From Candidatus Limnocylindria bacterium (GTDB taxonomy: Bacteria; Chloroflexota; Limnocylindria; QHBO01): a DNA stretch of 64,000 nt. The stretch spans positions 12,571 to 76,570 of the forward strand of contig DASVDT010000134.1 in NCBI GenBank assembly GCA_036380955.1. The letters are read 5' to 3'. Position 1 is the first letter of the stretch. The number at the start of each line of letters is the position of its first letter. Below, piece by piece: positions 1 through 64,000 of this stretch. The notes below the pieces were generated by a model. The model did not search any database and had not been told where the DNA came from. It was given only the letters and a program-made list of their open reading frames with translations. Made by a program: the position numbers and the translations under genes.

Positions 1-56
1 GACAAGTGGTCATCACCTTTCGTGTGTGGCTTGCATTTGATGATTCATGCGGGTGG

Positions 57-1613
57 TCACGGCTCATCGATCGTGAGCACCGCGTGGAACTCGATCTGAT
101 CAGGTCGGGACGGAGCGCTCAGCCCGAAGCTCCCGACCTGCAAGAGGATATCGCGCGCGTCCTCCGGCAGCTCGATCCCGTCCCCCAGCAGCTCGACGAG
201 TGCGCCGACATCGACGTACACCTCGGAGCCGGCACGTGTCCCGGCGAGGTCGAAGGTGCGCGCGTAGTCGTCGCTGGCGGCGAGCGACGCGCCGCTTTCG
301 TGGGCCTCGATCGCCGCGCCGATGTCCTCCGCGCCGAGACCGAGAATGACGGTACCCTCGACCACCGCGTACGACATCTCGCCGATGTCGGGAATCGACA
401 GCGTCGTGATCGTCGTGCCGTCGACATCGGTCTCGTCGCTGGCGCCACCGATCGCGCCAAGCCGGTCCGCGACGCGCCCGAGCGCCTCCGCGGCGGCGTC
501 GGCATCCTCCGGTCGCAGCAGCAGCGTGCCGGTCGGCATGTCACCGTCGACGCCCGTGATGGCGACCCCGACCTCACGGTCGAGCAGCGGAAGAAGGTCG
601 TTGTCGATGTCGATCCCGAGCCCGAAGGCAGCGACCGCGCGGAGCGTGTCGAGGGTGCTGGCGATGTCCTCACCAGCCGGCGCCGAGCCGGCGGCGGCCT
701 CCGCGTCCTCGAGGATCCCGCGGAGCCCGAAGAGTGCCACTTCGGCGACCGTGTCCGACGGCATCCATTCGGCCAGCGTGCTCGGCTGCGAGCTTGCGGG
801 CGCCGCTGCAGCGGACGCATCGTCGGCCGCAACGAGCGGGGCACTGCCGCTCACGCGCAGGCCTTCGCGCTCGGCAACCAGCACCGCGCTGGCGGTCCGC
901 GCCTCGGCGACGTCGCCGTCGACGCCGGCCGCATCGGTGAGAGCCACGAAGTCGACGAAGGCCGACGCGAGGTGATCGGCCGGAAGCGCATCCATGGCTG
1001 CGCGGAAGTCGGCGCGATCGGCGAGCGAGTCCGCGCCACCGCTGGCGTCGATCACCGCATGCACCTCATCCACGGACGTGCCGATGACCAGCATCTCGTC
1101 GACGAAGGCGTACGTGGCCGTGTCGCCGACCTGGAGGTCGACGCCGCCGTACGACTCCGCCCTGAACGTCTCGTCGCTATCCCCCACGACCTCGGCGACC
1201 GATGCCCGTGCCGCCTCGGCGTCCCTGACCTCGGCGATGGCGACCGTCTGCATCTCGGCCGGATCGGCGCTGCCGGGGCGACCGGCGATGGCGACCTGGT
1301 CGCCGAGCCAGGGCTTGACCTGGGTTCGGTAATCGAGCCCCGACCCGCTGAGCAGGTTTTGGACGATCTGGTCGACCTTCTCGTCGAGACTGGCCTCGTC
1401 GGCGAAGCCGGGAAGCCGCCCGATCAGCCCGGACAGGTTCATCTGCTGGCCATTCGAGGGCTGGAGGTACAGGTTGACGTAGAAGGCGCTGTTCGCCGGC
1501 GCCAGCGCGGCGGCCCGATCGGCGCCGGCGGAGAAGAGGAACAGGTAGCCGGCCACGACCGCAGCGCCGGTGAGGCCGATGAGCGTGACGAGGGCGATGA
1601 CGAGTCGATGCAC
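57..1613 (-). CDS. N-terminally anchored or secreted hypothetical protein (possibly DUF3352-type)
   Basis: 518-aa ORF with GC-rich third codon positions. N-terminal hydrophobic helix LVIALVTLIGLTGAAVVAGYLFLF. Starts 2 nt after the ffh stop. No catalytic motif recognised. Confidence 0.6.
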   Translation of the reverse strand: MHRLVIALVTLIGLTGAAVVAGYLFLFSAGADRAAALAPANSAFYVNLYLQPSNGQQMNLSGLIGRLPGFADEASLDEKVDQIVQNLLSGSGLDYRTQVKPWLGDQVAIAGRPGSADPAEMQTVAIAEVRDAEAARASVAEVVGDSDETFRAESYGGVDLQVGDTATYAFVDEMLVIGTSVDEVHAVIDASGGADSLADRADFRAAMDALPADHLASAFVDFVALTDAAGVDGDVAEARTASAVLVAEREGLRVSGSAPLVAADDASAAAAPASSQPSTLAEWMPSDTVAEVALFGLRGILEDAEAAAGSAPAGEDIASTLDTLRAVAAFGLGIDIDNDLLPLLDREVGVAITGVDGDMPTGTLLLRPEDADAAAEALGRVADRLGAIGGASDETDVDGTTITTLSIPDIGEMSYAVVEGTVILGLGAEDIGAAIEAHESGASLAASDDYARTFDLAGTRAGSEVYVDVGALVELLGDGIELPEDARDILLQVGSFGLSAPSRPDQIEFHAVLTIDEP

Positions 1614-1615
1614 GG

Positions 1616-2953
1616 TCAGCGACCGAGGAGGGCGCCAAGCCCTCCTCCGAGGCGCGGCAGCTTGCCGCCGGAGAGCATCTTCATCATCTTCTGCATCTCG
1701 ACGAACTGCTTCAGCAGCCGATTGACCTCGGCCGTCGAGGTGCCGCTCCCCAGCGCGATGCGCCGCCGACGCGACGCCTTGATGATCTCCGGCCGCCGTC
1801 GCTCGTCGGGGGTCATCGAGTCGATGATGGCCTCGATGCGCTTCATCTGGCCCGAGTCGACGGCCTCCTGTGCCGCTCCGGCCATCTGTCCGGCCCCGGG
1901 GATCATGCCGACCAGCTGGCCGATGGGTCCCATCTTCTTGATCTGGTTGAGCTGGTCGCGGAAGTCCTCGAGGGTGAAGCGGTTCTCCATCATCCGCTTC
2001 GCGGCCGCCTCGGCCTCGGCCTGGTCGACGTTCTCCTGGACGCGCTCGACGAAGGTCAGGATGTCGCCCATGCCCAGGATGCGCTGTGCCAGGCGGTCGG
2101 GGTGGAAGGGCTCGAGGCCATCGGTGCGCTCGCCCGTCCCGAGGAACGAGACCGGGAGGCCCGTCGCCGCCCGGATGCTGAGTGCGGCACCGCCGCGCGC
2201 GTCGCCGTCCATCTTCGTCAGCACGAGGCCGCTGATCGGAAGCTTGGCGTGGAACGCCTCCGCCACCTTGACCGACTCCTGGCCGGTCATGGCATCCACG
2301 ACCAGCAGCGTCTCCGATGGCATGACCGATCCGGAGATGCGCACCAGCTCATCCATCATCGCGTCGTCGACGTGGAGCCGGCCGGCGGTGTCCAGGATCA
2401 TCACGTCGAGGCCCCGCTGCTTCGCGACGTCGAGGCCCGATCGGGCGACCTCGAGTGCCGGTGTGCCGACCGACCGCGTGTGGACCTCGACGCCGATCTG
2501 GTCGCCCAGCTGCACGAGCTGGTCGACCGCGGCCGGCCGATAGACGTCAGCCGCGACGAGGAGTGGCTTCTTGCCAGCCTTGCGGAGCCGAACGGCCAGC
2601 TTCGCGGCCGTGGTCGTCTTCCCGGAACCCTGCAGGCCGACCATCATCACGACGGATGGGCGGGCGTCGAGCCGCAGCTCGTGCCGCTCCCCGCCCAGCA
2701 CCGCGACCAGCTCGTCGTGGACGATCTTCACGATCTGCTGCCCGGGGTTCAGGCCGCTCAACAGGTCGGCGCCGACGGCGCGTTCGCGGACGTGCGCCAC
2801 GAAGTCCTTGACCACGCGGAAGTTGACATCCGCCTCGAGCAGCGCAAGGCGGATCTCCCGGAGCGCGACGTCGAGGTCGGCCTCGGTGATTCGCGCCTTG
2901 CCGCGAAGACGCTCGGTGATGCCCTGCAGGCGCGCAGAGAGGGATTCGAACAT
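1616..2953 (-). CDS. ffh: signal recognition particle protein Ffh
   Basis: SRP54 G-domain motifs GLQGSGKTTTAAKLA, DTAGR and TKMDGD. Met-rich M domain (MQKMMKM) at the C-terminus. Confidence 0.95.
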   Translation of the reverse strand: MFESLSARLQGITERLRGKARITEADLDVALREIRLALLEADVNFRVVKDFVAHVRERAVGADLLSGLNPGQQIVKIVHDELVAVLGGERHELRLDARPSVVMMVGLQGSGKTTTAAKLAVRLRKAGKKPLLVAADVYRPAAVDQLVQLGDQIGVEVHTRSVGTPALEVARSGLDVAKQRGLDVMILDTAGRLHVDDAMMDELVRISGSVMPSETLLVVDAMTGQESVKVAEAFHAKLPISGLVLTKMDGDARGGAALSIRAATGLPVSFLGTGERTDGLEPFHPDRLAQRILGMGDILTFVERVQENVDQAEAEAAAKRMMENRFTLEDFRDQLNQIKKMGPIGQLVGMIPGAGQMAGAAQEAVDSGQMKRIEAIIDSMTPDERRRPEIIKASRRRRIALGSGTSTAEVNRLLKQFVEMQKMMKMLSGGKLPRLGGGLGALLGR

Positions 2954-3009
2954 GAAGCAACCGATGCGGGAGTCAGGGCCGGCGCCGGGCGGCCGGCAAA
3001 CGGCTGCCC

Positions 3010-3015
3010 ATTCTA
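3010..3015 (-). promoter_or_regulatory. candidate -10 hexamer TAGAAT upstream of ffh
   Basis: Reverse complement of attcta reads TAGAAT, about 55 nt upstream of the ffh ATG, in an otherwise AT-poor spacer. No clear -35. Confidence 0.3.
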
Positions 3016-3046
3016 GGGGTCGTCGCCTCCGTGGGCAACGCGGCTT

Positions 3047-4039
3047 CTACCCGGCGAAGAGCCACTCCACGAAGGCATCCGGATCGAATGGCGCAAGCGC
3101 GTCGATCTCCTCCCCCACCCCGGCGAACACGATCGGCACGCCCAGGCGGTCCGACGCGGCCAGCGCCACGCCACCCTTGGCGCTCCCGTCGAGCTTCGTC
3201 AGCACGATGCCCGTCACGCCGACCTCACGGCTGAAGGCCTCGGCCTGGAGGATGCCGTTCTGCCCGGTCGTCGCGTCCAGCACCAGCAGGACGTGCCGCG
3301 GCTGGCCGGGCATGCGTCGCTCGATGACGCGCCGAATCTTGGCCAGCTCGTCCATGAGCTGCTGCTTGTTCTGCAGCCGTCCGGCGGTGTCGACCAGCAC
3401 GGCGTCGAGGTTGCGCGACTCCGCGGCGGCGACGGCATCGAACGCAACCGCGCCCGGATCGGCGCCGGGACGCTGCGCGATGACCGGCACGCCGACCTGC
3501 TCGCCCCAGATGCGCAGCTGTTCGACGGCGGCCGCCCGGAACGTGTCGGCCGCGGCCAGCGCCACGCTCCGCCCTTCGTTCACAAGCCGATGCGCCAGCT
3601 TGGCGATCGTCGTCGTCTTGCCGGTGCCGTTGACGCCGACGAAGAGGATCACCGATGGCGGTGCGCCCAGCTCGAAGTCACCCGACCCGACCCGGATCAG
3701 GCGGTCGCGGATCTCGGTGGCCAACGCGCGCCGCACGTCGTCACCGCTTCGGCCTCGGTCACTCGCGAACCGGGCGCGCGCCGCATCCACGAGCTCCAGC
3801 GTCGCCTCGGCGCCGACGTCGGCGCCGACGAGCGCCTCCTCGACCTCGTCCCAGGTCGCGTCGGTCGCGGGCGCGCCCCCGCCGAGGATGGAGCGCAGGC
3901 GGCTGCCGAGCCCGGACGGGCGTGCCCGCAGGCCCATGCCGGTCGGCTCGCGGCGTGGACGGGCCATCGTCATCGGCGCAGGCGGCTGTGGCGGCTCCTC
4001 GGGTGGCGGCTGCGGCTCCGCGCGGCGGCGTCGGAACAC
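3047..4039 (-). CDS. ftsY: signal recognition particle receptor FtsY
   Basis: GVNGTGKTTTIAKLA, DTAGR and TKLDGSAKGG motifs. Pro-rich N-terminal region. Directly follows smc. Confidence 0.93.
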   Translation of the reverse strand: MFRRRRAEPQPPPEEPPQPPAPMTMARPRREPTGMGLRARPSGLGSRLRSILGGGAPATDATWDEVEEALVGADVGAEATLELVDAARARFASDRGRSGDDVRRALATEIRDRLIRVGSGDFELGAPPSVILFVGVNGTGKTTTIAKLAHRLVNEGRSVALAAADTFRAAAVEQLRIWGEQVGVPVIAQRPGADPGAVAFDAVAAAESRNLDAVLVDTAGRLQNKQQLMDELAKIRRVIERRMPGQPRHVLLVLDATTGQNGILQAEAFSREVGVTGIVLTKLDGSAKGGVALAASDRLGVPIVFAGVGEEIDALAPFDPDAFVEWLFAG

Positions 4040-7000
4040 CTAGGCGCTCACCTCGACCGGCACGTCGGCAAGCCGGAGCGAGAGCACGCGGCTGACGGCA
4101 GCATCGGTCATGGTCACTCCGTAGATCGTGTCGGCCACCTCGATGGTGGCGCGGTTGTGGGTGATGACGACGAAGTCGATCGACTCGCTCAGCTTTCGCA
4201 GCGCCTGCGCGAAGCGGCCGATGTTCGCCTCGTCCAGGGCGGCGTCGACCTCGTCGAGGATGCAGAACGGTACAGGGTTGACGGTGAGCATGGCGAAGAG
4301 CAGCGCCACGCCCGTGAGCGCGCGCTCGCCGCCGGACAGCATCGCCAGCCGCTGAAGGCGCTTGCCCGGCGGGCGCACCACGATCTCGATGCCACCCGGA
4401 GCGTCACCATCGGCCTCATCGGCCAGCTGGAGGCTGGCAGAACCGCCGGCGAACAGGAGCTGGCAGTACTCGTCGAACTTCTCGCCGATCGCGCGGAAGG
4501 CCTCGTCGAATTGCCGGGTGATCTCGGCGTCGAGGGTCGCGATCAGCTCCTCGGTCGACCCTATGGCCGCGCGAAGATCGGCATCCTGGGTGCTCATTTC
4601 CTCCAGGCGGCCCGCGACCTCACGGTGCTCCTCCACCGCGAATGGGTTGACTGATCCGATCTGCGACAGCGTTCGGCGCACGCGGCGGAGGTCCGCCTCG
4701 AGCTGCTCGTCGTCGAGCGCATCGATCTCCTCCATCGGCGGCTCGGCATCGCTCTCCGGGAGGCCCTCGAGCGCCAGCTCCCGCTCGCGCCGCAGCGCGG
4801 AGAGTGCCTCGTCGCGGCGCGATGCCTCGATCGCGGTCGCCTGCGCGGCGCGCTCGAGCTCGGCGAGCCGGCCTCCGGCGCCGCCCTCGGATCGCTCGAG
4901 CTCGAGGATCTGGCGCCGGCGCGTGGCTCGCTCGGCTTCGGCCCGCTCCTGGGCGGTGGCGGCCTCGGCGTCGGCCGCGCGCGCCTCATCGGCGGCGGCG
5001 GCCTGTGACGCGCGTTCGACACTCAGCTCGTCGAGCGATCGCCGACGCTCCGGCAGCACGGCGCTCAGCTGAGCCACCCGCGCCTCGCGCAGGGCGCGGT
5101 CACGTCGACGCCCCGAGATCCGCGTCTCGAGCGCCTCGGCCGCACCACGCGTCGCGGTCCACCGCTCGCGTGCCTGGTCGCGACGCTGCGCGAGGGCGTC
5201 GCGGTCGGCGCGGGCCTGCGACGCAAGCTTCTCGAGCCGGCCGAGGTCGGAGCCGGACGGGTCGAGGGCCGGCTCCTCGGCATCGGTCGATGCCACCAAA
5301 CCGGCGAGCTCCGCGGCGGCGCGCCCCATGCGCTCCGAGTGGCGGCGGGTCGCCGCCTCGAGCGCGTCGAGCTCGTCACGCGCCCGTCGCATGGCGCGCT
5401 CGGCCTCTTCGTGGCGCTCACGTTGGGCGACGTGGCCGTCACGCGCCGCGCGCAGCCGCTCGGCGGCGTCATGGGCCGCACGCTGCGCCGCGGACAGGTC
5501 CGACTCCATGGCGCGAACCGCGTCCGCCAGCTCGCGCCGGCGCGCATGAGCTCGTGCCGCCGCGCCACCGGGCGCATCGGCTCGCCCGCGCAGGAGAATC
5601 CCGCGCGTGTCGGCGAGGTCGCCGTCGGCGGTCACGGCCGCCCAGCCGGCGGGCAGCGTCCGCCAACCGCGCATGAGCTCGTCGACCCCGGCGGCGACGA
5701 CGGTACGGCTGAACGCGAGCGGGGCGTCGATCAGGCCGATCCACTCGTCGAGCGTCCGGCTGCCACCCACCGCCGCGAGCGCGCGATCGCGGCCGTCGCC
5801 CTCGCCAGGGCCGCTGCCGAGCAGCCGTGCGGCGCCTCGGGCGCCGTTCAATGCCGTGCTCGGGTCGGCGTCGTGCCACAGCAGCGCCGAGTCGAGCTCG
5901 CCGCCGACGACCGCCTCGATGGCCGCCCACGACTCCTCGGGCGCATCGATCGCGTCGAGCAGTGTCGGCCAGCCCGCCGCAGCCAGGCGCCGACCAAGAC
6001 GGCTGCCGGCGTCGTGCGGCTCCTCGACCGCGGCCAGCTCGGCTCGGACTGCGCGCAGCCGCTCGGTAAGGTCCACGACGCGATGCCGGGTTGTGTCTGC
6101 CTCCGCCTGCGCGGCATCGCGCTCGGTCCCGGCACGTTCGAGGTCGCGCGATGCGGCCTCCAGCTCGCCGGCGGCATGATTGCGCGCCGCCTCAGCCGTC
6201 GCGACACGCCCGCGCGCCTCCTCGAGCGCGTCCCGCGCCGCGTCGTGCTCGCGCGAGACGGCATCGCGTCGGGCTCGGTGTCGCGCCGCCTCTTCCGACG
6301 CCCGCGCCGCCGCCGCGATCCGGTCGCTCTCGCGAGCGCGGAGCTCGGCGACGGCCTCCTCGGCCGCGAGCAGCCGTGCGTCGGCGGCGGCCAGCTCGGC
6401 GACGGCCGCGCGCCAGGCCTCTTCGGCGGCGGCAGCCTCGGACAGGGCCGGAGCAACATCGGCCATCGCCTCATCATCGGTTGCCGCCAGCGCGCGCTCC
6501 GCCTCGGCAAGCTCCATCGTTTCGCGCTCCACCGCGCTGGTGAGCTCACGCACGCGCGCTTCGACAGCCTCGAGCCGCCCCTCCGCCCGGATGACGGCCT
6601 CGCGCGTCGCCTCGCGGGCTCGCGCCGCAGCGCGCGCCCCCTCCTCCGCGGTCCAGTAGCGCTCCTCGGCCTGACGAATCGCCTCGCGCCCGGCGCTCTG
6701 CGACTCCCGCAGCGCGGCCAGCTCGGCCTCCGCGGCCGCGGCGGCGCGCCGTGCATCGCCCAGGGCCGCCCGCGCCGCATGTTCGCGGCGCTGATGCGAG
6801 GCCATGACGAGGCCCCTGGCTCGTGCGCCGAGCGTGTCGTGCTGCTGCTGATGCTCCGCCTGCAGGGCGAGGCGACGGACCTGCGGCTTGAGCTCGGCGA
6901 TGAGGTCGGTGACCCGCGTCAGGTTGTCGCGGGCCTTGCCGAGGCGGGCGGATGCCTCGTTGCGACGCACCTGGAGCCCCTTGACCCCCGCGGCCTCCTC

Positions 7001-7486
7001 GAACAGCTGGCGGCGCTCCTCGGGTCGCAGCGACAGGGCCGCATCGACCGTTCCCTGTCCGACCACGACCAGCTCGTTTGCGCCCAGCCGTCCCTCGCCG
7101 AGCAGCTCGACCACGTCGCGCAGTCGGGCCCTGGCACCATTGATGAGGTACTCGCTCTCACCGGACCGATACGCGCGCCGTCCGATGGAGACCTCGGCGA
7201 AGTCGATCGGCAGCCAGCCGTCGGCATTGTCCAGCGTGAGGACCGCTTCGGCCATGCCCTGCGGCTTGCGTTGCTCGGAGCCGGCGAAGATGACGTCGTC
7301 CGCGCGGCGAGTCCGCAGCGAGCGGTTCGACTGCTCCCCCAGCACCCAGCGCACGGCATCGGCCATGTTGCTCTTGCCCGACCCGTTCGGACCGATGACG
7401 GCGTTGACGCCCGGCTCGAACACGAAGCGGGTCTGGTCGGCGAACGACTTGAAGCCGTGGACGCGAAGCTCCTTGAGCCGGCTCAT
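4040..7486 (-). CDS. smc: chromosome segregation protein SMC
   Basis: 1148 aa. N-terminal Walker A GPNGSGKSN, long Ala/Glu/Arg coiled coils, C-terminal signature LSGGERALTGVALLFA and Walker B ILDEVDAALD. Confidence 0.95.
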   Translation of the reverse strand: MSRLKELRVHGFKSFADQTRFVFEPGVNAVIGPNGSGKSNMADAVRWVLGEQSNRSLRTRRADDVIFAGSEQRKPQGMAEAVLTLDNADGWLPIDFAEVSIGRRAYRSGESEYLINGARARLRDVVELLGEGRLGANELVVVGQGTVDAALSLRPEERRQLFEEAAGVKGLQVRRNEASARLGKARDNLTRVTDLIAELKPQVRRLALQAEHQQQHDTLGARARGLVMASHQRREHAARAALGDARRAAAAAEAELAALRESQSAGREAIRQAEERYWTAEEGARAAARAREATREAVIRAEGRLEAVEARVRELTSAVERETMELAEAERALAATDDEAMADVAPALSEAAAAEEAWRAAVAELAAADARLLAAEEAVAELRARESDRIAAAARASEEAARHRARRDAVSREHDAARDALEEARGRVATAEAARNHAAGELEAASRDLERAGTERDAAQAEADTTRHRVVDLTERLRAVRAELAAVEEPHDAGSRLGRRLAAAGWPTLLDAIDAPEESWAAIEAVVGGELDSALLWHDADPSTALNGARGAARLLGSGPGEGDGRDRALAAVGGSRTLDEWIGLIDAPLAFSRTVVAAGVDELMRGWRTLPAGWAAVTADGDLADTRGILLRGRADAPGGAAARAHARRRELADAVRAMESDLSAAQRAAHDAAERLRAARDGHVAQRERHEEAERAMRRARDELDALEAATRRHSERMGRAAAELAGLVASTDAEEPALDPSGSDLGRLEKLASQARADRDALAQRRDQARERWTATRGAAEALETRISGRRRDRALREARVAQLSAVLPERRRSLDELSVERASQAAAADEARAADAEAATAQERAEAERATRRRQILELERSEGGAGGRLAELERAAQATAIEASRRDEALSALRRERELALEGLPESDAEPPMEEIDALDDEQLEADLRRVRRTLSQIGSVNPFAVEEHREVAGRLEEMSTQDADLRAAIGSTEELIATLDAEITRQFDEAFRAIGEKFDEYCQLLFAGGSASLQLADEADGDAPGGIEIVVRPPGKRLQRLAMLSGGERALTGVALLFAMLTVNPVPFCILDEVDAALDEANIGRFAQALRKLSESIDFVVITHNRATIEVADTIYGVTMTDAAVSRVLSLRLADVPVEVSA

Positions 7487-8223
7487 GGGGCACCCGCTGC
7501 GGCCGCGTCCTCGGTGCCCGACGTCCGGGGCGTGAGCCCGGTCAGTGCGGCCTCGGCGGCCTGCTCCTCCGCGCGTTGCCGGCTCGAGCCGGCGCCCTCG
7601 GCCAGGGCCTCACCGTCGAGCCTCACCGCAACTCGAAACTCCTGCTCGTGCGGTGGCCCGGTCGTCTCGACGAGCTCGTAGACGGGCTTGATGCCCCGAT
7701 GGCGCTGCGTCCACTCCTGGAGGCGCGACTTCGCAGACTTCGGCGGCCCTTCGATCTCGGCCAGCGCGTCGAGCGCCGGCTCGAACAGCGCGGTGAGCAC
7801 GGCATCGGTCCGCTCGGCGCCGTCGCTCAACGACAGCGCCCCCGCCAGCGCCTCGAGGCAGGCGGCCAGCACGGACGGTCGGGTCGCCCCACCGGCCTCG
7901 GCCTCGCCGCGGCCCAGGAGGAGGTATCGGTCGAGACCGATGGAGAGCGCCATGGCGGCAAGCGCGTCGCGATTGACGAGCGCCGCGCGGCGTGCGGTCA
8001 GAAACCCCTCGTCCTCGTCGGGATAGCGCTCGTACAGCAGGCGGCTGACGGTCAGGCCGATGACGGCGTCGCCGTAGAACTCCAGGCGTTCGTTGTGCCC
8101 GGCGACGGCGGCCGGATTCTCGTTGAAGTAGGAGCTGTGAACGAAGGCCTGGCGGATGAGCTCCGGATCACGCGGGACGATGCCGAGGCGCGCACCCAGC
8201 TCGTCCAGCGGAGGAGCGTCCAT
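7483..8223 (-). CDS. rnc: ribonuclease III
   Basis: RNase III signature ERLEFYGDAV plus a C-terminal dsRBD-like region. 4-nt overlap with the smc start. Confidence 0.93.
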   Translation of the reverse strand: MDAPPLDELGARLGIVPRDPELIRQAFVHSSYFNENPAAVAGHNERLEFYGDAVIGLTVSRLLYERYPDEDEGFLTARRAALVNRDALAAMALSIGLDRYLLLGRGEAEAGGATRPSVLAACLEALAGALSLSDGAERTDAVLTALFEPALDALAEIEGPPKSAKSRLQEWTQRHRGIKPVYELVETTGPPHEQEFRVAVRLDGEALAEGAGSSRQRAEEQAAEAALTGLTPRTSGTEDAAAAGAP

Positions 8224-8235
8224 GGGCGGCTCCGC

Positions 8236-8478
8236 CTACTGCTGGTGCTCCTCGATGAACTCGACGGCGTCCGAGACCTTCTGGATGCGCTCGGCATCCT
8301 CGTCGCTGATCTCCATCCCGAACTCTTCCTCGAGACTCATGATGAGCTCGACCAGGTCGAGCGAATCAGCGTTGAGATCCTCGACGAACGAGGCCGTGGG
8401 CGTGACCTCTTCCTCGTCGACGCCGAGCTGTTCGACGATGATCTTCTTGAGACGCTCGAACGTGGTGCCGTCTGTCAC
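8236..8478 (-). CDS. acpP: acyl carrier protein
   Basis: [20 protein letters not shown] contains the phosphopantetheine Ser in a DSLD motif. I place the start at GTG 8478, preceded by GGAGGAG. The ATG at 8496 in the ORF track lies inside that Shine-Dalgarno sequence. Confidence 0.9.
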
Positions 8479-8482
8479 GAAT

Positions 8483-8926
8483 TCAGGCTCCTCCACCCGA
8501 TCTGGAAACGCTTCCTAACACGCCATTCACGAGGCGGCGGGCCGCATCGCCGGCGTAGATCCGGGCGAGGGATACGGCATCACGCATCGTCTCCCCGCTC
8601 GGGGTCGCGGCGGAGTATAGCACCTCATACAGCGCGCTCCGGAGGATCGTACGCTCCACGCGACCCAGTTCCGCGACCGGAATCAGGGGCGCCTCGAAGG
8701 CGATCCTCGCGTCGAGCTCCGAGCGGTGCTCGGTCACCCCGTGCACGATGGCGGCAGCATGCTGGCGGGCGTCGGATGGCACCCCGCGCTCGTGACACAA
8801 CCGGTCGAGCGCTGCGTCCGCGCTTCCCGGCCGGAACTCGTCCTCGAACAGCGCCAGCAGCGCCAGTCGGCGCGCCAGCAGCCCCTGTCCGGCGCGCGGG
8901 CGCGATCGCCGCGACGAGGCGGTCAC
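8483..8926 (-). CDS. nusB: transcription antitermination factor NusB
   Basis: NusB-like [11 protein letters not shown] ... [12 protein letters not shown] ... [14 protein letters not shown] start at 8926 forms a GTGA overlap with the plsX stop. The track ORF is over-extended at its 5-prime end. Confidence 0.85.
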
Positions 8927-9987
8927 GCGGTGCGCGTCCGCTCGCGATGGAGGCGCGCCGCGATCCGCGATCGCACGCCGCGGTGGGCCAGCGCCGGGTG
9001 CTCCCGCGTCCACTCGGCGATCAGGTCCGGCACGCCGGCCTTCGCCGCCTCGGAGCCGACGCGGATGGCGTTCTCGATCATGCGGGCCTTCGCGCGGCCG
9101 TGCGTCACGATGCTCACGCCGCGGACGCCGAGCAGCGGCGCGCCGCCGTAGCGCTCATAGTCGAAGCGTGCCTTCATGCGGTCGAAGCCCGGGCGCAGGG
9201 CGAGCAACGCGAGCGGCGCGATCGGTCCCTGCTGGAGGTCCTCGCGCAGCGCCCGGAAGATGAAGCTGGTGATGCCCTCGAAGAACTTGATGACCACGTT
9301 GCCGACGAAGCCGTCGCACACCACCACGTCGGCACGGTGCTCGATCATGTCGTGCGCCTCGACGTTGCCGACGAAGCGGATGCCCGCCTCGGCCAGCTTC
9401 TCGTGGGCCTCGCGCGCCAGGCTGTCGCCCTTCTCGACCTCGGCGCCGATGTTGAGCAGGCCGACGCGCGGATTGTCGACGTGCAGGACGTGCTCGGCGA
9501 AGATCGCCCCCATCGCGGCGTACTGGACCAGGTTCTCCGCGTCGGAGTCGACGTTGGCGCCGACGTCGAGCAGCATGACCGGGCCGGTCGGGGTCAGCAT
9601 GTGCGCTGGGAGCGCCGGCCGGTCGATGCCCTTGATGCGGCCCAGCCGGAAGACGGCGGCCGCCATGGTCGCGCCGGTCGAGCCGGCGCTGATGACGGCA
9701 TCGGCCGCCTCGTCGCGCACGAGGTCCGTGGCAACCACGATGGACGCCCGCGGCTTGGTGCGCAGCGCCGTGGCGGGGTGGTCCCCCATCTCGATCACGT
9801 CCTGCGCGTGGACGACCCTGACGTTGGATGGATGGCCCTTGCCGTACCCGGCGATCTCACGCTCGAGGCGCGCGGAATCACCGACGAGGATGACCTCGTC
9901 GGTGCTGGATGACGCGTAATCGATGGCGCCGCGGACGATCTCGTGGGGGGCGTGGTCGCCACCCATCGCATCGACCGCGATGCGCAT
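8923..9987 (-). CDS. plsX: phosphate acyltransferase PlsX
   Basis: MRIAVDAMGGDHAP N-terminus and full-length PlsX-like sequence. Conserved position downstream of rpmF. Confidence 0.95.
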   Translation of the reverse strand: MRIAVDAMGGDHAPHEIVRGAIDYASSSTDEVILVGDSARLEREIAGYGKGHPSNVRVVHAQDVIEMGDHPATALRTKPRASIVVATDLVRDEAADAVISAGSTGATMAAAVFRLGRIKGIDRPALPAHMLTPTGPVMLLDVGANVDSDAENLVQYAAMGAIFAEHVLHVDNPRVGLLNIGAEVEKGDSLAREAHEKLAEAGIRFVGNVEAHDMIEHRADVVVCDGFVGNVVIKFFEGITSFIFRALREDLQQGPIAPLALLALRPGFDRMKARFDYERYGGAPLLGVRGVSIVTHGRAKARMIENAIRVGSEAAKAGVPDLIAEWTREHPALAHRGVRSRIAARLHRERTRTA

Positions 9988-9993
9988 CGGTGG

Positions 9994-10197
9994 CTAGCGC
10001 TGGCCTTCGACCGGGGCGACCGGTTCGATCGCGACTGCCTCACGGCCGTTGTACCAGCCGCAGGTCGGGCACACGTGATGGGCGCGATGCAGCTCGTGGC
10101 AGTGCTCGCATTCGACCAGCGGGGGTGCGCTGATCGCGAGGTGCGCGCGGCGCTCGCCCTGGCGCGCCTTGGAAACTTTACGCTTGGGAACGCCCAC
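9994..10197 (-). CDS. rpmF: 50S ribosomal protein L32
   Basis: (V)GVPKRKVSKARQGERRAH start and CxxC...CxxC zinc ribbon (CEHCHE...CPTCG). GTG 10197 is preceded by AAGGAG. Confidence 0.9.
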   Translation of the reverse strand: MGVPKRKVSKARQGERRAHLAISAPPLVECEHCHELHRAHHVCPTCGWYNGREAVAIEPVAPVEGQR

Positions 10198-10234
10198 GCG
10201 GAAACTCCTTGACCGATACGAACGGGGACGCCGC

Positions 10235-10240
10235 AGTATA
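10235..10240 (-). promoter_or_regulatory. candidate -10 hexamer TATACT upstream of rpmF
   Basis: Reverse complement of agtata reads TATACT, about 38 nt upstream of the rpmF GTG. The same hexamer recurs in other leaders here. Confidence 0.35.
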
Positions 10241-10299
10241 CCCGGCCCCCCGCCGAGACGCATGAGACGCGCTCGGGTACGTGACGGAGCAGCGTGCCG

Positions 10300-10857
10300 T
10301 CATGGGCCCGAGTCGCCGTCGCCGGTCCGATCGTTGAGCAGCGCTGCCAGGCCCGCCAGGCGCGGGTCGATCTCCTCGCCCCCGTGGGTGTGGTCACCAC
10401 GGTCGAGCTTCTCTCCGCACACCGGACACAGCCCCGGGCAGTCGGGTCGATCGAGCGGGAACATCGGCTCGGTCAGCACAAGCTCGTCGTGGAAGACGGA
10501 ATCGAGCTCGATCTCGTGGTGTGCGTTGATGCGCTGCGTCGTGCCGTCGTCACCTTCGTCCGGCGCGATTGGCGCGCCTGTCGCCGGATCGAACGAGGGC
10601 AGGAACTCCTCGCTGATGGTGACGGCGACATCCTCGACGAACGGGTCGGTGCAGCGCGCGCAGATGCGGCGCAGCGGAGCGCTCAGCTCGCCGCGAACCA
10701 GGATGCCGCGATTCGTGCGCTGGAGGTGAAGGTCGGCGTCGAGAGGCCCGGCGAGCTCGACGTCGGGCCCGAGGTTGGCGTAGTGATCGCGGAGCAGGAT
10801 CTCGCGCGTCGCCCCGGGCGGCTCGCGGAGGAGCCCGGCGACGTTGAAGGCGATCAA
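10300..10857 (-). CDS. yceD: YceD/DUF177 family protein (ribosome-associated)
   Basis: 185 aa with paired Cys motifs (CARCTDP ... CPGLCPVCG). Classical position immediately upstream of rpmF. Confidence 0.85.
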   Translation of the reverse strand: MIAFNVAGLLREPPGATREILLRDHYANLGPDVELAGPLDADLHLQRTNRGILVRGELSAPLRRICARCTDPFVEDVAVTISEEFLPSFDPATGAPIAPDEGDDGTTQRINAHHEIELDSVFHDELVLTEPMFPLDRPDCPGLCPVCGEKLDRGDHTHGGEEIDPRLAGLAALLNDRTGDGDSGP

Positions 10858-11474
10858 GACCGTGGCGCGGTGTGGGCCTGCTCCTCCGGTTCGACCCCGA
10901 TCGCGCCTTTGCCAGCGGCACCGCCGGATGGGCCGATTCCGTCATCCCCCGCCGGCCGATGGCGCTCGTCCAGCATGTCGATGCCGCGCTTGATGCTCGT
11001 CAGCGCCTTGATGCACTCGCCCTCGAGGCGGATCAGGACGCCGGCGGCGTACTCGTCCGCGCCGCGACGCACCTCGCGGGCCTCCTCCTGCGCGGCATCG
11101 ATGATCTCGGCGGCTCGCTGCTGCGCGGCCCGGACGAGCTCGCGCTCGCCGAGCATCTGGGCTGCCTGCTCCTGGGCTCGCGCAACGACCGCGTCGCCAT
11201 CCTCACGCGCCCGCTCGGTGATGCGCGCGGCCTCCTCGGTGATACGACGCGCCTGGCGCACCTCGTCGGGAACGGAGACGCGGAGCTGGTCGATCAGCTC
11301 GAGGATGGTGGGCTGATCGAGCACGACGTTGTTGGTCAGTGGCAGCTTCTTCGCGGCGGCGACCAGCGACTCGAGTCGTTCGACCAGGAAGATGATGTCC
11401 GTGGCCCGGGCCCTCCTTGGCTGCGGATTATACGCGCGGCCTGGTCCCCAGTCGCTCGGCAAGGGCAGCCGCAA
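10854..11474 (-). CDS. coiled-coil hypothetical protein (ATP synthase b / V-ATPase H-like annotation class)
   Basis: Good GC3 in this frame. Charged Ala/Glu/Arg helical repeats (EVRQARRITEEAARITERAREDGDAVVARAQEQAAQ). The start is uncertain: ATG 11474 would overlap the coaD end by 47 nt. Confidence 0.6.
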   Translation of the reverse strand: MRLPLPSDWGPGRAYNPQPRRARATDIIFLVERLESLVAAAKKLPLTNNVVLDQPTILELIDQLRVSVPDEVRQARRITEEAARITERAREDGDAVVARAQEQAAQMLGERELVRAAQQRAAEIIDAAQEEAREVRRGADEYAAGVLIRLEGECIKALTSIKRGIDMLDERHRPAGDDGIGPSGGAAGKGAIGVEPEEQAHTAPRS

Positions 11475-11925
11475 CCGGCGCCGGCAGCATCGGTGTCACG
11501 TCGCCTCCGAAGCGCGCGACCTCCTTCGCCAATGACGAGCTGACGTACCCGTACTCGAGCGCCGTCATCAGGAACGTCGTGTCGACCTCCGGCGCGAGCT
11601 TGCGATTGGTGAGGGCCATCTGCAGCTCGGCCTCGAAGTCGCTCACGGCGCGCAGCCCGCGCACGATGAACCCGGCGCCGTGCGTGCGCGCGAAGTCGAC
11701 GGTCAGTCCATCGAAGGCCTCGACGCTGACATGGCCGCCGAGATCGGCGACGCACTCGCGAATGAGGGCCACGCGCTGCTCGATGCTGAACAGCGGCTCC
11801 TTCTTGGTGTTGTTCAGGACGCCGATCACGAGCCGATCGAAGAGCCCCGAGGCGCGCCGCGCCACGTCGAGATGCGCGTTCGTCATCGGATCGAAGGAAC
11901 CGGGAAATACCGCGACCCGCGTCAT
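11428..11925 (-). CDS. coaD: phosphopantetheine adenylyltransferase
   Basis: MTRVAVFPGSFDPMTNAHLD nucleotidyltransferase motif. ATG 11925 forms an ATGA overlap with the rsmD stop. The track ORF is over-extended. Confidence 0.93.
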   Translation of the reverse strand: MTRVAVFPGSFDPMTNAHLDVARRASGLFDRLVIGVLNNTKKEPLFSIEQRVALIRECVADLGGHVSVEAFDGLTVDFARTHGAGFIVRGLRAVSDFEAELQMALTNRKLAPEVDTTFLMTALEYGYVSSSLAKEVARFGGDVTPMLPAPVAAALAERLGTRPRV

Positions 11926-12464
11926 GCGTCCTCCGTGGCCAGGAAGGTGAGCATCGTCTCCCCGAACCGCCGCTGCCGCTCGACCGCCAGGCGGTCGACC
12001 TCCGGCACCTCGGTTCGCCAGAAGTGCTTGATCACGACCATCGCGCCGGGTGCCAGCCTCGGCACCAGCGCCCGAAGCGGCGCCACCATAGCACGCGTCT
12101 CGTACGGCGGATCCAGGATCGCCAGGTCCCACGCCGCGTCGCGCGCCGACGCCAGGTGACGCTCCACCTCGGCCGCATGGATCCTCGCGGCGTCCGTCAG
12201 CCGCGTCCGCGCCAGGTTCGCGCGCAGCGCTTCGAGAGCGGCACGATCACGCTCGACGAAGTCGACGCTCAGCGCCCCGCGCGACAGCGCCTCGATCCCG
12301 ATGGCGCCGCTGCCGGCGTACAGGTCGGCCACACGCGCGTCCGGGACCCGGTCGCCGAGGATCGCGAACAGCGTCTCCTTGACGCGATCGGTGATCGGCC
12401 GGGTCGCACGTCCGCGTGGCGCCGCCAGGGGTACGCCACGCGCGGTTCCGGCGATGACGCGCAT
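11922..12464 (-). CDS. rsmD: 16S rRNA (guanine966-N2)-methyltransferase RsmD
   Basis: SAM motif DLYAGSGAIGIEALSRGA and the DPPY motif. 1-nt overlap with the recG stop. Confidence 0.9.
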   Translation of the reverse strand: MRVIAGTARGVPLAAPRGRATRPITDRVKETLFAILGDRVPDARVADLYAGSGAIGIEALSRGALSVDFVERDRAALEALRANLARTRLTDAARIHAAEVERHLASARDAAWDLAILDPPYETRAMVAPLRALVPRLAPGAMVVIKHFWRTEVPEVDRLAVERQRRFGETMLTFLATEDA

Positions 12465-14545
12465 CAGGCCGCGTCCCCCTCCTCCTCGATCGGTGCGAAG
12501 CTGGCCTGGAGCCGTACGAGCTCCGGGCGCGCGGCGAGCGAGCCGTCCGCGCCGACGACCTCATCGGCGAGCGAGCGAGCCCGTTCGGCGAGGCGGATGT
12601 GGCGCGGCTCGAACAGCGATGCGACCTTCAGCGGCGGCAGGCCGGACTGCCGCGTTCCGAGCAGGTTGCCCGCGCCGCGAAGCTCGAGGTCGGCCTCCGC
12701 GATGGCGAACCCGTCCTGCGAGCCGCGCACCACCTCGAGCCGCCGCAGGGCCAGCTCGTCGGTCGCGTCCGAAAGGAGGATGCAGAACGACCGATGCGGC
12801 CCGCGGCCGACGCGGCCGCGGAGCTGATGAAGCTGGGCCAGGCCGAAGCGCTCGGCATCCTCGATGAGCATGACGCTGGCGTTCGGCACGTCGATGCCGA
12901 CCTCGATCACGGTCGTGGCGACCAGCACGTCCATCTCGCGCGCGGCGAAGGCCGTCATGGTCGCGTCGCGCATCTCCGCGCGCTGCTGGCCGTGGACCAA
13001 CCCGATGCGGAGCCGCGGAAGCCGCTCTCGCAGCCGTTCGGCCTCCGCCTCGGCGCTCGCCGCCTGGAGCGCATCCGACTCCATGACCAGCGGCACGACC
13101 ACGAACGACTGGCGCCCCTCGGCCGCCTCGGCCACCAGGAATTCCTCGATCTTCGGCATCGCTCGCCGATCGCGGATCTCGGTTCGGATCGGCTGCCGCC
13201 CGGGCGGCAGCTCGCGAATGGAGCTGATGGACAGATCGCCGTAGACCGTCAGCGCGAGCGTCCGGGGGATCGGCGTGGCCGTCAGAGCAAGCGTGTGCGG
13301 CTCGGTCCCGGCTCCCTTTGCCTGGAGCGCTGCGCGCTGCCCGACGCCGAAGCGATGCTGCTCGTCGACGATCGCCAGGCCGAGGCGAGGGAATGTGACC
13401 GCCTCGCTGATGACGGCGTGCGTCCCGATCACGACCTGGGCCTCGCTTGCGCCGATGGCCGACTGGATCTCCCGCTTCTGCGCGGCTCGTAACGAACCGG
13501 AAAGGAACTCCGCTCGGACGCCGAGCCGCTCGAGCAGCGGCGCAAGCCCCGTGTGATGCTGGCGCGCCAGGATCTCGGTCGGTGCCATGAGTGCCGCCTG
13601 CCAGCCGGCACGGACCGCCGCAGCCAGCGCGATCGCCGCCACGGCGGTCTTGCCGCTGCCGACGTCACCCTGGAGCAGGCGCCGCATCGGCCGGTCAGCG
13701 GCGAGGTCGTCCAGGACGGCATCCACGGCACGGCGCTGATCTTCGGTGAGCTGGAACGGCAGCGCGGCGACGATCTCCGCGCGCTGCAGCTCGGTGATGG
13801 CGATCGACGGCGCGTGGAGGCGCTCACGCGCACGACGGGCCTGAGCGAGCGTGAGCTGGAGGGCGAGCAGCTCATCGAAGGCGAGCCGATCGAGGGCATC
13901 GGCGACGTCGGCGGCCTCCTCCGGGAAGTGGGCCGTGCGCAGGGCGTCGGCCAGCCCAGGCAGTCCGGCGCGCTCTTCGACCTCGAGCGGGTCGTCCACC
14001 GCCGGCAGGGAGGCCTCGAGGATCCGCGCCAATAGCTCGCGCAGCCGCTTCTGGGTGATCGTGCCGCTGAGCCGGTAGACCGGCACGACGCGGGCGGTGT
14101 GGACGGACTCGTGGCCGATGGGCGAAAACTCGGGCGAGGTGAACTGTGGTCGCCATCCTCGCTGTGTCACCTTGCCCGACACGATGAGCTGGTCACCGCT
14201 GCGCAGCCGCCGCTCGACGAAGCGGCGCCCGAACCAGATGGCCTCCGCGCTGCCGGTCTCGTCACTGAGCTGCGCGATCACGCGCTGCGGCCGGCGTCCG
14301 AATCCCGGCTCGACGCGCACGGCGTCGACACGGACCCGCGCGGACTGCTTCTCGTCGGGCACCAGCTCGCCGAGCGGGCGGAGCTCGCTGAAGTCGTCGT
14401 ATCGAAAGGGCAGGTACCAGAGCGCCTCGCGCGGCGTCGTGACCCCCAGCCTGGCGAGCGCCGGCGCGGCACGGGCGAGCTCGGGAAGCGCGCTGCGAAT
14501 CGGCCGATCGAGGTCCTCCGGGGCCAGCCGCCGGCTCGATTGCAT
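12464..14545 (-). CDS. recG: ATP-dependent DNA helicase RecG
   Basis: 693 aa. Wedge/OB N-terminus, Walker A GDVGSGKT, DEQHRFG box and C-terminal helicase domain. Confidence 0.95.
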   Translation of the reverse strand: MQSSRRLAPEDLDRPIRSALPELARAAPALARLGVTTPREALWYLPFRYDDFSELRPLGELVPDEKQSARVRVDAVRVEPGFGRRPQRVIAQLSDETGSAEAIWFGRRFVERRLRSGDQLIVSGKVTQRGWRPQFTSPEFSPIGHESVHTARVVPVYRLSGTITQKRLRELLARILEASLPAVDDPLEVEERAGLPGLADALRTAHFPEEAADVADALDRLAFDELLALQLTLAQARRARERLHAPSIAITELQRAEIVAALPFQLTEDQRRAVDAVLDDLAADRPMRRLLQGDVGSGKTAVAAIALAAAVRAGWQAALMAPTEILARQHHTGLAPLLERLGVRAEFLSGSLRAAQKREIQSAIGASEAQVVIGTHAVISEAVTFPRLGLAIVDEQHRFGVGQRAALQAKGAGTEPHTLALTATPIPRTLALTVYGDLSISSIRELPPGRQPIRTEIRDRRAMPKIEEFLVAEAAEGRQSFVVVPLVMESDALQAASAEAEAERLRERLPRLRIGLVHGQQRAEMRDATMTAFAAREMDVLVATTVIEVGIDVPNASVMLIEDAERFGLAQLHQLRGRVGRGPHRSFCILLSDATDELALRRLEVVRGSQDGFAIAEADLELRGAGNLLGTRQSGLPPLKVASLFEPRHIRLAERARSLADEVVGADGSLAARPELVRLQASFAPIEEEGDAA

Positions 14546-14579
14546 GGCCCGATCCTAGCGTGCTACCCTTGCGATCGCT

Positions 14580-14603
14580 CCGGCGCACGGCGCCGGTTTT
14601 GTT
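14580..14603 (+). promoter_or_regulatory. terminator-like stem-loop in the rpmB 5-prime UTR
   Basis: CCGGCGC-ACG-GCGCCGG (perfect 7-bp stem) followed by TTTTGTT, about 20 nt upstream of the rpmB ATG. No upstream plus-strand gene exists for it to terminate. Confidence 0.4.
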
Positions 14604-14624
14604 CTGATTGGAGATCCTTCACCC

Positions 14625-14816
14625 ATGGCCCGCGTCTGCGATATCTGCGGCAAGCGCCCGATCACCGGCTGGAATCCTCAGTCGGTCGGCATGAACCGCA
14701 AGCGCGCACTGCGCCGATGGCTGCCGAACCTGCAGCCGATGACCCTCGTCCGCGATGGCAAGGTCACCAAGGTGAGCGCCTGCAGCCGCTGCCGGCGAAC
14801 CGCCCAGAAGATCTGA
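14625..14816 (+). CDS. rpmB: 50S ribosomal protein L28
   Basis: MARVCDICGKRPITG...RRWLPNL is the typical L28 sequence. GGAGA Shine-Dalgarno upstream. Confidence 0.93.
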   Translation: MARVCDICGKRPITGWNPQSVGMNRKRALRRWLPNLQPMTLVRDGKVTKVSACSRCRRTAQKI

Positions 14817-14840
14817 CGCTTCCCCGCTGAAGCGCCGATG

Positions 14841-14870
14841 CGCCCGCGTCAATCCACGCGGGCGTTTGTC
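14841..14870 (+). terminator. rho-independent terminator after rpmB
   Basis: CGCCCGCG-tcaatcca-CGCGGGCG hairpin followed by TTTGTC, 25 nt after the rpmB stop. Confidence 0.6.
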
Positions 14871-15125
14871 ATGCCGGTCCCAAGACTGCCCGGATGCAAG
14901 GGACATGACAGGCCAGTCACGGAAATTCACGCCACCCCGACACGCGGGCGGGACTGAGCTCCGACTCGGCCACTACCTGCCCCTCAAAGCGCCGAAAAGT
15001 CGGCCGCGACACGAATTCCGGCAACGGTGACGCGCAGATGCGGGCCTCGGCGCCGCGCTGTGCACTCTGCATGTGAATGTGGTGACGGGATCGCGCCTCG
15101 CCCAGGAGGACGGGCGGGCGCGCCG

Positions 15126-15584
15126 TCAACCATCGGCCAGGTCGCGCTCCGAGTCGAGCACGAGCGTGAACGGGCCGTCGTTGACGAGCTCCACCGCCAT
15201 GTCGGCTCCGAACCGCCCTGTTGCGACGTGAATGCCGGTCATGCGAAGGCGCTCCACGAACCGATCGAGCAGTGGGATGGCAGCATCCGGCAGCGCAGCG
15301 GCCGTGAAGCCCGGCCGCCGGCCACGGCGGACGTCCGCGTACAGCGTGAACTGGCTCACGATCAGCAGGGAGCCACCGACATCCGAGACGGCGAGGTTCG
15401 TCCGGCCATCGGCATCCTCGAAGTAGCGCAGCCCGACGAGCTTGTCGGCCATGCGCTCGGCCACGTGCGAGTCGTCGGAGGCGCCGATGCCGGCGAGCAC
15501 CAGGGCGCCGGGCCCGATCTCGTCCACCAGCTCTGCGCTGACCCGGACCGATGCACGCGTCACGCGTTGGACGACGAGGCGCAT
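15126..15584 (-). CDS. dtd: D-aminoacyl-tRNA deacylase
   Basis: MRLVVQRV start, SQFTLYAD and NDGPFT motifs typical of Dtd. Confidence 0.93.
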   Translation of the reverse strand: MRLVVQRVTRASVRVSAELVDEIGPGALVLAGIGASDDSHVAERMADKLVGLRYFEDADGRTNLAVSDVGGSLLIVSQFTLYADVRRGRRPGFTAAALPDAAIPLLDRFVERLRMTGIHVATGRFGADMAVELVNDGPFTLVLDSERDLADG

Positions 15585-15587
15585 CGC

Positions 15588-17288
15588 CTACGGCGACGTC
15601 GAGGGCGAGGGCGCGGCTGAAGCGGGCGCGGCCGACGTGATCGGCGCCGAGTCCTCGCCGTCTCGGGGCGGCCCGAGCGCCGACTCGGTGAAGATGGCGC
15701 GCGCGTTCCAGATCATCCAGCCCTTGGCGTCGTTGTCGGCCGCCGCCTGCATCTCCGTCCGCACCTGGTCGGCCGTGTACGGCGCGAAGGAGCCGTAGCC
15801 GAAGTCCTGGATCCACGGCCGGATGACGACCGGCAGCCCGTCCCTCTCCTCGTTCATGATCTGGAGCGTCTCGTCGATCACCTCGTAGGGATGATCGTTC
15901 GGGACCGGGAAGCCGAAGACGCCGGGGCCGTAATGCGATGGGTAGACCATCGGGCTGAAGTAGTCCACGTACGGCATGATCACCTCGGGTCGCTGCCCGA
16001 TGCCCTGGTCGTCGGGCACGATGAAGGCGATCGGGAAGCAGTCGGCCGCCAGGAACGTCTTCGTCATGTCGAGACGCTCGCTGACGACGCGGAGGACGCG
16101 CTGGATGGCCGGCAGCCGGAACGATTGCGTGTTCGGCAGGTTCGTATCGGCGACGTCGTACGGGCCGTCGCTGAAGAACCGGATGTAGTCGAGCTGGACC
16201 TCGTCGAAGCCCTTGTCCGCCAGGTCGCCGGCGATCGAGGCGATGTACTCGGCAACGCCGGGTGCCGAGGGATCGAGCCACGCGCCGCCGATGTTGTCGC
16301 GCCACGGCTCCCCCGTCGCGCTGTTGCGCACCGCCAGCTCCGGTCGCGCCGCGGCCGAGGTGTTGTCCTTCATGACGACCATCCGCGCGATGGTGTAGAT
16401 GCCGCGCTCCTTGAGCATCGGCAGAAGCTCCTCCAGGTCGAAGATCGGCGTCTCGCGGATGGCTCCGACTTCAGCCGCCGTCTCGAGGTCGGTCGCGTAG
16501 TAGAGCCGGCCATCGGTCTCCTTGACGTCGATGACCATGGCGTTGACCTCGGTGCGATCGATCAGGTCGAGCATGGCGTCCAGCCGGCCCGGCGCCTCGA
16601 ACACGGCGGCCGGCGCATACAGCGCCCGCGCCGCGAACGGCTGCATGGCGACGTCCTTGGTCATCTCGGCGTCGATCGCGATCTCGCCAAGCCGGTAGCC
16701 GGGCATCTTGTAGATGAGCGTTCCCTCGGCCGGGACCCCGGCGAGCGCATAGGCACCGTCCTCGTCGGTCTCGACCATGGCTTCACCGCCCTCGACGAAC
16801 ACGCGCACGCCGGCCAGTGGCTCACCCGCCTCGTCGGTCACCGTGCCGCTCACCACGTTCGACCGGAGCGCGACCTCGAGCGGTCCGTCGTCAGGTACCG
16901 ACGCGGTGGCGGGATCGTGCCCGTCGGCGGTGACCTCGACCGACGCGCCGCGCATCGCGGTCACGGTCGCCGTCCCATCGGCAGCGGTCGTGGTCGCTGC
17001 GCCATCGACGCTGATCGCGGCTCCCGCCACGGGCTCGTCGGTACCGGTCGTCACGACGGTGATCGCGACGTCGCGGGGCTGCTCCGGCGTCGGTGCCGGC
17101 GTCGGTACGAAGGGAAGCTGCGGCCCGTCCTCGCCGCAGGCGGCGAGCAGCGTGACGAGGGCCAGGGCCAGGATGACCAACCAGGCGAGGCGGCGAGGCA
17201 GCGGTTCAGGTCCTTTCGGCGTTGGCATCGGCGTCGCGCGCGTGGGCGGCCGCGCGCAGGGCGGCGACCGTTGGCGCCAGGTCGCCAT
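15588..17288 (-). CDS. lipoprotein, putative glycoside hydrolase (DUF4015-like) with N-terminal beta-sandwich domains
   Basis: Lipobox LLAAC after a signal helix. C-terminal TIM-barrel-like region with GFDEVQLDYIRFF. Alternative start at ATG 17228. Confidence 0.75.
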   Translation of the reverse strand: MATWRQRSPPCARPPTRATPMPTPKGPEPLPRRLAWLVILALALVTLLAACGEDGPQLPFVPTPAPTPEQPRDVAITVVTTGTDEPVAGAAISVDGAATTTAADGTATVTAMRGASVEVTADGHDPATASVPDDGPLEVALRSNVVSGTVTDEAGEPLAGVRVFVEGGEAMVETDEDGAYALAGVPAEGTLIYKMPGYRLGEIAIDAEMTKDVAMQPFAARALYAPAAVFEAPGRLDAMLDLIDRTEVNAMVIDVKETDGRLYYATDLETAAEVGAIRETPIFDLEELLPMLKERGIYTIARMVVMKDNTSAAARPELAVRNSATGEPWRDNIGGAWLDPSAPGVAEYIASIAGDLADKGFDEVQLDYIRFFSDGPYDVADTNLPNTQSFRLPAIQRVLRVVSERLDMTKTFLAADCFPIAFIVPDDQGIGQRPEVIMPYVDYFSPMVYPSHYGPGVFGFPVPNDHPYEVIDETLQIMNEERDGLPVVIRPWIQDFGYGSFAPYTADQVRTEMQAAADNDAKGWMIWNARAIFTESALGPPRDGEDSAPITSAAPASAAPSPSTSP

Positions 17289-17913
17289 CGTTACTGTACA
17301 GGCCGCTGCCGACCACCATCACCTCTCCGCCGGCATCATGCGCGCGCCCGATGGTGCCGAGATTCACGCCCCCGTCGACGCCAATCGGCACGTCCAGGCC
17401 TCGCCGGTCGATCTCGTCACGCAGCGTTCGCATCTTCGGCAGGACGTCGTCGATGAAGGCCTGGCCGCCCCAGCCGGGATGGACCGTCATGACGAGAAGC
17501 AGATCGACCCGCTCCAGCCACGGCAGGACCGCCGACGCGTCCGTCTCGGGGTTGAGCGCGATCCCGGGACGCTTGCCCGCACGCTCGATCCGGGCGATGA
17601 CGGCGGCCGGTTCGTCGTCCGCCTCGACGTGGAAGACGATGAGGTCGCTGCCCGCGTCGGCGAAGCGTTCGGCATAGGCGAGCGGATTGCTGATCATGAG
17701 ATGAGCGTGGAACGGGAGCTCGGTTCGTGGTCGAACGGCCTCGACCGCGACCGGCCCCATGCTCAGGTTGTCGACGAAGTGGCCGTCCATGACGTCGAGG
17801 TGAATCGAGTCGACCCCGCCATCGGCAGCGCGCTCGACCTCGGCACCGAGCGACGCGAAGTCCGCGGTGAGGATGCTGGCGCTGATGTGCGGCCCGTGGG
17901 GTCCGTCCATCAC
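17206..17913 (-). CDS. rpe: ribulose-phosphate 3-epimerase
   Basis: HLDVMDGHFVDNLSMGP and MTVHPGWGGQ motifs. 4-nt overlap with the rlmN stop. Confidence 0.95.
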   Translation of the reverse strand: MMDGPHGPHISASILTADFASLGAEVERAADGGVDSIHLDVMDGHFVDNLSMGPVAVEAVRPRTELPFHAHLMISNPLAYAERFADAGSDLIVFHVEADDEPAAVIARIERAGKRPGIALNPETDASAVLPWLERVDLLLVMTVHPGWGGQAFIDDVLPKMRTLRDEIDRRGLDVPIGVDGGVNLGTIGRAHDAGGEVMVVGSGLYSNDGDLAPTVAALRAAAHARDADANAERT

Positions 17914-19052
17914 GCCGACGCCACCGGAAGCGCCGCCGATTCGCGCGCCTCGCGCAGCGAGCGACCCGAGAGCTGGGCGTGGAGCTGGCCGCAGGCGGCC
18001 TCGATCTCGCGGCCACGCGTGTCGCGAACCGTCGTCGGCACGCCGCCGGTGCGGAGGGTCGCCACGAACCGATCGATGCCCGCGCGTGGCGTGCCGCTCC
18101 AGCGCGAGCCCGGCGTCGGGTTCAGCGGGATGAGATTGACGTGCGAGCGCCAGCCGCGCGCCAGTGTCGCGAGGCGCGACGCCTGCTCATCGGTGTCGTT
18201 CAGGCCGTCGATCATCACGTACTCGAGGCTGACGCGGCGACCCGTCCGCGCGGCGAACCGACGCCCGGCAGCGACGACCTCGCGCAGCGGCCACTTGCGA
18301 TTGATCGGAACCAGCTCGTCGCGCAGCTCGTCGGTGGCGGCATGGAGGCTGATGGCGAGGTTCACCTGCGGCAGCTCGGTGATCATGCGGTCCATGCCGG
18401 GGACCACGCCGGACGTCGAGACGGTGATGTGCCGAGCGCCGATCCCGAGCCGCTGCGGGTCGTTCAGCAGGCGCACCGCCTTGAACACGCGGTCCGCGTT
18501 GTTGAGTGGCTCCCCCATTCCCATGAAGACGATGTTGTAGTGCCCGCCCCCGCCCGCACCGAGCGCAGTCCACGGCGGCCGGTGCCAGTGCAGGACCTGG
18601 TCGACGATCTCGCCGGCGGTGAGCTGCCGGCCGAATCCGGCCTGACCCGTCGCGCAGAACGGGCACGCCACGGCACAGCCGGCCTGCGAGCTGATGCAGA
18701 TCGTCGTGCGATCGCCCGCAGCGCCTCGCGCCGGGTAGCGCATGAGGACCGATTCGATGCGTTGGCCGTCCGCCAGCTCGTGCACCGCCTTGGCGGTGAG
18801 GCCGCCATCGGCGCCGATGACGTGGCTGTCGGCGATCGTGCTGAACCGGAAGTCCGCACCGAGCGCCCTCCGCAGGGTGCGCGGGAGCTCGGTCAGGTCG
18901 TCGAATGTCGCCGCGTCGGCGCGGTGTGCGCCGTTCAGGATCTGCTCCGCCCGATACGCCGGCTCGCCGCGGGCGGAGAGCCACGCGGCGAGCGATGGAA
19001 CGTCGATCTCGCTGATCGCCGGCCGAGGCCCGGCGAGCTGGAGCTCAGTCAC
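17910..19052 (-). CDS. rlmN: 23S rRNA/tRNA (adenine-C2)-methyltransferase RlmN (radical SAM)
   Basis: Radical-SAM cluster CAVACPFCATG, a conserved C-terminal Cys (EAACGQL) and full-length similarity pattern. Confidence 0.93.
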   Translation of the reverse strand: MTELQLAGPRPAISEIDVPSLAAWLSARGEPAYRAEQILNGAHRADAATFDDLTELPRTLRRALGADFRFSTIADSHVIGADGGLTAKAVHELADGQRIESVLMRYPARGAAGDRTTICISSQAGCAVACPFCATGQAGFGRQLTAGEIVDQVLHWHRPPWTALGAGGGGHYNIVFMGMGEPLNNADRVFKAVRLLNDPQRLGIGARHITVSTSGVVPGMDRMITELPQVNLAISLHAATDELRDELVPINRKWPLREVVAAGRRFAARTGRRVSLEYVMIDGLNDTDEQASRLATLARGWRSHVNLIPLNPTPGSRWSGTPRAGIDRFVATLRTGGVPTTVRDTRGREIEAACGQLHAQLSGRSLREARESAALPVASA

Positions 19053-19770
19053 GGCGACCGAAGATTAGCCAGGCGTAGTAGAGGAACGTCAGGAGCGCGG
19101 TCAACGCGCCGGCGACGTAGGTCCAGGCAGCCGCCTTGAGCACGTCGCGCGCGCCGGCCTGGCGCTCACCGACCAGCCCAAGGCCGTTGACGAACGCCAG
19201 CGCCTTGCCGGATGCGCCGATCTCGACCGGCAGCGTCGCAAAGGTGAAGATCACGGCTCCGGCAAAGCCGATGAGGCCGACGAGAGCCAGCCCGGTCAGG
19301 TTCAGCCAGAAGCCGGCGATGATCAGCCAGGGTGCGATGCCGGATCCGAATTGCGCGGCCGGCACGATGGCCTGACGCAGCGCCATGGCCGGCTCACGCT
19401 GCTTGTCCTGGAGCGCGTGGCCGACCTCGTGCGCGATGACTGCCGCCGCCGCCACGGAGAGGCGCGGCGCATTGGTGGTGAGGCCGTGGGCGGTCAGCGC
19501 GGATGCGTCGGCGACCTGTGTGCTGACGCGGAGTATCTTCCCGCGCGGGTCGTAGTGGTCGGTCAGCTGGCCGGGCGTGGGCTCGATGCGCACGTCGGAC
19601 AGCCCTTGCCGGTCGAGCAGGCGCCGCGCGAAGTCGAACGCGTCGAGATTGAGGCCGGAGTCGACCTTCGCCCACTTGGCGTAGGTCGAGCGGACGCGCC
19701 ACGCCGCCCATCCGGTGATCGCCAGCGTGACGACCAGGACGACGATGTAGAGCGGATCGAGGAACAGCAT
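19045..19770 (-). CDS. putative neutral zinc metallopeptidase (YugP/Zn_peptidase_2-like), membrane protein
   Basis: HEVGHALQD zinc motif and C-terminal TM helices. ATG 19770 is preceded by GGGAGGTG; the track start lies inside that Shine-Dalgarno sequence. Confidence 0.85.
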   Translation of the reverse strand: MLFLDPLYIVVLVVTLAITGWAAWRVRSTYAKWAKVDSGLNLDAFDFARRLLDRQGLSDVRIEPTPGQLTDHYDPRGKILRVSTQVADASALTAHGLTTNAPRLSVAAAAVIAHEVGHALQDKQREPAMALRQAIVPAAQFGSGIAPWLIIAGFWLNLTGLALVGLIGFAGAVIFTFATLPVEIGASGKALAFVNGLGLVGERQAGARDVLKAAAWTYVAGALTALLTFLYYAWLIFGRRD

Positions 19771-19802
19771 GTGTGAACCCACCTCCCGAGAGGGTTAGCG
19801 AG

Positions 19803-19808
19803 AGTATA
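19803..19808 (-). promoter_or_regulatory. candidate -10 hexamer TATACT for the Zn-peptidase/rlmN operon
   Basis: Reverse complement reads TATACT, about 30 nt upstream of ATG 19770. Confidence 0.35.
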
Positions 19809-19920
19809 TCCGACCTCCCGGACGCCTCTTTCACACCGCCATTGCGGTTGCGAGCCGTCATGCGGCATGGGACCTGCCGTAGGGACCGATGCACACACCG
19901 AGCGAGGAGACAACAGCGTC

Positions 19921-20445
19921 ATGCCACTCACCAGACGCATCAACGACATCCAGGTTGGCCGGCGACCGTCGCGCTGGCGCGGCGCGATGATGGCGCTGAC
20001 CGGCGCCGCGGCCGGGGCTGCGGCGGCCTTCCTGGGCGATCCAGCCCGCGGCCGAGCGCGACGCGCACGGCTTCTCGACCAGGGTGCGGCCGGGGTTCGC
20101 CACGCCGGGCGCGCCGTCGAGCGCGGACTACGCAGCCTGCGCAGCACGGCCGAAGGCAAGCTGCAGGCCATGGCGCACGGCGGCGAACGGGTGGGGCCGA
20201 TCGACGACGTCACCATCCGCGACCGCGCCGAGAGCGAGCTGTTCCGCGACGCGAACGTGCCCAAGGGCACGATCAACATCAACGTCGAGCGCGGGATCCT
20301 CGTGCTGCGGGGCGAGGTGCCGGACGACGCGATGCGGCAACGGCTCGCCGAGCACGCGGCCGCCATCGAGGGCGTCTGGAGCGTGCGGAACCTCCTCCAC
20401 CTACCGGGCGAGCCCGCGGACGAGATGGCGGCCTCGACGGCCTAG
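19921..20445 (+). CDS. BON domain-containing protein
   Basis: C-terminal BON-like VTIRDRAESELFRD...GTININVERGILVLRGEVPDD...AAAIEGVWSVRNLL. ATG 19921 is preceded by GAGGAGA. Confidence 0.75.
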   Translation: MPLTRRINDIQVGRRPSRWRGAMMALTGAAAGAAAAFLGDPARGRARRARLLDQGAAGVRHAGRAVERGLRSLRSTAEGKLQAMAHGGERVGPIDDVTIRDRAESELFRDANVPKGTININVERGILVLRGEVPDDAMRQRLAEHAAAIEGVWSVRNLLHLPGEPADEMAASTA

Positions 20446-21398
20446 CGGACCACCTCCGCCGGGCGTGCCGCGCCCAGCAGGACGTGCTCCCGCGCCAATC
20501 CGCGGCGCCAGTCGCCGGCGGGCATGCTCGCGCGCCCCTCGGGCTGGACGATCTCCAGGACCAGGGCGCCGGCGCCGCAGGCCACGGCGGGCTCGTCGCC
20601 CGGCAGCAGTGCGCCGATGGGCACGTCGTCGACACCGGCCGATGGGCGCGAGCGGCGAATGTGCAGGCGCCGATCGTCGACGGTCGTCCAGGCGCCCGGC
20701 CACGGCTGAAGCGCGCGCACCTGGCGATCGATCTCGATGGCGGGCCGGCGCCAGTCGATCCAGCCGTCCTCGCGCCTGAACAGATGGACGTGGGTCGCCG
20801 CGCCGGGATCCTGCGGCTCAGCGGTCATCGTCCCTGCGGCCCAGCGCTCCAGCTCCGGCGGCACCACGTCGGCCGCCAGGTCCGCCAGGCGCGCCTCCAG
20901 CTCGGGCGTCGTCTCGCGGCCGGTCAGCTCGACCGGCCAGCTGGCGACGATCGGTCCGGCATCGAGCTCGCCCGTCATGATCATCAGCGTGACGCCGCCT
21001 CGCTCGTCGCCCGCCAGGATCGTTCCGGCCACCGGAGCGGCGCCGCGGTGGCGCGGCAGCAGCGAGGGGTGGACGTTGAGTGGCGGCCGCGTCCCCATCT
21101 CGAGCAGTGCCTTCGGCACCATCTGGCCGTAGGCGACCAGCAGCAGGCCGTCGGGGGCCCATTCGTCCAACGCGGCCCGCGCATCCGGGGAGCGCAGCCG
21201 TGCGGGGGTCAGGACATCGAGATCGTGCTCGCGAGCGTAGGCCGTGATCGGCGTCGCTCGGAGCTGGAGCCGCCGACCCGCCGGGCGGTCCGGTTGGCTG
21301 ACCACCAGGAGCTCATCGGCCATCTCCGCCACGCGCGCGAGGAGCGGGACGCCGAAGGCGCCGGTGCCGAGGAAGGCAATGCGTCCGATCCCACCCAC
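20442..21398 (-). CDS. fmt: methionyl-tRNA formyltransferase
   Basis: IAFLGTGAFGVP, VVSQPDRPAGR and NVHPSLLPRHRGAAP motifs. GTG 21398 shares 1 nt with the def TAG. The 400-aa track ORF is over-extended. Confidence 0.92.
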   Translation of the reverse strand: MGGIGRIAFLGTGAFGVPLLARVAEMADELLVVSQPDRPAGRRLQLRATPITAYAREHDLDVLTPARLRSPDARAALDEWAPDGLLLVAYGQMVPKALLEMGTRPPLNVHPSLLPRHRGAAPVAGTILAGDERGGVTLMIMTGELDAGPIVASWPVELTGRETTPELEARLADLAADVVPPELERWAAGTMTAEPQDPGAATHVHLFRREDGWIDWRRPAIEIDRQVRALQPWPGAWTTVDDRRLHIRRSRPSAGVDDVPIGALLPGDEPAVACGAGALVLEIVQPEGRASMPAGDWRRGLAREHVLLGAARPAEVVR

Positions 21399-21904
21399 TA
21401 GATGCCGGCGGCCGTCTCTTCGGCGACCTCGTCTTCCGCCTCGCGAACGTGGACGAGCTCGTCGAGCGAATCGAGGTAGTCGATGTACAGGCGGCCGTTG
21501 AGGTGGTCGATCTCGTGCTGGAGGGCGCGCGCGAAGAGCTCCTCGCCCTTGACGCGGAACTCCCTGCCATGGCGGTCGCGCGCCTTGACGGTGACCTTCG
21601 CGGCGCGGGTGACCTCGGCCACGTAGCCGGGGATCGAGAGGCATCCCTCCCAGTCGACCTGCTCGCCGGACGACTTCACGATCTGCGGGTTGACGAGCTC
21701 GGTGAGCTTCCCGTCGATCTCGATGATCGCCACCTGGAGCGGCACGGCGACCTGGTTGGCGGCGAGCCCAACGCCCGGCGCATCGCGCATGGTCGGCAGC
21801 ATGTCATCCAGGAGCCGATGCAGGCTGGCGTCGAAGCTCGAGACCTTCTTCGTGCGTTCGCGGAGCACGGGATCCTCGGCGGTGACGATGCGACGGATGG
21901 CCAT
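21398..21904 (-). CDS. def: peptide deformylase
   Basis: The three PDF motifs GVGLAANQV, EGCLSIPG and HEIDHLNG. Confidence 0.95.
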   Translation of the reverse strand: MAIRRIVTAEDPVLRERTKKVSSFDASLHRLLDDMLPTMRDAPGVGLAANQVAVPLQVAIIEIDGKLTELVNPQIVKSSGEQVDWEGCLSIPGYVAEVTRAAKVTVKARDRHGREFRVKGEELFARALQHEIDHLNGRLYIDYLDSLDELVHVREAEDEVAEETAAGI

Positions 21905-21925
21905 GGGCTCGGATTGTACGAGAAC

Positions 21926-24277
21926 TCAGAGCAGCGACTCGGGGTCGACGTCGATCGCCACGCCGGCCGGAACGCGCTCCAGCGCGCGTCCCCGCGTCTC
22001 GGCATCCGGCGCGCGGACGACCACCTGGAACCGATAGCGCCCGGCACGTCGCGCAACATAGGCGGGCAGCGGACCCAGCGCCTCGACCCCGGGAAGGGTG
22101 ACCGCGGCCGCGGCCTCGCGGCCGCGCTCCTCGGCCTTCGCCCGGTCGGCATCGGCCACCAGGAGGCGTGCCAGCACGCTGAACGGTGGGTAGCCGAGCA
22201 AACGACGTCGCAGGAGCTCCTCATCCGCGAACCCGTCGACGTCGAGCGCCGCGGCGGCCTTCACCGCGTAGTGGGATGGTGCGTAGGTCTGGATGATGAC
22301 CGCGCCCGGCTGCGTTCCGCGCCCGGCGCGGCCGGCGACCTGCGCCAGGAGCTGGAACGTGCGCTCGGCCGCCCGAAAGTCCGGCAGGTTGAGCGTGACG
22401 TCGGCGGCCATGACGGCGGCAAGCGTCACCGATGGCAGGTCCAGCCCCTTGGCCGCCAGCTGCGTGCCGACCAGGACGTCCACGCGCCCGTCGCGGAAGT
22501 CGTCGTACACCGACTCGAACCCGCGTCGCGCCGCCAGCGCGTCCGAGTCCAGGCGCGCGACCCGCAGGCCCGGGAACCGAGCGCGGAGCTCGGCCTCCAC
22601 GCGTTGCGTCCCGGCGCCGAAATAGCGGATGCGTGCGCTGCCGCACGTCGGGCAGGTCTCCGCCGGTGCCGCCGCACGGCCGCAGTGATGGCACCGCAGC
22701 GTGCCACCGTCGAGGTGATAGACCAGCGGCAGATCGCAATCGGGGCAGCGCAGGCTCTCGCCGCAGTCGCGGCACAGGATGAACGTCGCCGCGCCGCGAC
22801 GGTTGATGAGCAGCACCGCCTGCTCGGCGCCGCGTCGCAGCGCGCCGAGCGCATCGGCCAGGGAGGCCGAGAAGACCGAGCGGTTGCCCGCGGCAAGCTC
22901 GGCCCGCAGGTCGACCACCTCGACGGCCGGCGTGCCCCCGACCCGGCGCTCCGCGAGGCGGGCGCGCTCCGCGTGGCCGCCACGCACCCGAACCAGCGTG
23001 ACGAGATCCGGCGTCGCGCTGCCGAGGACGACTCTGCCGCCACACAGGGCGGCGCGGCGACGCGCCACCCAGCGGGCGTCGTAGCGCGGGGTCCGATCGG
23101 ACTTGTAGCCGCCGTCGTGCTCCTCGTCGACGACGATGAGGCCCGCATCGAGCGGCGCGAACGCCGCGGTCCGCGTGCCGACCACGACGCGCGCTCGCCC
23201 GCGCATGATCCGCCACCACTCGTCGTGCCGCTCTCCGGCCGACAGACCGGAGTGAAGCACCGCCAGCTCGTCGCCGACCACGGCCCGCAGGCGATCCCCC
23301 ACCTGCGGCACGAGGCTCATCTCCGGGACCAGGACGATTGCGCCGCGCCCGGCCGCGAGCGTCTCCGCGATGGCGGCCAGGTAGACGTCGGTCTTGCCCG
23401 ACGCGGCCACCCCCTCGAGCAGGAGCTCGCCCCCCGGCGGCAGCGCGGCGATGGCCTTGACGGCCGCTGCTTGCTCCTGCGCGAGGTCGTGACGCGCCGC
23501 GGAGGCCAGGGGTCGGTGCTGGAGCGGATCGCGCTCCAGGCTCCGCCAGCCGAGCTCGACGCGGCCGAGCGCCGCGAGCCGCCGCGCTGGAGCCAGCAGG
23601 CTTCCCGCATCGACGCCCATCAGCTCGGCGAGCTCGCCCATGCTCCGCTCCCGGCCGTCCAGCGCCTCGAGCAGGGCTCGCTGCACCGGCGCGCGCCTCG
23701 GCAGGTCGCGATCGTCGGCCACCGGACGGACCATGCGCTCGCGGCGCTCGGACACCTCCGGCGGCCGCAGCGACCATTCGGCGCGGATCACGCCGTTGCG
23801 TCGGAGCCGCTCGATCCACGCGGTCCGGCCGCGTCGTGGGGCGCGGCGCACGAGCGCGGCATCGGCGATGTGGCCGTCAGCCTCGGCCAGGCCGTTCAGC
23901 TCCGCGGGCAGCTCATCGGGTCGCTTCACGACCCATCGGCGCAGCAGGCGCGACTCGAGGCCGGGCGGCAGCATCGCCGCGAGGGTCGTGCCGATCGGCG
24001 CGCGGTAGTAGCTGGCGATCTCCTCCGCCAGGGCGAGCAGGTCCGGCGTGAGCATCGGCGCCGAGACCACCGCCTCCACCATCTTCATGTCGGCCGCCGG
24101 TTCCGCCTGGCCGGGAAGGAGATAGCCGAGCGCCAGGCGATGGCCATAGGGAACGAGCAGGAGCGAACCGGCGGACGCGTCGCCGAGCTCGGGGCCGAGC
24201 AGGTAGCTGAACGTTCGCTCCGGTCGGTCGGCGAGGGCCTCGACCGCGACGCGCACCGGCCGTGCGCTCGGGCTCAT
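21926..24277 (-). CDS. priA: primosomal protein N-prime (PriA helicase)
   Basis: Walker A GVAASGKT, DEEHD box and Cys-rich zinc insertion (CRDCGESLRCPDCD...CHHCG...CPTCGS). Confidence 0.93.
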   Translation of the reverse strand: MSPSARPVRVAVEALADRPERTFSYLLGPELGDASAGSLLLVPYGHRLALGYLLPGQAEPAADMKMVEAVVSAPMLTPDLLALAEEIASYYRAPIGTTLAAMLPPGLESRLLRRWVVKRPDELPAELNGLAEADGHIADAALVRRAPRRGRTAWIERLRRNGVIRAEWSLRPPEVSERRERMVRPVADDRDLPRRAPVQRALLEALDGRERSMGELAELMGVDAGSLLAPARRLAALGRVELGWRSLERDPLQHRPLASAARHDLAQEQAAAVKAIAALPPGGELLLEGVAASGKTDVYLAAIAETLAAGRGAIVLVPEMSLVPQVGDRLRAVVGDELAVLHSGLSAGERHDEWWRIMRGRARVVVGTRTAAFAPLDAGLIVVDEEHDGGYKSDRTPRYDARWVARRRAALCGGRVVLGSATPDLVTLVRVRGGHAERARLAERRVGGTPAVEVVDLRAELAAGNRSVFSASLADALGALRRGAEQAVLLINRRGAATFILCRDCGESLRCPDCDLPLVYHLDGGTLRCHHCGRAAAPAETCPTCGSARIRYFGAGTQRVEAELRARFPGLRVARLDSDALAARRGFESVYDDFRDGRVDVLVGTQLAAKGLDLPSVTLAAVMAADVTLNLPDFRAAERTFQLLAQVAGRAGRGTQPGAVIIQTYAPSHYAVKAAAALDVDGFADEELLRRRLLGYPPFSVLARLLVADADRAKAEERGREAAAAVTLPGVEALGPLPAYVARRAGRYRFQVVVRAPDAETRGRALERVPAGVAIDVDPESLL

Positions 24278-24286
24278 CGGCGAAGC

Positions 24287-24907
24287 CTAGACCCGTGGTC
24301 GACGCGGAGGATCGCGGCGGGCCTCGGCCTGGATGATCTCCCAGATGCGCTCGGCGGCCTCCTCCGGGTGGCCGGTCTCGTTGACCACGACGTGGTCGTA
24401 GTCGCCGGCCTGTGCCATCCAGCGCTCCGCGTCACGCCGCCGGCGCTCGAGGCTGGCTTCGGACTCGGAGCCGCGACCCCGCAGCCGCTCGGTGAGGTCC
24501 TCCATGGACGGCGGCATGACGAAGATGAGCAGCGCGTCGGGCACCTGCTTCCGAACGTTGCGCGCGCCCTCCGGGCTGATCGTCAGGATCGCGTCGCGGC
24601 CGGCGGCCAGGATGCCGCGCACCTGGTCGATCGGGGTGCCGTACCAGTGCCCGTGGTTGTCTGCGTGCTCGAGCAGCCCGTCGCGCTCGATGAGCGCCTG
24701 GAACTCGGCGTCTGACAGGAAGTGGTAGTGGACGCCGTCGACCTCCTCCGCGCGGCGTTCACGGGTGGTGGCGGTGACGATCGGGACGACCTGCGGCCGG
24801 CGACGCGCCAGCTGAGCGACGATGGTGCTCTTCCCCACGCCCGACGGGCCGCTGACGACCACCAGCATCGGGTTGGGAAACGTCATGCGCTTGTCGGTCT
24901 CGGTCAT
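24287..24907 (-). CDS. gmk: guanylate kinase
   Basis: P-loop GPSGVGKST and Gmk-like core. 4-nt overlap with the rluD stop. Confidence 0.95.
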   Translation of the reverse strand: MTETDKRMTFPNPMLVVVSGPSGVGKSTIVAQLARRRPQVVPIVTATTRERRAEEVDGVHYHFLSDAEFQALIERDGLLEHADNHGHWYGTPIDQVRGILAAGRDAILTISPEGARNVRKQVPDALLIFVMPPSMEDLTERLRGRGSESEASLERRRRDAERWMAQAGDYDHVVVNETGHPEEAAERIWEIIQAEARRDPPRRPRV

Positions 24908-25872
24908 TCCGCCACCTCGGCGCCGACACCCACCGGCAGCCGCGTCACGCCCGCCATGTCCGTGGCGCTCAACGACGCCGCCAGGTCTGCCGGCAGCTCG
25001 CTCCAGGCGTGCACGCGCCGCGCGTCGTCGGGCCGATCGAACGCCAGCCGCGCCGCATGCAGGAACTGCCGTCGCAGCCCTCCCGGCCCCTCTCCCCCGC
25101 CGTAGCGCACGTCACCGGCGATCGGCAGCCCCAGGTACGCCAGGTGCGCCCGGATCTGGTGCGTCCGACCGGTGAGCGGGTGCAGTGCCAGCAGGGCGTA
25201 GCCGCCACCGGCGGCCAGCTGCTCGTACTCCGTCGTCGAGTCCCGGCCGCCGGCGACGACGGCCATGCGCTGGCGATCGCGCGGATCGCGGCCGATCGGC
25301 GCCTCGATACGCCCCCGCGTCGCGGGTGGCTCGCCGCGAACGAGCGCCAGGTACTCCTTCTCGACGGTGCGGTCGCCGAACTGGCGCATGAGTGTCGCCT
25401 GGGCCGCATCCGTCTTGGCGATCACGATGAGCCCGCTGGTGTCCTTGTCGAGCCGATGCACGATCCCCGGCCGCCCGACGCCGGCGATGGAGCCGAGCGG
25501 CTCGCCTCGCTCGATGGCTCGGCCGAGGAGGGCGTTGACGAGCGTGCCACTGCCATGGCCGGCGGATGGGTGGACGACCAGGCCGGCGGGCTTGTCCACG
25601 ACGAGCAGGGCGTCGTCCTCGTAGGCGACACGCAGCGGGATCGACTCCGGCTCGAGCGACTCGTCGGGCGGCGCCGACAGCTCGACGCTGATCCGCTCGC
25701 CGCCGCTGAGCCGGTCGCTGGAGCGCCGGCGCGCGCCATCCACCAATGCCCGGCCGTCGCCGATGAGCCGCTGGGCATGCGCCCGGCTGATGCCGGCGAC
25801 GGCCGCGACCGCAACGTCCACCCGGCCGGCCGGTGCCGGCCCCTCGGCCGTGCGCTCGAGCGCCGCTGTCAC
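24904..25872 (-). CDS. rluD: RluA-family 23S rRNA pseudouridine synthase (RluD-like)
   Basis: N-terminal S4-like domain and catalytic HRLDKDTSGL motif. Confidence 0.9.
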   Translation of the reverse strand: MTAALERTAEGPAPAGRVDVAVAAVAGISRAHAQRLIGDGRALVDGARRRSSDRLSGGERISVELSAPPDESLEPESIPLRVAYEDDALLVVDKPAGLVVHPSAGHGSGTLVNALLGRAIERGEPLGSIAGVGRPGIVHRLDKDTSGLIVIAKTDAAQATLMRQFGDRTVEKEYLALVRGEPPATRGRIEAPIGRDPRDRQRMAVVAGGRDSTTEYEQLAAGGGYALLALHPLTGRTHQIRAHLAYLGLPIAGDVRYGGGEGPGGLRRQFLHAARLAFDRPDDARRVHAWSELPADLAASLSATDMAGVTRLPVGVGAEVAE

Positions 25873-26393
25873 GGCGTGGCGCCGTCACGCTCGTCACGGC
25901 GATCGACGAAGGTCAGGTAGAGCACCAGCAGGCCGATGCCGACCACGACTGCCGAGTCGGCGACATTGAACGTCGGGAACCTGGTGTTCCCGATCCCGAC
26001 GCTGACGAAGTCCACCACGTAGCCCAGTCGAAGGCGATCGGTCAGGTTTCCGAGCGTCCCGGCCAGCACGCCGCCGAGCACGACGTGGATCCATGGCCCG
26101 CGCTCACGGAACGAGCGGAAGAAGTAGGCGATCATCACCAGCGCCACGATCGTGACCGGGATGAACAGCCAGATGGCGCCGGGAAAGAGGCTGAACGCGG
26201 CGCCGGTGTTCTGCACGTGCCAGATCCGGACGAGATCGCCGATGACGTTGACGTACTCGCCGCGGTCGAGCGACGCGACGACGATGGCCTTCGAGACCTG
26301 GTCCGCCACGTACAGCGCCGCGGCGGTGCCCGTCAGGACGAGCGCCGGCCTCAGCGTCACGACGCGTTCGGTGCTGGCCTCCACGCGACTCAC
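25869..26393 (-). CDS. lspA: lipoprotein signal peptidase II
   Basis: NTGAAFS and FNVADS motifs and four TM helices. GTG 26393 (alternatives 26384 and 26360) lies just downstream of the ileS stop. The 294-aa track ORF is over-extended into ileS. Confidence 0.88.
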   Translation of the reverse strand: MSRVEASTERVVTLRPALVLTGTAAALYVADQVSKAIVVASLDRGEYVNVIGDLVRIWHVQNTGAAFSLFPGAIWLFIPVTIVALVMIAYFFRSFRERGPWIHVVLGGVLAGTLGNLTDRLRLGYVVDFVSVGIGNTRFPTFNVADSAVVVGIGLLVLYLTFVDRRDERDGATP

Positions 26394-26412
26394 TCTAGCC
26401 GACCGCTCGCGC

Positions 26413-29400
26413 TCAGGCGCGCGCGACCGATAGCTCGAGCTCGACCCCGTCGAGCGTTGCCGTCTCGCGCAGATCGGGATTCTCGATGGCCGCGCCGGGC
26501 CCGAGCAGCACGCTCGTGGCCAGCAGCTCGTCGGCCAGCCACTCGCGATGTGCCGCGAGCCGATCGACGACGGCCAGCTCTGCGCCGACCGCGACACGGA
26601 CGCGGTCGCTGATCTCGTAGCCGGCCGATCGACGCAGCGCCTGGAGCCGGTGCGCGACCTCGCGCGCCAGGCCCTCTGCGGCGAGGTCGTCGTCGATGGT
26701 CGTGTCCAGCGCGACGAGCAGGTCGCCATCCTCGGCGACCTCGTGGCCGGCACGCGCGCGGGCCGTGAGCTCGAACTCGTCCGGTTGGAGGGTGATCCCG
26801 CCGGCGGTCACCGTCCCGTCGTCGTTGAGCGTCCAATCACCCGAGCGCGCGGCGCCCATGATCGCGCCCACGGCCCTGCCGTGCCGCGGGCCGAGCACCG
26901 GCAGGAGCGGATACAGGGTCTGCTCGATCAGCTCCGATGCGTCGGGCAGAAGCTCCATGGCGCGCACGTTGAGCTCGTCGATGACCTCGCTGGTCAGCTC
27001 GGCGTCCGTCGCGGGATCCGGGCTGAGGGCACCGCGCGCCGCGACCGGCAGCTTGACGTGAACGGTGGGCAGCGGCTGTCGCGTCCGCACGCCCGAGGCC
27101 GCGCGGGCCGCCCGACCGAGGGCGACCGTCCGCCGGGCGAGTGCCACCGCCTGGTCGACCGCGGCGTCGGCGCGACCGGCCGGGGCCGGCGCATCGGTCA
27201 GGTGGACGCTGTCAGGCTGGCCGGCATCGACGCCCGCCACCAGGTTGTCCCACATCTCGTCCGCCAGGTGCGGCGTGATCGGCGCCATGAGGCGGCACAG
27301 CGTGGTGAGCACCTCGTGCAGCGTGGCGTACGCCGCCCGCTTGTCGTCGTCCAGGTCGCCCTTCCAGAAGCGACGCCGGTTCCGCCGGACGTACCAGTTC
27401 GAGAGGTCGTCGACGAAGGCCTCGATCGATCGGGTCGCTCGCTGGGCGTCATATCCGTCCAGCGCTCCGCGGACGTCGCCGATCACGCCGTCCAGGCGCG
27501 ACAGGATCCATCGGTCGAGCAGCGTCCGGGCGCCCTCGACGCCATCGGTCTGGTCCGGGGTCCAGCCGTCGAGCCGCGCGTACGTGATCAGGAAGCCGTA
27601 CGTGTTCCACAGCGGCAGGAAGAAGCGACGCACCACCTCGTGCCCGGGACCGTAGCCGAAGCGCAGGTTCACCGATGGGTTGGCGGACGCATACATCCAG
27701 CGCATGACGTCGGCGCCGATGCGTTCGGCGGCCTCGTCGAACGGAATGGAGTTGCCCTTCGACTTGTGCATCTCCTCGCCGTGTTCGTCGAGGAGCAGCG
27801 CGTAGGCGAAGAGGCTGCGGAAGGGCGCCTCGCCGGTCATCACGGTCGACTCGGTCAGGAGCGCGTAGAACCAGTTCCGGAACTGGCCCGGGAAGCTCTC
27901 GCTGACCCAGTCGGCCGGATACCACTCGCGCCAGTAGTCGCGGTCGCTGTTCCACTTCAGCGTCGCGAGCGCCACGATGCCGGCGTCCAGCCACGGGTTG
28001 CCGACGTCCGTCGTGCGCCTGGCGGTCCCGCCACACGACGCGCACGCAATCTCGACCGCGTCGATCCAGGGCCGATGCGGCGAATGGCCCTCGAAGTCGT
28101 CCCAGCCGGAGGCCGCCCGCTCGCGCAGCTCCTCCTTCGAGCCGATGATCTCCCAGCCGTCGCACTCGGTGCATTCCCAGATGGGCAGCGCCAGGCCGTA
28201 GTAGCGCTTCTTGCTGATCATCCAGTCGCCCATGTTCCGCAGCCAATCGAGCTCGCGCTCCTCGAGGCCGATGCCTTCCGGCAGCCAGCGCGCGCTGCGC
28301 GTCGCGTCGCCGATCGGTTCGCGCAGCGGGTCCATGGCGATGAACCACTCGTCGACGAGGCGAAAGATGAGCTGCGTCCCGCAGCGCCAGCAATGGGGGT
28401 AGGAGTGCGCGTAGCTCTCCTTCGCCACGAGCTTGCCCTTGCGGTCGAGGTCGGTGACGACGTCGCGCGCCAGATCGGAGCCGGGATCGTCGGTCGCGCC
28501 GGCGTAGCGGCCGGTCTGCCAGCCGAAGCCCTCGCCGAACACGCCGAACTGGTCGATCGGATCGATGACCGGCAGGTCATTCGCCTTCGACAGCGCGAAG
28601 TCCTCCTGGCCGCAGCCCGGGGCGATGTGGACGATGCCGGTGCCCTCGGCATCGGAGACCTCGTCCCAGGCGATGACGCGGTGCACGACGCCCGCCGCGG
28701 CCGGGAGCTCGTCGAAGGGGCCCTCGTACTCGAGGCCGACCAGCTCGGCGCCGCGCACCTCGCGCACCACGCTCGCCTCGGGGGCGATACGGGGCTTGGA
28801 GCCGGCGCTCACCCACCACGTCCGGCCGTCGCGGCCCTCGACCAGCTGATAGGTCAGCTCGGGATGCACGGCCGCGGCGACGTTGCTCGACAGCGTCCAC
28901 GGCGTTGTCGTCCAGACCAGCAGATCCTCTCCGTCGTGGCCGGCGGAGGTGATCGGCAGGCGCAGCGTCACCGACAGGTGGCGGACGTCGCGGTAGCCTT
29001 CGGCCGCCTCGGCGTTGCTGATGCCGGTCCCGCAGCGCGGGCACCACGGCATCACGTCGTGACCCTTGTAGACCAATCCCCGCCGGTGGCACTCGGCCAG
29101 GAACGACCAGATCGTGTAGTTGTTCTCGTCCGAGTTCGTGTAGTAGCTGTCGTCCCAATCCATCCAGTAGCCGAGCCGCTTGCTCTGCTCGGTGATGAGG
29201 GCCGCGAACTTGTCGACGCGCGCCTTGCACAGCTCGACGAAGCGGTCGATCCCGAACTCCTCGATCTGGCGCTTGTTGTTGAAGCCCAGCTCGCGCTCCA
29301 CCTCGACCTCGATCCACAGGCCCTGGCAGTCGAAGCCGTTCTGGTAGCGCTGTCGCTCCCCGAGCATCGTGTGGTAGCGCTGGTAGAGGTCCTTGTACGT

Positions 29401-29607
29401 TCGGCCCCAGGCGTGGTGCACGCCCATCGGGTTGTTGGCGGTGATCGGCCCGTCGATGAAGCTGAACTTGCGCTCTGCGGCCGCGTTGCGCCCGAGGTAG
29501 CGCGACATCGTGTCGTGCTCGCGCCAGCGCGCGATCACCTCGCGCTCCAGCGCGGGGACATCCAGCTTGCTCGATACCGGCCTGAACACCTTGGCTGTGC
29601 TCCACAT
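26413..29607 (-). CDS. ileS: isoleucine--tRNA ligase
   Basis: 1064 aa. Class I HIGH-type motif (PMGVHHAWGR), KMSKS-type motif (MHKSKGNS), CP1 editing domain and a Cys-rich insertion. Confidence 0.97.
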   Translation of the reverse strand: MWSTAKVFRPVSSKLDVPALEREVIARWREHDTMSRYLGRNAAAERKFSFIDGPITANNPMGVHHAWGRTYKDLYQRYHTMLGERQRYQNGFDCQGLWIEVEVERELGFNNKRQIEEFGIDRFVELCKARVDKFAALITEQSKRLGYWMDWDDSYYTNSDENNYTIWSFLAECHRRGLVYKGHDVMPWCPRCGTGISNAEAAEGYRDVRHLSVTLRLPITSAGHDGEDLLVWTTTPWTLSSNVAAAVHPELTYQLVEGRDGRTWWVSAGSKPRIAPEASVVREVRGAELVGLEYEGPFDELPAAAGVVHRVIAWDEVSDAEGTGIVHIAPGCGQEDFALSKANDLPVIDPIDQFGVFGEGFGWQTGRYAGATDDPGSDLARDVVTDLDRKGKLVAKESYAHSYPHCWRCGTQLIFRLVDEWFIAMDPLREPIGDATRSARWLPEGIGLEERELDWLRNMGDWMISKKRYYGLALPIWECTECDGWEIIGSKEELRERAASGWDDFEGHSPHRPWIDAVEIACASCGGTARRTTDVGNPWLDAGIVALATLKWNSDRDYWREWYPADWVSESFPGQFRNWFYALLTESTVMTGEAPFRSLFAYALLLDEHGEEMHKSKGNSIPFDEAAERIGADVMRWMYASANPSVNLRFGYGPGHEVVRRFFLPLWNTYGFLITYARLDGWTPDQTDGVEGARTLLDRWILSRLDGVIGDVRGALDGYDAQRATRSIEAFVDDLSNWYVRRNRRRFWKGDLDDDKRAAYATLHEVLTTLCRLMAPITPHLADEMWDNLVAGVDAGQPDSVHLTDAPAPAGRADAAVDQAVALARRTVALGRAARAASGVRTRQPLPTVHVKLPVAARGALSPDPATDAELTSEVIDELNVRAMELLPDASELIEQTLYPLLPVLGPRHGRAVGAIMGAARSGDWTLNDDGTVTAGGITLQPDEFELTARARAGHEVAEDGDLLVALDTTIDDDLAAEGLAREVAHRLQALRRSAGYEISDRVRVAVGAELAVVDRLAAHREWLADELLATSVLLGPGAAIENPDLRETATLDGVELELSVARA

Positions 29608-29860
29608 GACAAAGAACCCGCCCCGGTAACTCCGGGACGGGATGACTCCCGCGGTACCACCCGCGCTTGACCGATGCGCCGCGCGCGTCGATCCACTTGG
29701 CTGCGATGTCTATCGGGGGCAATCCCGGGAGGCGTTACGAGCGGCCGGCGCAGGTTCGCCGCCGATTTGGCGTCTCCGGCTCGGGAGGGATGGCTGCGTC
29801 GCCGTGACCGCCTGCTCCCACCGTCTCAGGCTCGCTCGTGGTCCGGTGCCGACGCCGTCG
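29608..29860 (-). promoter_or_regulatory. T-box riboswitch leader of ileS
   Basis: The minus strand contains the T-box core AAGCGCGGGTGGTACCGCGGGAG (29648-29662 = GGGTGGTACCGCGGG), followed by the terminator. Upstream, GAGACGGTGGGA resembles the AG-bay and GNUGGNA distal-loop motifs. AUC triplets are present but the specifier is not assigned. Confidence 0.7.
29609..29641 (-). terminator. T-box terminator hairpin immediately upstream of ileS
   Basis: On the minus strand, CCCGTCCCGG-AGTTA-CCGGGGCGGG (10-bp stem with one G-U) followed by TTCTTTGT and then the ileS ATG. Confidence 0.65.
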
Positions 29861-29924
29861 TGGCTCCGTCGTCGCCGTCTTCGATTGAGCACGGATCGTC
29901 GCAGCGCGCTCGGCCGGTGTCAAT

Positions 29925-31022
29925 TCAGCCGAGCAGCACCCGGCCGACCAGCACCGATGCCGCCAGCCCACCCGCGACCACGACGCCGACCAGCCGCGGC
30001 CACCATGCGAGCGCCATGATCGCGCCGACCGAGGTCGCCGGCCCGGCCAGCACGAGGCCGAGAGCGGTGAGGCGGGCGATGTCCGTTCCGGGCGGCGGCA
30101 TGCGCCCGGTGGCCAGGCCGATCCCCCACGCGACGCCGGCACCCACCAGCGGCAGGACCACGAGGATCGAGCTGGGGCGCGGGCGGCGAACGCGGATGCG
30201 TGCGACGACGGGCCGTCCAAGCCGCGGACGTCGACGCGTGGCCGCCTCGATCGGCAGCGACGGAGCGGGGTCAGCCACGGGTGCTGCCTCACCCGGCGGC
30301 TGCGCCGAGACGGCGACGGGCGTCTCGGTGGCGACGCGCTCGGCCTCCGCGCGCTCTGCCGCCATCCGCTCCTCGAGGAGCGCGCGTTCGATACCGGTCA
30401 ACGGCGGCGGCTCGGGTTCGGCGATGTCCGCGGGCTCCGGCGTCGCCGCCGCAGCTTCGGCAGCCAGCCTGGAGAGCTCCTCCTCCTGGTGTCGCTGCCG
30501 CTCGCGAGCGGCACGCGTGAGCGCGTCGAGCAGATCGGCCTCGGTCGCGGCGGCGATCGCGAGCCGCCCCTGCTCGGTCGGCACGAGGATCGCGCTGGGG
30601 GTCGGAGCGAGCCGCACGACGTGGATCTCTTCCTCGTCACGCAGCGTCGCCGCCCCGAGCTGCCACCCCAAGATGCCGGTCCGGGCGCGCAGCCGCGACG
30701 CGCTCTCGCCGTGGAAGCGCACGCGCGTGACCGGCCCGGCGACCAGCGGATAGTGGCGCTCTCCGCCGACCCAGTGGACCCTGATCGCTGCCTCCTCGAC
30801 GTCGAGCCGCACGCTCAGGACCCATACGGCCCAGCCGATGCCGATGAGCGCCAGCGCGGCGCCGATCCCGGCCACCACGCCGGCAACCGGCAGGGCGTGC
30901 ATGAGGACGCCGTACCCGGCGAGCGCACCGCCGGCGATGATGAACAGGGCCGGCAGGATGAGGACGCGCGGCACCGATCGGGCGAGCCGAATACGCGCGA
31001 TCGGGACGGGTCGTTTCGCCAT
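29925..31022 (-). CDS. polytopic membrane protein with central bacterial-PH-like domain
   Basis: Two N-terminal TM helices, a soluble segment (RVHWVGGERHYPLVAGPVTRVRFHG...), an acidic/Pro linker, then 3-4 C-terminal TM helices. Lies 4 nt downstream of the GT2 synthase gene. Confidence 0.65.
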   Translation of the reverse strand: MAKRPVPIARIRLARSVPRVLILPALFIIAGGALAGYGVLMHALPVAGVVAGIGAALALIGIGWAVWVLSVRLDVEEAAIRVHWVGGERHYPLVAGPVTRVRFHGESASRLRARTGILGWQLGAATLRDEEEIHVVRLAPTPSAILVPTEQGRLAIAAATEADLLDALTRAARERQRHQEEELSRLAAEAAAATPEPADIAEPEPPPLTGIERALLEERMAAERAEAERVATETPVAVSAQPPGEAAPVADPAPSLPIEAATRRRPRLGRPVVARIRVRRPRPSSILVVLPLVGAGVAWGIGLATGRMPPPGTDIARLTALGLVLAGPATSVGAIMALAWWPRLVGVVVAGGLAASVLVGRVLLG

Positions 31023-31026
31023 CGGA

Positions 31027-32700
31027 TCAGGCCTTTTCCGTCACGCGATACTCGAGGTATCGGCCGGTGAGAAGCCGGGTCTGGGCATCCAGGGCCGGCA
31101 GGTTGCTGAAGAAGATCCCGACGAACGGCAGGCCAAGCCACTGCACGTAGCTGGCGATCCGCTGCACCGGTCCCCACCTCGCCGGTCGGGGCGGCACGAT
31201 CCGCGACTCCACGATGACGAGGACGAAGAGCCCCACGAGGGCGATGGTGAGCATCACGCTGGCGTAGAGCGGCAGGTTCTGGCCGAGCGTCGTCTCGGCG
31301 AACGCCGGGTTGATGAGCAGCGGCACCGTCGCACCGAACATGACCACGAAGGGCGCGATCGCCCAGTTGATGTGCTCGCCGAACAGGTTCATGACGCGCC
31401 AGAAGCGCGACCAGAAGCTGATCTCCGGGTGGCTCAGCGCGTTCTGGATGACGTAGGGGATGTCCGTCACGCCCCACGCCCAGCGTCGCGCCTGGAGATA
31501 TTGCTCCGCCATGGAGCGCCAGTAGCCGCGGGCGCGTACGGCATCACCGTAGATCGGGATGAAGAGCGGCACCGCCCGGAAGCGATCGCCGTAGCGGAAG
31601 TAGCTCTTCCAGTAGAAGCGGCTGTCCTCCGGAATCGCATCGGTCGCCCAGTAGCCGACGTCGTGGACCAGGTGCAGGGTGGTCGAGTACGAGCCGAAGC
31701 TCTGGAGCTTCTCGGGCAGCACGCTGCGCCACATCTGGAGCTGCGTCAGCACGGCCGCGAAGAGGCGCTGCATGACGGGCGCGTCCCAGATGTTGTTGTG
31801 GAAGTACGGGATCGGCTGATACAGCTGGGTGTCGCGGTTCGCATCGGTCAGGTGCATCCAGGACAGGTACGCGAAGTACTGCGGGTGGACTCGGTAGTCG
31901 GCATCGAGGTCGGTGATCATGATCCGGTGCGGATCCATGCCGCGCTCTCGCACCAGCAGCCGATACAGGTAGCGGCCGCCCCACGCCATGGCGCTGCTCT
32001 TGCCGATGACGATCCCCGGCTCGAGCGGATCGAGGATGTGGATGAACTCGGCGAAGGCGTCGCCGAACTCCGCGCGCAGCGCCGCGACGTTGGCGATGCC
32101 GCCCTCGTCGGTCTCGCGGGTGATGATGGCGCACATCTTCCGCTCCGCCGGCCACGCCGCCTCGGCCAGCGCCCGCACCGTGTGCCGCAGCTTCTCGAGC
32201 GACTCGGTGTAGGTCGGGATGAGGGCAAGGTGAATGAGCTCGTTCGGCGACGGCGGCGGCTCGGAAAGTGCCGCGACCCGGCGCAGGTCCTCCTCGAGGT
32301 CGTGCTTCGCCCGGCGGGTGACGGCCTCACCGTTGCGGGCGGTCAGGCTCACGCCCCACGCCCCGGCCATCGGCTGGGCGTCCTCCGGTACATCCAGCCC
32401 TCGGACATCGGCGACGGCCGCCGACGCAAGGACGACGTTCTCGAGCCGCTGGGTCCAGTCCGATGCGAGGACGCGGCGGATGCGCGCGTAGGCGACGATC
32501 ACCGCCGCACTGAACCAGAGCGCACGGCACAGCCAGTAGAAGTCGAAGCTCAGGACGAAGTACGCCACCAGCCACGGATAGCTGAAGCTGAGCCACAGCG
32601 GCAGGATGAGCACCGCCCACGAAATCGTGCCGGGCACCATCTCGAGCATGCGCGCGAGCCAGCGATATCGGGTTGAATCGTGGTCGCTCTGGGTCGTCAT
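31027..32700 (-). CDS. membrane-embedded processive family-2 glycosyltransferase (cellulose-synthase-like)
   Basis: GT2 signature set: DLDAD (DxD), EDSRF (ED) and YLQARRWAWG (QxxRW). TM helices flank the catalytic domain. Confidence 0.8.
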   Translation of the reverse strand: MTTQSDHDSTRYRWLARMLEMVPGTISWAVLILPLWLSFSYPWLVAYFVLSFDFYWLCRALWFSAAVIVAYARIRRVLASDWTQRLENVVLASAAVADVRGLDVPEDAQPMAGAWGVSLTARNGEAVTRRAKHDLEEDLRRVAALSEPPPSPNELIHLALIPTYTESLEKLRHTVRALAEAAWPAERKMCAIITRETDEGGIANVAALRAEFGDAFAEFIHILDPLEPGIVIGKSSAMAWGGRYLYRLLVRERGMDPHRIMITDLDADYRVHPQYFAYLSWMHLTDANRDTQLYQPIPYFHNNIWDAPVMQRLFAAVLTQLQMWRSVLPEKLQSFGSYSTTLHLVHDVGYWATDAIPEDSRFYWKSYFRYGDRFRAVPLFIPIYGDAVRARGYWRSMAEQYLQARRWAWGVTDIPYVIQNALSHPEISFWSRFWRVMNLFGEHINWAIAPFVVMFGATVPLLINPAFAETTLGQNLPLYASVMLTIALVGLFVLVIVESRIVPPRPARWGPVQRIASYVQWLGLPFVGIFFSNLPALDAQTRLLTGRYLEYRVTEKA

Positions 32701-32760
32701 CGGTATCGCACGCCCGGCGCGCGGCCGGGGGCGACGATGCCGATCCGCCGCGCCGCCAGC

Positions 32761-33720
32761 CTAGTAGACGGGCGTGAGCCAGTCGCGGTACGCGGGATTT
32801 CGTCCGCGGACCGCGTCGAAGTACGTGCGCGACAGGTCGCGGCTGACCGATCCCGGCCGTCCGCTGCCGATCGCGCGCCGGTCGATCTCGATGACCGGGC
32901 TGATCTGGGCTCCGGTGCCGCACAGGAAGACCTCGTCGGCGCCGTACAGCTCGGTCCGATCGATCGAACGCTCGACGGTGGGGATGCCCAGGTCATCGCG
33001 CGCGATGCCGATCAGCCGGCGACGGGTGATGCCCTCGAGGATGTTGTCGGTCACCGGTGGCGTGATGAGGACGCCGTTCTTGACGATGAACAGGTTCTCG
33101 GCGCTTCCCTCGCTGACGTGGCCATCGGCGGTGAGGACGATGGCCTCGTCGAAGCCATTGAGCTGAGCCTCGCTCTTGGCCAGCGCACCGTTGACATACG
33201 CGCCGGTGATCTTGCCGCGCGCAGGGATGGCGTTGTCATCGGTCCGGCGCCAGCTGCTGACCTGGGCGCGGATTCCGCCCTCCGTATCGATGTACTGCCC
33301 GAAGGGAACGGCGAAGATCGTGACGTCCGAGTCGAGGTTGTGGAGCCGGACGCCGATCGTCTCGGAGCTCTTGTACACGATCGGCCGTACGTACGCGTCC
33401 TCGCGCAGGCCGTCACGACGAAGGAGCTCGACGGTGATCTCGGCGAGCTCCTCGGGTGACTGGCGGACCTCCATCATGAGAAGGCCGGCAGAGGCGCGAA
33501 TGCGAGCGTAGTGCGCGACGAGCTCGAGGGCGAAGAGCTGTTCCTCGTCGGCATTCCAGTAGGCGCGGATGCCCTCGAAGACGGCGGTGCCGTAGTTGAA
33601 GCCGTGCGTCATGACGTTGATGTTCGCATCGCGCAGCGGCACGAACTCACCGCGGAAGAACGCCCACAGCTCGGTGGTCTCCACCGGCGCTGCCTGCGGT
33701 CTGCTCTCCTGCTTCAGCAC
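32761..33720 (-). CDS. ilvE: branched-chain amino acid aminotransferase
   Basis: Class IV aminotransferase pattern (NVMTHGFNYGTAVFEGIRAY ... EGSAENLFIV). GTG start preceded by GGGAGG. Confidence 0.93.
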   Translation of the reverse strand: MLKQESRPQAAPVETTELWAFFRGEFVPLRDANINVMTHGFNYGTAVFEGIRAYWNADEEQLFALELVAHYARIRASAGLLMMEVRQSPEELAEITVELLRRDGLREDAYVRPIVYKSSETIGVRLHNLDSDVTIFAVPFGQYIDTEGGIRAQVSSWRRTDDNAIPARGKITGAYVNGALAKSEAQLNGFDEAIVLTADGHVSEGSAENLFIVKNGVLITPPVTDNILEGITRRRLIGIARDDLGIPTVERSIDRTELYGADEVFLCGTGAQISPVIEIDRRAIGSGRPGSVSRDLSRTYFDAVRGRNPAYRDWLTPVY

Positions 33721-33793
33721 TCACTACCTCCCTGGGCGATGCGCTCGAATGCCGCGGCGCCGATCGGCGCACCGGCCAGCTTCAAGGGCAAGA

Positions 33794-33799
33794 AGTATA
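33794..33799 (-). promoter_or_regulatory. candidate -10 hexamer TATACT upstream of ilvE
   Basis: Reverse complement reads TATACT, 74 nt upstream of the ilvE start. Confidence 0.3.
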
Positions 33800-33859
33800 C
33801 CCGCGCCAGCCGCCCGAGCCCGCTCGCCCACCGAGCATGCTGCGGAATCAGTGGGCGCG

Positions 33860-35071
33860 TCAGTGCAGCGGCGCGGCGCCAGCCCCGAGCGGTGTGAACA
33901 GCGCCAGGTAGACGTAGATGAGGTACAGCGGGCCGCCGATGAGCAGCATCCAGGCCGACAGGTGCCCCGTGCGCAGCATGTTGCCGAAGATCAGGATCGT
34001 CGCGACGAAGGCGACGCCCGCCGAGGCGAAGCTGATGGCGGTGTCGGGCGTGAAGGCCCACGTGGTGAACAGCAGTCCCAGGATCGTCGGGAAGCAGCTC
34101 TGGAAGACCATGGCGCCGGTGATGTTCCCCATCGCCAGCGTGTCCTTGCCATGTCGGACCCACAGGACGCTGTTGAACTTCTCCGGCAGCTCGGTCGCGA
34201 TCGGCGCGATGATCAGGGCCAGGATCGTCGGGTCGAGCCCGATCTGGTTCGACAGGTGCTCGACGGCACTCACGAACACCTGTGCGCCGATGATGATCAG
34301 CGCCAGCGCGGCCGCCACCTGGCTGACGATGATCCGCATCTTCGGCGTCGCGCCGTCGACCTCCCAGTCATCGATCTCGCCCGGGAGCACGTCGATGTCG
34401 AGCGTGTGCGGCCCGGCCATGCCCGGCAGCCGCGTCAGGTGGAGCTGGTTGAGGTCCTCGGCGTCACCCTCCTCCGCCTCGTCGGTGAAGTGGAGCCTGA
34501 CGTAGACGCCGTACATCACCAGCAGCACGCCCGCGGCGACCCACTTCAGCCAGCCGAGCTCGCTCGGCAGGAAGGCGGTGCCGATGGCGATGGCGTAGCC
34601 GACCACGAAGAACGCGACGTCCCGACCGAGGACCCTGACGTTGACCCGCATGCCGGTTCCGCGACGCCCGCGGCGAGCGAAGATCACGATCGCGATGCCG
34701 GTCACGAACATGGCGAGCGTCGACAGCATGAACGGCGCGCCCAGGATGGCGCCGACGCCGATGGCGTGCGATGCCTCGGGGTCGCCGCCGAACAGGATCG
34801 GGCCGAGGATGGCGATGACCGGGATGAGCGTCTCCGGCATGGCGGTGGCCACGGCCGCGAGCACGCTGCCGACGGCGCCCTCGGCGAGGTTGAGCCGATG
34901 CCCGAACCACTCGATGCCGTTCGTGAAAAGCTCGGCCGCAACGAGGATCGCGCCCAGGGAGACGACGAGCAGGACGATGTCCACGGTCTGGTGCCTAACC
35001 TCCGCTGCGTGTGGCAGCGCGCGGCGCGCGCATGCCAATCGACGGCCGAAGGTCTCTCCCGACCGCAGCAC
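33860..35071 (-). CDS. CaCA-family cation/Ca2+ antiporter (YrbG-like)
   Basis: Two alpha-repeat regions (GAVGSVLAAVATAMPE and GNITGAMVFQ) and about 10 TM helices. The start is uncertain: GTG 34984 is an alternative if 34985-35182 is a structured leader. Confidence 0.85.
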   Translation of the reverse strand: MLRSGETFGRRLACARRALPHAAEVRHQTVDIVLLVVSLGAILVAAELFTNGIEWFGHRLNLAEGAVGSVLAAVATAMPETLIPVIAILGPILFGGDPEASHAIGVGAILGAPFMLSTLAMFVTGIAIVIFARRGRRGTGMRVNVRVLGRDVAFFVVGYAIAIGTAFLPSELGWLKWVAAGVLLVMYGVYVRLHFTDEAEEGDAEDLNQLHLTRLPGMAGPHTLDIDVLPGEIDDWEVDGATPKMRIIVSQVAAALALIIIGAQVFVSAVEHLSNQIGLDPTILALIIAPIATELPEKFNSVLWVRHGKDTLAMGNITGAMVFQSCFPTILGLLFTTWAFTPDTAISFASAGVAFVATILIFGNMLRTGHLSAWMLLIGGPLYLIYVYLALFTPLGAGAAPLH

Positions 35072-35182
35072 GGGCCGGCCGGCGCCACCGGGCGGGATCG
35101 CATCCGCCGTCCTGACGATGACGCCTGGTTGGGGATACTCCCCCTCGGGCGGGAGGAGTGTCGCCGAGGGCCTGAACGCGCG

Positions 35183-35548
35183 TCAAGTCGAGGGCGCGAG
35201 GAGCAGGAGCGAGACGAGCAGGCTGGCCACGAGAAGGCCCGCAACGACCGCGCTGCCGACCAGGTAGCGCCGCTCGCCCGATCGCCAGAAGCCGATCACC
35301 GCCCCGACGGCCACGGCGAGTGGCACGAGCGTCAGCAGGAGGAGGCCGATCGACGTCACGGCGGCCGCGCCGCCGGACATGATGGTTTCCACGAGCGGCG
35401 TGTGCGCCTTCACCGCCGGCTCCGGCGGTCGCAGCCAGCTCAGGACGAAGCCGATCGCAACGAGCACGACGGCCGCCAGCGTTCCGACGCGGAGCGGCAG
35501 CGTCAGCAGCGTCGCGAGCAGACCCTCCCGCGCCGTCGGCCGGCTCAC
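35183..35548 (-). CDS. DUF1634 family membrane protein
   Basis: 121 aa with 3 TM helices. 4-nt overlap with the upstream TauE/SafE gene, a common pairing. Confidence 0.75.
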   Translation of the reverse strand: MSRPTAREGLLATLLTLPLRVGTLAAVVLVAIGFVLSWLRPPEPAVKAHTPLVETIMSGGAAAVTSIGLLLLTLVPLAVAVGAVIGFWRSGERRYLVGSAVVAGLLVASLLVSLLLLAPST

Positions 35549-36360
35549 GTCGCACCCAGCGCGCGCAGTGCCATCTCGTAGGTCACGTACACCAGGACCA
35601 CGATGAAGGCGAGTCGCAGGGCAGTCGTGGGGATCCGATTTGCCACTCGTGCCTGGAACGACGCGCCGATGACGACGCCGATCACCATCGGCGCCGCCAG
35701 CGCCGGATCGACGTCACCGCGGAAGAGATAGGCGTAGGCGCCCGCTGCCGCCGTCATGCCGATCATGAAGTTCGACGTCGCCGTCGCCACCGTCAACGGC
35801 GCACCGAGGACGAGGTGCATCAGCGGGACGACCACCACGCCGCCGCCCACGCCGAGCAGGCCGGACACGTTCCCGGCAACGAACGACAGGCCGATCCCGG
35901 CGCCGGTGCGGTGCGTGCGGTAGGCGGGGGCCGCGGGACCGTCCACCGCCGAAGGATCGACGATCGCGTGCGCCTCGGCCTCGCTCGTGGTGGTTCGCCG
36001 CAGCAGCCGACGACCCATGGTGACCGCGGTATACCCCAGGAGCGCGGCGAACAGCCCGGCCAGCACCCGGTCGGGAAGGATGCCGGCGATGACGCCACCG
36101 GTGAGGGCGCCGACGACGGTGCCGGCGGCCAGCAGCATGCCGATGCGGACGTCGGCGCGGGCGTTGCGGACGTTGAAGGCGGCACCGCCGGCGGACGTCG
36201 CGATGACCGAGACGAGGCTGACCCCGGCGGCGGCGGTGATCGGCACGCCGAAGCCGATGGTCAGGATCGGAACGATGAGGATCCCGCCACCGAGGCCGAG
36301 CAGGCCGCCGAACGCGCCCGCCGCGAGCCCGCTCAGGAAGAGGAGGAGCTCGGTCGGCAT
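35545..36360 (-). CDS. TauE/SafE family sulfite/anion exporter
   Basis: 271 aa. Gly-rich repeated TM pattern (GLLGLGGGILIVP ... GLLGVGGGVVVVP) typical of the TauE family. Confidence 0.88.
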   Translation of the reverse strand: MPTELLLFLSGLAAGAFGGLLGLGGGILIVPILTIGFGVPITAAAGVSLVSVIATSAGGAAFNVRNARADVRIGMLLAAGTVVGALTGGVIAGILPDRVLAGLFAALLGYTAVTMGRRLLRRTTTSEAEAHAIVDPSAVDGPAAPAYRTHRTGAGIGLSFVAGNVSGLLGVGGGVVVVPLMHLVLGAPLTVATATSNFMIGMTAAAGAYAYLFRGDVDPALAAPMVIGVVIGASFQARVANRIPTTALRLAFIVVLVYVTYEMALRALGAT

Positions 36361-36406
36361 CCGTGATGACGGCGGCGCCCATCCGGGGCCGCCGTCGCAT
36401 CAGTGC

Positions 36407-36676
36407 CTAGGGACGCAGGTGCTGTGGCGCGTACGGCAGCAGCGCGACGTGGCGCGCTCGCTTCAACGCCGTGGTGAGCATCCGCTGATGGCGGGCGCAG
36501 GTGCCGGTCTTTCGGCGCGGCTCGATCTTCGCCCGTTCGCTCAGATAGCGGCGCAGGCGGTTGACTTCCTTGTAGTCGATGCTCTCGGCCTTGTCGACGC
36601 AGAAGTTGCAGACCTTGCGGCGACGTCGGTCTCGGTAGTAGTCCGCCGACTCTCGGCGGGATCGTGGACTGGCCAT
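36407..36676 (-). CDS. rpsR: 30S ribosomal protein S18
   Basis: [29 protein letters not shown]...TGTCARHQR is the S18 signature. Confidence 0.93.
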
Positions 36677-36703
36677 GGTTCGTGGTTCCTCGGTCGAAGC
36701 TGA

Positions 36704-37168
36704 TTAGAACGGGATGTCGTCGACGTCCATCTCGGCGCCCGGCGACGAGCTGCGCTGCTCCGCGCCACGCGGCTTCACCGCGGGCGGGGCGTCGCTGTAC
36801 GAGCCGCCGCCGTAGCCACCGCCGTCGCCCTCTTCGCGCGGCCGGCGCTCGAGGTTGACGACGCGGGCGAAGGCGAGCTCGAGCGACTGCCGCTTCTCAC
36901 CGTCGCGGCCCTCGAACTCGCGGACGCGCAGCTGGCCCTCGGCGAAGACCTTGTTGCCCTTGCGCAGCTGCTCGGCAAGCCGCTCGGCAGCCTGCTCCCA
37001 CACGCTGACGCGGAACCAGAGCGTCTCCTCCACCCATTCGCCGTCGGCGCCGCGCTGGTTGTTGTTGACGGCGACGCGGAGATCGGTGACGGCCTTCCCG
37101 CTCGGCGTGTAGCGCAGCTCCGGATCGGCGCCCAGGTTGCCGATGATCATCATCTTGTTGAGCGTCAT
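36704..37168 (-). CDS. ssb: single-stranded DNA-binding protein
   Basis: OB-fold N-terminus (MTLNKMMIIGNLGADPELRYT), Gly-rich linker and C-terminal DDIPF tip. Confidence 0.95.
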   Translation of the reverse strand: MTLNKMMIIGNLGADPELRYTPSGKAVTDLRVAVNNNQRGADGEWVEETLWFRVSVWEQAAERLAEQLRKGNKVFAEGQLRVREFEGRDGEKRQSLELAFARVVNLERRPREEGDGGGYGGGSYSDAPPAVKPRGAEQRSSSPGAEMDVDDIPF

Positions 37169-37193
37169 GGCGGCTTCTCCTCAGCGTCGGGCG

Positions 37194-37715
37194 TCAGCCC
37201 GCCGCTTCATCCTCTTCGGCCGCCCCGATGGCAGCCGCTTCATCGGGCTGGCGGGCAGCCGCGTCATCGGCCTCGTCCGCATCCGTGTCGAGCGCCGTCT
37301 GCACTTCCGGCTCGTCATTCTCCTCGCCGTCGCGATCGCGGTCATCGGTCGAGCCGTCGTCCGTCGAGTCGTCGTCGGCATCGGTCGAGCGTGCGGCGGC
37401 GGCCGGAGCGATCTCATCGGCTGGGCCACGGTCCTCGATCACCGTGACGAGGTGGCGCAGGATCTCCTCGCTGATCAGCATGCCACGCTCGATCTCGCGT
37501 ACCTGCGCAGGCTCGATGTCGAAATGGATGAGGAAGTAGCTCGCCTCGCGATGGCGGCCGATGTCGTAGGCAAGGCGGCGCTTCCCCCACGGGGATACCT
37601 TGCTGAGGCTGCCACCGCCGTTGACGATGGCGCGGGTGACCTTCTCGACCGCGGCCTGGAGCTTGTCGTCCTCCAGGTCCGGGCGGAGCAGGAGCATGAG
37701 CTCGTAACGGCGCAT
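37194..37715 (-). CDS. rpsF: 30S ribosomal protein S6 with long acidic C-terminal tail
   Basis: MRRYELMLLLRPDL start at ATG 37715 and an S6 core to about residue 100. A roughly 70-aa Asp/Glu-rich extension follows. The track ORF is over-extended at its 5-prime end. Confidence 0.9.
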   Translation of the reverse strand: MRRYELMLLLRPDLEDDKLQAAVEKVTRAIVNGGGSLSKVSPWGKRRLAYDIGRHREASYFLIHFDIEPAQVREIERGMLISEEILRHLVTVIEDRGPADEIAPAAAARSTDADDDSTDDGSTDDRDRDGEENDEPEVQTALDTDADEADDAAARQPDEAAAIGAAEEDEAAG

Positions 37716-37816
37716 TGGCGCGTCGTCTCCTCTCTCTGGGGTTGCGGCGCACCGTGGCGCGGCAGAAAGGGCTTGAACATGGACCACGCCTCCCACGACC
37801 GGGAGGCGCGACGGCA

Positions 37817-37822
37817 AGTATA
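37817..37822 (-). promoter_or_regulatory. candidate -10 hexamer TATACT for the rpsF-ssb-rpsR operon
   Basis: Reverse complement reads TATACT, about 100 nt upstream of the rpsF ATG. The leader contains the hairpin CGCCTCCC-GGTCGT-GGGAGGCG. Confidence 0.35.
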
Positions 37823-37861
37823 GCGCCGGACCGGGGTCCGGGCAACGGCGCCGGAGGCCCG

Positions 37862-37867
37862 TATACT
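37862..37867 (+). promoter_or_regulatory. candidate -10 hexamer TATACT for the cpaE/tadZ-like gene
   Basis: TATACT lies 35 nt upstream of ATG 37902, divergent from the rpsF promoter candidate. Confidence 0.35.
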
Positions 37868-37901
37868 GCCGCATCACCGATCAATCCGTTCTCGTGATCC
37901 G

Positions 37902-39128
37902 ATGCCCTCCAATTCGATCCTGATCTGCGCGCGCGGCCCGGAGCTGCGCACCGAGCTCGAGGCAGCGCTCGCCGACGCCGGCTACCAGACCGTCACCGTC
38001 ACGACCCCCGCCGATGCCGTGGCGGCGATGCGTGGACGCCGCGTGGACCTCATCGTGGCCGAAGGGCTCGCCGCGTCCGGTGCGATCGCCTCGTTGCGCA
38101 CGGCCGGCGAGGGCCAGGTCACCCCGATCCTGGTCGTCGCGCCGGCGCACGACGTCGAGGCCCGCATCGCCTTCCTGGAGGCTGGCGCCGATGACGTGAT
38201 CGCCGGCTCCTTCGCTCGCAATGAGCTCGAGGGCCGCGTCATGGCCCTGCTCATTCGCGCCGGGAAGGTCCACCCGGAGATCTCGACCCGCGCTCAGACG
38301 GGCGAGCTGGTCGCGTTCTTCAGCCCCAAGGGCGGCGTCGGAACCACCACGCTGGCGGTGAACACGGCCGTGCTGCTCGCCGGCGGTGGCGCCCCGCCAC
38401 CGGGCGTCAGCGCCTCGACCGATGGCGTCCTGCCCGCCTCCCGCGTCCTCCTGGTGGATCTCGATCTCCAGTTCGGACAGGTCGCCACGCACCTGAACCT
38501 CACGCCCCGGTATGACATCGCCGGCCTGGCCACAGACGAACAGGCCCTGGCCGATCCTGACCTCGCGAAGACGTACCTCACCGAGCACTCTTCCGGGCTC
38601 GTCGTCCTGGCCGCCCCGGTCCGGCCCGAAGCCGACTTCCGCGTCACCCTCGAGCACCTCCAGCGCATCATCGAGCTGATGAGGCCGTCGTTCGACCACA
38701 TCCTGGTCGATCTGGGCAGCCGGCTGGATCCGCGCAGCCTCTGGCTGCTGGAGCAGGCCGATGCGCACGTCTTCGTCCTCTTCCCCGAGATCGCCGCGCT
38801 CCGAGCGATGAGCCTGCTCATGGCGTTCCTGGCCGACACCACGCCGCTCAAGGCTCGCGCGTACCTCGTCGTGAACCATGTCTTCCCCAAGGAGCTGCTG
38901 AAGACGCGCGACGTCGAGAACCTGCTGCGGACGAAGCCGGCGGCGGAGATCCCCTACACCGAGGTCGACATGATCCGGTCGGTGAACGAGGGAGTCCCAC
39001 TCGTCATCAGCCGCCCCGCCGCTCCCGCCGCTGCGGCGCTGCGGCGCGTGGCGCAGGCCGTCATCGGAATCCAGCCGGCCCAGCCGACACCCGGCAAGGA
39101 GCGGCGCCGCCTCTTCGGTCGCCGCTGA
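37902..39128 (+). CDS. CpaE/TadZ-like protein: degenerate receiver domain fused to a ParA/MinD-type ATPase
   Basis: N-terminal CheY-like fold lacking the acidic pocket (ILICARG; VDLIVAEG in place of DD...D). ATPase with atypical Walker A FFSPKGGVGTTT, which has no Lys as in TadZ. High GC3 in the plus frame. Confidence 0.8.
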   Translation: MPSNSILICARGPELRTELEAALADAGYQTVTVTTPADAVAAMRGRRVDLIVAEGLAASGAIASLRTAGEGQVTPILVVAPAHDVEARIAFLEAGADDVIAGSFARNELEGRVMALLIRAGKVHPEISTRAQTGELVAFFSPKGGVGTTTLAVNTAVLLAGGGAPPPGVSASTDGVLPASRVLLVDLDLQFGQVATHLNLTPRYDIAGLATDEQALADPDLAKTYLTEHSSGLVVLAAPVRPEADFRVTLEHLQRIIELMRPSFDHILVDLGSRLDPRSLWLLEQADAHVFVLFPEIAALRAMSLLMAFLADTTPLKARAYLVVNHVFPKELLKTRDVENLLRTKPAAEIPYTEVDMIRSVNEGVPLVISRPAAPAAAALRRVAQAVIGIQPAQPTPGKERRRLFGRR

Positions 39129-39227
39129 GCACCCGCGGCACGCGTCGTGCCGGCGTCGGTCGGCATGGACGATCTCGAGCGCCGCGCAGGGAAGGCCCCC
39201 GAGGACGAGCATCCGCCAACGTAGGCG

Positions 39228-39311
39228 TGGTGCCGGAGGAGGGATTCGAACCCCCATGCCTTGCGGCCGCCGGGTTTAAGCCGGCTGCGTCTGCCATTCC
39301 GCCACTCCGGC
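39228..39311 (-). tRNA. tRNA-Leu (anticodon TAA)
   Basis: Hand-folded cloverleaf. Acceptor GCCGGAG/CTCCGGC, anticodon loop CTTAAAC, long variable arm, TTCGAAT T-loop and encoded CCA. Confidence 0.9.
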
Positions 39312-39416
39312 GTGGTTCGGCGAGCGTCGCCGAGCGTACCACCGCGGTGGGCCGATGAGCCTGCGCCCGGATCGGGGTCTAACCATCATCGAGCGCATAC
39401 CCATGGAGCCACCAAG

Positions 39417-40022
39417 ATGAAGTTGATCGCGACGATGATGCTGTCCGTGGACGGCGTGTACCAGGGTCCGGGAGGTCCCGACGAGGACCGCCGCGGCGGC
39501 TTCGACCGCGGCGGCTGGACCGCGGCCTACGCCGATGCCGGCATGGGCCCGTTCCTGGTCTCGATGTTCGATCGAGCCGATGCGCTCCTGCTGGGACGCA
39601 AGACGTGGGACATCTGGGAGCCGTACTGGCCGCAGCACGACGACAATCCGTTCGGCAAGGCCATCAATGCCCTGCCCAAGTACGTGCCATCGACCACCTT
39701 GAAGGATCCGGCGTGGCACAACACGCGCGTGATCGGCGGCGATGTCGAGGCGGCGATCCGCCAGCTCAAGGCGCAGCCGGGCAACGAGCTCCAGGTCCAT
39801 GGCAGCGGCGAGCTGCTGCGCTGGCTGCTCGAGCGTGACCTCGTCGACGAGCTGAACCTGCGCATCTACCCGGTCATCGTGGGCGACGGGCTCCGGCTCT
39901 TCCCGGCGCAGGGTCAGACGCACAACCTGGAGCTGATCGACTCACGCTCGACGTCGACCGGCGTGATGATCCAGACCTATCGGCCGGCCGGGCGCGCGTC
40001 GTTGGCGAGCGTCGGCGACTGA
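39417..40022 (+). CDS. dihydrofolate reductase-like protein (RibD C-terminal domain family)
   Basis: MKLIATMMLSVDGVYQGPGG ... LLLGRKTW ... LQVHGSGELLRWL pattern. ATG 39417 is preceded by GGAG. The track ORF is over-extended across the tRNA. Confidence 0.85.
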   Translation: MKLIATMMLSVDGVYQGPGGPDEDRRGGFDRGGWTAAYADAGMGPFLVSMFDRADALLLGRKTWDIWEPYWPQHDDNPFGKAINALPKYVPSTTLKDPAWHNTRVIGGDVEAAIRQLKAQPGNELQVHGSGELLRWLLERDLVDELNLRIYPVIVGDGLRLFPAQGQTHNLELIDSRSTSTGVMIQTYRPAGRASLASVGD

Positions 40023-40033
40023 GACGGTGAACG

Positions 40034-40108
40034 TGGAGGCGACGACGGGAATCGAACCCGTGTACGCGGTTTTGCAGACCGCTCCCTGAACCACTCGGGC
40101 ACGTCGCC
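40034..40108 (-). tRNA. tRNA-Cys (anticodon GCA)
   Basis: Acceptor GGCGACG/CGTCGCC, anticodon loop CTGCAAA, T-arm ACGGG-TTCGATT-CCCGT and encoded CCA. Confidence 0.9.
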
Positions 40109-40120
40109 ACCGTTGTCAGC

Positions 40121-40279
40121 CGGCTGGCCCGCGGGGATTCGAACCTCGGTTCACGGATCTAACGTCCGTTCGCCGTTCGGCTCAAATCGTGCTCAGATCG
40201 ATGATCTGCGCGCTCCTGACAGCCAAACCTGACAGCCAACTGGCGCCATCGAGGCACCAAGGCCGAAGCATAGCGCAGC
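40121..40279. repeat. repeat copy A: diverged 3-prime fragment of tRNA-Gln plus about 110 nt of element-arm sequence (distal att remnant)
   Basis: 40121-40170 aligns to the 3-prime 50 nt of tRNA-Gln (55423-55472) with several substitutions. 40171-40279 aligns to 41998-42106 with roughly 1 mismatch in 8-9 by eye and two 1-nt indels. Lies 12 nt from tRNA-Cys. Confidence 0.8.
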
Positions 40280-40638
40280 GGTCCGGAGACGCCAAAGAGT
40301 CCACGGGACCGGCGATGTTGACGTGCTGATCCCGGGCTTGTTGGAGTTCAAGCACTGCGCGCGGGTTCAGCTCATGCGGTCAGCCGTCGGGCGAGACTCA
40401 CACACCATGAGGCCCGCGACGCGGGCCGGGTCCCGGGCGCCAAGCGAGCGCCGCCGGCGCATCGACTCCGAGATCTCTTCAGTCGTTGTCGCGATGGCGA
40501 TCATCACGGCCCTCATCGTGCCGCCGATCTTGCCGTTACTCGTGCGTCGCGCCGAAGACGGCGCCGCGGATGCTGCGTCCGAGGCCGGGCGGCCACCCGG
40601 CACCGAGGGAACGCCTGGGCGGCGAAACTCGGCGCCTG

Positions 40639-40983
40639 TCAGTCGGTCGGCGGCGCCGCGCGGTACGTCATCACCTCCACCTTCTCCAGAGTGATGAGGC
40701 CGTCGCCGAGCATGTTGTCCAACTCCGGGAGCACGGCGCGAACCTTCTCCTCGGTGTCAACCGCCTCGATCAGGATCGGGAGGTCCTCCGAGAGGCTGAG
40801 AATCCTCGTCGCGTGCAGGTGCTGCCTGGCGCCGAAGCCCTCGATGCCGCGCAGCACAGTCGCACCGGCGAGCCCGCGCTCACGCAGCCGTTCGATGATC
40901 GCCTGGTAGAGCGGCTTGCCGTGCCAATGGTCGCTCTCGCCGAGATAGAGGCGGACCAGCAGGCCAGTTCCGTGGAGCTTCAT
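40639..40983 (-). CDS. DUF190 (PII-like) protein, CrcB-associated
   Basis: MKLHGTGLLVRLYLGESDHWHGKPLYQAII...LRGIEGFG is the typical DUF190 sequence. The ATG shares 1 nt with the crcB stop. Confidence 0.85.
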   Translation of the reverse strand: MKLHGTGLLVRLYLGESDHWHGKPLYQAIIERLRERGLAGATVLRGIEGFGARQHLHATRILSLSEDLPILIEAVDTEEKVRAVLPELDNMLGDGLITLEKVEVMTYRAAPPTD

Positions 40984-41369
40984 CAGATTGCCCTCCCAAG
41001 GGAGACGCCGGCGACAACGGCCACGACGCCGACGACGATCGAGCCCATGAGGTTGGCGGAGGCATAGAGCCACGCGCCGTCCTCGATCATGCGCCAGCTC
41101 TCCAGAGCCAGCGTCGAAAAGGTGGTGTACGCACCCAGGAAGCCGATCATCAGCGGGGCGCGCATCGAGGCCGGCAAGGCAGCGCGCTCAACGATCAACG
41201 CGAAGAGCAGACCCAGCAGCAGCGACCCAGATACATTGATGACGAACGTCCCCCACGGCAGTGCGCCACCGGTCCACGCGGTCATGCGCGCGTCGATGAA
41301 ATAGCGGGCGATCGCCCCGGCGAAGCCGCCGACCCCCACAAGCAGGACGGATATCACGGGCATCTCCAC
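40983..41369 (-). CDS. crcB: fluoride ion channel CrcB/Fluc
   Basis: 128 aa with 4 TM helices. GGFAGAIARY and GFLGAYTTFST motifs. Preceded by a fluoride riboswitch. Confidence 0.92.
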   Translation of the reverse strand: MEMPVISVLLVGVGGFAGAIARYFIDARMTAWTGGALPWGTFVINVSGSLLLGLLFALIVERAALPASMRAPLMIGFLGAYTTFSTLALESWRMIEDGAWLYASANLMGSIVVGVVAVVAGVSLGRAI

Positions 41370-41385
41370 ACGCGATCAATGCGAT

Positions 41386-41448
41386 CGGTAGGAGCCATCA
41401 GCCCTGGTGGGCGGTTGTTGGTGAGCCCCATCACCCGCTGGAAGCATG
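41386..41448 (-). promoter_or_regulatory. fluoride riboswitch (crcB RNA motif)
   Basis: The minus strand reads GCGGGUGAUGGGGCUCACCAACAACCGCCCACCAGGGCUGAUGGCUCCUACCG. This parallels the crcB motif as I recall it from the Thermotoga example: GGNGAUG...CC stem, AAC-CGCC, CCC/GGG hairpin, CUGAUGG and a pseudoknot-capable GGCUCC. Confidence 0.8.
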
Positions 41449-41467
41449 CTGGGAGGCGGCTCCGACG

Positions 41468-41759
41468 TCAATCCGGCGCAGCGCTGGTCCTGGGCGCGTA
41501 TCGCATCGAGAGCATCTCGAGGCTCGACCAGCCCAGCGTCTTCTGGACGTCATGCAGGTTCATCCCCAGCGCGCGCATGATCGAGGCGGCACTGTGCCGA
41601 AGGTCGTGCCACCTCAGCGCGGAAGGCCTTGCTCGACAGGCAGACGGTGTCAGCGCCGATCGACACTGGCCGCGCGCACTGGGTGGCCGTCTCCACCGCC
41701 ATGGCGTCGGGGCCGCGTGCATACGAGCCCGTAGTCCGTCCAGACCTCGCCCTGGTCAC
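41468..41759 (-). pseudogene. tyrosine recombinase (phage integrase) C-terminal remnant
   Basis: RWHDLRHSAASIMRALGMNLHDVQKTLGWSSLEMLSMRY matches the HxLRH ... LGH(W)-S ... Y catalytic box. Only about 480 nt are available before repeat B, and the upstream part is in another frame, so the gene is truncated and frameshifted. Confidence 0.6.
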
Positions 41760-41947
41760 CGGCGGCGGCGCTCCTCACCCGTGAGGAGCGCCTGCAAAGG
41801 CTCCTTTAGGTCCTGGCCGCGCCGCTGCCGCGCGCCACGCTCAGCGGCGCCAACGAATGGGCAATGCGGCGATGCTGCATGACAGCCAACGTGGCGACAC
41901 GGGACGCCTCTGCGTGTGCCCACAGAGGGGAAGTTGAGGGTGAAGGC

Positions 41948-42106
41948 TGGCTGCCCCGCGAGGATTCGAACCTCGGTTCACGGATCCAAAGTCCGCTCGC
42001 CGTAGGCTCAAATCGTGCTCAGATCGGGTGATCTGTGCGCTCCTGACAGCCGACGCTGACAGCGAACTGGCGCCATCCAGGCACCGAGGCGGAAGCATAG
42101 CGCAGC
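41948..42106. repeat. repeat copy B: perfect 50-nt copy of the tRNA-Gln 3-prime end plus about 110 nt of element-arm sequence (att site)
   Basis: 41948-41997 is identical to 55423-55472 by base-by-base comparison. 41998-42106 is homologous to 40171-40279. Confidence 0.85.
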
Positions 42107-42251
42107 CTACGCGCATGGGCCAAAGCAGGCTATGGGAGGTTCGGCCGATCGACCCGATGATCGGAGTCGCGCGCTCCGCCGACCTGACTCCCCCTATTTC
42201 GCACCCAGCCACACGCAGAACCGACTTGTCGCCGCCGTTGGCTCACCGAGT

Positions 42252-43655
42252 TCAGGGCTGGAGGTCGGCGGCGCGTTGGGCTTGGCCCGGGGCGATGCCC
42301 GCGCGTCGAGCGAGGCGGGTGGCGGCCGTGCCGGACCTGTCCATGACGCCACCCTCGTCGGTGGACGTCAGGCGTCCGTCTCGCAGGAGGATTCGGCCGT
42401 CGACCATCGCGAACGACGCCTCACCTCCGGTGGCCGCATAAACCAATGACGAGATTGGATCGTGTACGGGAGCTGCAAACGGGTTCGCGAGCGAGAAGCC
42501 GGCCAAGTCGGCGCGTTTTCCTGGGGTGATCGACCCGATCTCGCCCTCCATGCCGATGGCCCGCGCGCCCTCGATCGTCGCCATCTGGAGCACGCCCAAG
42601 GCGCTGATGATCTCGGGGTCCTCGGTGGCGACCTTATGCAGCAGCGCGGTAGCCTTGAGGACTTCGAGCATGTTCTGGTTGTTGTTGCTCGCCGGGCCAT
42701 CGGTCGCCAGCCCGACAGTCATACCCGCTGCCAGCATTGCCGGCACTGGCGCGATACCCGCGGCCAAGTACATGTTGCTGATCGGGTTGTGGGACACCTT
42801 GACGTCGTGACGCGCGAGGACGTCGACCTCAGCGTCCTGCACCTTCGTGCAGTGAGCGGCGAGCAGATCAGGTCCGAGAAACCCGACGTCCGCAAGGAAG
42901 TCGACTTCGCCCTTGCCGTAGGTCGCCGCAGCATAGGACGTCTCGAACGTCGTCTCCGCCATGTGGTAGGTGATCAGGACCCCTCGTTCATCGGCGAACT
43001 CACGGGTCGCTCGCAGGGCTGGCTCATCCACCATCCACAGGAGGCAGGGCGCAACACCGATCTGGATTCGCGGATGACTTCGATGAAGTTCGAGCAGGCG
43101 CGCGCAGTCCTGCAACGCCCGGTCCGCGGACTCGATCAGTGCCGGTGGGAGGCCCTGCTCGGTTCCCTGGGTCACGAATCCCCGCGCCACGATCGCGCGC
43201 ACTCCCACTGAGTCGATGCCGGCGACGACCGCATCGGTAAGGTGCGGACGCGGATGGGCATACATGAAATCGACGATGGTCGTGCAGCCAGAACGAACAG
43301 CCTCGACCGCACCATGCGCAGCCGCCGCTTCACAGTCCTCGTCCAGCAGCGCGGCAGCCGCGGGACCGGTCATCTCAACCAGCCAACGGTTCAGGGGTCG
43401 ATCATCGCCCAGACCCTTGAGCAAGGTCTGGAACAGGTGGGTGTGGGTGTTTACGAGTCCGGGAACGAGGACCGCCTCGTTACCAATGTCAATGCGTGCA
43501 GCCGCGGGGTGAGCCGCGGCGAGGACGTCGGCCACTCCGACGTCGACGATGTCACGGTCGGTCACAAAGACGCCGCCACGCTCGATGATCCCGAAACGGG
43601 AGTCCATCGTCGCCACGGTCCCGGCGGTGAGGAGTAGGCCGTCAGCGTCTGCCAT
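42252..43655 (-). CDS. amidohydrolase, ATZ/TRZ-SsnA/deaminase-like (metal-dependent hydrolase superfamily)
   Basis: PGLVNTHTHLFQT (HxH), ITYHMAET, AAHCT and GLATDG motifs of the Amidohydro_1 deaminase/chlorohydrolase group. ATG 43655 shares 1 nt with the upstream stop. Confidence 0.85.
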   Translation of the reverse strand: MADADGLLLTAGTVATMDSRFGIIERGGVFVTDRDIVDVGVADVLAAAHPAAARIDIGNEAVLVPGLVNTHTHLFQTLLKGLGDDRPLNRWLVEMTGPAAAALLDEDCEAAAAHGAVEAVRSGCTTIVDFMYAHPRPHLTDAVVAGIDSVGVRAIVARGFVTQGTEQGLPPALIESADRALQDCARLLELHRSHPRIQIGVAPCLLWMVDEPALRATREFADERGVLITYHMAETTFETSYAAATYGKGEVDFLADVGFLGPDLLAAHCTKVQDAEVDVLARHDVKVSHNPISNMYLAAGIAPVPAMLAAGMTVGLATDGPASNNNQNMLEVLKATALLHKVATEDPEIISALGVLQMATIEGARAIGMEGEIGSITPGKRADLAGFSLANPFAAPVHDPISSLVYAATGGEASFAMVDGRILLRDGRLTSTDEGGVMDRSGTAATRLARRAGIAPGQAQRAADLQP

Positions 43656-44644
43656 CAGACCTGCAGCACTACCTTGCCCTGTGTCGTCCGGCCCTCGAGC
43701 GCTTGGTGTGCTTCTGAGATCTGCTCGAGCGGCATCAGATTTCCGATGGGGATCGTGAGACGCCCTGCCGACGCGGCCGCCACGACCTGTCGAACCCCGC
43801 GGCGCCATCGCGGACTGCCAGGCTTGGCATGCAGGACCTCAAACCCAGCCATCGATGTCGAGCGCTCATACAGCTTCTTGCGCACGGGGAAGTCTGGCTC
43901 GCCGGCAGCTTCGCCAATGTTGATGAGGCGGCCGAACGGCCGCAGCGCGTCGAAGGTCCGTGGGAGAATCTCGCCACCGAGCGAGTCGATGGCGAGGTCG
44001 ACGCCTCGCGAAGCAGTAGCGTCAAGCGCCGCTGCGACGAAGTCTTCCCTACTGCGATCCACGACGCGCTCCGCACCCAGTTGTCGTGGAAGATCCTGCT
44101 TGGCTGTACTACCAACCGTACCGATGACGCGCGCTCCGGCGAGAGCTGCGAGTTGGACTAACGCCAATCCGACGCTTCCTGCGGCCGCATGGACCAGGAC
44201 GACCTCTCCACGTCGGATGCCGTGAGCGGTATACAGCAGGTGGTACGCCGTCAGGGCGGCGAGCGGGAATGCCGCTGCGTCCGCGAGCGAAAAGCCTTCT
44301 GGAATCGGTACCAGGTACGACACCGGGACCGCCACGTACTCGGCGCAGCCACCGACGAGTCGCGGTCCGCACAGCGCGGCCGTCGGCTTGCCAATCAAAT
44401 CGCGCGACACACCCCCGCCGACGTCGACGATCGTGCCGCTCGCCTCAGCACCGAGGACGACTGGATAGCTGACCGGATCGGGGTAGATGCCCTGTCGCTT
44501 CTGGATGTCACTCCAGTTGGCTGCTGCAAAGGCCACGCGCAGGAGGACCTCGCCGCGCCCAGGAACCGGCCGGTCGACAGCCTGGAGCAGCGGTTCGCCG
44601 GTCGCAGACGGTCGCCCCACCACCACTGCGCGCATCAGCGTCAT
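43655..44644 (-). CDS. NADPH:quinone oxidoreductase-like medium-chain dehydrogenase/reductase
   Basis: MDR fold: GEVLLRV ... GAEASGTIVDVG ... Rossmann motif VLVHAAAGSVG. ATG 44644 lies 8 nt after the upstream stop. Confidence 0.85.
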   Translation of the reverse strand: MTLMRAVVVGRPSATGEPLLQAVDRPVPGRGEVLLRVAFAAANWSDIQKRQGIYPDPVSYPVVLGAEASGTIVDVGGGVSRDLIGKPTAALCGPRLVGGCAEYVAVPVSYLVPIPEGFSLADAAAFPLAALTAYHLLYTAHGIRRGEVVLVHAAAGSVGLALVQLAALAGARVIGTVGSTAKQDLPRQLGAERVVDRSREDFVAAALDATASRGVDLAIDSLGGEILPRTFDALRPFGRLINIGEAAGEPDFPVRKKLYERSTSMAGFEVLHAKPGSPRWRRGVRQVVAAASAGRLTIPIGNLMPLEQISEAHQALEGRTTQGKVVLQV

Positions 44645-44654
44645 CGGACCGTCG

Positions 44655-45701
44655 CTACTCGTCGACGATCGGCGTTGGATCATATCCGCGCCACCCATCA
44701 TTCTTCCGTAGAAACAGGCCGGCGAGGAATGTCAGCATCGCTGAGTTGAACGTTCGGGTCGTGATCTCCGCGACATCGCGGTATGGATCAAGCTCGACGA
44801 AGTCAATCGCGGCGACTCGCGGGTCTTGGCCGAGCATGAAGAGCGCCTCGAACAGATCGGTGGGGTGGATCCCGTCGGCGGTCGCTGCTGCCGTTCCCGG
44901 CGCATAGCCGACCTCCAGCACGTCGATGTCAACGGTGACGTAGATCGCGTCCACCTCGCGGCCAGCGACGTCCAGGGTTCGGCTCACGACATCGTCGATG
45001 CCGCCCCGGCGAATCTCTCGCGCTGTGATGATCGTTCCGCCCTTGCCCTCTACCCAGCGCTTGTAATAGCTGGCGTTCATGAAGCCGTGAATGCCGACCT
45101 GAACCAGGTTCGCACCTGAGACTCGCACGCCGGACTGCAGGATCCCGCGGATCGGTGTTCCGTTGGTGGGCCCGTGGTCCATGACGCGCACGTCGTTGTG
45201 CGCGTCGAAGTGGATCAAGCCAACCTGCTGATCGGGGTGAGCCTTGCAGTAGGCCCGGACGGCTGGCGCCGTGATCGCATGATCACCGCCGACGATCAGC
45301 GGAAAGAAATCCTCCGGCTGATTGAACAGCTCGATGAGCGACTGCTCGATGTTCTCTATGCCCTCGCGGAGATCGAGCACCGGCACTGCAACATCGCCGA
45401 TCTCGCGGACCTTCATCGAGGCGAGATCCACGTCGTAGTCAGGCGAGTACGTCGTGTTGATCGCCCACGCTTCCTTGATCGCGTTCGGAGCCGCGTATGC
45501 GCCATTTGCGAAGATGGACGTCTTGCTCGAGGGGATGTTGATGATGCCGACGTCGAGGGCAGACTCCCAATCCCAGGGCTCGATCCAGTTGTTGACTCGA
45601 AACTCGTGCGCGTCATTCCAATGCAGCCGCTTCCGCTTTTCGGGCAGCAGCAGGTGCGGAATGCCCCGCGGATTGAGCGGAAGGTCGTAGAAGTCACCCA
45701 T
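44655..45701 (-). CDS. arginase-family ureohydrolase paralogue 1 (formimidoylglutamase/agmatinase-like)
   Basis: Metal-ligand motifs GGDHAIT, HFDAHNDV and TVDIDVLEV..PGT. ATG 45701 overlaps the gntR stop by 8 nt. Confidence 0.85.
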   Translation of the reverse strand: MGDFYDLPLNPRGIPHLLLPEKRKRLHWNDAHEFRVNNWIEPWDWESALDVGIINIPSSKTSIFANGAYAAPNAIKEAWAINTTYSPDYDVDLASMKVREIGDVAVPVLDLREGIENIEQSLIELFNQPEDFFPLIVGGDHAITAPAVRAYCKAHPDQQVGLIHFDAHNDVRVMDHGPTNGTPIRGILQSGVRVSGANLVQVGIHGFMNASYYKRWVEGKGGTIITAREIRRGGIDDVVSRTLDVAGREVDAIYVTVDIDVLEVGYAPGTAAATADGIHPTDLFEALFMLGQDPRVAAIDFVELDPYRDVAEITTRTFNSAMLTFLAGLFLRKNDGWRGYDPTPIVDE

Positions 45702-46443
45702 GTCTGGCTCCTTGATCATTCTGTGTTGGGTCAGCGGAGTCGCTAGCCGTAAGGGATTGACCAGGCGCGCCTTGTGCGACCGCCAGTGCGGCTCCGCTGA
45801 GCATGGCGTTCGATCTCCTGAACAAGGCCCAGCACTCGTTGGCCGCTTCGTCAACGTCTCCTTCGACGATGCGCGCCACGAAGCGTTCGTGATCGGCGAG
45901 CAACGGACCGAAGCTGGCTCTTCCGGCGACCGTTTCGAGCCGTATCAAGGTGCGAAGCAGTCCAACTTGGGCTTCCCAAGCCTGGAGCAGCCGCTGATTG
46001 CCTGAGACGCGGCAGAGTTCCTCGTGGAGTGTCAGATCGGCCTCGATGAACTCGACCCGATGGCCGTCCGCTGCCGCCGTGCGCATACGGTCGAGTGCCC
46101 GGCCCAAGCGCTCGCGCGCCGCTGAGTCATCTGCCGCGATGACCAGTCTGGCCGCCCCGCTCTCCAGCGAGGCGCGGACTTGGTAGATCTCGTTGATGTC
46201 TTCGGCCTTGAGTTCAGCGACCGATACGCCCCTTGGTGCCTCGTCGTGCACGAGCCCTTCCGCGCGAAGGGTTGCCAGCGCTTCGCGCACTGGGCCGCGA
46301 CTGATCTGCAGCTGACGTGCGATATCAGCCTCGATGAGTCGCGTCCCGGGGCGGAGTGACCCATCCAGGATTTTCTCGCGCAGAAGTTCGGTCGCTGTCG
46401 ACGCCAAAGTCCGCGCCTCGAGAGGCTCCAAGCCGGGAATCAT
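45694..46443 (-). CDS. GntR/FadR-family transcriptional regulator (wHTH + FCD domain)
   Basis: N-terminal LRPGTRLIEADIARQLQISRGPVREALATLRAEGLV wHTH and an all-helical FCD-like C-terminal domain. First gene of the minus-strand operon. Confidence 0.9.
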   Translation of the reverse strand: MIPGLEPLEARTLASTATELLREKILDGSLRPGTRLIEADIARQLQISRGPVREALATLRAEGLVHDEAPRGVSVAELKAEDINEIYQVRASLESGAARLVIAADDSAARERLGRALDRMRTAAADGHRVEFIEADLTLHEELCRVSGNQRLLQAWEAQVGLLRTLIRLETVAGRASFGPLLADHERFVARIVEGDVDEAANECWALFRRSNAMLSGAALAVAQGAPGQSLTASDSADPTQNDQGARHG

Positions 46444-46460
46444 CAGAACGCGTCACCGAC

Positions 46461-46481
46461 TGTTGACTGTTGACTGTCAAC
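46461..46481. promoter_or_regulatory. putative GntR operator: TGTTGAC-TGTTGAC-TGTCAAC
   Basis: Three contiguous 7-nt half-sites. 46469-46481 is the perfect palindrome GTTGAC-T-GTCAAC. It overlaps TTGACT -35-like hexamers, with TATCCT at 46487-46492. Confidence 0.5.
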
Positions 46482-46523
46482 CATCCTATCCTCGCCTCCG
46501 GCTCTCGGTCAATGGTGCGGTGA

Positions 46524-48104
46524 ATGGCAGCTGAGACCCTCGAGAAGCAATCCGCCACTGGGTCAACGGGGTCGGAAGACCTGTTGCTCGAGATGCGGAA
46601 CATCACGAAGCGGTTTGGTCAACTCGTCGCCGACGACGACGTTACGTTCGGCGTGCGCCGTGGAGAGATCCACGCGCTATTGGGCGAGAACGGAGCCGGC
46701 AAGAGCACATTGATGAAGGTGCTCTACGGCTTGGTGGGGCCCGATGCCGGCGAGATCTGGATCGACGGTGTGATGGCATCTGTCAACTCGCCACACGACG
46801 CAGTCGAGCTGGGCATCGGTATGGTCCACCAGCGATTCATGCTCGTCCCCAATCTGTCGGCGGTCGAGAACGTGGTGCTCGGAATGCGTCAGGCACGCGC
46901 ACCTCTCTTGGACATCGGTGCCGCGCGGCGGCGCCTGGTTGACTTGGTCGAGGATTACCAGCTCTACATCGAGCCGGATGTGCCGGTCTGGCAGCTGCCC
47001 GTCGGTATGCAACAGCGCCTGGAAATCCTCAAGGCCCTGTTCCGAGGAGCGAAGCTCCTGGTCCTCGACGAGCCAACGGCGGTGTTGGCACCGTCCGAGG
47101 TTCAGCACCTGTTCCGCATTATGCGCACGCTCGTGACGGAAGGCCGCGGCATCGTATTCATCAGCCACAAGCTGAGCGAAGTGCGCGACATCAGCGACCG
47201 CATCACGGTGCTTCGAGGCGGCCGCGTCACCGGTACGCTACCCGTCGCGAAAGCGACGCCATCGCGTCTCTCAGAGATGATGCTCGGCCGGGAAGTCACG
47301 CTCGAGCGGCGATCACCGCCGGTGGCCGGCGGTGATCCGGTTCTCGAGGTCCAACGACTCGAGTGCCTCACGGATCGCGGCACTGCGGCGCTGCGGGGCA
47401 TTTCCTTGACGATCCGTGCGGGCGAGATCGTCGGCATCGCCGGAGTGGACGGCAACGGTCAACGCGAGCTGATCGAATGCATCGCCGGCTTGCGAGACGC
47501 GGTTTCGGGGAGCATCACAATCGACGGCCAGCAGCCGGGCGATATCCTTACGAGACCTGACCTGTTCGGGTTTATCCCCGAGGATCGGCACCGAGAGGGC
47601 TTGGTGGAGGACTTCTCCGTTGCGGAGAACATCGTCCTCAAGTCGTACTCGCGCGCGCCCTTTTCCAAGTGGGGCATCCTTCGCTGGTCGGCGATCAAGT
47701 CGCATGCCGCCGAGCAGATCGACCGCTACGGCATTCGAGCGGCGGGCCCATGGGCGCGCGCGCGATCCCTTTCAGGAGGAAACCAGCAGAAGGTCGTCAT
47801 CGCACGTGAGACCCAAGAGCAGCCACGCCTGCTCATCGCGGCTCAGCCGACCCGAGGACTCGATGTCGGGGCGGTAGAGAGTGTGCTCACGCTCCTTCTG
47901 CAGCAGCGCGATCGCGGAGCGGCGATTCTCTTCATTTCCACGGAGCTGCCAGAGCTGCTGGCGGTGAGCGACCGGATCGCCGTGCTCCACGGAGGCGAGG
48001 TCGTCGGCGAGGTGCCCCCAACGCCGGAGTACGTCGATCAGATCGGTCAGATGATGATGGGCCACCGTCCTGGCGGCGATGACCTCGCGGGAGCGACCGC
48101 GTGA
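46524..48104 (+). CDS. ABC transporter ATP-binding protein with duplicated ATPase domains (BMP/nucleoside-type importer)
   Basis: Two Walker A sites (GENGAGKST, GVDGNGQRE), two signature/Walker B sets (LVLDEPT, LIAAQPTRGLD), 526 aa. Confidence 0.93.
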   Translation: MAAETLEKQSATGSTGSEDLLLEMRNITKRFGQLVADDDVTFGVRRGEIHALLGENGAGKSTLMKVLYGLVGPDAGEIWIDGVMASVNSPHDAVELGIGMVHQRFMLVPNLSAVENVVLGMRQARAPLLDIGAARRRLVDLVEDYQLYIEPDVPVWQLPVGMQQRLEILKALFRGAKLLVLDEPTAVLAPSEVQHLFRIMRTLVTEGRGIVFISHKLSEVRDISDRITVLRGGRVTGTLPVAKATPSRLSEMMLGREVTLERRSPPVAGGDPVLEVQRLECLTDRGTAALRGISLTIRAGEIVGIAGVDGNGQRELIECIAGLRDAVSGSITIDGQQPGDILTRPDLFGFIPEDRHREGLVEDFSVAENIVLKSYSRAPFSKWGILRWSAIKSHAAEQIDRYGIRAAGPWARARSLSGGNQQKVVIARETQEQPRLLIAAQPTRGLDVGAVESVLTLLLQQRDRGAAILFISTELPELLAVSDRIAVLHGGEVVGEVPPTPEYVDQIGQMMMGHRPGGDDLAGATA

Positions 48105-49183
48105 CCGGTGTCGCGCGGCGAGTCTCGGTCCGTGTTCTGCCACCTCTGGGTGCAATCGCCGCCGCGCTGGCGGTCTCCGGGATTCTCATCGCACTCGCTG
48201 GTGTCAACCCGCTGGACGCGTATGCCGCGATGGTGCAGGGATCGGTCGGGAGCCTCAACTCGCTCGCGGTCACCGGCGTGCGGATGACGCCCATCCTTCT
48301 GACGGGTCTTTCCGTCGCCATCGGCTTTCGGGCCGGCCTGTTCAACATCGGCGGCGAGGGTCAGCTGTACGTCGGGGCCGCCGGGGCAGCCGCGGTTGCA
48401 CTGCTTCCCCTCAACGTGCCCGGTGTGATCCACATCTTCCTCGCGCTCGCGGCGGGAGCCGGTGGCGGTGCGCTTTGGGTGCTCGTGCCCGCGTACCTAC
48501 GGGCTTACCGCGGCGTGAGCGAGGTCGTGACCACCTTGATGCTCAACTTCGTCGGCATCATCTTGGTCAGCTACTTGGTGGATCCGATCCTCGGCCCGAT
48601 GGGCGAACATGGCGCGTCGTACGCCCAGTCGCTCCCCATTCAGGCGTCGGCCGAACTCCCCATCCTTCTCGAGCGTACGAGCCTGCACGCCGGCCTGTTG
48701 ATCGGCCTTGCCTTCGCCGTTGGCCTGTATCTGCTGATCCGCTACACAGGCTTCGGCTTCAGACTGCGGATGCTGGGGGCCAACCCGACAGCCGCCCGAT
48801 TTGCGGGGGTCAAGTCCGCGCGCGAGATGATGCTGATCATGCTGGCCAGTGGCGGGATCGCCGGACTGGCTGGCGCTGTCGAAGTCATGGGGCTGCGCCA
48901 TCGACTGTACGCCGACTTCTCTCCAGGCTTCGGTTACGACGGAATCGCGGTGGCCCTTCTGGCGGATGCACACCCCCTCGGCGTCGTGGCCGCTTCGGCC
49001 TTCTTCGGAGCGCTGCGGGCGGGATCCAGCCTAATGCAGCAGGTGACGCGAATCGAGACCTCGATCGTGCTGATCATCCAGGCGCTGACCATCCTGTTCG
49101 TCATAGCCGGCTTGTTCCGGGGACGCTTCCGACGCTTCCGGTTGCGGACGCCGGTGCGCGCTGCGGAGCCGACTGATGCTTGA
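48101..49183 (+). CDS. ABC transporter permease (BPD_transp_2 type)
   Basis: 360 aa, about 9-10 TM helices. 4-nt overlap with the ATPase gene. Confidence 0.9.
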   Translation: MTGVARRVSVRVLPPLGAIAAALAVSGILIALAGVNPLDAYAAMVQGSVGSLNSLAVTGVRMTPILLTGLSVAIGFRAGLFNIGGEGQLYVGAAGAAAVALLPLNVPGVIHIFLALAAGAGGGALWVLVPAYLRAYRGVSEVVTTLMLNFVGIILVSYLVDPILGPMGEHGASYAQSLPIQASAELPILLERTSLHAGLLIGLAFAVGLYLLIRYTGFGFRLRMLGANPTAARFAGVKSAREMMLIMLASGGIAGLAGAVEVMGLRHRLYADFSPGFGYDGIAVALLADAHPLGVVAASAFFGALRAGSSLMQQVTRIETSIVLIIQALTILFVIAGLFRGRFRRFRLRTPVRAAEPTDA

Positions 49184-50132
49184 TGCAGCCGCGATCACCG
49201 ACTGGGGTAGTGCAGCAATGCGGCTGACGGCGCCGCTCGCGATCACCGTGATCGGTGGCGTGTATGCCGAACGCAGTGGCGTGTTCAACATCGGCATGGA
49301 AGGCATGATGTTGGTTGGCGCCTTCACCGCGGTGAGCACAAGCTTCTACCTTGAGCCGATCATGCCTGCCGGCTTGGCGGTGATGATGGCGACGCTCGCG
49401 GCCATGCTCGCCGCAGCACTGGCGAGCTTGGTCCACGCGTACCTGACCATCAGCCGTGGGGCGAACCAGATCATTTCTGGCGTCGCGATCAACCTGATGG
49501 CATTGGGCCTGACGAATACGCTTCACCGTGCCGTGTTCGGCGCCACCGGTCGCCAACGCGTCGCCGGCTTTCCCTCGATCGAGCTGCCGGTTCTGGGTGA
49601 CGTGCCGATCGTCGGCGACGTGTTCTTCAACCAGTCACTGGCGATCTACCTCGTTTACATCCTTCCGCTTATCGCCCTGTTCGTCCTCTACCGAACGACC
49701 TGGGGCCTCAACATCCGCGCAGCCGGGGATGCACCGTCCGCGGTCGACACCGCCGGACTCTCAGTCTCCAAGATCCGTTACGCGACGGTCCTTTTCAGCG
49801 GCGCTATGGCAGGGCTCGGAGGGGCAGTCCTCGCTTTGGGCGCGGTCCGGTACTTCACGCCGGGCATGACGGCTGGCCGCGGGTTCATCGTGCTTGGCGC
49901 GATCATCGTGGGTCGCTGGAACCCACTTCTAGCGGTTGCGGCGTGCCTCCTGTTCGGTGCCGCCGATGCGTTCCAGCTGCGGGCGCAGGCGTTCGGCCTC
50001 GGCATTCCTCACCACTTCTTCGTGATGCTGCCCTACCTGCTCGCTACGGCGGCCGTTGCGGGCGTCATTGGTCGTGTCATGCCGCCCACGCAACTCGGGA
50101 TCAACTATCGCCGCGAGGATGCTGATGAGTGA
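49176..50132 (+). CDS. ABC transporter permease (second subunit)
   Basis: 318 aa polytopic membrane protein, paralogous in style to the preceding permease. 8-nt overlap. Confidence 0.9.
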   Translation: MLDAAAITDWGSAAMRLTAPLAITVIGGVYAERSGVFNIGMEGMMLVGAFTAVSTSFYLEPIMPAGLAVMMATLAAMLAAALASLVHAYLTISRGANQIISGVAINLMALGLTNTLHRAVFGATGRQRVAGFPSIELPVLGDVPIVGDVFFNQSLAIYLVYILPLIALFVLYRTTWGLNIRAAGDAPSAVDTAGLSVSKIRYATVLFSGAMAGLGGAVLALGAVRYFTPGMTAGRGFIVLGAIIVGRWNPLLAVAACLLFGAADAFQLRAQAFGLGIPHHFFVMLPYLLATAAVAGVIGRVMPPTQLGINYRREDADE

Positions 50133-50931
50133 GACTGTGAAGAACCAGCCAAGAGTTCGAATGGCGGAACTGACGCGTCCCGAGTTTGAGGCGCGTATCA
50201 GGACGAGCGTGATCATCCTGCCGGTCGGCTCGACGGAGCAACATGGACCCCACCTCCCGCTCGGCGCTGACGCGCTGCAGGTGGATGAGATCGCGGTTCG
50301 GGTTGCGCGTGAAGCGAACGCGATCGTCGCGCCCACGCTTCCATACGGCTATCGGTCCGGAGCGCGAAGCGGCGGCGGAGAGATCTTCTCGGGCACGACG
50401 AGCCTCAGTGGTGAGGCCTTGACACTGACGGTCCGCGACATTCTTCATGCGCTCATCCGCCATGGTGCTCGGCAGATCGTGGTCCTCGATGGGCACTACG
50501 AGAACAACATGTTCTTGGAAGAGGCGATTCATCTCGCGCTGGCAGCTTCCTCTGGCGTTGACGTGTCCATTCTCAAGCTGCTGTGGGTGGACGGGATCGA
50601 CGCAGGTACGCTCGAGCGGGCATGGCCAGACGGATTCCCCGGCTGGGCGCTCGAGCACGCCGCACACCTCGAGACGTCGACGATCGCCGCCATCCGTCCT
50701 GACCTCCTTCACCCAGAGGAGGTCTATGCCAGCGCCCCGGCGGACCTTCCTCCCTACGACGTCTATCCCCAACCGGACGACTTCGTTCCGACATCGGGCG
50801 TGCTTTCAGATCCCAGTAGGGGCAACGCGGACTCAGGCAACGCGCTGATCGATAGCGCGGTAAAGGGGCTCGTTCAGATCATCCGCGACCGGTTCCAACC
50901 ACCAGTAGTAGCAGTCAGGAGAGAGGAATGA
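50125..50931 (+). CDS. creatininase-family amidohydrolase
   Basis: GSTEQHGPHLPLGAD, LDGHYEN and EHAAHLETS match the creatininase metal-ligand pattern. ATG 50125 overlaps the permease stop by 8 nt; ATG 50161 is an alternative. Confidence 0.88.
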   Translation: MSETVKNQPRVRMAELTRPEFEARIRTSVIILPVGSTEQHGPHLPLGADALQVDEIAVRVAREANAIVAPTLPYGYRSGARSGGGEIFSGTTSLSGEALTLTVRDILHALIRHGARQIVVLDGHYENNMFLEEAIHLALAASSGVDVSILKLLWVDGIDAGTLERAWPDGFPGWALEHAAHLETSTIAAIRPDLLHPEEVYASAPADLPPYDVYPQPDDFVPTSGVLSDPSRGNADSGNALIDSAVKGLVQIIRDRFQPPVVAVRREE

Positions 50932-51935
50932 CCACAGTCCAAGTACCTTCGCGGCACCGATTGTCGTCGCTCGGCGCGGGCCTCGCGACACTCACGCTCG
51001 TTCTCGCTGCATGCGGCCAAGGGGGCACACCCAGCGCCTCGGCCGACGGAGCAAGCAGCGGCGCCTCCTCCGATCGCAGCGCCGCCGTGCTCTTCCCCGG
51101 CTTGGTCGACGATCAGTCATGGAATCAGGCTGGCTACGAAGGGCTCACGCAGGCGGAAGACGAGGGGGTGGAGATCGCCTACACGGAGAACGCGAGCCAG
51201 GATCAGCAGGTGGAGCTGTTCCGCAACTACGCCCAGCAGGGCGTCGATGTCGTCATCGGTCACGGCGGCGAGTACATGGATTCGGCCCTTCAGGTTGCCG
51301 AGGAGTTCCCTGATACGCAGTTTGTCGTGACGAACGGCGACAAGAGCGCGGCGAACGTCACGTCCCTGGCACTGAGCTATGGGGACATGGGCTACCTAGC
51401 TGGCGTGCTGGCAGCGAGCATGACCGAGTCGGGCCACATCGGCATCGTGGTCGGTGAGACCATTCCTATTGCCGAAGATGCGATCCGCGCCTTCAAGGCC
51501 GGCGCCGCACGCGTGAATCCGGATGTGGAGGTCTCCGAAAGCGTCACCGGCGACTGGGCTGACGTCGCCAAGTCGCGCGAGGCGGCCTTGGCCCAGATCG
51601 CGGATGGCGTCGATGTGCTGTGGCACCTGCTTGATGCTGCCGACGCCGGCGTCATGAGTGCCGCTGAAGACGAGGGCATATACGTCATCGGTCTGTACGC
51701 TGACCAGAGCGCATTGGCGCCGACGGCTCACATCGGAGCGTCACTTTCCGATGCATCCGCCGTCGTATTCGGAGCCGCCAGCGGCGAGATTGAACTGGAC
51801 GGTCAGGTCCACAACGAAGGTGTTGCAGAGGGCGTGGTGAGCTTCGGCGCCTACGCGGACGTCGTTCCGGAGGAAGCGCGCCAGGCCGTCACCGAGGCGG
51901 AGGAAGGCCTCCGCACCGGCGAGGCCACCTACTAG
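50928..51935 (+). CDS. BMP-family ABC substrate-binding lipoprotein
   Basis: Signal peptide with lipobox LVLAAC, then a PnrA/Med-like periplasmic binding fold (VLFPGLVDDQSWNQAGYEG...). ATGA overlap with the creatininase gene. Confidence 0.9.
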   Translation: MTTVQVPSRHRLSSLGAGLATLTLVLAACGQGGTPSASADGASSGASSDRSAAVLFPGLVDDQSWNQAGYEGLTQAEDEGVEIAYTENASQDQQVELFRNYAQQGVDVVIGHGGEYMDSALQVAEEFPDTQFVVTNGDKSAANVTSLALSYGDMGYLAGVLAASMTESGHIGIVVGETIPIAEDAIRAFKAGAARVNPDVEVSESVTGDWADVAKSREAALAQIADGVDVLWHLLDAADAGVMSAAEDEGIYVIGLYADQSALAPTAHIGASLSDASAVVFGAASGEIELDGQVHNEGVAEGVVSFGAYADVVPEEARQAVTEAEEGLRTGEATY

Positions 51936-51947
51936 CCTCCACTTGAG

Positions 51948-51976
51948 CCGGGGGACCGATCCGTTCGGTCCCCCGG
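51948..51976 (+). other. intercistronic 12-bp stem-loop after the binding-protein gene
   Basis: CCGGGGGACCGA-tccgt-TCGGTCCCCCGG, a perfect 12-bp stem with no U-tract, 13 nt after the stop. Confidence 0.5.
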
Positions 51977-52000
51977 CTGGGCTACTCCTTGGAGGACTCA

Positions 52001-53005
52001 ATGTCTCACCCACTTCCGAATCAGCGGGCGTTCGGCTTCGCCGGCATACCGAGCTTCCTTCGGGTGCCAGTGACCGCCGACTTGGCGGCTCTAGATGCCG
52101 ACGTCGCCGTCATTGGGGTGCCCAGTGACGTGGGGTCGCCCTTCTTGCCAGGCTCGCGCATGGGGCCACGCGGCATCCGCGAACAATCCTTGCGCTTCGG
52201 CAGCGAGGGGTACTACGACCATCGTGATCGGCGCACCTACCTGGAGGATGTGCTGCGCGAGCGGCGTATCACCGACGTTGGCGACGTCGACGCGACGCCT
52301 TCGGACACTGAAGTGACGTTCGAGCGTACGACAGAGGCGCTGGGCGGCATCCTGAACAGCGGAGCCCTTCCGGTGGTGCTGGGTGGCGACCACGCCATCA
52401 CCTACCCCGTTGTGCGGGCGTACGAGTCGCCTGTTCACGTGGTCCACTTCGACGCGCACATCGACTACTCACCGTTCCAGCACGGCTTCATGAACACGAA
52501 CATGCACGCCTTCCGCCACATCCGGAAGATGCCGCACGTCCAGAGCCTCACGCAGGTCGGGATCCGGAGCCTTCGCAACGGGCGCGATGCGATGGAAGAC
52601 GCGCTGAACGATGGAAACCGGATCGTGGACATGGAGGAGTTCCGAGATCTCGCGGCGCCCGGGCTGGCCGAGATACTGCCCGCTGACGCGCCAACATACG
52701 TCAGCATCGACATCGATGTGCTCGACATGTCACTCGTGCCAGGCTGCGTCTCGCTCGAGCCGAACGGCATGGCGTACGCCGAGTTGCGTGACTCGCTGGT
52801 CGCACTGAGCGAGCACGCCAACATCGTTGGTTTCGATCTGGTTGAGGTGAACCCGGTCCTCGACGTCGGTACCAGCATGACCTCATACATCGCGGCGCAC
52901 ACCATTCTCGAGTTCCTGGGTCACATCTGCGCTCAACCCCGTTGGACGGAAAGACGGCAGGAGAGAGCGGAGCAGCGACGTCTGATGGAGGAATCGAAGC
53001 GGTGA
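52001..53005 (+). CDS. arginase-family ureohydrolase paralogue 2 (divergent substrate loop)
   Basis: GGDHAIT, HFDAHIDY and SIDIDVLD are conserved. The loop after the third motif reads PGCVSLEPNG instead of the canonical PGTGTPExGG. ATG 52001 is preceded by GGAGGA; the track uses TTG 51989. Confidence 0.85.
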   Translation: MSHPLPNQRAFGFAGIPSFLRVPVTADLAALDADVAVIGVPSDVGSPFLPGSRMGPRGIREQSLRFGSEGYYDHRDRRTYLEDVLRERRITDVGDVDATPSDTEVTFERTTEALGGILNSGALPVVLGGDHAITYPVVRAYESPVHVVHFDAHIDYSPFQHGFMNTNMHAFRHIRKMPHVQSLTQVGIRSLRNGRDAMEDALNDGNRIVDMEEFRDLAAPGLAEILPADAPTYVSIDIDVLDMSLVPGCVSLEPNGMAYAELRDSLVALSEHANIVGFDLVEVNPVLDVGTSMTSYIAAHTILEFLGHICAQPRWTERRQERAEQRRLMEESKR

Positions 53006-53883
53006 TGCCAACCATCGACACACACGTCCATCTGTATCGGACCGCCGAAGAGGGCGAACGCGCGAAATCCGGCTACGAGATCTGGGAGTACGGTGAGGGC
53101 GGAGGCCCGCAGTTCGCCGACTGGTCGGGCGACCCCGACGACGCCGTCCGGGCGATGGAAGTGGCGGGCGTGGACTATGTCGTCGTGACGAACATGCTCG
53201 ATGACACTGCCTCATACGCGGATCCGGGCGCCGAACTCGTGGCATACAACGAGTGGCTGTGCGGGCTGGCCGAACGTGACCGGCGCTTCGTCGCGTGTCT
53301 GGGAGTTGATCCTGGCTGCCTCTCGGTTCCGGACCTGGTATCTCACCTGCGGGCGATGGCGCCGCGCATCCCGGCGGGCATCAAGCTCCATCCGCCGGTG
53401 CACCACATCGACATGTCGGACGAGTCGTTCTGGCCCGTTCTGGAAACGTGCCAAGAACTGGGGCTTCGAGTCGTTTCGCATTCGGGTCCAAGCCGCGACG
53501 GAAAGCAATACGGTGAGCCGAATGCGTTTCGCCCGATACTCGAGGCGTTTCCGCGCCTTCGCTTGGTGCTCGCTCACCTTGGCGGGGCTGCCTGGCAGCA
53601 GGTACCCCAGCTGGCCGACGACTACCCCCAGGTGTATTTCGACTGCTGCGAGATCATCGAGTGGTTGGGAGCGACGCGGGCACCCTCGCAGGAGCAGTTC
53701 GTCGACCTTGTCCGACACATCGGCAGCGATCGGGTGATGATGGGCTCCGACTTCCCCTGGTACGACATGGCCCGCACGGTCGAACTGGTGCGAGGGCTGC
53801 CGCTGACGGACGACGAGCGCGGTGCGGTGCTCGGCGGGAACGCCATGCGCTTCTTCGGCCTACCAGAACCGGCGTCAGCGTGA
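53005..53883 (+). CDS. amidohydrolase-2 family (TIM-barrel metal hydrolase/decarboxylase-like)
   Basis: MPTIDTHVHLY (HxH) N-terminus, VLAHLGG, and a C-terminal MMGSDFPW with conserved Asp. The ATG shares 1 nt with the upstream TGA. Confidence 0.85.
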   Translation: MPTIDTHVHLYRTAEEGERAKSGYEIWEYGEGGGPQFADWSGDPDDAVRAMEVAGVDYVVVTNMLDDTASYADPGAELVAYNEWLCGLAERDRRFVACLGVDPGCLSVPDLVSHLRAMAPRIPAGIKLHPPVHHIDMSDESFWPVLETCQELGLRVVSHSGPSRDGKQYGEPNAFRPILEAFPRLRLVLAHLGGAAWQQVPQLADDYPQVYFDCCEIIEWLGATRAPSQEQFVDLVRHIGSDRVMMGSDFPWYDMARTVELVRGLPLTDDERGAVLGGNAMRFFGLPEPASA

Positions 53884-53895
53884 CGGAGCAGTCTG

Positions 53896-54903
53896 ATGCT
53901 TCGCCGGCTGTCCCCATGGCGGCGGCTCGACGAGCGTACGACACTTGAGGTCGGAGTGACCCGCAAGATCCTGGGACAGACCGATGCTACCCGCGTGCCA
54001 CGCTACGCTGGCATTGGGACGTTTGCCCGGCTCCCCACGCTCGACCAGGTCGAGGCGTACGACGTGGCGGTCGTCGGCGTGCCGTTTGATGCCGGAGTCA
54101 CCTACCGACCGGGCGCTCGGTTCGGTCCAGGAGCGATCCGCCAGGCGAGTCGCCTGTTGCGCCCATACAACCCTGCGCTGCAGGTCAGACCCTTCGACGA
54201 CCAGCAGGTTGTCGACGCGGGTGACATCGCAGCTAGCCCGTTCTCGATTGAGGACGCGCTGGGTGCTATTGAAGAGCGTCTCGCCGCCATCATCGCGACG
54301 GGAGCGCGGTACGTCCTGCTAGGTGGAGACCACACGATCGCGTTGCCGTCGTTGCGCGCTTTGCATCGACGACACGGACCTATTGCCCTTGTGCACTTCG
54401 ATGCGCACCTGGATACCTGGGACACCTACTTTGGCGCCCCGTACACGCATGGGACACCCTTCCGACGTGCCTTTGAAGAAGGGCTGCTCGATCCGAACGC
54501 CGCGGTCCACGTCGGGATCCGCGGTTCGCTCTACGCGGAGCAGGACTTGGGCGACGATGCGCGAATGGGCTTCAGCATCATCACGACGTCCGACGTCGAG
54601 ACGATCGGCGTGGGCCAGGTGTCAGAGAGGATTTTCGCGCGAGCCGCGCACCGACCTGTCTACGTTTCGGTGGACGTGGATGTCCTCGATCCAGCTCATG
54701 CACCGGGTACTGGAACGCCCGAGGCGGGCGGGCTGACCTCCCGAGAGTTGTTGACGATACTGCGGTCGATCGCGCGGGTCGAAATGGTCGGCGCCGACAT
54801 TGTGGAGGTCTCACCGCAGTACGATCACGCAGAGATCACCGCGGTCGCCGCCGCCAACGTGGTCTATGAGTTGTTATCCGCTATGGCGCTGAAAGCCCGG
54901 TGA
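53896..54903 (+). CDS. speB: agmatinase/guanidino-acid hydrolase (canonical arginase-family ureohydrolase, paralogue 3)
   Basis: [31 protein letters not shown] and [23 protein letters not shown] are the canonical SpeB/GbuA-type motif set. The symbol denotes family only. Confidence 0.88.
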
Positions 54904-54912
54904 AAGGGTGAC

Positions 54913-55248
54913 GTGAGACTTCGGCTATCCCGCCTGTTCGCGCCGCGCCCTGCTGGCCGGTGGGTAAGGCTCGACGGCGGCTTGAGGTTACCGGAGTCGC
55001 CTGGCGTGGTGATGCTCGCCGCCCCGACGGTGATCTGGGTAAGCTCCACGGACAACATCGCGCACGCCGTCCGCGCCGTCATCCGCGAGGCTCACCCCTT
55101 GCAGGTCGGGACTGCGCGTTCAGCCGCCGGGTACGTTTGGTGGCACCTCTGCAGTCGATCGACAGCAGATCGCTGGGCCGTATCCCTGCGGCGGAGGCTC
55201 TGCCCCAACCCCTCTGCCGACACCGTGGCGCTCGAGCATCTCCACTAG
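54913..55248 (+). CDS. hypothetical protein (last ORF of the island operon)
   Basis: 111 codons from GTG, 9 nt after the speB-like stop. Third positions are mostly G/C in this frame. No family recognised. Confidence 0.3.
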   Translation: MRLRLSRLFAPRPAGRWVRLDGGLRLPESPGVVMLAAPTVIWVSSTDNIAHAVRAVIREAHPLQVGTARSAAGYVWWHLCSRSTADRWAVSLRRRLCPNPSADTVALEHLH

Positions 55249-55422
55249 TACCAGCCTTGTAGGTCACCCGTTGGTAGGGCGGCCCGCAGGTTCGGATGCA
55301 CTCCGGTCACGTAGGAGGGGCGGTCTTACGCTGGACCGATCACACCGATTGGGAACGAGTGGCGCCTCAATGTGGCTCGCGGCCCATTTGCGTGCCTGAC
55401 CCAGCCTGTTGAGCGTGATTCG

Positions 55423-55496
55423 TGGCTGCCCCGCGAGGATTCGAACCTCGGTTCACGGATCCAAAGTCCGCTGTCCTACCACTAGACGACGGGGCA
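55423..55496 (-). tRNA. tRNA-Gln (anticodon TTG); integration target
   Basis: Acceptor TGCCCCG/CGGGGCA (U1-A72 as in bacterial tRNA-Gln), anticodon loop CTTTGGA, TTCGAAT T-loop and encoded CCA. Confidence 0.92.
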
Positions 55497-55553
55497 CCGC
55501 TCGTGCCTCACGCTAGCAGGTCAGATTTCGTGCAACCAGCCCAGACATGAAAA

Positions 55554-55629
55554 TGGAGCGGAAGACGGGACTCGAACCCGCGACCCTCACCTTGGCAAGG
55601 TGATGCTCTACCAACTGAGCCACTTCCGC
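55554..55629 (-). tRNA. tRNA-Gly (anticodon GCC)
   Basis: Acceptor GCGGAAG/CTTCCGC, anticodon loop TTGCCAA, T-arm GCGGG-TTCGAGT-CCCGT and CCA. Confidence 0.92.
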
Positions 55630-55660
55630 CCGCTTGCTGCTGCGAATGATACCGCGTCGG

Positions 55661-55736
55661 TGGTGCCGAGGGTCAGATTCGAACTGACGACACCCGCCTC
55701 TTCAGGGCGGTGCTCTACCAACTGAGCTACCTCGGC
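55661..55736 (-). tRNA. tRNA-Phe (anticodon GAA)
   Basis: Acceptor GCCGAGG/CCTCGGC, D-loop AGCTCAGTTGGTAGAGC, anticodon loop CTGAAGA and CCA. Confidence 0.92.
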
Positions 55737-55817
55737 TCGCGGATCCTCCGGGCGGTCGCAAGGATACCGATGGCGACCTGCGGTCGCAACCGAGCGACGC
55801 CGGCTGCGCCATGGATT

Positions 55818-55964
55818 CTCGTGGGGCGTGAACAACGGACAATGAGTGGCCGAATTCTCGCGGGGCGGTAGCTGTGGCCGGGCAACATCCACGTCTGCCT
55901 GGCCGAAGCTCTCGTGGGGCGAGAAATCAGCCATTGATTGGCCGCTAGTCCCGTGGGGCGAAAA
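55818..55964. repeat. four imperfect direct repeats (unit about TGGCCG-N3-4-TCTCGYGGGGCG) upstream of the tRNA-Phe/Gly/Gln operon
   Basis: Core copies at 55818-55832, 55857-55870, 55911-55925 and 55948-55964. Three are preceded by TGGCCG. Spacing is 39, 54 and 38 nt. Confidence 0.5.
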
Positions 55965-55984
55965 CGCAGGGGCAGCGACCTGCG
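55961..55984 (-). terminator. candidate terminator after htpX
   Basis: On the minus strand, CGCAGG-tcgctgcc-CCTGCG followed by TTTTCG, 4 nt after the htpX stop. Confidence 0.5.
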
Positions 55985-55987
55985 CGG

Positions 55988-56950
55988 TCAGCCGGTGCCC
56001 ATCTGGCCGGCAATCGCCTCCAGGGCGCGGATGCGCTCACCGATCGGTGGATGGGTGTCCCACAACGACTTCGCCCGCTCCTCGAAGCTCTTGATCGGAT
56101 TCACGATGTACAGGTGCTGCGTCGCCCGGTTGGCGACCTCCAGCACCTCTGGGTCGTCGCTGATCGTTCGCAGCGCACGCGCCAGGCCGACCGGGTTGCG
56201 GGTGAGGTCCACGGCGGTCGCATCGGCGAGCGACTCACGGCTGCGGCTGACCGCGGCCTGGACCAGGCGCCCGATGAGCGGCGCAACCACCGCGAGGAGG
56301 ATGGCGATCACGAAGATGACCGCGGCCGCTCCCCCGCCCCCATTGCGGTCGTTGTTCCCTCGCCGGCCGCCGCCCCAGAAGGTGAACCGCAGGAACCAGT
56401 CGGCGAGCAGCGCGATGCTGCCGACCAGCACGCCGACGAGCAGCGTGAAGCGGATGTCCAGGTTCCCGATGTGGCTCATCTCGTGGCCGATCACGCCCTG
56501 CAGCTCCTCACGGTCGAGCTTGTCGAGCAGCCCGGTCGTCACGGCCACGCTGGCGTGCTCCGGATCGCGGCCGGTCGCGAAGGCGTTCGGGGCGGAATCG
56601 TCGATGACCCACAGCCGCGGCGGTGGCAGGCCACCGGCCAGGCGCATCTCCTCGACGACGTTGACCAGCTGCCGATAGCGCTCCGGCGGCTCCCCCCGCG
56701 GGATCTCGCGGGCGCCGCTCGTCGCCATGACCAACGAGTCGCCGGCGAAGTACGAGCCAACGCTCATCGCGCCGCCCAGAAGCAGCGCCATGACGACGCC
56801 GCCCCAGCCGAAGCCGCTGGCGTAGCCGATGGCGCCGCCGAGGACCCCAAGCACGACGATCACGATCGCGACCAGCAGCCAGCTGCGGCGCCGATTGCGA
56901 CCGATCTCGCGATAGAAGGTGGTCGGCGCCGGGCGCGCATCGGCGCTCAT
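55988..56950 (-). CDS. htpX: M48-family zinc metalloprotease HtpX
   Basis: HEMSHIGNLD zinc motif, 4 TM helices and C-terminal NPIKSFEER...THPPIGERI. Confidence 0.92.
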   Translation of the reverse strand: MSADARPAPTTFYREIGRNRRRSWLLVAIVIVVLGVLGGAIGYASGFGWGGVVMALLLGGAMSVGSYFAGDSLVMATSGAREIPRGEPPERYRQLVNVVEEMRLAGGLPPPRLWVIDDSAPNAFATGRDPEHASVAVTTGLLDKLDREELQGVIGHEMSHIGNLDIRFTLLVGVLVGSIALLADWFLRFTFWGGGRRGNNDRNGGGGAAAVIFVIAILLAVVAPLIGRLVQAAVSRSRESLADATAVDLTRNPVGLARALRTISDDPEVLEVANRATQHLYIVNPIKSFEERAKSLWDTHPPIGERIRALEAIAGQMGTG

Positions 56951-56954
56951 CGGC

Positions 56955-57539
56955 TCAGCCAGAGGTGGTGCGGAGGTTCACCTCGGGCACCGCGGTGTCC
57001 GATTCGGCGATCTGGAAGTAGTCGCGCTCGCGGAAGCCGAACATTCCCGCGATGAGGACGTTGGGGAAGGTCTGGATCGACGTGTTGAACTCGCGGACGG
57101 TGCCGTTGTAGTGCTGCCGGCTGAAGCCGATCTGGTTCTCGGTCGTGGTCAGCTCCTCCTGGAGCTGCATCACGTTCTCGTTGGCCTTGAGATCGGGATA
57201 GTTCTCGACCAGCGCGAACAGCTGGCGCAGCGCACCGGTGAGGAAGTTCTCCGCCTGCGCTGTCTGGCCGGCGTTCGCCGGACCCGCCTGCTGTGCAGTC
57301 ACCGCCTGGTTCCGAGCCTCGATGACGCGGGTCAGCGTCTCCTGCTCGAAGTCCATGTAGCCCTTGACCGCATTGACGAGGTTCGGGATCAGGTCGTGGC
57401 GGCGCTTCAGCTGCACGCTGATCTGGTTCCACGCCTCGTCGACCATGTTCCGCAGGCGGACGAGCCCGTTGTAGGTGAAGACCAGGAACAGGACGATCAG
57501 TGCGATCGCCGCGATGACGATCCAGCCCCAGAGTGGCAT
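56955..57539 (-). CDS. lemA: LemA family protein
   Basis: N-terminal TM helix followed by YNGLVRLRN...VKGYMDFEQETL...ENYPDLKAN, the typical LemA sequence. Confidence 0.92.
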   Translation of the reverse strand: MPLWGWIVIAAIALIVLFLVFTYNGLVRLRNMVDEAWNQISVQLKRRHDLIPNLVNAVKGYMDFEQETLTRVIEARNQAVTAQQAGPANAGQTAQAENFLTGALRQLFALVENYPDLKANENVMQLQEELTTTENQIGFSRQHYNGTVREFNTSIQTFPNVLIAGMFGFRERDYFQIAESDTAVPEVNLRTTSG

Positions 57540-57594
57540 CGGGTAGCTCCTCGTGCTCGGGCGTTGGTTGTCGAATCGTAACAGGCGCCTGTGA

Positions 57595-57900
57595 TCACCG
57601 GTCGGGCGGCGGCAGCTCCCTGAGCTGGATGATCAGCTCGACGTCGACCGTGTCGCCCAGTGCAAGGTCCTCGGCCATGCGGACCGCGTCCTTGAGCGGG
57701 AGCAGGTATCGGCCGTTCCTCGGAAACAGGGAGGTCGTCCAGGCGGTCTCACCGATGCGGACACTGACCGGAATCGCGCCCCACCCGTAGGTGACGAGGC
57801 TGGCCACGTCCTCGATCTCCCGGCTTTCCGTCTCCGGAACCTCGACGAAGTGGAATGGCGACGGGCCTCGCCAGGGGATGATCGGCCCGCGGAACGCCAT
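57595..57900 (-). CDS. DUF1905 domain protein
   Basis: 101 aa. The WRGPSPFHFVEVP...IPVSVRIGETAWTTSLFPRNGRYLLPLK pattern is typical of DUF1905. Confidence 0.8.
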   Translation of the reverse strand: MAFRGPIIPWRGPSPFHFVEVPETESREIEDVASLVTYGWGAIPVSVRIGETAWTTSLFPRNGRYLLPLKDAVRMAEDLALGDTVDVELIIQLRELPPPDR

Positions 57901-57942
57901 CTCGATCCTCGGCAGGTCGTCGAAGGGCGGCTCCAGGACGCC

Positions 57943-58101
57943 CTACCCTTCGTGATTGCGATGCTCGTGCCGGATCGCCAGCCGGACGGCGAGGTAGGTG
58001 ACGCCGAAGATCACCAGCAGCGGCAGGAGCAGGGTGAGAATCAGGACGCCGATCTCGAACACCGGCGCGTTGGACACGACCTCCATCTCGACCTCTTCCA
58101 T
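57943..58101 (-). CDS. small single-pass membrane protein (52 aa, absent from the ORF track)
   Basis: My translation is MEEVEMEVVSNAPVFEIGVLILTLLLPLLVIFGVTYLAVRLAIRHEHRNHEG. Strong GC3 bias in this frame. 42 nt upstream of the DUF1905 gene. No clear Shine-Dalgarno. Confidence 0.4.
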   Translation of the reverse strand: MEEVEMEVVSNAPVFEIGVLILTLLLPLLVIFGVTYLAVRLAIRHEHRNHEG

Positions 58102-58195
58102 GGACGAAGCTGCTCGCCAATCTTGTCGAGTGTGCCGTGGGCTGGCAAGGGCTGAGCGGCCCTGCTTTCAGCCTGGGCCGAGGCTGCGGGCTTGA

Positions 58196-58606
58196 ATGAG
58201 CAACGACAATGAGAGCGTGTCACTGATCCTCTACGTGGATCGCTCAACGATCCGTCCGGGCCAGGCCGTCGCCCTGGAATCCGCGGCCCAAGCGCTGGCG
58301 CAGACCGTGCGGGCCGGGCCGTCGCGAGCATTCTGGTATGCGATCCACTTCAGCGAGGACCGGTCGACGATGACGGTCACGCACCTGCATCCCGACAGCG
58401 ACTCGCTCGAGGACCTCATGGACCTGATCGCGCCGAAGCTGGCACCCTTCCGTGATCTGCTTGAGCTACAGGCGATCGACGTGTACGGCGAACCGGCGGC
58501 GGCCGTGGTCGACAAGCTGATGCAGAAGACCCGGCTGCTCGGGGGGACGATTCGCGTGCACCGGCGCGTTGCGGACGTGACCGCGATGGCGGACGAAGCC
58601 GAGTGA
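58196..58606 (+). CDS. hypothetical protein (possibly ferredoxin-like ABM/Dabb fold)
   Basis: 136-aa ORF with coding-like GC3. No motif I can name with confidence. Confidence 0.5.
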   Translation: MSNDNESVSLILYVDRSTIRPGQAVALESAAQALAQTVRAGPSRAFWYAIHFSEDRSTMTVTHLHPDSDSLEDLMDLIAPKLAPFRDLLELQAIDVYGEPAAAVVDKLMQKTRLLGGTIRVHRRVADVTAMADEAE

Positions 58607-58617
58607 CCGGTGCATCG

Positions 58618-58694
58618 TGGTGGGCGGTACAGGACTCGAACCTGTGACTTCCTCGGTGTAAACGAGGCGCTCTGACCAGCTGAGCTAACCGCCC
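58618..58694 (-). tRNA. tRNA-Val (anticodon TAC)
   Basis: Acceptor GGGCGGT/ACCGCCC, anticodon loop TTTACAC, T-arm ACAGG-TTCGAGT-CCTGT and CCA. Confidence 0.92.
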
Positions 58695-58969
58695 GGCCAG
58701 CATCGTACCTCACCGCCCGCACCCGGACGCCTCTTGGAACCAGGTGTCGCCGATGCGGACCCCAGGCGCGTCACCGGGACGTTGGAGGCACCCAGGCACT
58801 CCCGTCGAGCGTCGGATCGGCGTGCTCCTGACGTCACGACGCCGTCGTGGTTGCCCACGGACCGCCAGCGCGACATGTGGCGCTGCGCGCAGCGCCGCGG
58901 AACCTACCGTCTCCGACGGCGACGCTCGGCACCGAAAGGCGCCATCCGGCAGAGCAACGCGGAGACGCG

Positions 58970-59002
58970 AAAACGCCGCTCGCGCGTCTCGCGCGAGCGG
59001 CG
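58970..59002 (-). terminator. strong rho-independent terminator after the tRNA-Leu pair
   Basis: On the minus strand, CGCCGCTCGCGCG-AGA-CGCGCGAGCGGCG (13-bp perfect stem) followed by TTTT, 25 nt downstream of tRNA-Leu(GAG). Confidence 0.7.
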
Positions 59003-59026
59003 CATCGGTCCGTCTCACACATGAAT

Positions 59027-59111
59027 TGGTGCCCAGGCCGGGACTTGAACCCGGATGGGTTTCCCCATACGCCCCTCAAACGTACGCGTATACCAATTCC
59101 GCCACCTGGGC
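59027..59111 (-). tRNA. tRNA-Leu (anticodon GAG)
   Basis: Acceptor GCCCAGG/CCTGGGC, anticodon loop TTGAGGG, long variable arm, TTCAAGT T-loop and CCA. Confidence 0.9.
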
Positions 59112-59124
59112 CCGAGGGTGAAGC

Positions 59125-59211
59125 TGGTACCGAGGGAGGGACTTGAACCCACACGACCTTGCGGTCACATGGTCCTGAACCATGCGCGTCTGCCTATTCC
59201 GCCACCTCGGC
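59125..59211 (-). tRNA. tRNA-Leu (anticodon CAG)
   Basis: Acceptor GCCGAGG/CCTCGGT (G1-U72), anticodon stem CATGG/CCATG with loop TTCAGGA, long variable arm and CCA. Confidence 0.88.
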
Positions 59212-59269
59212 ACGCGCGCACCCGGACGGGGTCCGCGTGCGCGGCCGGAATGATAGCACAGCGTCCCGA

Positions 59270-59494
59270 TCAGACGGTCCGGGGCAGCAGGTTGAGCAGG
59301 CTGAAGGCGACGAAGAGGGTCGCGAGGACGATCGTGAGGCGGAACAGCGTGCGCTCGATGCCGCGACGGCTGCGGTAGGCGGTCACCTCGCCGCCGAACG
59401 CACCGCCCAGGCCGGTTCCGCGCTGCTGCAGCAGGATGGCCGCCATCAGCGCGATGGCGAGGATCATCTGGGCGAGAAGGAGGGGGGTCTGCAT
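59270..59494 (-). CDS. secG: preprotein translocase subunit SecG
   Basis: 74 aa with two TM helices separated by the Gly-rich LLQQRGTGLGGAFGG loop. Confidence 0.9.
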   Translation of the reverse strand: MQTPLLLAQMILAIALMAAILLQQRGTGLGGAFGGEVTAYRSRRGIERTLFRLTIVLATLFVAFSLLNLLPRTV

Positions 59495-59506
59495 TGCCCC
59501 GGCAGT

Positions 59507-61024
59507 CTACTCGATGAGGCTGCGGCCGGTCATCTGCGGGCCGGGCGGGATGCCGAGCAGCCGGCAGAGCGTCGGCGCCACGTCCGAGAGCTCGCCGTCG
59601 CGCAGTCGCGCGTCGGCGAGCCGCTCGCTGACGAGGACGAGCGGGACCGGCGAGGTGGTGTGCTTCGTCTGGGGCCGCCCCTGCGGATCCCGCATCTCCT
59701 CGATGTTGCCGTGGTCGGCGGTGATGACGAGATCCGCGCCGACCCCGAGCGCCGACCGCACCACGCGTCCGAGGCAGGCATCCACGAAATCGGCGGCCGC
59801 GACGGCGGCCGACCAGACGCCGGTGTGGCCGACCATGTCCGGATTGGCGTAGTTGGCGACGATGAACGCGTGCTCGCGGCGCTCGATGGCCTCGACGAGA
59901 TGGTCCGTGATCGGTCCTGCGCTCATCTCCGGCGCCTGGTCGTAGGTGGCGACCTCGCGATTCGAGGGCACCAGGATCCGATCCTCGCCATCGAACGGCT
60001 CCTCCACACCGCCGTTGAAGAAGTACGTCACGTGCGCGTACTTCTCCGTCTCGGCGATGTGGAGCTGCCGCATCCCGCGGCGAGAGAGCTCCGCCGCCAG
60101 GGAGTCGATCACCAGCGGCGGGAACGCGACGGGCACCGGCAGTTCGTCGGGCGCCTGGTATTCCGTCAGCGTCGCGACGGCGAGCGGCTCGGGCCGCTCG
60201 CCGCGGTCGAAGCCGTCGAAGTCGTCGAGCGCCAGCGCCCGCGTCAGCTGGCGGGCGCGATCGGCCCGGAAGTTGAGGTGGATGGCTGCGTCGCCGGCGG
60301 CCATCGGACGGGCTGCGTCGAGCACGGTCGGTGTGATGAACTCGTCGCTCTCGTCGCGTTCGGAGGCGGCCGCGATCGCATCCGCCACGCTCGAGGCACG
60401 CCTCCCGTTGCCGTGGACGATCGCGTCGTATGCCAGTCGGGTGCGGTCCCAGCGTCGGTCGCGATCCATGGCGTAGTAGCGACCGCTGACCGTTGCCACG
60501 CGCGCGTGACCGTCGAAGTGAGCTTCGAGCGCGGGCAGGTACGAATCGGCGGATCGCGGCGGCGTGTCGCGGCCGTCGGTGAAGGCATGGAAGAGGATGC
60601 GCTCCGGAGGCAGGCCCGACCGATGCGCCAGCGCGACCATGGCGATGATGTGCTCATCGACGGCGTGGATCCCGCCCGGCCCGACGAGCCCCATGAGATG
60701 CAGCGTCGTCCCGCGATCCGCGACGCCGGCGACCGCGTCGCACAGCACGGCGTTGTCGAAGAAGCTGCCGTCGGCGATGGCGGCCGAGATGCGCGGCAGG
60801 TCCTGGAGGACGCGGAATCCGGCACCGAGGTTGAGGTGGCCGACCTCGCTGTTGCCCATCTGCCCGGGCGGCAGTCCGACGGCCTCGCCGGATGCCTGAA
60901 GCCGGCAGTGCGGGTACTCGGCGAGAAGCCGATGCCAGTTCCACATCGAGGCGCTCAGCAGGGCATTGCGGGACGGATCGTCGTTGAGGCCGAAGCCATC
61001 GAGCACCACCAGGACGACCGTCAC
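59507..61024 (-). CDS. gpmI: 2,3-bisphosphoglycerate-independent phosphoglycerate mutase
   Basis: 505 aa. The N-terminal VVLDGFG, catalytic-Ser region MGNSEVGH, and the C-terminal ADHGN motif are typical of iPGM. Confidence 0.95.
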   Translation of the reverse strand: MTVVLVVLDGFGLNDDPSRNALLSASMWNWHRLLAEYPHCRLQASGEAVGLPPGQMGNSEVGHLNLGAGFRVLQDLPRISAAIADGSFFDNAVLCDAVAGVADRGTTLHLMGLVGPGGIHAVDEHIIAMVALAHRSGLPPERILFHAFTDGRDTPPRSADSYLPALEAHFDGHARVATVSGRYYAMDRDRRWDRTRLAYDAIVHGNGRRASSVADAIAAASERDESDEFITPTVLDAARPMAAGDAAIHLNFRADRARQLTRALALDDFDGFDRGERPEPLAVATLTEYQAPDELPVPVAFPPLVIDSLAAELSRRGMRQLHIAETEKYAHVTYFFNGGVEEPFDGEDRILVPSNREVATYDQAPEMSAGPITDHLVEAIERREHAFIVANYANPDMVGHTGVWSAAVAAADFVDACLGRVVRSALGVGADLVITADHGNIEEMRDPQGRPQTKHTTSPVPLVLVSERLADARLRDGELSDVAPTLCRLLGIPPGPQMTGRSLIE

Positions 61025-61794
61025 GCGGCGTCTCCGCCGGTTGTCGCCTGGCCTGCCCGCAGGATGGCCGCGAAGGTTTCTGGCTTGAGCGACGCCCCAC
61101 CCACGAGGGCGCCGTCGATATCGCGCTGGCGGAAGAACTCGAGCGCGTTCGCATCGGTCACGCTGCCGCCGTACTGGATCGGGACCTCGTCGGCGGCATC
61201 GGCGTCGAGCTCTCGCAGGATCGCGCGGATCTGTGACGCCACGGCCTGCGCATCGGCGGGCGACGCCGCGTCTCCGGTGCCGATCGCCCAGACCGGCTCG
61301 TAGGCGACCACCAGCCCACTGCCGCCGATGCGATCGAGTCCCGCCAGCGCGGCCCGCACCTGTCGGTCGATGACGGCCTCCGTCTCTCCGGCCCGACGCT
61401 CCTCGGCCCGCTCCCCCACCGCCGCGATCGGTCGCAGGCCGTGCGCGACGGCGCTCGCGACCTTGCGGCCCACGCCCTCATCGGTCTCGCCGTCGTACTG
61501 GCGGCGCTCGGAGTGCCCGAGGATGACGAAATTCGCCAGGCCGGCCAGCATGAGCGGGCTCGTCTCGCCGGTGAAGGCGCCGCGCTCCTCGAAGTGCATG
61601 GTCTGGGCGCCAAGTGCGACCGCGCCGGTGGCCACGCGCGCCACCTCGGCCAGCCAAATGGTCGGCGGGCAGATCACCGTCGTCACGTCGGGCGCGGCGA
61701 CCGCGGCGACCTCGACCGTGGCGGCAAGCGAGAGCGCCTCGTCGAGGCTCGGCGGGTTCATCTTCCAGTTGCCGGCGATCACCGGACGGCGCAT
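61021..61794 (-). CDS. tpiA: triosephosphate isomerase
   Basis: AGNWKMN, ILGHSERR, YEPVWAIGTG and VGGASL motifs. ATG 61794 shares 1 nt with the whiA stop. The 442-aa track ORF is over-extended. Confidence 0.95.
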   Translation of the reverse strand: MRRPVIAGNWKMNPPSLDEALSLAATVEVAAVAAPDVTTVICPPTIWLAEVARVATGAVALGAQTMHFEERGAFTGETSPLMLAGLANFVILGHSERRQYDGETDEGVGRKVASAVAHGLRPIAAVGERAEERRAGETEAVIDRQVRAALAGLDRIGGSGLVVAYEPVWAIGTGDAASPADAQAVASQIRAILRELDADAADEVPIQYGGSVTDANALEFFRQRDIDGALVGGASLKPETFAAILRAGQATTGGDAA

Positions 61795-62642
61795 CAATCC
61801 TCCTTGTCCACGGCGAGCTCGACGAGCCGGCGAAGCCGATGGTTGACGGCGGAGCGGCTCAGCCCGATCGCTGCGGCAAGGGTATCCAGATCTGCGTCGG
61901 GCATCTGGCGGCGGATGATGGCCATCTCCCGCAGGCCCGGTGATAGCCGTCCCAGGCCGCCCTCGGCCTCCAGTCGCGTGATGGCCGACAGCTGCCGGTC
62001 GGCCGCACGGACCGTCCGCGCCAGGTTTGCCTCCTCGGCGTTGATGAGCCGGTTGAGGCGCGCCTGCACGTCGCGCCCGACGCGGTAGGTCTCGAGCTCC
62101 AGCACGCCGCGGTTCGCGCCGACCAGCCGCAGCAACGCGGCGATCTCCTCCTGGCCCTTGAGGTACACGACGTGCCGGCCGCGACGCTCGACGCGAAGGG
62201 CACGCACGTCGACGGTGGCCAGCAGGTCCTGGAGCTCGATCGCTGCCGACGCATCGGCCAGCACGATCTCCACGTGCGGCCCGGAGGCCGTGAACGAGAT
62301 GGAGCCGCTGCCGAGCAGCACGCCGCGCAGGAAGGCCCGCCGATCGCACGACGGCGCCTCATCCCACGACCAGGCACCGAGCGCTGCCCGGTCCAGCTCG
62401 ACGACGAGATGGCGGCGCCCGGTGGCCCGCCCTCGCTCCGCCGCCATGGGGCGTGGCGGCTCCACCGGCATGCCGAGGCCAGACGCGAGGTGCACCGCCG
62501 TCCGTGCGATCGCGTGATCGAGCGTCCGCAGCACGCCACTCCGCGACCCGTGCAGCAACCCGATGAGCTCCGCTCGTCGATCGCACGCTCGCGCCGGCTG
62601 GATGCGCGCGAGCTCCCCCTTGACCTCGCCTGCCAGGAGCAC
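61794..62642 (-). CDS. whiA: DNA-binding cell-division/sporulation regulator WhiA
   Basis: N-terminal EVKGELARI...CDRRAELIGLL degenerate LAGLIDADG scaffold and C-terminal HTH (LSRSAVNHRLRRL). Conserved position after yvcK. Confidence 0.9.
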   Translation of the reverse strand: MLLAGEVKGELARIQPARACDRRAELIGLLHGSRSGVLRTLDHAIARTAVHLASGLGMPVEPPRPMAAERGRATGRRHLVVELDRAALGAWSWDEAPSCDRRAFLRGVLLGSGSISFTASGPHVEIVLADASAAIELQDLLATVDVRALRVERRGRHVVYLKGQEEIAALLRLVGANRGVLELETYRVGRDVQARLNRLINAEEANLARTVRAADRQLSAITRLEAEGGLGRLSPGLREMAIIRRQMPDADLDTLAAAIGLSRSAVNHRLRRLVELAVDKED

Positions 62643-62650
62643 CGCGCTGG

Positions 62651-63973
62651 TCAGGAGGCGTGGGCCGCCGGGCGGCGGACCCGGCGCTGGCGCGGACGGT
62701 CGACCCGATCCTCCTGCTGGAGCCGCATGAGGGCCGTGGCCAGCTTCGCCGGATCGTGGCGGTGAGCGTTCGACGGATCGATCACGTCCTCCTCGACGAT
62801 GACCACCGGCAGCTCCTCCAGGCGTCGGGCGTCGACCTCGACCGGCTCGGCCCGCCAGCCGACCGGGCGGCGGGCATCGGTGCTGTGGTTGACGATGACG
62901 TAGTCGATGAGGTCGTCGCCCACGTGGTCGAACAGGGCACGGAGGTGCTCGGAGGCGCTCATCTTCTCGGTCTCGCCCGGCTGCGTGGCGACGTTGCAGA
63001 CGTAGACCTTCAGACCTGGCGCTGCGGCGAGCGCGTCGCGCACGTCGCTGATGAGCAGGTTCGGCAGGATGCTGCTGAACAGGCTGCCCGGGCCGATGAC
63101 GATCATCTCCGCCTCCAGGATCCGCTCGAGCGCCTCGCCGTTGGCGCGCACGTCGGCCGGCTCGATGAAGACGCGCTCGATCGGCTCATCGGCGTTGGAG
63201 ATGCCGACCTGGCCATAGAGATGCCGGCCCGAGGCGAGCTGCGCCGAGAGGTTGAGCGGCACGCTGGTGGCGGGCAGCACCTGGCCACGCACGGCGAGGA
63301 CGCGGTTGGATTCGCGCACCGCCTCCTCGAAGTCGCCGGTCACGGCGGTCATGGCCGCGATGAAGAGATTGCCGAACGCGTGGTTGTCGAGCCCCGAGCC
63401 GGGCGGGAAGCGGTACTGCATCAGCTGCGTCATCAGCGGCTCGGCATCGGCCAGGGCAGCGATGCAGTTGCGGATGTCGCCCGGCGGGACGATCCCGAGC
63501 TGTTGGCGGAGCTGTCCGCTGCTGCCGCCATCGTCGGCGACCGCGACGACCGCGGTGATGTTGCCGCTGTAGCCCTTGAGGCCGCGCAGCAGGGTCGACA
63601 GGCCGGTGCCGCCGCCGATGGCCACGATCCGCGGGCCGCGCGCGAGGTAGCGCTTGGTGTAGAGGACCTCCATCACGCTGTCGCCGCGCGCGATGAACGG
63701 CGAGACGACCGAACGCATGAGGCCCCACATCCCGACCGCCGTGAGGATGATCCCGATGGCTGCCACGAGGCCCGCGCGGATCTGCGGCTCGAGCCACGCG
63801 CCGGTGAGCCAGAAGACGATCGGGATCTCGTCCGCCGCGTTCGTCCGATACAGGTCGCGGATGAAGATGGCCGCGCCGAGACCCAGGATGGCGATACCAA
63901 CGAAGAGGAGGAGCAGCCATCGCTTGAGATGCATCCCCGGGTAGAGCCAGCGCGGCAGTCGTGGTCGCTTCAT
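62651..63973 (-). CDS. yvcK: YvcK/CofD-like gluconeogenesis-morphogenesis factor with N-terminal membrane anchor
   Basis: IVAIGGGTGLSTLLRGLK and VVAVADDGGSSG motifs. The first 95 or so residues contain 2-3 hydrophobic helices. Confidence 0.9.
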   Translation of the reverse strand: MKRPRLPRWLYPGMHLKRWLLLLFVGIAILGLGAAIFIRDLYRTNAADEIPIVFWLTGAWLEPQIRAGLVAAIGIILTAVGMWGLMRSVVSPFIARGDSVMEVLYTKRYLARGPRIVAIGGGTGLSTLLRGLKGYSGNITAVVAVADDGGSSGQLRQQLGIVPPGDIRNCIAALADAEPLMTQLMQYRFPPGSGLDNHAFGNLFIAAMTAVTGDFEEAVRESNRVLAVRGQVLPATSVPLNLSAQLASGRHLYGQVGISNADEPIERVFIEPADVRANGEALERILEAEMIVIGPGSLFSSILPNLLISDVRDALAAAPGLKVYVCNVATQPGETEKMSASEHLRALFDHVGDDLIDYVIVNHSTDARRPVGWRAEPVEVDARRLEELPVVIVEEDVIDPSNAHRHDPAKLATALMRLQQEDRVDRPRQRRVRRPAAHAS

Positions 63974-64000
63974 CGCTCGAGCTCGCGGTGGAAGACGGTG
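63970..64000 (-). CDS. 3-prime end of a gene, probably rapZ/yvcJ (partial, runs off the window)
   Basis: The last 9 codons read TVFHRELER-stop and overlap the yvcK ATG by 4 nt. The call rests on conserved yvcJ-yvcK-whiA synteny and an HR(D/E)L-like C-terminus only. Confidence 0.35.
   Translation of the reverse strand, partial: TVFHRELER

Follow-up and report, generated by a model that had tools for sequence, protein, structure and literature searches.

Tandem decayed genomic islands, probably inserted one after the other, in the tRNA-Gln(UUG) gene of Candidatus Limnocylindria

The tRNA-Gln gene on the chromosome of Candidatus Limnocylindria (Chloroflexota), from a soil genome, holds two consecutive pieces of foreign DNA that add up to 15.3 kb, an inner segment of 1.8 kb (segment 2) and an outer segment of 13.4 kb (island 1). 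In the 64-kb stretch of DNA analyzed here (the window), this locus is quite probably a tandem array of decayed genomic islands whose members were inserted one after the other by tyrosine integrases into the 3' half of tRNA-Gln(UUG). The reading is carried by the repeated tRNA ends, an empty site in relatives, an integrase remnant, an att arm homologous to a junction of integrase and attR in another genome, and the age order of the tRNA fragments.

The target gene (55423-55496, minus strand, anticodon ttg) was identified by ARAGORN and with 64.1 bits by the Rfam tRNA model; it has been regenerated and is intact. Copy C (55423-55472, minus strand), the attL core of the outer island, consists of its last 50 nt, which extend from the anticodon stem through the encoded CCA. 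An earlier note on this DNA had claimed that these 50 nt recur perfectly at 41948-41997 and in diverged form at 40121-40170, and both copies were recovered at exactly these coordinates. Copy B (41948-41997, minus strand) is a displaced tRNA-Gln 3' fragment identical to copy C at 50/50 positions (blastn E=4e-24), and represents both the attR core of island 1 and what was once the attL core of segment 2. Copy A (40121-40170, minus strand) is the oldest displaced fragment and forms the attR core of segment 2; it matches copy C at 44/50 positions (E=9e-13 over 47 nt). It no longer folds as a tRNA; pairing is disrupted in the T-stem and the acceptor, and CCG stands in place of CCA. All three copies are co-oriented, the recurrence is limited to the last 50 nt of the tRNA and breaks off sharply at the anticodon stem, and no displaced fragment of any other tRNA was found in the window.

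The native downstream flank (40034-40120, minus strand) consists of tRNA-Cys(GCA) at 40034-40108 and a 12-nt gap at 40109-40120, and copy A begins exactly 12 nt beyond tRNA-Cys, as the note had reported. The first 11 nt of this gap (40109-40119) are the native spacer ccgttgtcagc. The ancestral order predicted by the note, tRNA-Phe/Gly/Gln and then tRNA-Cys, was found 12-15 nt apart and empty in six of six related Candidatus Limnocylindria contigs. The closest three (L001-L003, 92-95% nt identity) share the identical spacer, and the other three (L005, L168, L169) are more distant. Copy A lies exactly where these empty sites have the 3' end of tRNA-Gln, and the extra DNA relative to them, 15,302 nt, falls exactly within the tRNA-Gln 3' half. 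L001 was compared across the tRNAs by blastn; the 3' 50-nt block of tRNA-Gln and the 24 nt of its 5' half that were checked are identical between the window and L001-L003 and L005. The intervening content differs among relatives.

Next to their tRNA cores, arm A (40171-40280, minus strand; the P arm of segment 2) and arm B (41998-42107, minus strand; the P arm of island 1) have 110 nt of non-tRNA sequence in common. The homology claimed for this stretch was borne out by an identity of about 90% and a local alignment score of 156, where 300 shuffles gave at most 34. It ends sharply at GCATAGCGCAGC in both arms, at the same nucleotide and codon inside an integrase 3' end. Arm B, defined by alignment with arm A and with the metagenome contig L006, contains in tRNA orientation the degenerate last ~15 integrase codons, the repeats CGCTGTCA and GGCTGTCA, a hairpin, a conserved TGAGCACGA block and the adjoining core B; it is identical in L171 and in the sequenced part of L170. 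Arm A has the same 5' truncation point, the hairpin and two perfect GGCTGTCA repeats, and this pair reads GGCTGTCAGGTTTGGCTGTCAGG, identical to L006. Both the conserved-stem, variable-loop hairpin and the tandem repeats described earlier are present. The hairpin, CAGATC-loop-GATCTG, lies at 40194-40208 (loop GAT) and 42020-42035 (loop GGGT), while the repeats are CTGACAGCC at 40216 and 40229 in arm A, and CTGACAGCC at 42043 and CTGACAGCG at 42056 in arm B. All four exact TGACAGCC octamers of the window are no more than 160 nt away from copy A or copy B. A short GTTGAGnGTGA match left of copies B and C was rejected as a shared end; it is not significant, and the two segments therefore have one end in common only.

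The layout of L006 is collinear with arms A and B, running from the end of a 79%-identical integrase through GGCTGTCAGGTTTGGCTGTCAGG, the hairpin, TGAGCACGA and a tRNA-Gln 3' fragment to tRNA-Cys 12 nt further on. Its GGCTGTCA repeats start only 6 nt past the integrase stop codon and separate it from the tRNA-Gln fragment, which identifies the arm as the integrase-proximal one of attP. A full-length relative of the integrase, P0242 (PF00589/phrog_1), is preceded by an HTH_17 excisionase-like ORF, and in the intact relative L181 an excisionase-like HTH gene lies upstream of the integrase. Among reference genomes the nearest integrase relatives are from Solirubrobacterales (Actinomycetota), at 35-40% identity.

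Segment 2 retains a tyrosine-integrase pseudogene (41495-41793, minus strand) of 100 codons, corresponding to residues 287-386 of a 410-aa relative. It was recognized by Pfam PF00589 on an 84-aa ORF and by tblastn matches to P0121 (74-88% identity) and P0242, and 41776-41494 is 77% identical to L181 at the DNA level. The HxxR box (HDLRH) and the catalytic Tyr region are kept, and the damage comprises one in-frame stop, one frameshift and the loss of the N-terminal 286 codons. The integrase responsible for the insertion is now dead, and a search of the window found a working integrase in neither segment. The left end of the segment (41794-41947; P' arm) has one GGCTGTCA copy at 41880-41887, and integrase homology does not reach it in protein and DNA searches. 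The cargo consists of a fluoride riboswitch (41382-41444, minus strand; Rfam RF01734, 54.8 bits vs gathering score 34, E=6e-13) upstream of the fluoride exporter gene crcB (40983-41357, minus strand; Pfam PF02537; TIGR00494 84.2 vs cut-off 80.45), and a DUF190 gene (40639-40983, minus strand; Pfam PF02641). Both genes rest also on gene calls in L170 and L171, and the stop codon of one overlaps the start codon of the other. The 358 nt between DUF190 and arm A (40281-40638) showed no family match and no similarity to the island 1 ends. Because the pseudogene and arm A are two separate, non-contiguous integrase 3' remnants, segment 2 is perhaps the wreck of more than one element, and a count of two elements may be too low.

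Island 1 is a lower-GC catabolic island with a creatininase, three ureohydrolases and a BMP-type ABC transporter. Its cargo (42108-54903; Pfam and NCBIfam) has a GC content of ~0.62-0.66 vs 0.68-0.72 in the flanks, and its gene boundaries were taken from gene calls on the near-identical contigs L167 and L176. On the minus strand, Pfam assigned a TRZ/ATZ-type amidohydrolase (42252-43655), whose best non-self homologue is only 70% identical, a Zn-ADH/quinone oxidoreductase (43655-44701), a ureohydrolase (44655-45701) and a GntR/FCD regulator (45694-46443). On the plus strand, Pfam assigned an ABC ATPase (46524-48104), two permeases (48101-49183 and 49176-50132), a BMP-family binding protein (50928-51935), a ureohydrolase (52001-53005) and an Amidohydro_2 protein (53005-53883), and NCBIfam a creatininase (50125-50931; TIGR04448, 274.6 vs cut-off 235) and an agmatinase-family protein (53896-54903; NF002564, 318 vs 302). 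The tRNA-proximal end (54904-55422), presumed to be the P' arm, is non-coding. No ORF in it has a Pfam or PHROG match, no gene or integrase/excisionase remnant was recognizable, and tblastn with full-length P0242 or the xis-like ORF gave no match. It also has no significant similarity to the P' end of segment 2. A search of island 1 for integrase, excisionase, transfer or phage genes found none; its integration is therefore read from its att-like ends alone.

Several lines of evidence point to insertion of the inner segment first and the outer one later, since core A has decayed to 44/50 while core B is perfect, one scaffold piece has only the inner segment, and island 1 is ~7-fold less diverged than the flank. 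A comparison of the window with L176 shows differences at 7/11,527 sites in island 1 and at 15/3,527 in the adjacent chromosome (Fisher p=1e-5); segment 2, unlike island 1, is not significantly less diverged than the flank. The scaffold piece, L170 1606-11862, is a distinct haplotype that reads tRNA-Gly, tRNA-Gln, segment 2, copy A and tRNA-Cys without island 1. Copy A differs between strains that are otherwise ~99.6% identical, and one arm A variant has lost a 13-nt repeat unit. Three changes are common to all copy-A variants and include G to A at tRNA position 27; this change is also present in L006 and is therefore element-derived, lying 5' of the crossover. The claim of serial integration of two related elements thus stands as to serial insertion, in view of the empty site, the integrase remnant and the L006 arm homology. 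The relatedness is confined to a 160-nt arm-plus-core unit; the cargo and the other ends are unrelated.

Mechanistically, the element attP would have had a core that duplicates the tRNA from its anticodon stem-loop through CCA (positions ~26-76). The core would be flanked by the P arm, with the integrase 3' end, two GGCTGTCA repeats as putative arm-type integrase sites and the hairpin, and on the opposite side by the P' arm. Recombination in the anticodon stem-loop region, presumably in the loop itself, would split the tRNA gene, which the element's copy would restore, and the old 3' half would end up at the element's far end. Segment 2 (or its ancestors) would have inserted first, leaving copy A beside tRNA-Cys, and island 1 would then have entered the restored tRNA, placing copy B between both segments. 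Subsequent deletions would have stripped all of the integration machinery but the 100-codon integrase fragment.

This stepwise scheme has to accommodate the missing mobility genes of island 1, the unrelated P' ends, the two integrase remnants in segment 2, and an arm end point that would not be expected to coincide after two independent integrase deletions. In addition, the island-free junction is a single piece of an N-gapped scaffold that also holds island 1 fragments, neither an excised circle nor an intact family member with both att ends was found, and two large contig collections contain no close relative of the integrase. The common truncation codon hints that the integrase acted from elsewhere. 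It is conceivable, though we consider it somewhat unlikely, that island 1 never had its own integrase and was a CIME-like, cis- or trans-mobilizable unit, with the att ends and a pre-truncated 110-nt P arm as its sole mobility determinant and the integrase encoded elsewhere, for example by the ancestor of the neighboring pseudogene. Since the arms are ~10% diverged yet have the same 5' truncation point, the cut predates their split; the perfect core B and the low divergence of island 1 indicate a recent insertion, and arm B would therefore already have lacked the integrase when island 1 arrived. No integrase trace was found in island 1 even with an 84%-related full-length query, presence/absence polymorphism possibly occurs exactly at the att borders, and CIMEs and their accretion are established elsewhere (PMC5704250). 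If such an integrase were present, island 1 may still be excisable. However, an integrase at the other island end (54904-55422) could have been cleanly deleted, the common boundary could be a recombination hotspot or the result of inter-arm conversion, RecA recombination between the 50-nt repeats could equally give the polymorphism, and a functional cognate integrase was not seen in the window.

Arrival of the 15.3-kb composite in one event, after accretion in another host and by integration as a whole or homologous recombination at the tRNA cluster flanks, is improbable. Accreted composites are known to transfer (PMC5704250), both parts are present on most contigs recovered, and the window lineage and the empty-site relatives differ strongly in their Gln-Gly spacers, as would be expected if flanking DNA had been imported; but the unequal decay of cores A and B, the significantly low divergence of island 1 and not of segment 2, and the distinct L170 haplotype speak against it. 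An origin of the repeats by local tandem duplication, as tRNA pseudogenes or through assembly joins at the 50-nt repeat is highly improbable and already disfavored: although short-read assemblies break here (Logan contigs L167, L172, L177, L179 and L180 stop inside or at the repeat end) and L170 is visibly confused at the repeat, the flanks of each copy are unrelated save one common arm and are not duplicated beyond the repeats, the repeated block has a sharp boundary, copy A is exactly at the native position, the integrase remnant and the integrase-linked arm exist, and independent assemblies reproduce junction B (L171) and junction C (L176, L178 and a JGI contig).

The preferred reading, successive insertion and decay, can be compared with known systems. 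A lambda-type attP has core-type and arm-type integrase sites. Similarly, short direct GGCTGTCA repeats, putative binding sites, lie here in the arm beside the core, the opposite arm has one more copy, the integrase gene adjoins attP, and an excisionase-like gene is upstream in L181; unlike in lambda, the repeats closely follow the integrase stop, and the family is only distantly related to characterized integrases. Actinomycete integrative elements such as pSAM2 and SLP1 integrate into tRNA genes, and the segment in which they are identical to the gene stretches from the anticodon loop to the 3' end. They resemble the present elements in their high-GC Gram-positive-type hosts, the ~50-nt tRNA identity block and the integrase beside attP; the likeness is one of layout, and no replication or FtsK-like transfer genes are present here.

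The Islander/TIGER catalogue of tRNA-gene (tDNA) islands includes an "anticodon-centred attP" class and documents 125 tandem arrays at one tDNA among 3919 islands (Hudson, Lau & Williams 2015, PMC4383910). As in that class, a tyrosine-integrase element sits in a tRNA gene with an identity block from the anticodon stem to the 3' end, the target gene is restored, and a co-oriented 3' fragment marks the far end. Islander admits an array member only if it has an integrase gene and is at least 2 kb long (PMC4383910); here island 1 lacks an integrase, segment 2 has a 100-codon pseudogene in 1.8 kb, and the host belongs to an uncultured class of Chloroflexota. CIMEs and tandem accretion are known from ICESt1/ICESt3-related elements of Streptococcus thermophilus and from Streptomyces pathogenicity islands (Guedon et al. 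2017, PMC5704250). Consistent with these, integration and transfer genes have been lost with attL and attR kept, the members are in tandem at the 3' end of the target gene with a chimeric internal att site, and integration, decay and new integration appear stepwise. Unlike CIMEs, no functional partner (ICE/IME) and no conjugation or relaxase genes were seen here, both members have just a truncated P arm in common, and mobilization is putative. Tandem accretion of decayed tRNA-gene islands is a known kind of event, and this locus is a clean but ordinary case of island gain. Its cargo, a fluoride exporter under riboswitch control and a cluster for creatinine/guanidino-compound catabolism together with the transporter, would now be effectively fixed.

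The window has eight tRNA genes, every one of them on the minus strand, including tRNA-Cys(GCA) (40034-40108), tRNA-Gln(UUG) (55423-55496), tRNA-Gly (55554-55629), and tRNA-Phe (55661-55736). The earlier note had claimed that the 3' 50 nt of tRNA-Gln (copy C, 55423-55472) recur perfectly at 41948-41997 (copy B) and in diverged form near tRNA-Cys (copy A, 40121-40170), and both repeats were confirmed. Copy B matched copy C at 50/50 positions (blastn E 4e-24), and copy A, which starts 12 nt after tRNA-Cys, matched at 44/50 (blastn E 9e-13). Copy A is unable to form a T stem or an acceptor stem, and it carries three changes common to all strains plus strain-specific changes. The identity block begins at tRNA position 26-27 and thus includes the entire anticodon stem-loop, corresponding to the anticodon-centred attP class of tDNA islands (PMC4383910). 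The base at position 27 is G in the tRNA but A in copy A and its strain variants, as well as in contig L006 of another organism, indicating that the crossover lies 3' of position 27. Displaced fragments of other tRNAs were not found in the window, and alignment gave no significant similarity between the sequences on the other side of copies B and C.

Candidatus Limnocylindria is a class of Chloroflexota, and the HtpX-like peptidase flanking the locus has homologues of up to 98% identity, several of them annotated as belonging to this class. In three contigs whose flanks share 92-95% nucleotide identity with the window (L001-L003), the order was HtpX, tRNA-Phe, tRNA-Gly, tRNA-Gln, a 12-nt spacer, tRNA-Cys, and RibD_C, as expected from the predicted ancestral locus with tRNA-Phe/Gly/Gln directly before tRNA-Cys. 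Their spacer, ccgttgtcagc, is identical to window 40109-40119. In the more distant contigs L005, L168, and L169, tRNA-Cys follows tRNA-Gln after 13-15 nt, so tRNA-Gln is followed by tRNA-Cys 12-15 nt on in 6/6 relatives. This adjacency indicates that all six sites are empty and that copy A occupies the exact native position of the tRNA-Gln 3' end. The uninterrupted target site that the TIGER comparative criterion seeks in relatives is present, and the window holds 15,302 nt of extra DNA within the 3' half of tRNA-Gln. The interval between tRNA-Cys and tRNA-Leu(UAA) (39312-40033) is a second variable spot beside the tRNA cluster; it contains RibD_C alone in the window and L001, ~900 extra nt in L005, and other genes in L168 (~1.2 kb) and L169 (~4 kb), and no tRNA fragments were seen in the window's interval. 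The tRNA-Gln/tRNA-Gly spacer (55497-55553) reads …GGTCAGATTTCGTGCAACCAGCCCAGAC… in the window lineage and …GGTCGGCCGCGGACCGCACCAGCCGGAC… in the empty-site relatives (L001 compared), a divergence far above that expected from the surrounding 92-95% identity, and it shows single-base variation (CCC, CC, or CT) among island-bearing strains.

The ~110 nt of homologous non-tRNA sequence said to adjoin copies A and B (arm A, 40171-40280; arm B, 41998-42107) proved to be ~90% identical, with an alignment score of 156 vs a maximum of 34 among 300 shuffles, and both arms stop sharply at one common nucleotide. The hairpin and tandem CTGACAGCC repeats described there were also found, at the same positions. 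The 64-kb window contains four exact TGACAGCC octamers, all adjoining copies A or B, and a further GGCTGTCA copy is located at 41880, in the P' arm of the inner segment (segment 2). The P' ends of segment 2 and of the outer segment (island 1) share no homology. A structured RNA in the arms is not supported, because folding was not clearly better than in shuffled controls (z = -1.0 to -2.6). A marginal inverted repeat of ~34 nt and ~79% identity (41883-41918 and 42208-42245; score 29 vs shuffle maximum 28) flanks arm B and its core. Both halves hold AGCCAACG-GGCGACA, an extension of the TGACAGCC motif, which may therefore be an extra candidate site for the integrase or an accessory protein.

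Segment 2 (40171-41947, 1,777 nt) contains a tyrosine-integrase pseudogene (41495-41793) interrupted by one in-frame stop and one frameshift; its counterpart in a 410-aa relative is residues 287-386. The remnant, which keeps HDLRH and the Tyr region, has lost 286 N-terminal residues along with the region of the first catalytic Arg; a complete PF00589 catalytic domain (R...HxxR...Y) in a single frame is absent. In addition, segment 2 codes for a DUF190 protein and for CrcB (TIGR00494 score 84.2 vs cut-off 80.45), and a fluoride riboswitch (41382-41444; Rfam RF01734, 54.8 bits vs gathering score 34) lies directly upstream of crcB, the two forming a fluoride riboswitch-crcB unit. The pseudogene and arm A both carry integrase codons following the catalytic Tyr and are thus two separate remnants, so segment 2 may derive from the decay of more than one element. 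For this reason we rejected the idea that the crcB cassette had simply inserted at the catalytic Tyr codon of a single integrase gene.

The stitched integrase remnant had one close protein match, the fragment P0121 on L006 (79% identity). On this contig, GGCTGTCAGGTTTGGCTGTCAGG, a hairpin, and the conserved TGAGCACGA block follow in order from 6 nt past the integrase stop codon, and after them come a tRNA-Gln 3' fragment, 12 nt, and tRNA-Cys. Arms A and B are collinear with this integrase-to-tRNA-Gln-fragment stretch, the L006 hairpin having a different sequence at an equivalent position, and the ~45 nt at their upstream ends are similar to the final codons of the integrase (L-R-Y-A-S-A-L-V-P vs K-R-Y-G-H-L-V-P-E-L). 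Judged from this comparison of sequences, the shared arm is an integrase-linked attP arm. An exhaustive search gave a full-length relative, P0242 (410 aa, PF00589, phrog_1), which is preceded on its contig L181 by an HTH_17 excisionase-like ORF. Together with the L006 arrangement, this ORF gives the integration module of the family the order xis, int, arm repeats, and core, with the integrase adjoining the displaced fragment. Lambda-type systems offer an analogy by which the GGCTGTCA repeats are probably arm-type integrase sites. An attP inside the integrase ORF, as in SSV/Mx8-type systems, was rejected because the P0242 gene has no tRNA-like core and the L006 core lies ~85 nt past the stop codon.

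Searches of genome_contigs, metagenome_contigs, and viral_contigs recovered no intact member of the family bounded by att sites at its two ends. The exact arm 21-mer had no match in genome_contigs, the gapped arm-plus-core pattern none in metagenome_contigs, and the 25-mer double repeat none in viral_contigs, where P0242 gave one weak match. Protein scans of genome_contigs and metagenome_contigs seeded with P0121 returned only relatives of <=51% identity, save one 34-residue segment at 62%. Neither a tRNA-Gln core nor arm repeats lie downstream of the more distant integrase fragments P0244, P0245, and P0246 (L182-L187). Fragments truncated at the 5' end and retaining just the C-terminal ~70-150 residues recur among these integrases (L006, L184, L185-L187, L182/L183, and window 41495-41793). 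Their homology begins at residues 259, 279, 287, and 342, and contig L006 itself begins at residue 286; several fragments lie mid-contig without room for an N-terminus, and P0245 is fused to unrelated N-terminal sequence. The clustering of these starts near residue 260-290 may be due to chance or to the retention of cis-acting sequence.

Island 1 (41998-55422, 13,425 nt) has a GC content of ~0.64 vs ~0.70 in the flanks, with perfect 50-nt cores at both ends and a P arm carrying the arm repeats. Its cargo comprises a TRZ/ATZ-type amidohydrolase, a Zn-dependent oxidoreductase, three arginase-family ureohydrolases (one above the agmatinase-subfamily cut-off), a GntR/FCD regulator, a BMP-family ABC transporter, a creatininase above its equivalog cut-off, and an Amidohydro_2 protein. 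Apart from itself, the amidohydrolase had no homologue of >70% identity. Pfam searches and tblastn with 16 integrase queries, including one 84%-related full-length integrase, found no integrase in island 1, and excisionase, phage, and transfer genes were also absent, including by tblastn with the xis-like neighbour of the close full-length integrase. The non-coding ends had no Pfam or PHROG matches.

Because core A is decayed and core B is perfect, segment 2 inserted first and island 1 later entered the regenerated tRNA-Gln. Together with the empty sites (6/6), the integrase remnant, and the integrase-linked arm, this difference between the cores supports the serial integration into tRNA-Gln that the earlier note had proposed. 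L171, from a different sample, spans junction B (island 1, arm B, core, segment 2) without a break, as L176, L178, and one JGI contig span junction C (island 1, tRNA-Gln, tRNA-Gly, tRNA-Phe, HtpX). A piece of scaffold L170 runs from tRNA-Gly through an intact tRNA-Gln, segment 2, and copy A to tRNA-Cys with no island 1, and its haplotype is distinct (a unique Gln-Gly spacer variant, one arm repeat lost, and other copy-A substitutions); this N-gapped scaffold also holds island 1 fragments, and its island-free junction is provisional. Between the window and L176, island 1 differed at 7/11,527 sites and the adjacent chromosome at 15/3,527 (p=1e-5), and this lower divergence suggests that island 1 recently arrived or spread. 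These population data support the order in which segment 2 came first. The short-read unitigs of Logan contigs L167, L172, L177, L179, and L180 stop inside or exactly at the end of the 50-nt repeat (window 41948, 41975, and 55452), so fragmentation at this point is to be expected in automated assemblies and bins of the population, and scaffolders are liable to mis-join at the repeat, as in L170.

Copy A, the oldest displaced fragment, differs at 2-4/50 positions between strains (window vs L170, L171, and L173-L175). The divergence of these strains is just 0.1-0.3% in the flanks and ~0.6% in segment 2. The substitutions are mostly at anticodon-loop positions 40159, 40160, and 40163, where the window has CTaaC, L171 CCaaG, L170-type strains TCaaG, and the tRNA CCaaA; in L171, moreover, 4 nt are deleted at the acceptor end. 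This cluster in the presumed crossover region could be the footprint of recombination or of selection locking the element in place, and the strain differences could likewise reflect a mutational hotspot in the loop or selection on the tRNA-Cys leader. In the arm A variant of L170 and L173-L175, the GGCTGTCA tandem repeat is shorter by precisely one 13-nt unit (window 40215-40227) and the hairpin loop is GGAT in place of GAT, while the hairpin stems are constant across all arm A variants.

The locus behaves as classical arrays of tDNA genomic islands do. As in the tDNA islands of Islander, an intact tRNA-Gln (55423-55496) on the minus strand is accompanied by downstream fragments of the same orientation (41948-41997 and 40121-40170). 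However, strict membership of the Islander category fails, since neither island 1 nor segment 2 contains a tyrosine integrase gene and segment 2 (1,777 nt) is also below the length range of 2-200 kb, within which island 1 (13,425 nt) falls. Tandem arrays are common in Islander (125 of 3919; PMC4383910); here their fragments (copies A and B) are present, but the integrase genes are absent or degenerate, contrary to the tandem-array rule. Both segments agree with CIMEs at the sequence level in lacking functional integration and transfer genes and in retaining attL and attR, the cores being perfect in island 1 and the attR core of segment 2 (copy A) degenerate with anticodon-loop changes included, and mobilisation in trans is putative. 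A pathway in which elements decay into att-flanked CIMEs that lack an integrase, and then accrete, has been described (PMC5704250).

Despite ~10% divergence, arms A and B share the same truncation point within the integrase 3' end, so the truncation is probably older than the recent arrival of island 1, in which case island 1 may have entered through an integrase acting in trans, in a CIME-like manner (PMC5704250). Alternatively, island 1 may once have had its own integrase at the opposite end, lost by a later deletion that left no trace. It is conceivable, although we consider it rather unlikely, that the 160-nt unit, which combines the hairpin and tRNA-Gln core with the GGCTGTCA repeats and a truncated integrase 3' end, serves integrase-less cargo as a portable attachment cassette, that island 1 and the crcB cassette each entered by means of an integrase provided in trans, and that island 1 is still excisable. 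The provisional island-free junction of L170 is the only indirect hint that island 1 might be excised or transferred with the integrase of a related element. If such insertion in trans is true, CIME-like, trans-mobilised islands would be described here for the first time in uncultured Chloroflexota.

The mechanism is textbook, and the value of the locus is descriptive and practical rather than conceptual. Both segments would escape island finders that demand an integrase gene. An attB, an attP arm, and a P0242-like integrase family are defined for a phylum with almost no genetic tools, and the empty, intermediate, and filled states are all retrievable from metagenomes. The locus is a precisely mapped case of adaptive-gene gain by the uncultured soil lineage Candidatus Limnocylindria, which acquired fluoride export and the catabolism of nitrogen-rich guanidino compounds and creatinine together with an uptake system.

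Follow-up and report, generated by a model that had tools for sequence, protein, structure and literature searches.

What is the function of a compact cluster that joins a creatininase homologue to several arginase-fold enzymes, two amidohydrolases and an importer of the BMP type, and do these genes serve a single pathway? The cluster lies in a 64-kb window (the whole stretch of DNA analyzed here) from an uncultured soil and freshwater bacterium of the Chloroflexota (Limnocylindria) that is most likely aerobic. A sequence-only reading had described it as island cargo that breaks down either a creatinine- or glycocyamidine-like compound or a purine-derived one, through a combination of genes not recognized as a described pathway. 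Our literature search likewise yielded no paper describing the combination, and the two substrate ideas are still the two best candidates. As we set out below, the conserved genes most likely serve to take in a small ring compound rich in nitrogen, of the creatinine or the guanine type, and to break it down by hydrolysis as a source of nitrogen.

The unit proves to be a genuine tRNA-Gln island, 13.5 kb in length and inserted at a tRNA-Gln(UUG) gene (55423-55496, minus strand), which was identified by ARAGORN, Rfam and a repeat search. The 3' 50 nucleotides of this gene (55423-55472, minus strand) constitute the proximal att-like repeat and the right border of the island, and an exact copy of them at 41948-41997 (minus strand; repeat search and exact-match coordinates) constitutes the distal att-like repeat and the left border. 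That the flanking 50-nucleotide repeat is perfect was also seen in a three-copy alignment. Together with a GC content and a GC3 below those of the Limnocylindria host, the att-like repeats at tRNA-Gln bear out the description as island cargo. We explain the unit best as a mobile catabolic module for scavenging nitrogen, seated at the 3' end of the tRNA-Gln gene in a Limnocylindria chromosome.

All 13 open reading frames of the sequence-only reading were found where it had placed them, and Pfam and NCBIfam profile searches confirmed the families of 12, although several of its start sites proved to be too far upstream. As it had held, the genes form two divergent operons with a common intergenic region beside the GntR gene. 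The operons are tightly packed, adjacent genes overlapping by 1-8 nucleotides or being separated by 10-65 nucleotides, and no promoter-like or terminator-like signals above chance were found inside them. Indeed, only two σ70-like sites were detected in 15 kb (41.5-56.5 kb), and these are divergent and both located in the 80-bp spacer between gntR and the ABC genes (46444-46523). There they overlap a perfect palindrome, GTTGACtGTCAAC, at 46469-46481, which is embedded in the repeats CTGTTGA-CTGTTGA-CTGTCAAC; the motif TTGACTGT(C/T)GACAG...TAT..GT...GTCAAC is kept in six other loci. The GntR/FCD transcription regulator (45694-46443, minus strand; PF00392 and PF07729) is the product of the first gene of the minus-strand operon, a position that is unchanged in all full copies of the cluster. 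It would act as a repressor at the palindrome, with the substrate or an intermediate releasing both operons. An ATG-initiated frame at 48079-49176, considered as a permease gene, was rejected as spurious, having no Pfam match. The small open reading frame at 54913-55248 (plus strand), previously counted as a member of the plus-strand operon, is probably not a gene: its 111-residue, Arg-rich translation matches no Pfam or NCBIfam family, it lies among many overlapping small open reading frames, and its conservation is weak (a 38% match in one locus only).

The 11-gene core, which extends from the deaminase gene to the Amidohydro_2 gene, is found with its gene order unchanged in more than 15 independent metagenome loci from Limnocylindria or Chloroflexota, at 50-90% amino-acid identity and with differing flanks, and hence the grouping is beyond chance. 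A comparison of neighborhoods also revealed creatininase genes with arginase-fold neighbors in five further phyla (six in all). In Chloroflexota, Armatimonadota, Bacillota, Acidobacteriota and Alphaproteobacteria, the pair is accompanied by a transporter of the nucleobase type, either BMP-ABC, NCS1 or SBP_bac_8, and by a deaminase of the COG0402, CodA or CDA type. This recurrence across six phyla upholds the proposed functional link among creatininase, arginase-fold enzyme, COG0402 deaminase and nucleobase-type transporter. In minimal clusters only the transporter, creatininase and arginase-fold genes are present.

The creatininase-family protein (50125-50931, plus strand; PF02633), a binuclear-metal cyclic amidohydrolase, scored 274 bits against TIGR04448, above the cutoff of 235, and 203 bits against the creatininase of P. 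putida, all of whose ligand and substrate-contact residues it retains. The E-x-H...H-x-E ligands noted previously are present as E-Q-H and H-Y-E, and D45, S78, W154, W174 and H178 of the P. putida enzyme are kept as well. It is the candidate for the ring-opening step. In a tree, the protein belongs to a clade separate from that of the validated, M24-linked enzymes, and clade and type of partner (arginase-fold versus M24) go together; in cultured proteobacteria the partner is an M24 creatinase and not an arginase-fold protein. Around the pocket, the arginase-linked creatininases differ systematically from the validated enzyme (N82H83 to E/Q-I, D155 to V/A, and GG to AA/AH).

The three arginase-fold proteins all match PF00491: ureo1 (44655-45701, minus strand, with an alternative start at 45719), ureo2 (52001-53005, plus strand) and ureo3 (53896-54903, plus strand). 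Of the Mn-ligand motifs ascribed to them, GGDH and DAHxD occur in every protein but DxDxxD only in ureo2 and ureo3; in ureo1 it reads DIDVLE, with both ligand Asp residues retained and the third Asp replaced by Glu. To call them three paralogous ureohydrolases in one unit was an overstatement. At 28-32% pairwise identity they are, judging from sequence, old subfamilies and not recent paralogues, and ureo3 is evidently an accessory addition to the 11-gene core, being missing from most Chloroflexota copies of the cluster (it is present in the locus L059), with a 52% identical orthologue in the Armatimonadota cluster. Like GbuA, GpuA, proclavaminate amidinohydrolase, the Ni-dependent GdmH and metformin hydrolase, the island enzymes have the arginase fold with a complete set of metal ligands. 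Metformin hydrolase is an instance of this fold that is able to expel a secondary amine. Unlike the Ni-dependent GdmH/metformin hydrolase systems, the island has no Ni-insertion accessory genes. Ureo3 (329 bits against PF00491) passes TIGR01230 and NF002564 and has PAH, GpuA and GbuA as its best PDB matches (260-275 bits), as expected of a guanidino-acid hydrolase or agmatinase; ureo1 and ureo2 are distant from the GbuA/GpuA-type ureohydrolases (50-135 bits).

Ureo1 is the best-conserved protein of the cluster (80-90% identity). Its best model is hutG (171 bits, below the cutoff of 229) and its best PDB match is the formimidoylglutamase 3m1r. Members of its family adjoin the formamidase gene fmdA (FmdA) in nine loci, and relatives at 74-78% identity are found within NCS1-DUF1028-ureo1-hydrolase-formamidase operons. 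Because of these formamidase neighbors, ureo1 probably hydrolyzes an N-formimidoyl compound and releases formamide, not urea as had been supposed. Ureo2 falls below the NCBIfam agmatinase cutoffs, and its best PDB match is 1wog. In Bacillota, Armatimonadota, Ardenticatenaceae and Acidobacteriota, genes for 38-40% identical relatives of ureo2 immediately adjoin the creatininase gene, and ureo2 may release urea from a ring-opened guanidino acid. Other relatives, at 62-66% identity, also stand alone in marine genomes, and so the specificity of ureo2 may be broad, a consideration that weighs against the explanation we favor.

The remaining enzymes are a deaminase, a reductase and a decarboxylase in appearance. 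The COG0402 amidohydrolase (42252-43655, minus strand; TRZ/ATZ, 8-oxoguanine-deaminase-like; PF01979, 209 bits) has all of the HxH, HxxE (HMAE), His and Asp signatures and may deaminate a cyclic amidine or guanidine. Its best NCBIfam models, all below cutoff, are 5'-deoxyadenosine deaminase, N-ethylammeline chlorohydrolase and 8-oxoguanine deaminase, its best PDB matches are 3hpa and 7ww2, and its orthologue in the Armatimonadota cluster is 49% identical. The adjacent gene (43655-44644, minus strand; Pfam ADH_N/ADH_zinc_N) encodes an NAD(P)H-dependent MDR reductase of the PIG3/quinone-oxidoreductase type (TIGR02824, 207 bits, below the cutoff of 297), in place of which the Armatimonadota cluster has an F420-dependent LLM reductase. 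Finally, a profile search with the Amidohydro_2 TIM-barrel metalloenzyme (53005-53883, plus strand; PF04909), the start of whose gene overlaps the stop of ureo2, matched only the ACMSD, LigW, gamma-resorcylate and IDCase decarboxylases and LigY (E ~ 1e-7), with no lactonases among the matches. This confinement to the ACMSD-type branch of enamine or phenol-carboxylate decarboxylases suggests a non-oxidative decarboxylase.

The importer is encoded on the plus strand by genes for an ATPase with two fused ABC domains (46524-48104; PF00005 in two stretches), two BPD_transp_2 permeases (48101-49183, from the gene call and Pfam on an identical contig and from translations, and 49176-50132, PF02653) and a BMP/PnrA-family substrate-binding lipoprotein (50928-51935; PF02608, lipobox LAAC). 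The PDB relatives of the lipoprotein are Med, Lbp, 3s99 and AtzT, and its nearest ligand-defined relatives hold free purine bases or ammeline between two aromatic residues. Both stacking aromatics of AtzT are retained, and the polar guanine contacts are replaced. That BMP transporters usually carry nucleosides was consequently a weak lead: it is free purine bases that the nearest solved relatives of known ligand bind, and only the stacking residues are kept. The island importer would take up a small planar N-heterocycle with a cyclic acyl-guanidine or acyl-amidine.

Families, active-site residues, synteny and island borders are directly established, and from these we infer catalytic assignments, substrate and regulation. 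We consider it probable that the island serves to take up a planar cyclic acyl-guanidine or amidine and to strip it down by hydrolysis alone. The creatininase-type enzyme would open the lactam bond adjoining the amidine carbon, and the arginase-fold amidinohydrolases would remove N-C-N units with one carbon each: ureo2, and ureo3 in copies that have it, would release them as urea from guanidino intermediates, and the HutG-like ureo1 as formamide from a formimidoyl intermediate. The COG0402 enzyme would remove an amino group as ammonia and the ACMSD-like Amidohydro_2 protein a carboxyl group as CO2, leaving a small amino acid. On the best reading the end products would be urea, formamide, ammonia, CO2 and probably glycine, to which the gene content of a Bacillota operon described below would also point. 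Neither formamidase nor urease was found in the island or the window, which counts against this explanation.

As to the substrate, our single best guess, a tentative one, is a guanine-type purine. Among common metabolites it is guanine that unites a lactam with a guanidine carbon, a formamidine carbon and a carbon able to become a carboxyl group, and it would fit both the set of enzymes and their division between an upper and a lower operon. Ring opening at N1-C6 would give 4-guanidinoimidazole-5-carboxylate, which ureo2 would convert to urea and 4-aminoimidazole-5-carboxylate; Amidohydro_2 would then release CO2 to yield 4-aminoimidazole, and the COG0402 deaminase NH3 to yield imidazol-4-one. 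The creatininase would open imidazol-4-one to N-formiminoglycine, from which ureo1 would produce glycine and formamide. Imidazol-4-one, we note, corresponds to creatinine stripped of the amino and methyl groups.

There is a precedent for such a route in clostridial purine fermentation (the Rabinowitz pathway), in which xanthine is converted via 4-ureido-5-imidazolecarboxylate, 4-amino-5-imidazolecarboxylate, 4-aminoimidazole and 4-imidazolone to formiminoglycine. Lactam opening, N-C-N removal, decarboxylation, deamination and imidazolone opening occur there in the same sequence, with glycine as a product, and these reaction types map onto the enzyme families of the island and its two operons, a mapping that is purely inferential. 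Unlike the Rabinowitz pathway, the proposed route would start from guanine (whose guanidino group would give urea) and not from xanthine (ureido), and it would end in hydrolysis to formamide instead of formimino transfer to tetrahydrofolate, in a host that is most likely aerobic. The genes of the Rabinowitz pathway were unidentified at the time of the C. acidurici genome paper (PMC3519856). In histidine utilization (HutI imidazolonepropionase, HutG formimidoylglutamase and HutF deiminase), an imidazolone is similarly converted to an N-formimidoyl amino acid and then to formamide by an arginase-fold HutG-type enzyme, and HutG is the best model and the best solved relative of the formamidase-linked ureo1. 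In contrast to that system, the ring would be opened by a creatininase-fold enzyme and not by HutI, ureo1 is below the HutG equivalog cutoff, and the island lacks HutH, HutU and HutI. Several features argue against guanine. The MDR reductase has no part in the scheme, the ring must be opened twice but only one ring-opening enzyme is obvious, the creatininase retains a pocket built for a five-membered ring, the replaced AtzT contacts are those to guanine, and a two-step route from creatinine or glycocyamidine suits the minimal clusters better than one from a purine.

That creatinine or glycocyamidine is the substrate is possible but doubtful. After import by the BMP-ABC system, the creatininase would yield creatine or guanidinoacetate, and ureo2 and/or ureo3 would stand in for the M24 creatinase to release urea and sarcosine or glycine; the COG0402 enzyme would be a creatinine deaminase on a side branch, and the other enzymes would act on related guanidino compounds. 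In creatinine degradation I, creatininase (CrnA) is followed by M24 creatinase and sarcosine oxidase. In the loci compared, on plasmids of Paracoccus, Mesorhizobium, Brucella anthropi and Azoarcus, the creatininase is of the same family and has the same metal ligands and substrate-contact residues, ring opening precedes urea release, and a dedicated transporter (sometimes the same polyamine-type ABC transporter or NCS1 permease as in arginase-linked loci) and often a cytosine (creatinine-type) deaminase are present. The M24 creatinase gene in these loci occupies exactly the position of the arginase-fold gene here. Creatinine is also favored by the score of the creatininase above its NCBIfam equivalog cutoff, with every creatinine-contact residue kept, and by the closeness of ureo3 to the guanidino-acid hydrolases GpuA and GbuA. 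Moreover, a Bacillota operon has genes for SHMT, a class-I/II aminotransferase-fold protein and an NAD-epimerase-fold protein between those for the transporter, the arginase-fold enzyme and the creatininase; SHMT fits conversion of guanidinoacetate to glycine, and the other two, read as Kbl-like and Tdh-like, would point to glycine as the product on the favored reading too. Yet the island has arginase-fold enzymes instead of an M24 creatinase, no sarcosine oxidase or dehydrogenase was found in it or in the window, and we know of no arginase-fold enzyme that hydrolyzes creatine. Its creatininase is of the separate, arginase-linked kind with altered near-pocket residues, its importer is of the BMP type, and four conserved core proteins (Amidohydro_2, the MDR reductase, the HutG-like ureo1 and the COG0402 enzyme) would be left without a role. 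Nor is formamide, the product to which the ureo1 family is tied, a product of creatinine chemistry.

It is unlikely that the substrate is some other nitrogen-rich heterocycle with a cyclic acyl-guanidine, such as ammeline or ammelide (s-triazines), isocytosine or another 2-aminopyrimidinone, a pterin fragment, guanidinohydantoin or iminoallantoin (oxidized guanine), or a hydroimidazolone. Such a substrate could employ the reductase (MDR or F420-LLM), a conserved component: with a pyrimidinone it would saturate the C=C bond before or after ring opening and so provide 3-guanidinopropionate for the GpuA-like ureo3. The s-triazine genes (AtzT, AtzA/B/C, TriA and AtzD) offer likenesses in the AtzT-related binding protein, AtzT-like proteins binding ammeline at 0.36 uM, and in the COG0402 hydrolase, which is related to AtzA/B and 8-oxoguanine deaminase and has ammeline, atrazine and 8-oxoguanine enzymes as its top scores. 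One group of alphaproteobacterial metagenome-assembled loci, several titled uncultured Rhizobiaceae, places the creatininase homologue among four or five amidohydrolases, a ring-opening AtzD/TrzD enzyme and an amidase; isochorismatase-like hydrolases weakly related to RutB and BiuH adjoin the pair in Ardenticatenaceae; and an Asp/Glu-racemase-family gene in an Oceanobacillus cluster suggests a chiral C5 center. However, AtzD/TrzD, AtzE, AtzF, amidase and allophanate-type genes were not found in the island, the residues with which AtzT makes polar contacts to its ligand are not kept, a formamide-releasing enzyme does not fit triazine or isocytosine chemistry, and these compounds are either man-made or uncertain in abundance, whereas the module is widely distributed in soil and aquifer metagenomes.

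Lastly, independent hydrolases that merely travel together (for example, a polyamine-synthesis agmatinase and a nucleoside salvage transporter) are very improbable: ureo3 does exceed agmatinase cutoffs, and relatives of ureo2 and ureo1 do occur alone or in another type of operon, but the 11-gene order, translational coupling and common control region are kept across many loci with unrelated flanks, and subsets of the genes come together again in other phyla and in the rearranged locus L096, which reunites the three ureohydrolase types with Amidohydro_2.

The island's cargo, at 42252-55248, consists of two divergent catabolic operons, and searches with Pfam and NCBIfam models found every family that the sequence-only reading had named, each in its expected place. 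On the minus strand are genes for a COG0402 TRZ/ATZ-type amidohydrolase (42252-43655; a putative deaminase, hereafter the deaminase), a quinone-oxidoreductase-type reductase (MDR; 43655-44644), a HutG-like arginase-fold ureohydrolase (ureo1; 44655-45701), and a GntR protein (45694-46443). The plus strand carries genes for a double-domain ABC ATPase (46524-48104), two permeases (48101-49183 and 49176-50132), a creatininase homolog (50125-50931), the BMP lipoprotein that is the importer's substrate-binding protein (50928-51935), a second ureohydrolase (ureo2; 52001-53005), a TIM-barrel enzyme of the Amidohydro_2 family (53005-53883), and a third ureohydrolase (ureo3; 53896-54903). Genes in both operons overlap by 1-8 nt or are separated by gaps of 10-65 nt. 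The TTG previously assigned as the start of the creatininase gene proved to be the wrong start. An ORF of 111 aa is Arg-rich and unconvincingly conserved, and a search for a family match to it returned none. We also note a 365-aa ATG ORF at 48079-49176 (plus strand) that runs across the gene for the first permease in a different frame; it would encode an Arg/Pro-rich protein that matches no family, and we therefore regard the ORF as a high-GC artifact, one that could mislead annotation.

The genes of related loci were collected from precomputed gene calls, by tblastn, and by clustering. The order deaminase, MDR, ureo1, gntR, ABC ATPase, two permeases, creatininase, BMP lipoprotein, ureo2, Amidohydro_2 is conserved, and this set of 11 genes occurs in Chloroflexota genomes of GTDB, with amino-acid identities of 56-84%. 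It is complete in six scanned metagenome contigs (L059, L063, L064, L067, L069, and L075) and is kept up to the contig end in five shorter ones; contigs of several public metagenome assemblies also carry an identical BMP gene, with its neighbors in the same order. The most conserved protein of the cluster is ureo1 (80-90% identity), and ureo3 is found only in the closest relatives of the window, such as L059. Between gntR and the ABC ATPase gene is an 80-bp spacer that contains a palindrome, GTTGACtGTCAAC, within a short repeat array, an architecture that is kept in six other loci. In 15 kb scanned, the only two promoter-like sites both lie in this spacer and face apart. These features support, but do not prove, joint control of the two operons by the GntR protein.

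The cluster is a real tRNA-Gln genomic island. It is bounded by a perfect 50-nt repeat (41948-41997 and 55423-55472), the right-hand copy of which is the 3' 50 nt of a tRNA-Gln gene (55423-55496, minus strand). The GC content between the repeats is 64.6% versus about 70% outside, and the GC3 of the island genes is about 0.78 versus about 0.90 outside; insertion at a tRNA 3' end, a direct repeat, and deviating composition, the marks of a tRNA-targeting island, are all present. Neither within the element nor at either end, with all ORFs accounted for, did we find an integrase, a recombinase, or a remnant of one. The LemA gene immediately to the right of the cluster encodes a protein that shares at least 90% identity with Candidatus Limnocylindria proteins, so the host is an uncultured member of this class of Chloroflexota. 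On this ground we rejected transfer of the cluster from Chloroflexota into an actinobacterium; the island moved within the Limnocylindria lineage. In other Limnocylindria loci the GC content of the cluster equals that of its flanks, the neighborhoods are unrelated, and a tRNA gene is nearby in one locus only. Thus, the module moves as a unit.

A third, weaker copy of the tRNA-Gln fragment, degenerate and 77% identical, lies at 40106-40170, and a 100-nt arm is common to 40179-40279 and 42005-42106. This shared arm indicates that a second element, of 1.8 kb (40171-41932), stands in tandem with the catabolic island. Its cargo is a fluoride riboswitch (41382-41444, minus strand) followed by crcB (about 40982-41356) and, upstream of 40982, a DUF190 gene. 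Eight tRNA genes (Leu, Cys, Gln, Gly, Phe, Val, Leu, and Leu), all on the minus strand, surround the island within 20 kb (39228-39311, 40034-40108, 55423-55736, and 58618-59211). This tRNA-rich hotspot has captured at least two elements.

All three ureohydrolases have the arginase fold, with PF00491 scores of 198, 214, and 329 bits (the last for ureo3), and all keep GGDH, DAHxD, and the two ligand Asp residues. The third manganese-ligand motif, read before as DxDxxD in each, is DIDVLE in ureo1, and the description of the three as paralogs overstates their kinship: at 28-32% mutual identity they are not recent paralogs and represent three old subfamilies. A metformin-hydrolase-like heteromeric nickel enzyme was rejected, since the scores reach only 50-95 bits, the genes do not adjoin one another, and nickel-insertion accessory genes are absent. 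Only ureo3 passes the agmatinase SpeB models (235 versus a cutoff of 174 for TIGR01230 and 318 versus 302 for NF002564; ureo2, at 144, and ureo1, at 131, fail), but the solved structures nearest to it are those of PAH, GpuA, and GbuA, not SpeB. The nearest relatives of ureo2, all with scores under cutoffs, are a Deinococcus "agmatinase" and proclavaminate amidinohydrolase; its relatives in marine contigs stand alone and are uninformative.

For ureo1 both the best model and the best solved relative are formimidoylglutamase (HutG, TIGR01227, 171 bits versus an equivalog cutoff of 229), and neither hutH, hutU, nor hutI was found near it. Relatives 74-78% identical to ureo1 belong to a second conserved operon, in the order NCS1, DUF1028, ureo1, alpha/beta hydrolase (L060, L080, L084, L086, L088, L094, L097, L104, and L112; e.g., L094:2252-3262), which makes up a separate catabolic module, itself undescribed. 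In nine loci a gene for an FmdA-type formamidase then follows, and this adjoining formamidase is the best evidence that enzymes of the ureo1 type probably release formamide. A widespread HutG-like family is thus likely to make formamide outside histidine catabolism. In four loci of this operon a proline-racemase-family gene occupies the place of the formamidase gene.

The creatininase homolog scores 274 bits against the creatininase (EC 3.5.2.10) model TIGR04448 (equivalog cutoff, 235) and 190 bits against PF02633 (cutoff, 31). In an alignment with the Pseudomonas putida enzyme the metal ligands E34, H36, D45, H120, and E122 and the substrate and catalytic residues S78, Y121, W154, W174, and H178 are identical, and all creatinine-contacting residues of the P. 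putida structure are retained. A neighbor-joining tree resolves three creatininase clades that differ systematically near the pocket: an M24-linked clade that includes the validated enzyme, a ureo3-linked clade, and a ureo2-linked clade, to which the window protein belongs, apart from experimentally validated enzymes. A creatininase gene directly beside an arginase-fold gene recurs in other neighborhoods, where a nucleobase-type transporter is also encoded and, in most cases, a deaminase; such pairs occur in Oceanobacillus, Ardenticatenaceae, Armatimonadota, Acidobacteriota, a Bacillota metagenome-assembled genome (MAG), and many alphaproteobacterial MAGs. The Oceanobacillus locus has NCS1 and a CodA-type deaminase that scores over its own cutoff, and the Armatimonadota locus has a BMP-ABC importer, an F420-dependent reductase, and orthologs of the deaminase (49%) and ureo3 (52%). 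Among cultured bacteria, the creatininase of Paracoccus, Mesorhizobium, Brucella, and Azoarcus is instead partnered with an M24 metallopeptidase, of the creatinase family; neither the island nor the rest of the window has an M24 creatinase gene. A large creatininase-fold clade is thus partnered with arginase-fold amidinohydrolases: either creatinase has been replaced by a non-orthologous enzyme, or the substrates belong to a new class. If the island served the utilization of creatinine or glycocyamidine, both the conservation of creatininase and the presence of an arginase-fold enzyme in place of the M24 creatinase would be accounted for, but four genes of the conserved set and the link to formamidase would be left over, and we consider this substrate somewhat unlikely.

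The deaminase has an Amidohydro_1 domain with its HxH, HxxE, His, and Asp signatures; against 27 specific NCBIfam models it falls under every cutoff (best, 334 against 522), and its nearest relatives are 8-oxoguanine deaminase and AtzB-type enzymes. The Amidohydro_2 protein (PF04909, 106 bits) has invariant H7, H9, H129, H159, H191, and D249, and its profile matches, which are weak (E about 1e-7) and of partial length, are only to the decarboxylase branch (ACMSD, LigW, gamma-resorcylate, and IDCase) and LigY. The BMP protein is a member of PF02608. Free purine bases are the ligands of its nearest relatives with a defined ligand, and AtzT also binds ammeline. The BMP protein retains both stacking aromatics of the AtzT type (W65 and a Trp aligned to W194). 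The polar contacts that mark the purine-base-binding BMP/PnrA proteins (AtzT and 3s99) are replaced, with S97, E165, N218, and N220, which contact guanine in AtzT, becoming G, I, L, and D.

By family, then, the conserved set comprises an importer for planar ligands, an enzyme that opens lactams, a deaminase, a decarboxylase-like enzyme, and a reductase, along with enzymes that cut N-C-N units at a guanidine carbon (released as urea) and at a formamidine carbon (released as formamide). On the strength of this content, we think it probable that the module carries out the complete hydrolytic dismantling of a small ring compound holding both kinds of N-C-N unit. We infer that guanine is the common metabolite whose features all match the conserved enzymes. 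A scheme for a guanine-type purine, with a reaction order that would fit the two operons, is possible if tentative; mapped onto the clostridial pathway from xanthine to formiminoglycine, it would run in parallel order. As of the 2012 paper on the C. acidurici genome (PMC3519856), the genes behind that pathway had yet to be identified, and a 2025 preprint still treats the route as a distinct pathway of obligate purinolytic bacteria. A possible but unlikely reading is that the genes of the island together suffice to break guanine down to urea, CO2, NH3, formamide, and glycine by hydrolysis alone, with need of neither oxygen nor molybdenum; such a route would be a guanidino variant of the clostridial pathway described in the 1950s. 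Were this true, the island would supply sequences for the orphan activities of purine lactam opening, 4-amino-5-imidazolecarboxylate decarboxylase, aminoimidazolase (EC 3.5.4.8), imidazolonase, and formiminoglycine hydrolase, and would reveal creatininase-fold and arginase-fold enzymes acting on purine fragments in abundant uncultured Chloroflexota. The scheme leaves the MDR and one ring opening without explanation, and it is weakened by the unconserved polar contacts of the binding protein and by the existence of two-step minimal clusters.

Loci L010, L011, L014, and L017 (e.g., L010:8591-17415), from alphaproteobacterial MAGs titled Rhizobiaceae (in several cases, uncultured Rhizobiaceae) or Rhodospirillaceae, have a creatininase homolog among four or five Amidohydro_1/3 genes, together with genes for AtzD/TrzD (cyanuric acid hydrolase or barbiturase), an amidase, and a CDA-type deaminase. 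This looks like a triazine-like or barbiturate-like nitrogen-mining cluster; in L020, where creatininase is likewise flanked by amidohydrolases, AtzD/TrzD was not detected nearby. That the island itself acts on other acyl-guanidine heterocycles, such as triazines, aminopyrimidinones, or oxidized guanine, seems to us quite improbable. An inositol reading of the creatininase and MDR pair as IolN and IolM was rejected on scores of 65 and 89 bits versus 274 for creatininase.

Two further loci carry related gene sets. In L008 (L008:1959-12290), from an anaerobic-digester Bacillota MAG, one operon holds BMP, ABC ATPase, two permeases, SHMT, an arginase-fold gene, and creatininase, directly followed by genes of the class-I/II aminotransferase fold and the NAD-epimerase fold. 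Read as Kbl-like and Tdh-like, the last two would point to glycine as product, and the operon ties the creatininase/arginase-fold pair to glycine, serine, and threonine metabolism. Locus L096 (L096:511-13312), which is rearranged and has no creatininase, contains ureo3-, ureo1-, and ureo2-like genes, an NCS1 permease, an Amidohydro_2 gene whose product is 38% identical to that of the window, a class-III aminotransferase, and a 508-aa protein without a Pfam match. It also has a xylose-isomerase-like TIM-barrel gene (PF01261) and an NAD_binding_2 gene, which may be read as Hyi-like and GlxR-like, of a glyoxylate-assimilation type.

All of the enzyme families are already known, and the architecture is that of an ordinary catabolic operon pair. 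The proposal that the combination is new stands: the literature searched describes neither the module nor an operon of creatininase with an arginase-fold gene, and no such cluster appears in work on creatininase with ureohydrolase, agmatinase, arginase, guanidinoacetase, glycocyamidine, triazines, or guanylurea. The Limnocylindria (CSP1-4) are abundant, uncultured bacteria of soils, aquifers, and lakes, and a conserved mobile module of 11 genes able to take all of the nitrogen out of a small N-heterocycle would add a new item to what is known of nitrogen recycling in the environment. The island offers concrete candidates for the genes behind several orphan enzyme activities in the hydrolytic breakdown of purines and imidazolones.

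Finally, we note some minor features. The GC content of the window is about 70%, and its flanks carry the core genes ffh, ftsY, smc, rnc, plsX, recG, and ileS. Four long ORFs with coding-like GC3 (21449-24715, plus strand; 29925-31022 and 31027-32700, minus strand; and 37902-39128, plus strand) have no Pfam match at E <= 1e-6, and the frame of the 1088-aa ORF is uncertain because its GC1 is odd, at 0.90, and long ORFs overlap it on the opposite strand. A ureo1 homolog (70% identical) is also present in a large N-heterocycle-type locus (L047:1-20999), where its neighbors are an NCS1 permease, DUF1028, two amidases, two AMDase-family genes, a histidine/phenylalanine ammonia-lyase-family gene, RidA, a xanthine-dehydrogenase-like molybdoenzyme, and TPP-enzyme, NAD_binding_2, and AP_endonuc_2 genes that we read as Gcl-, GlxR-, and Hyi-like.
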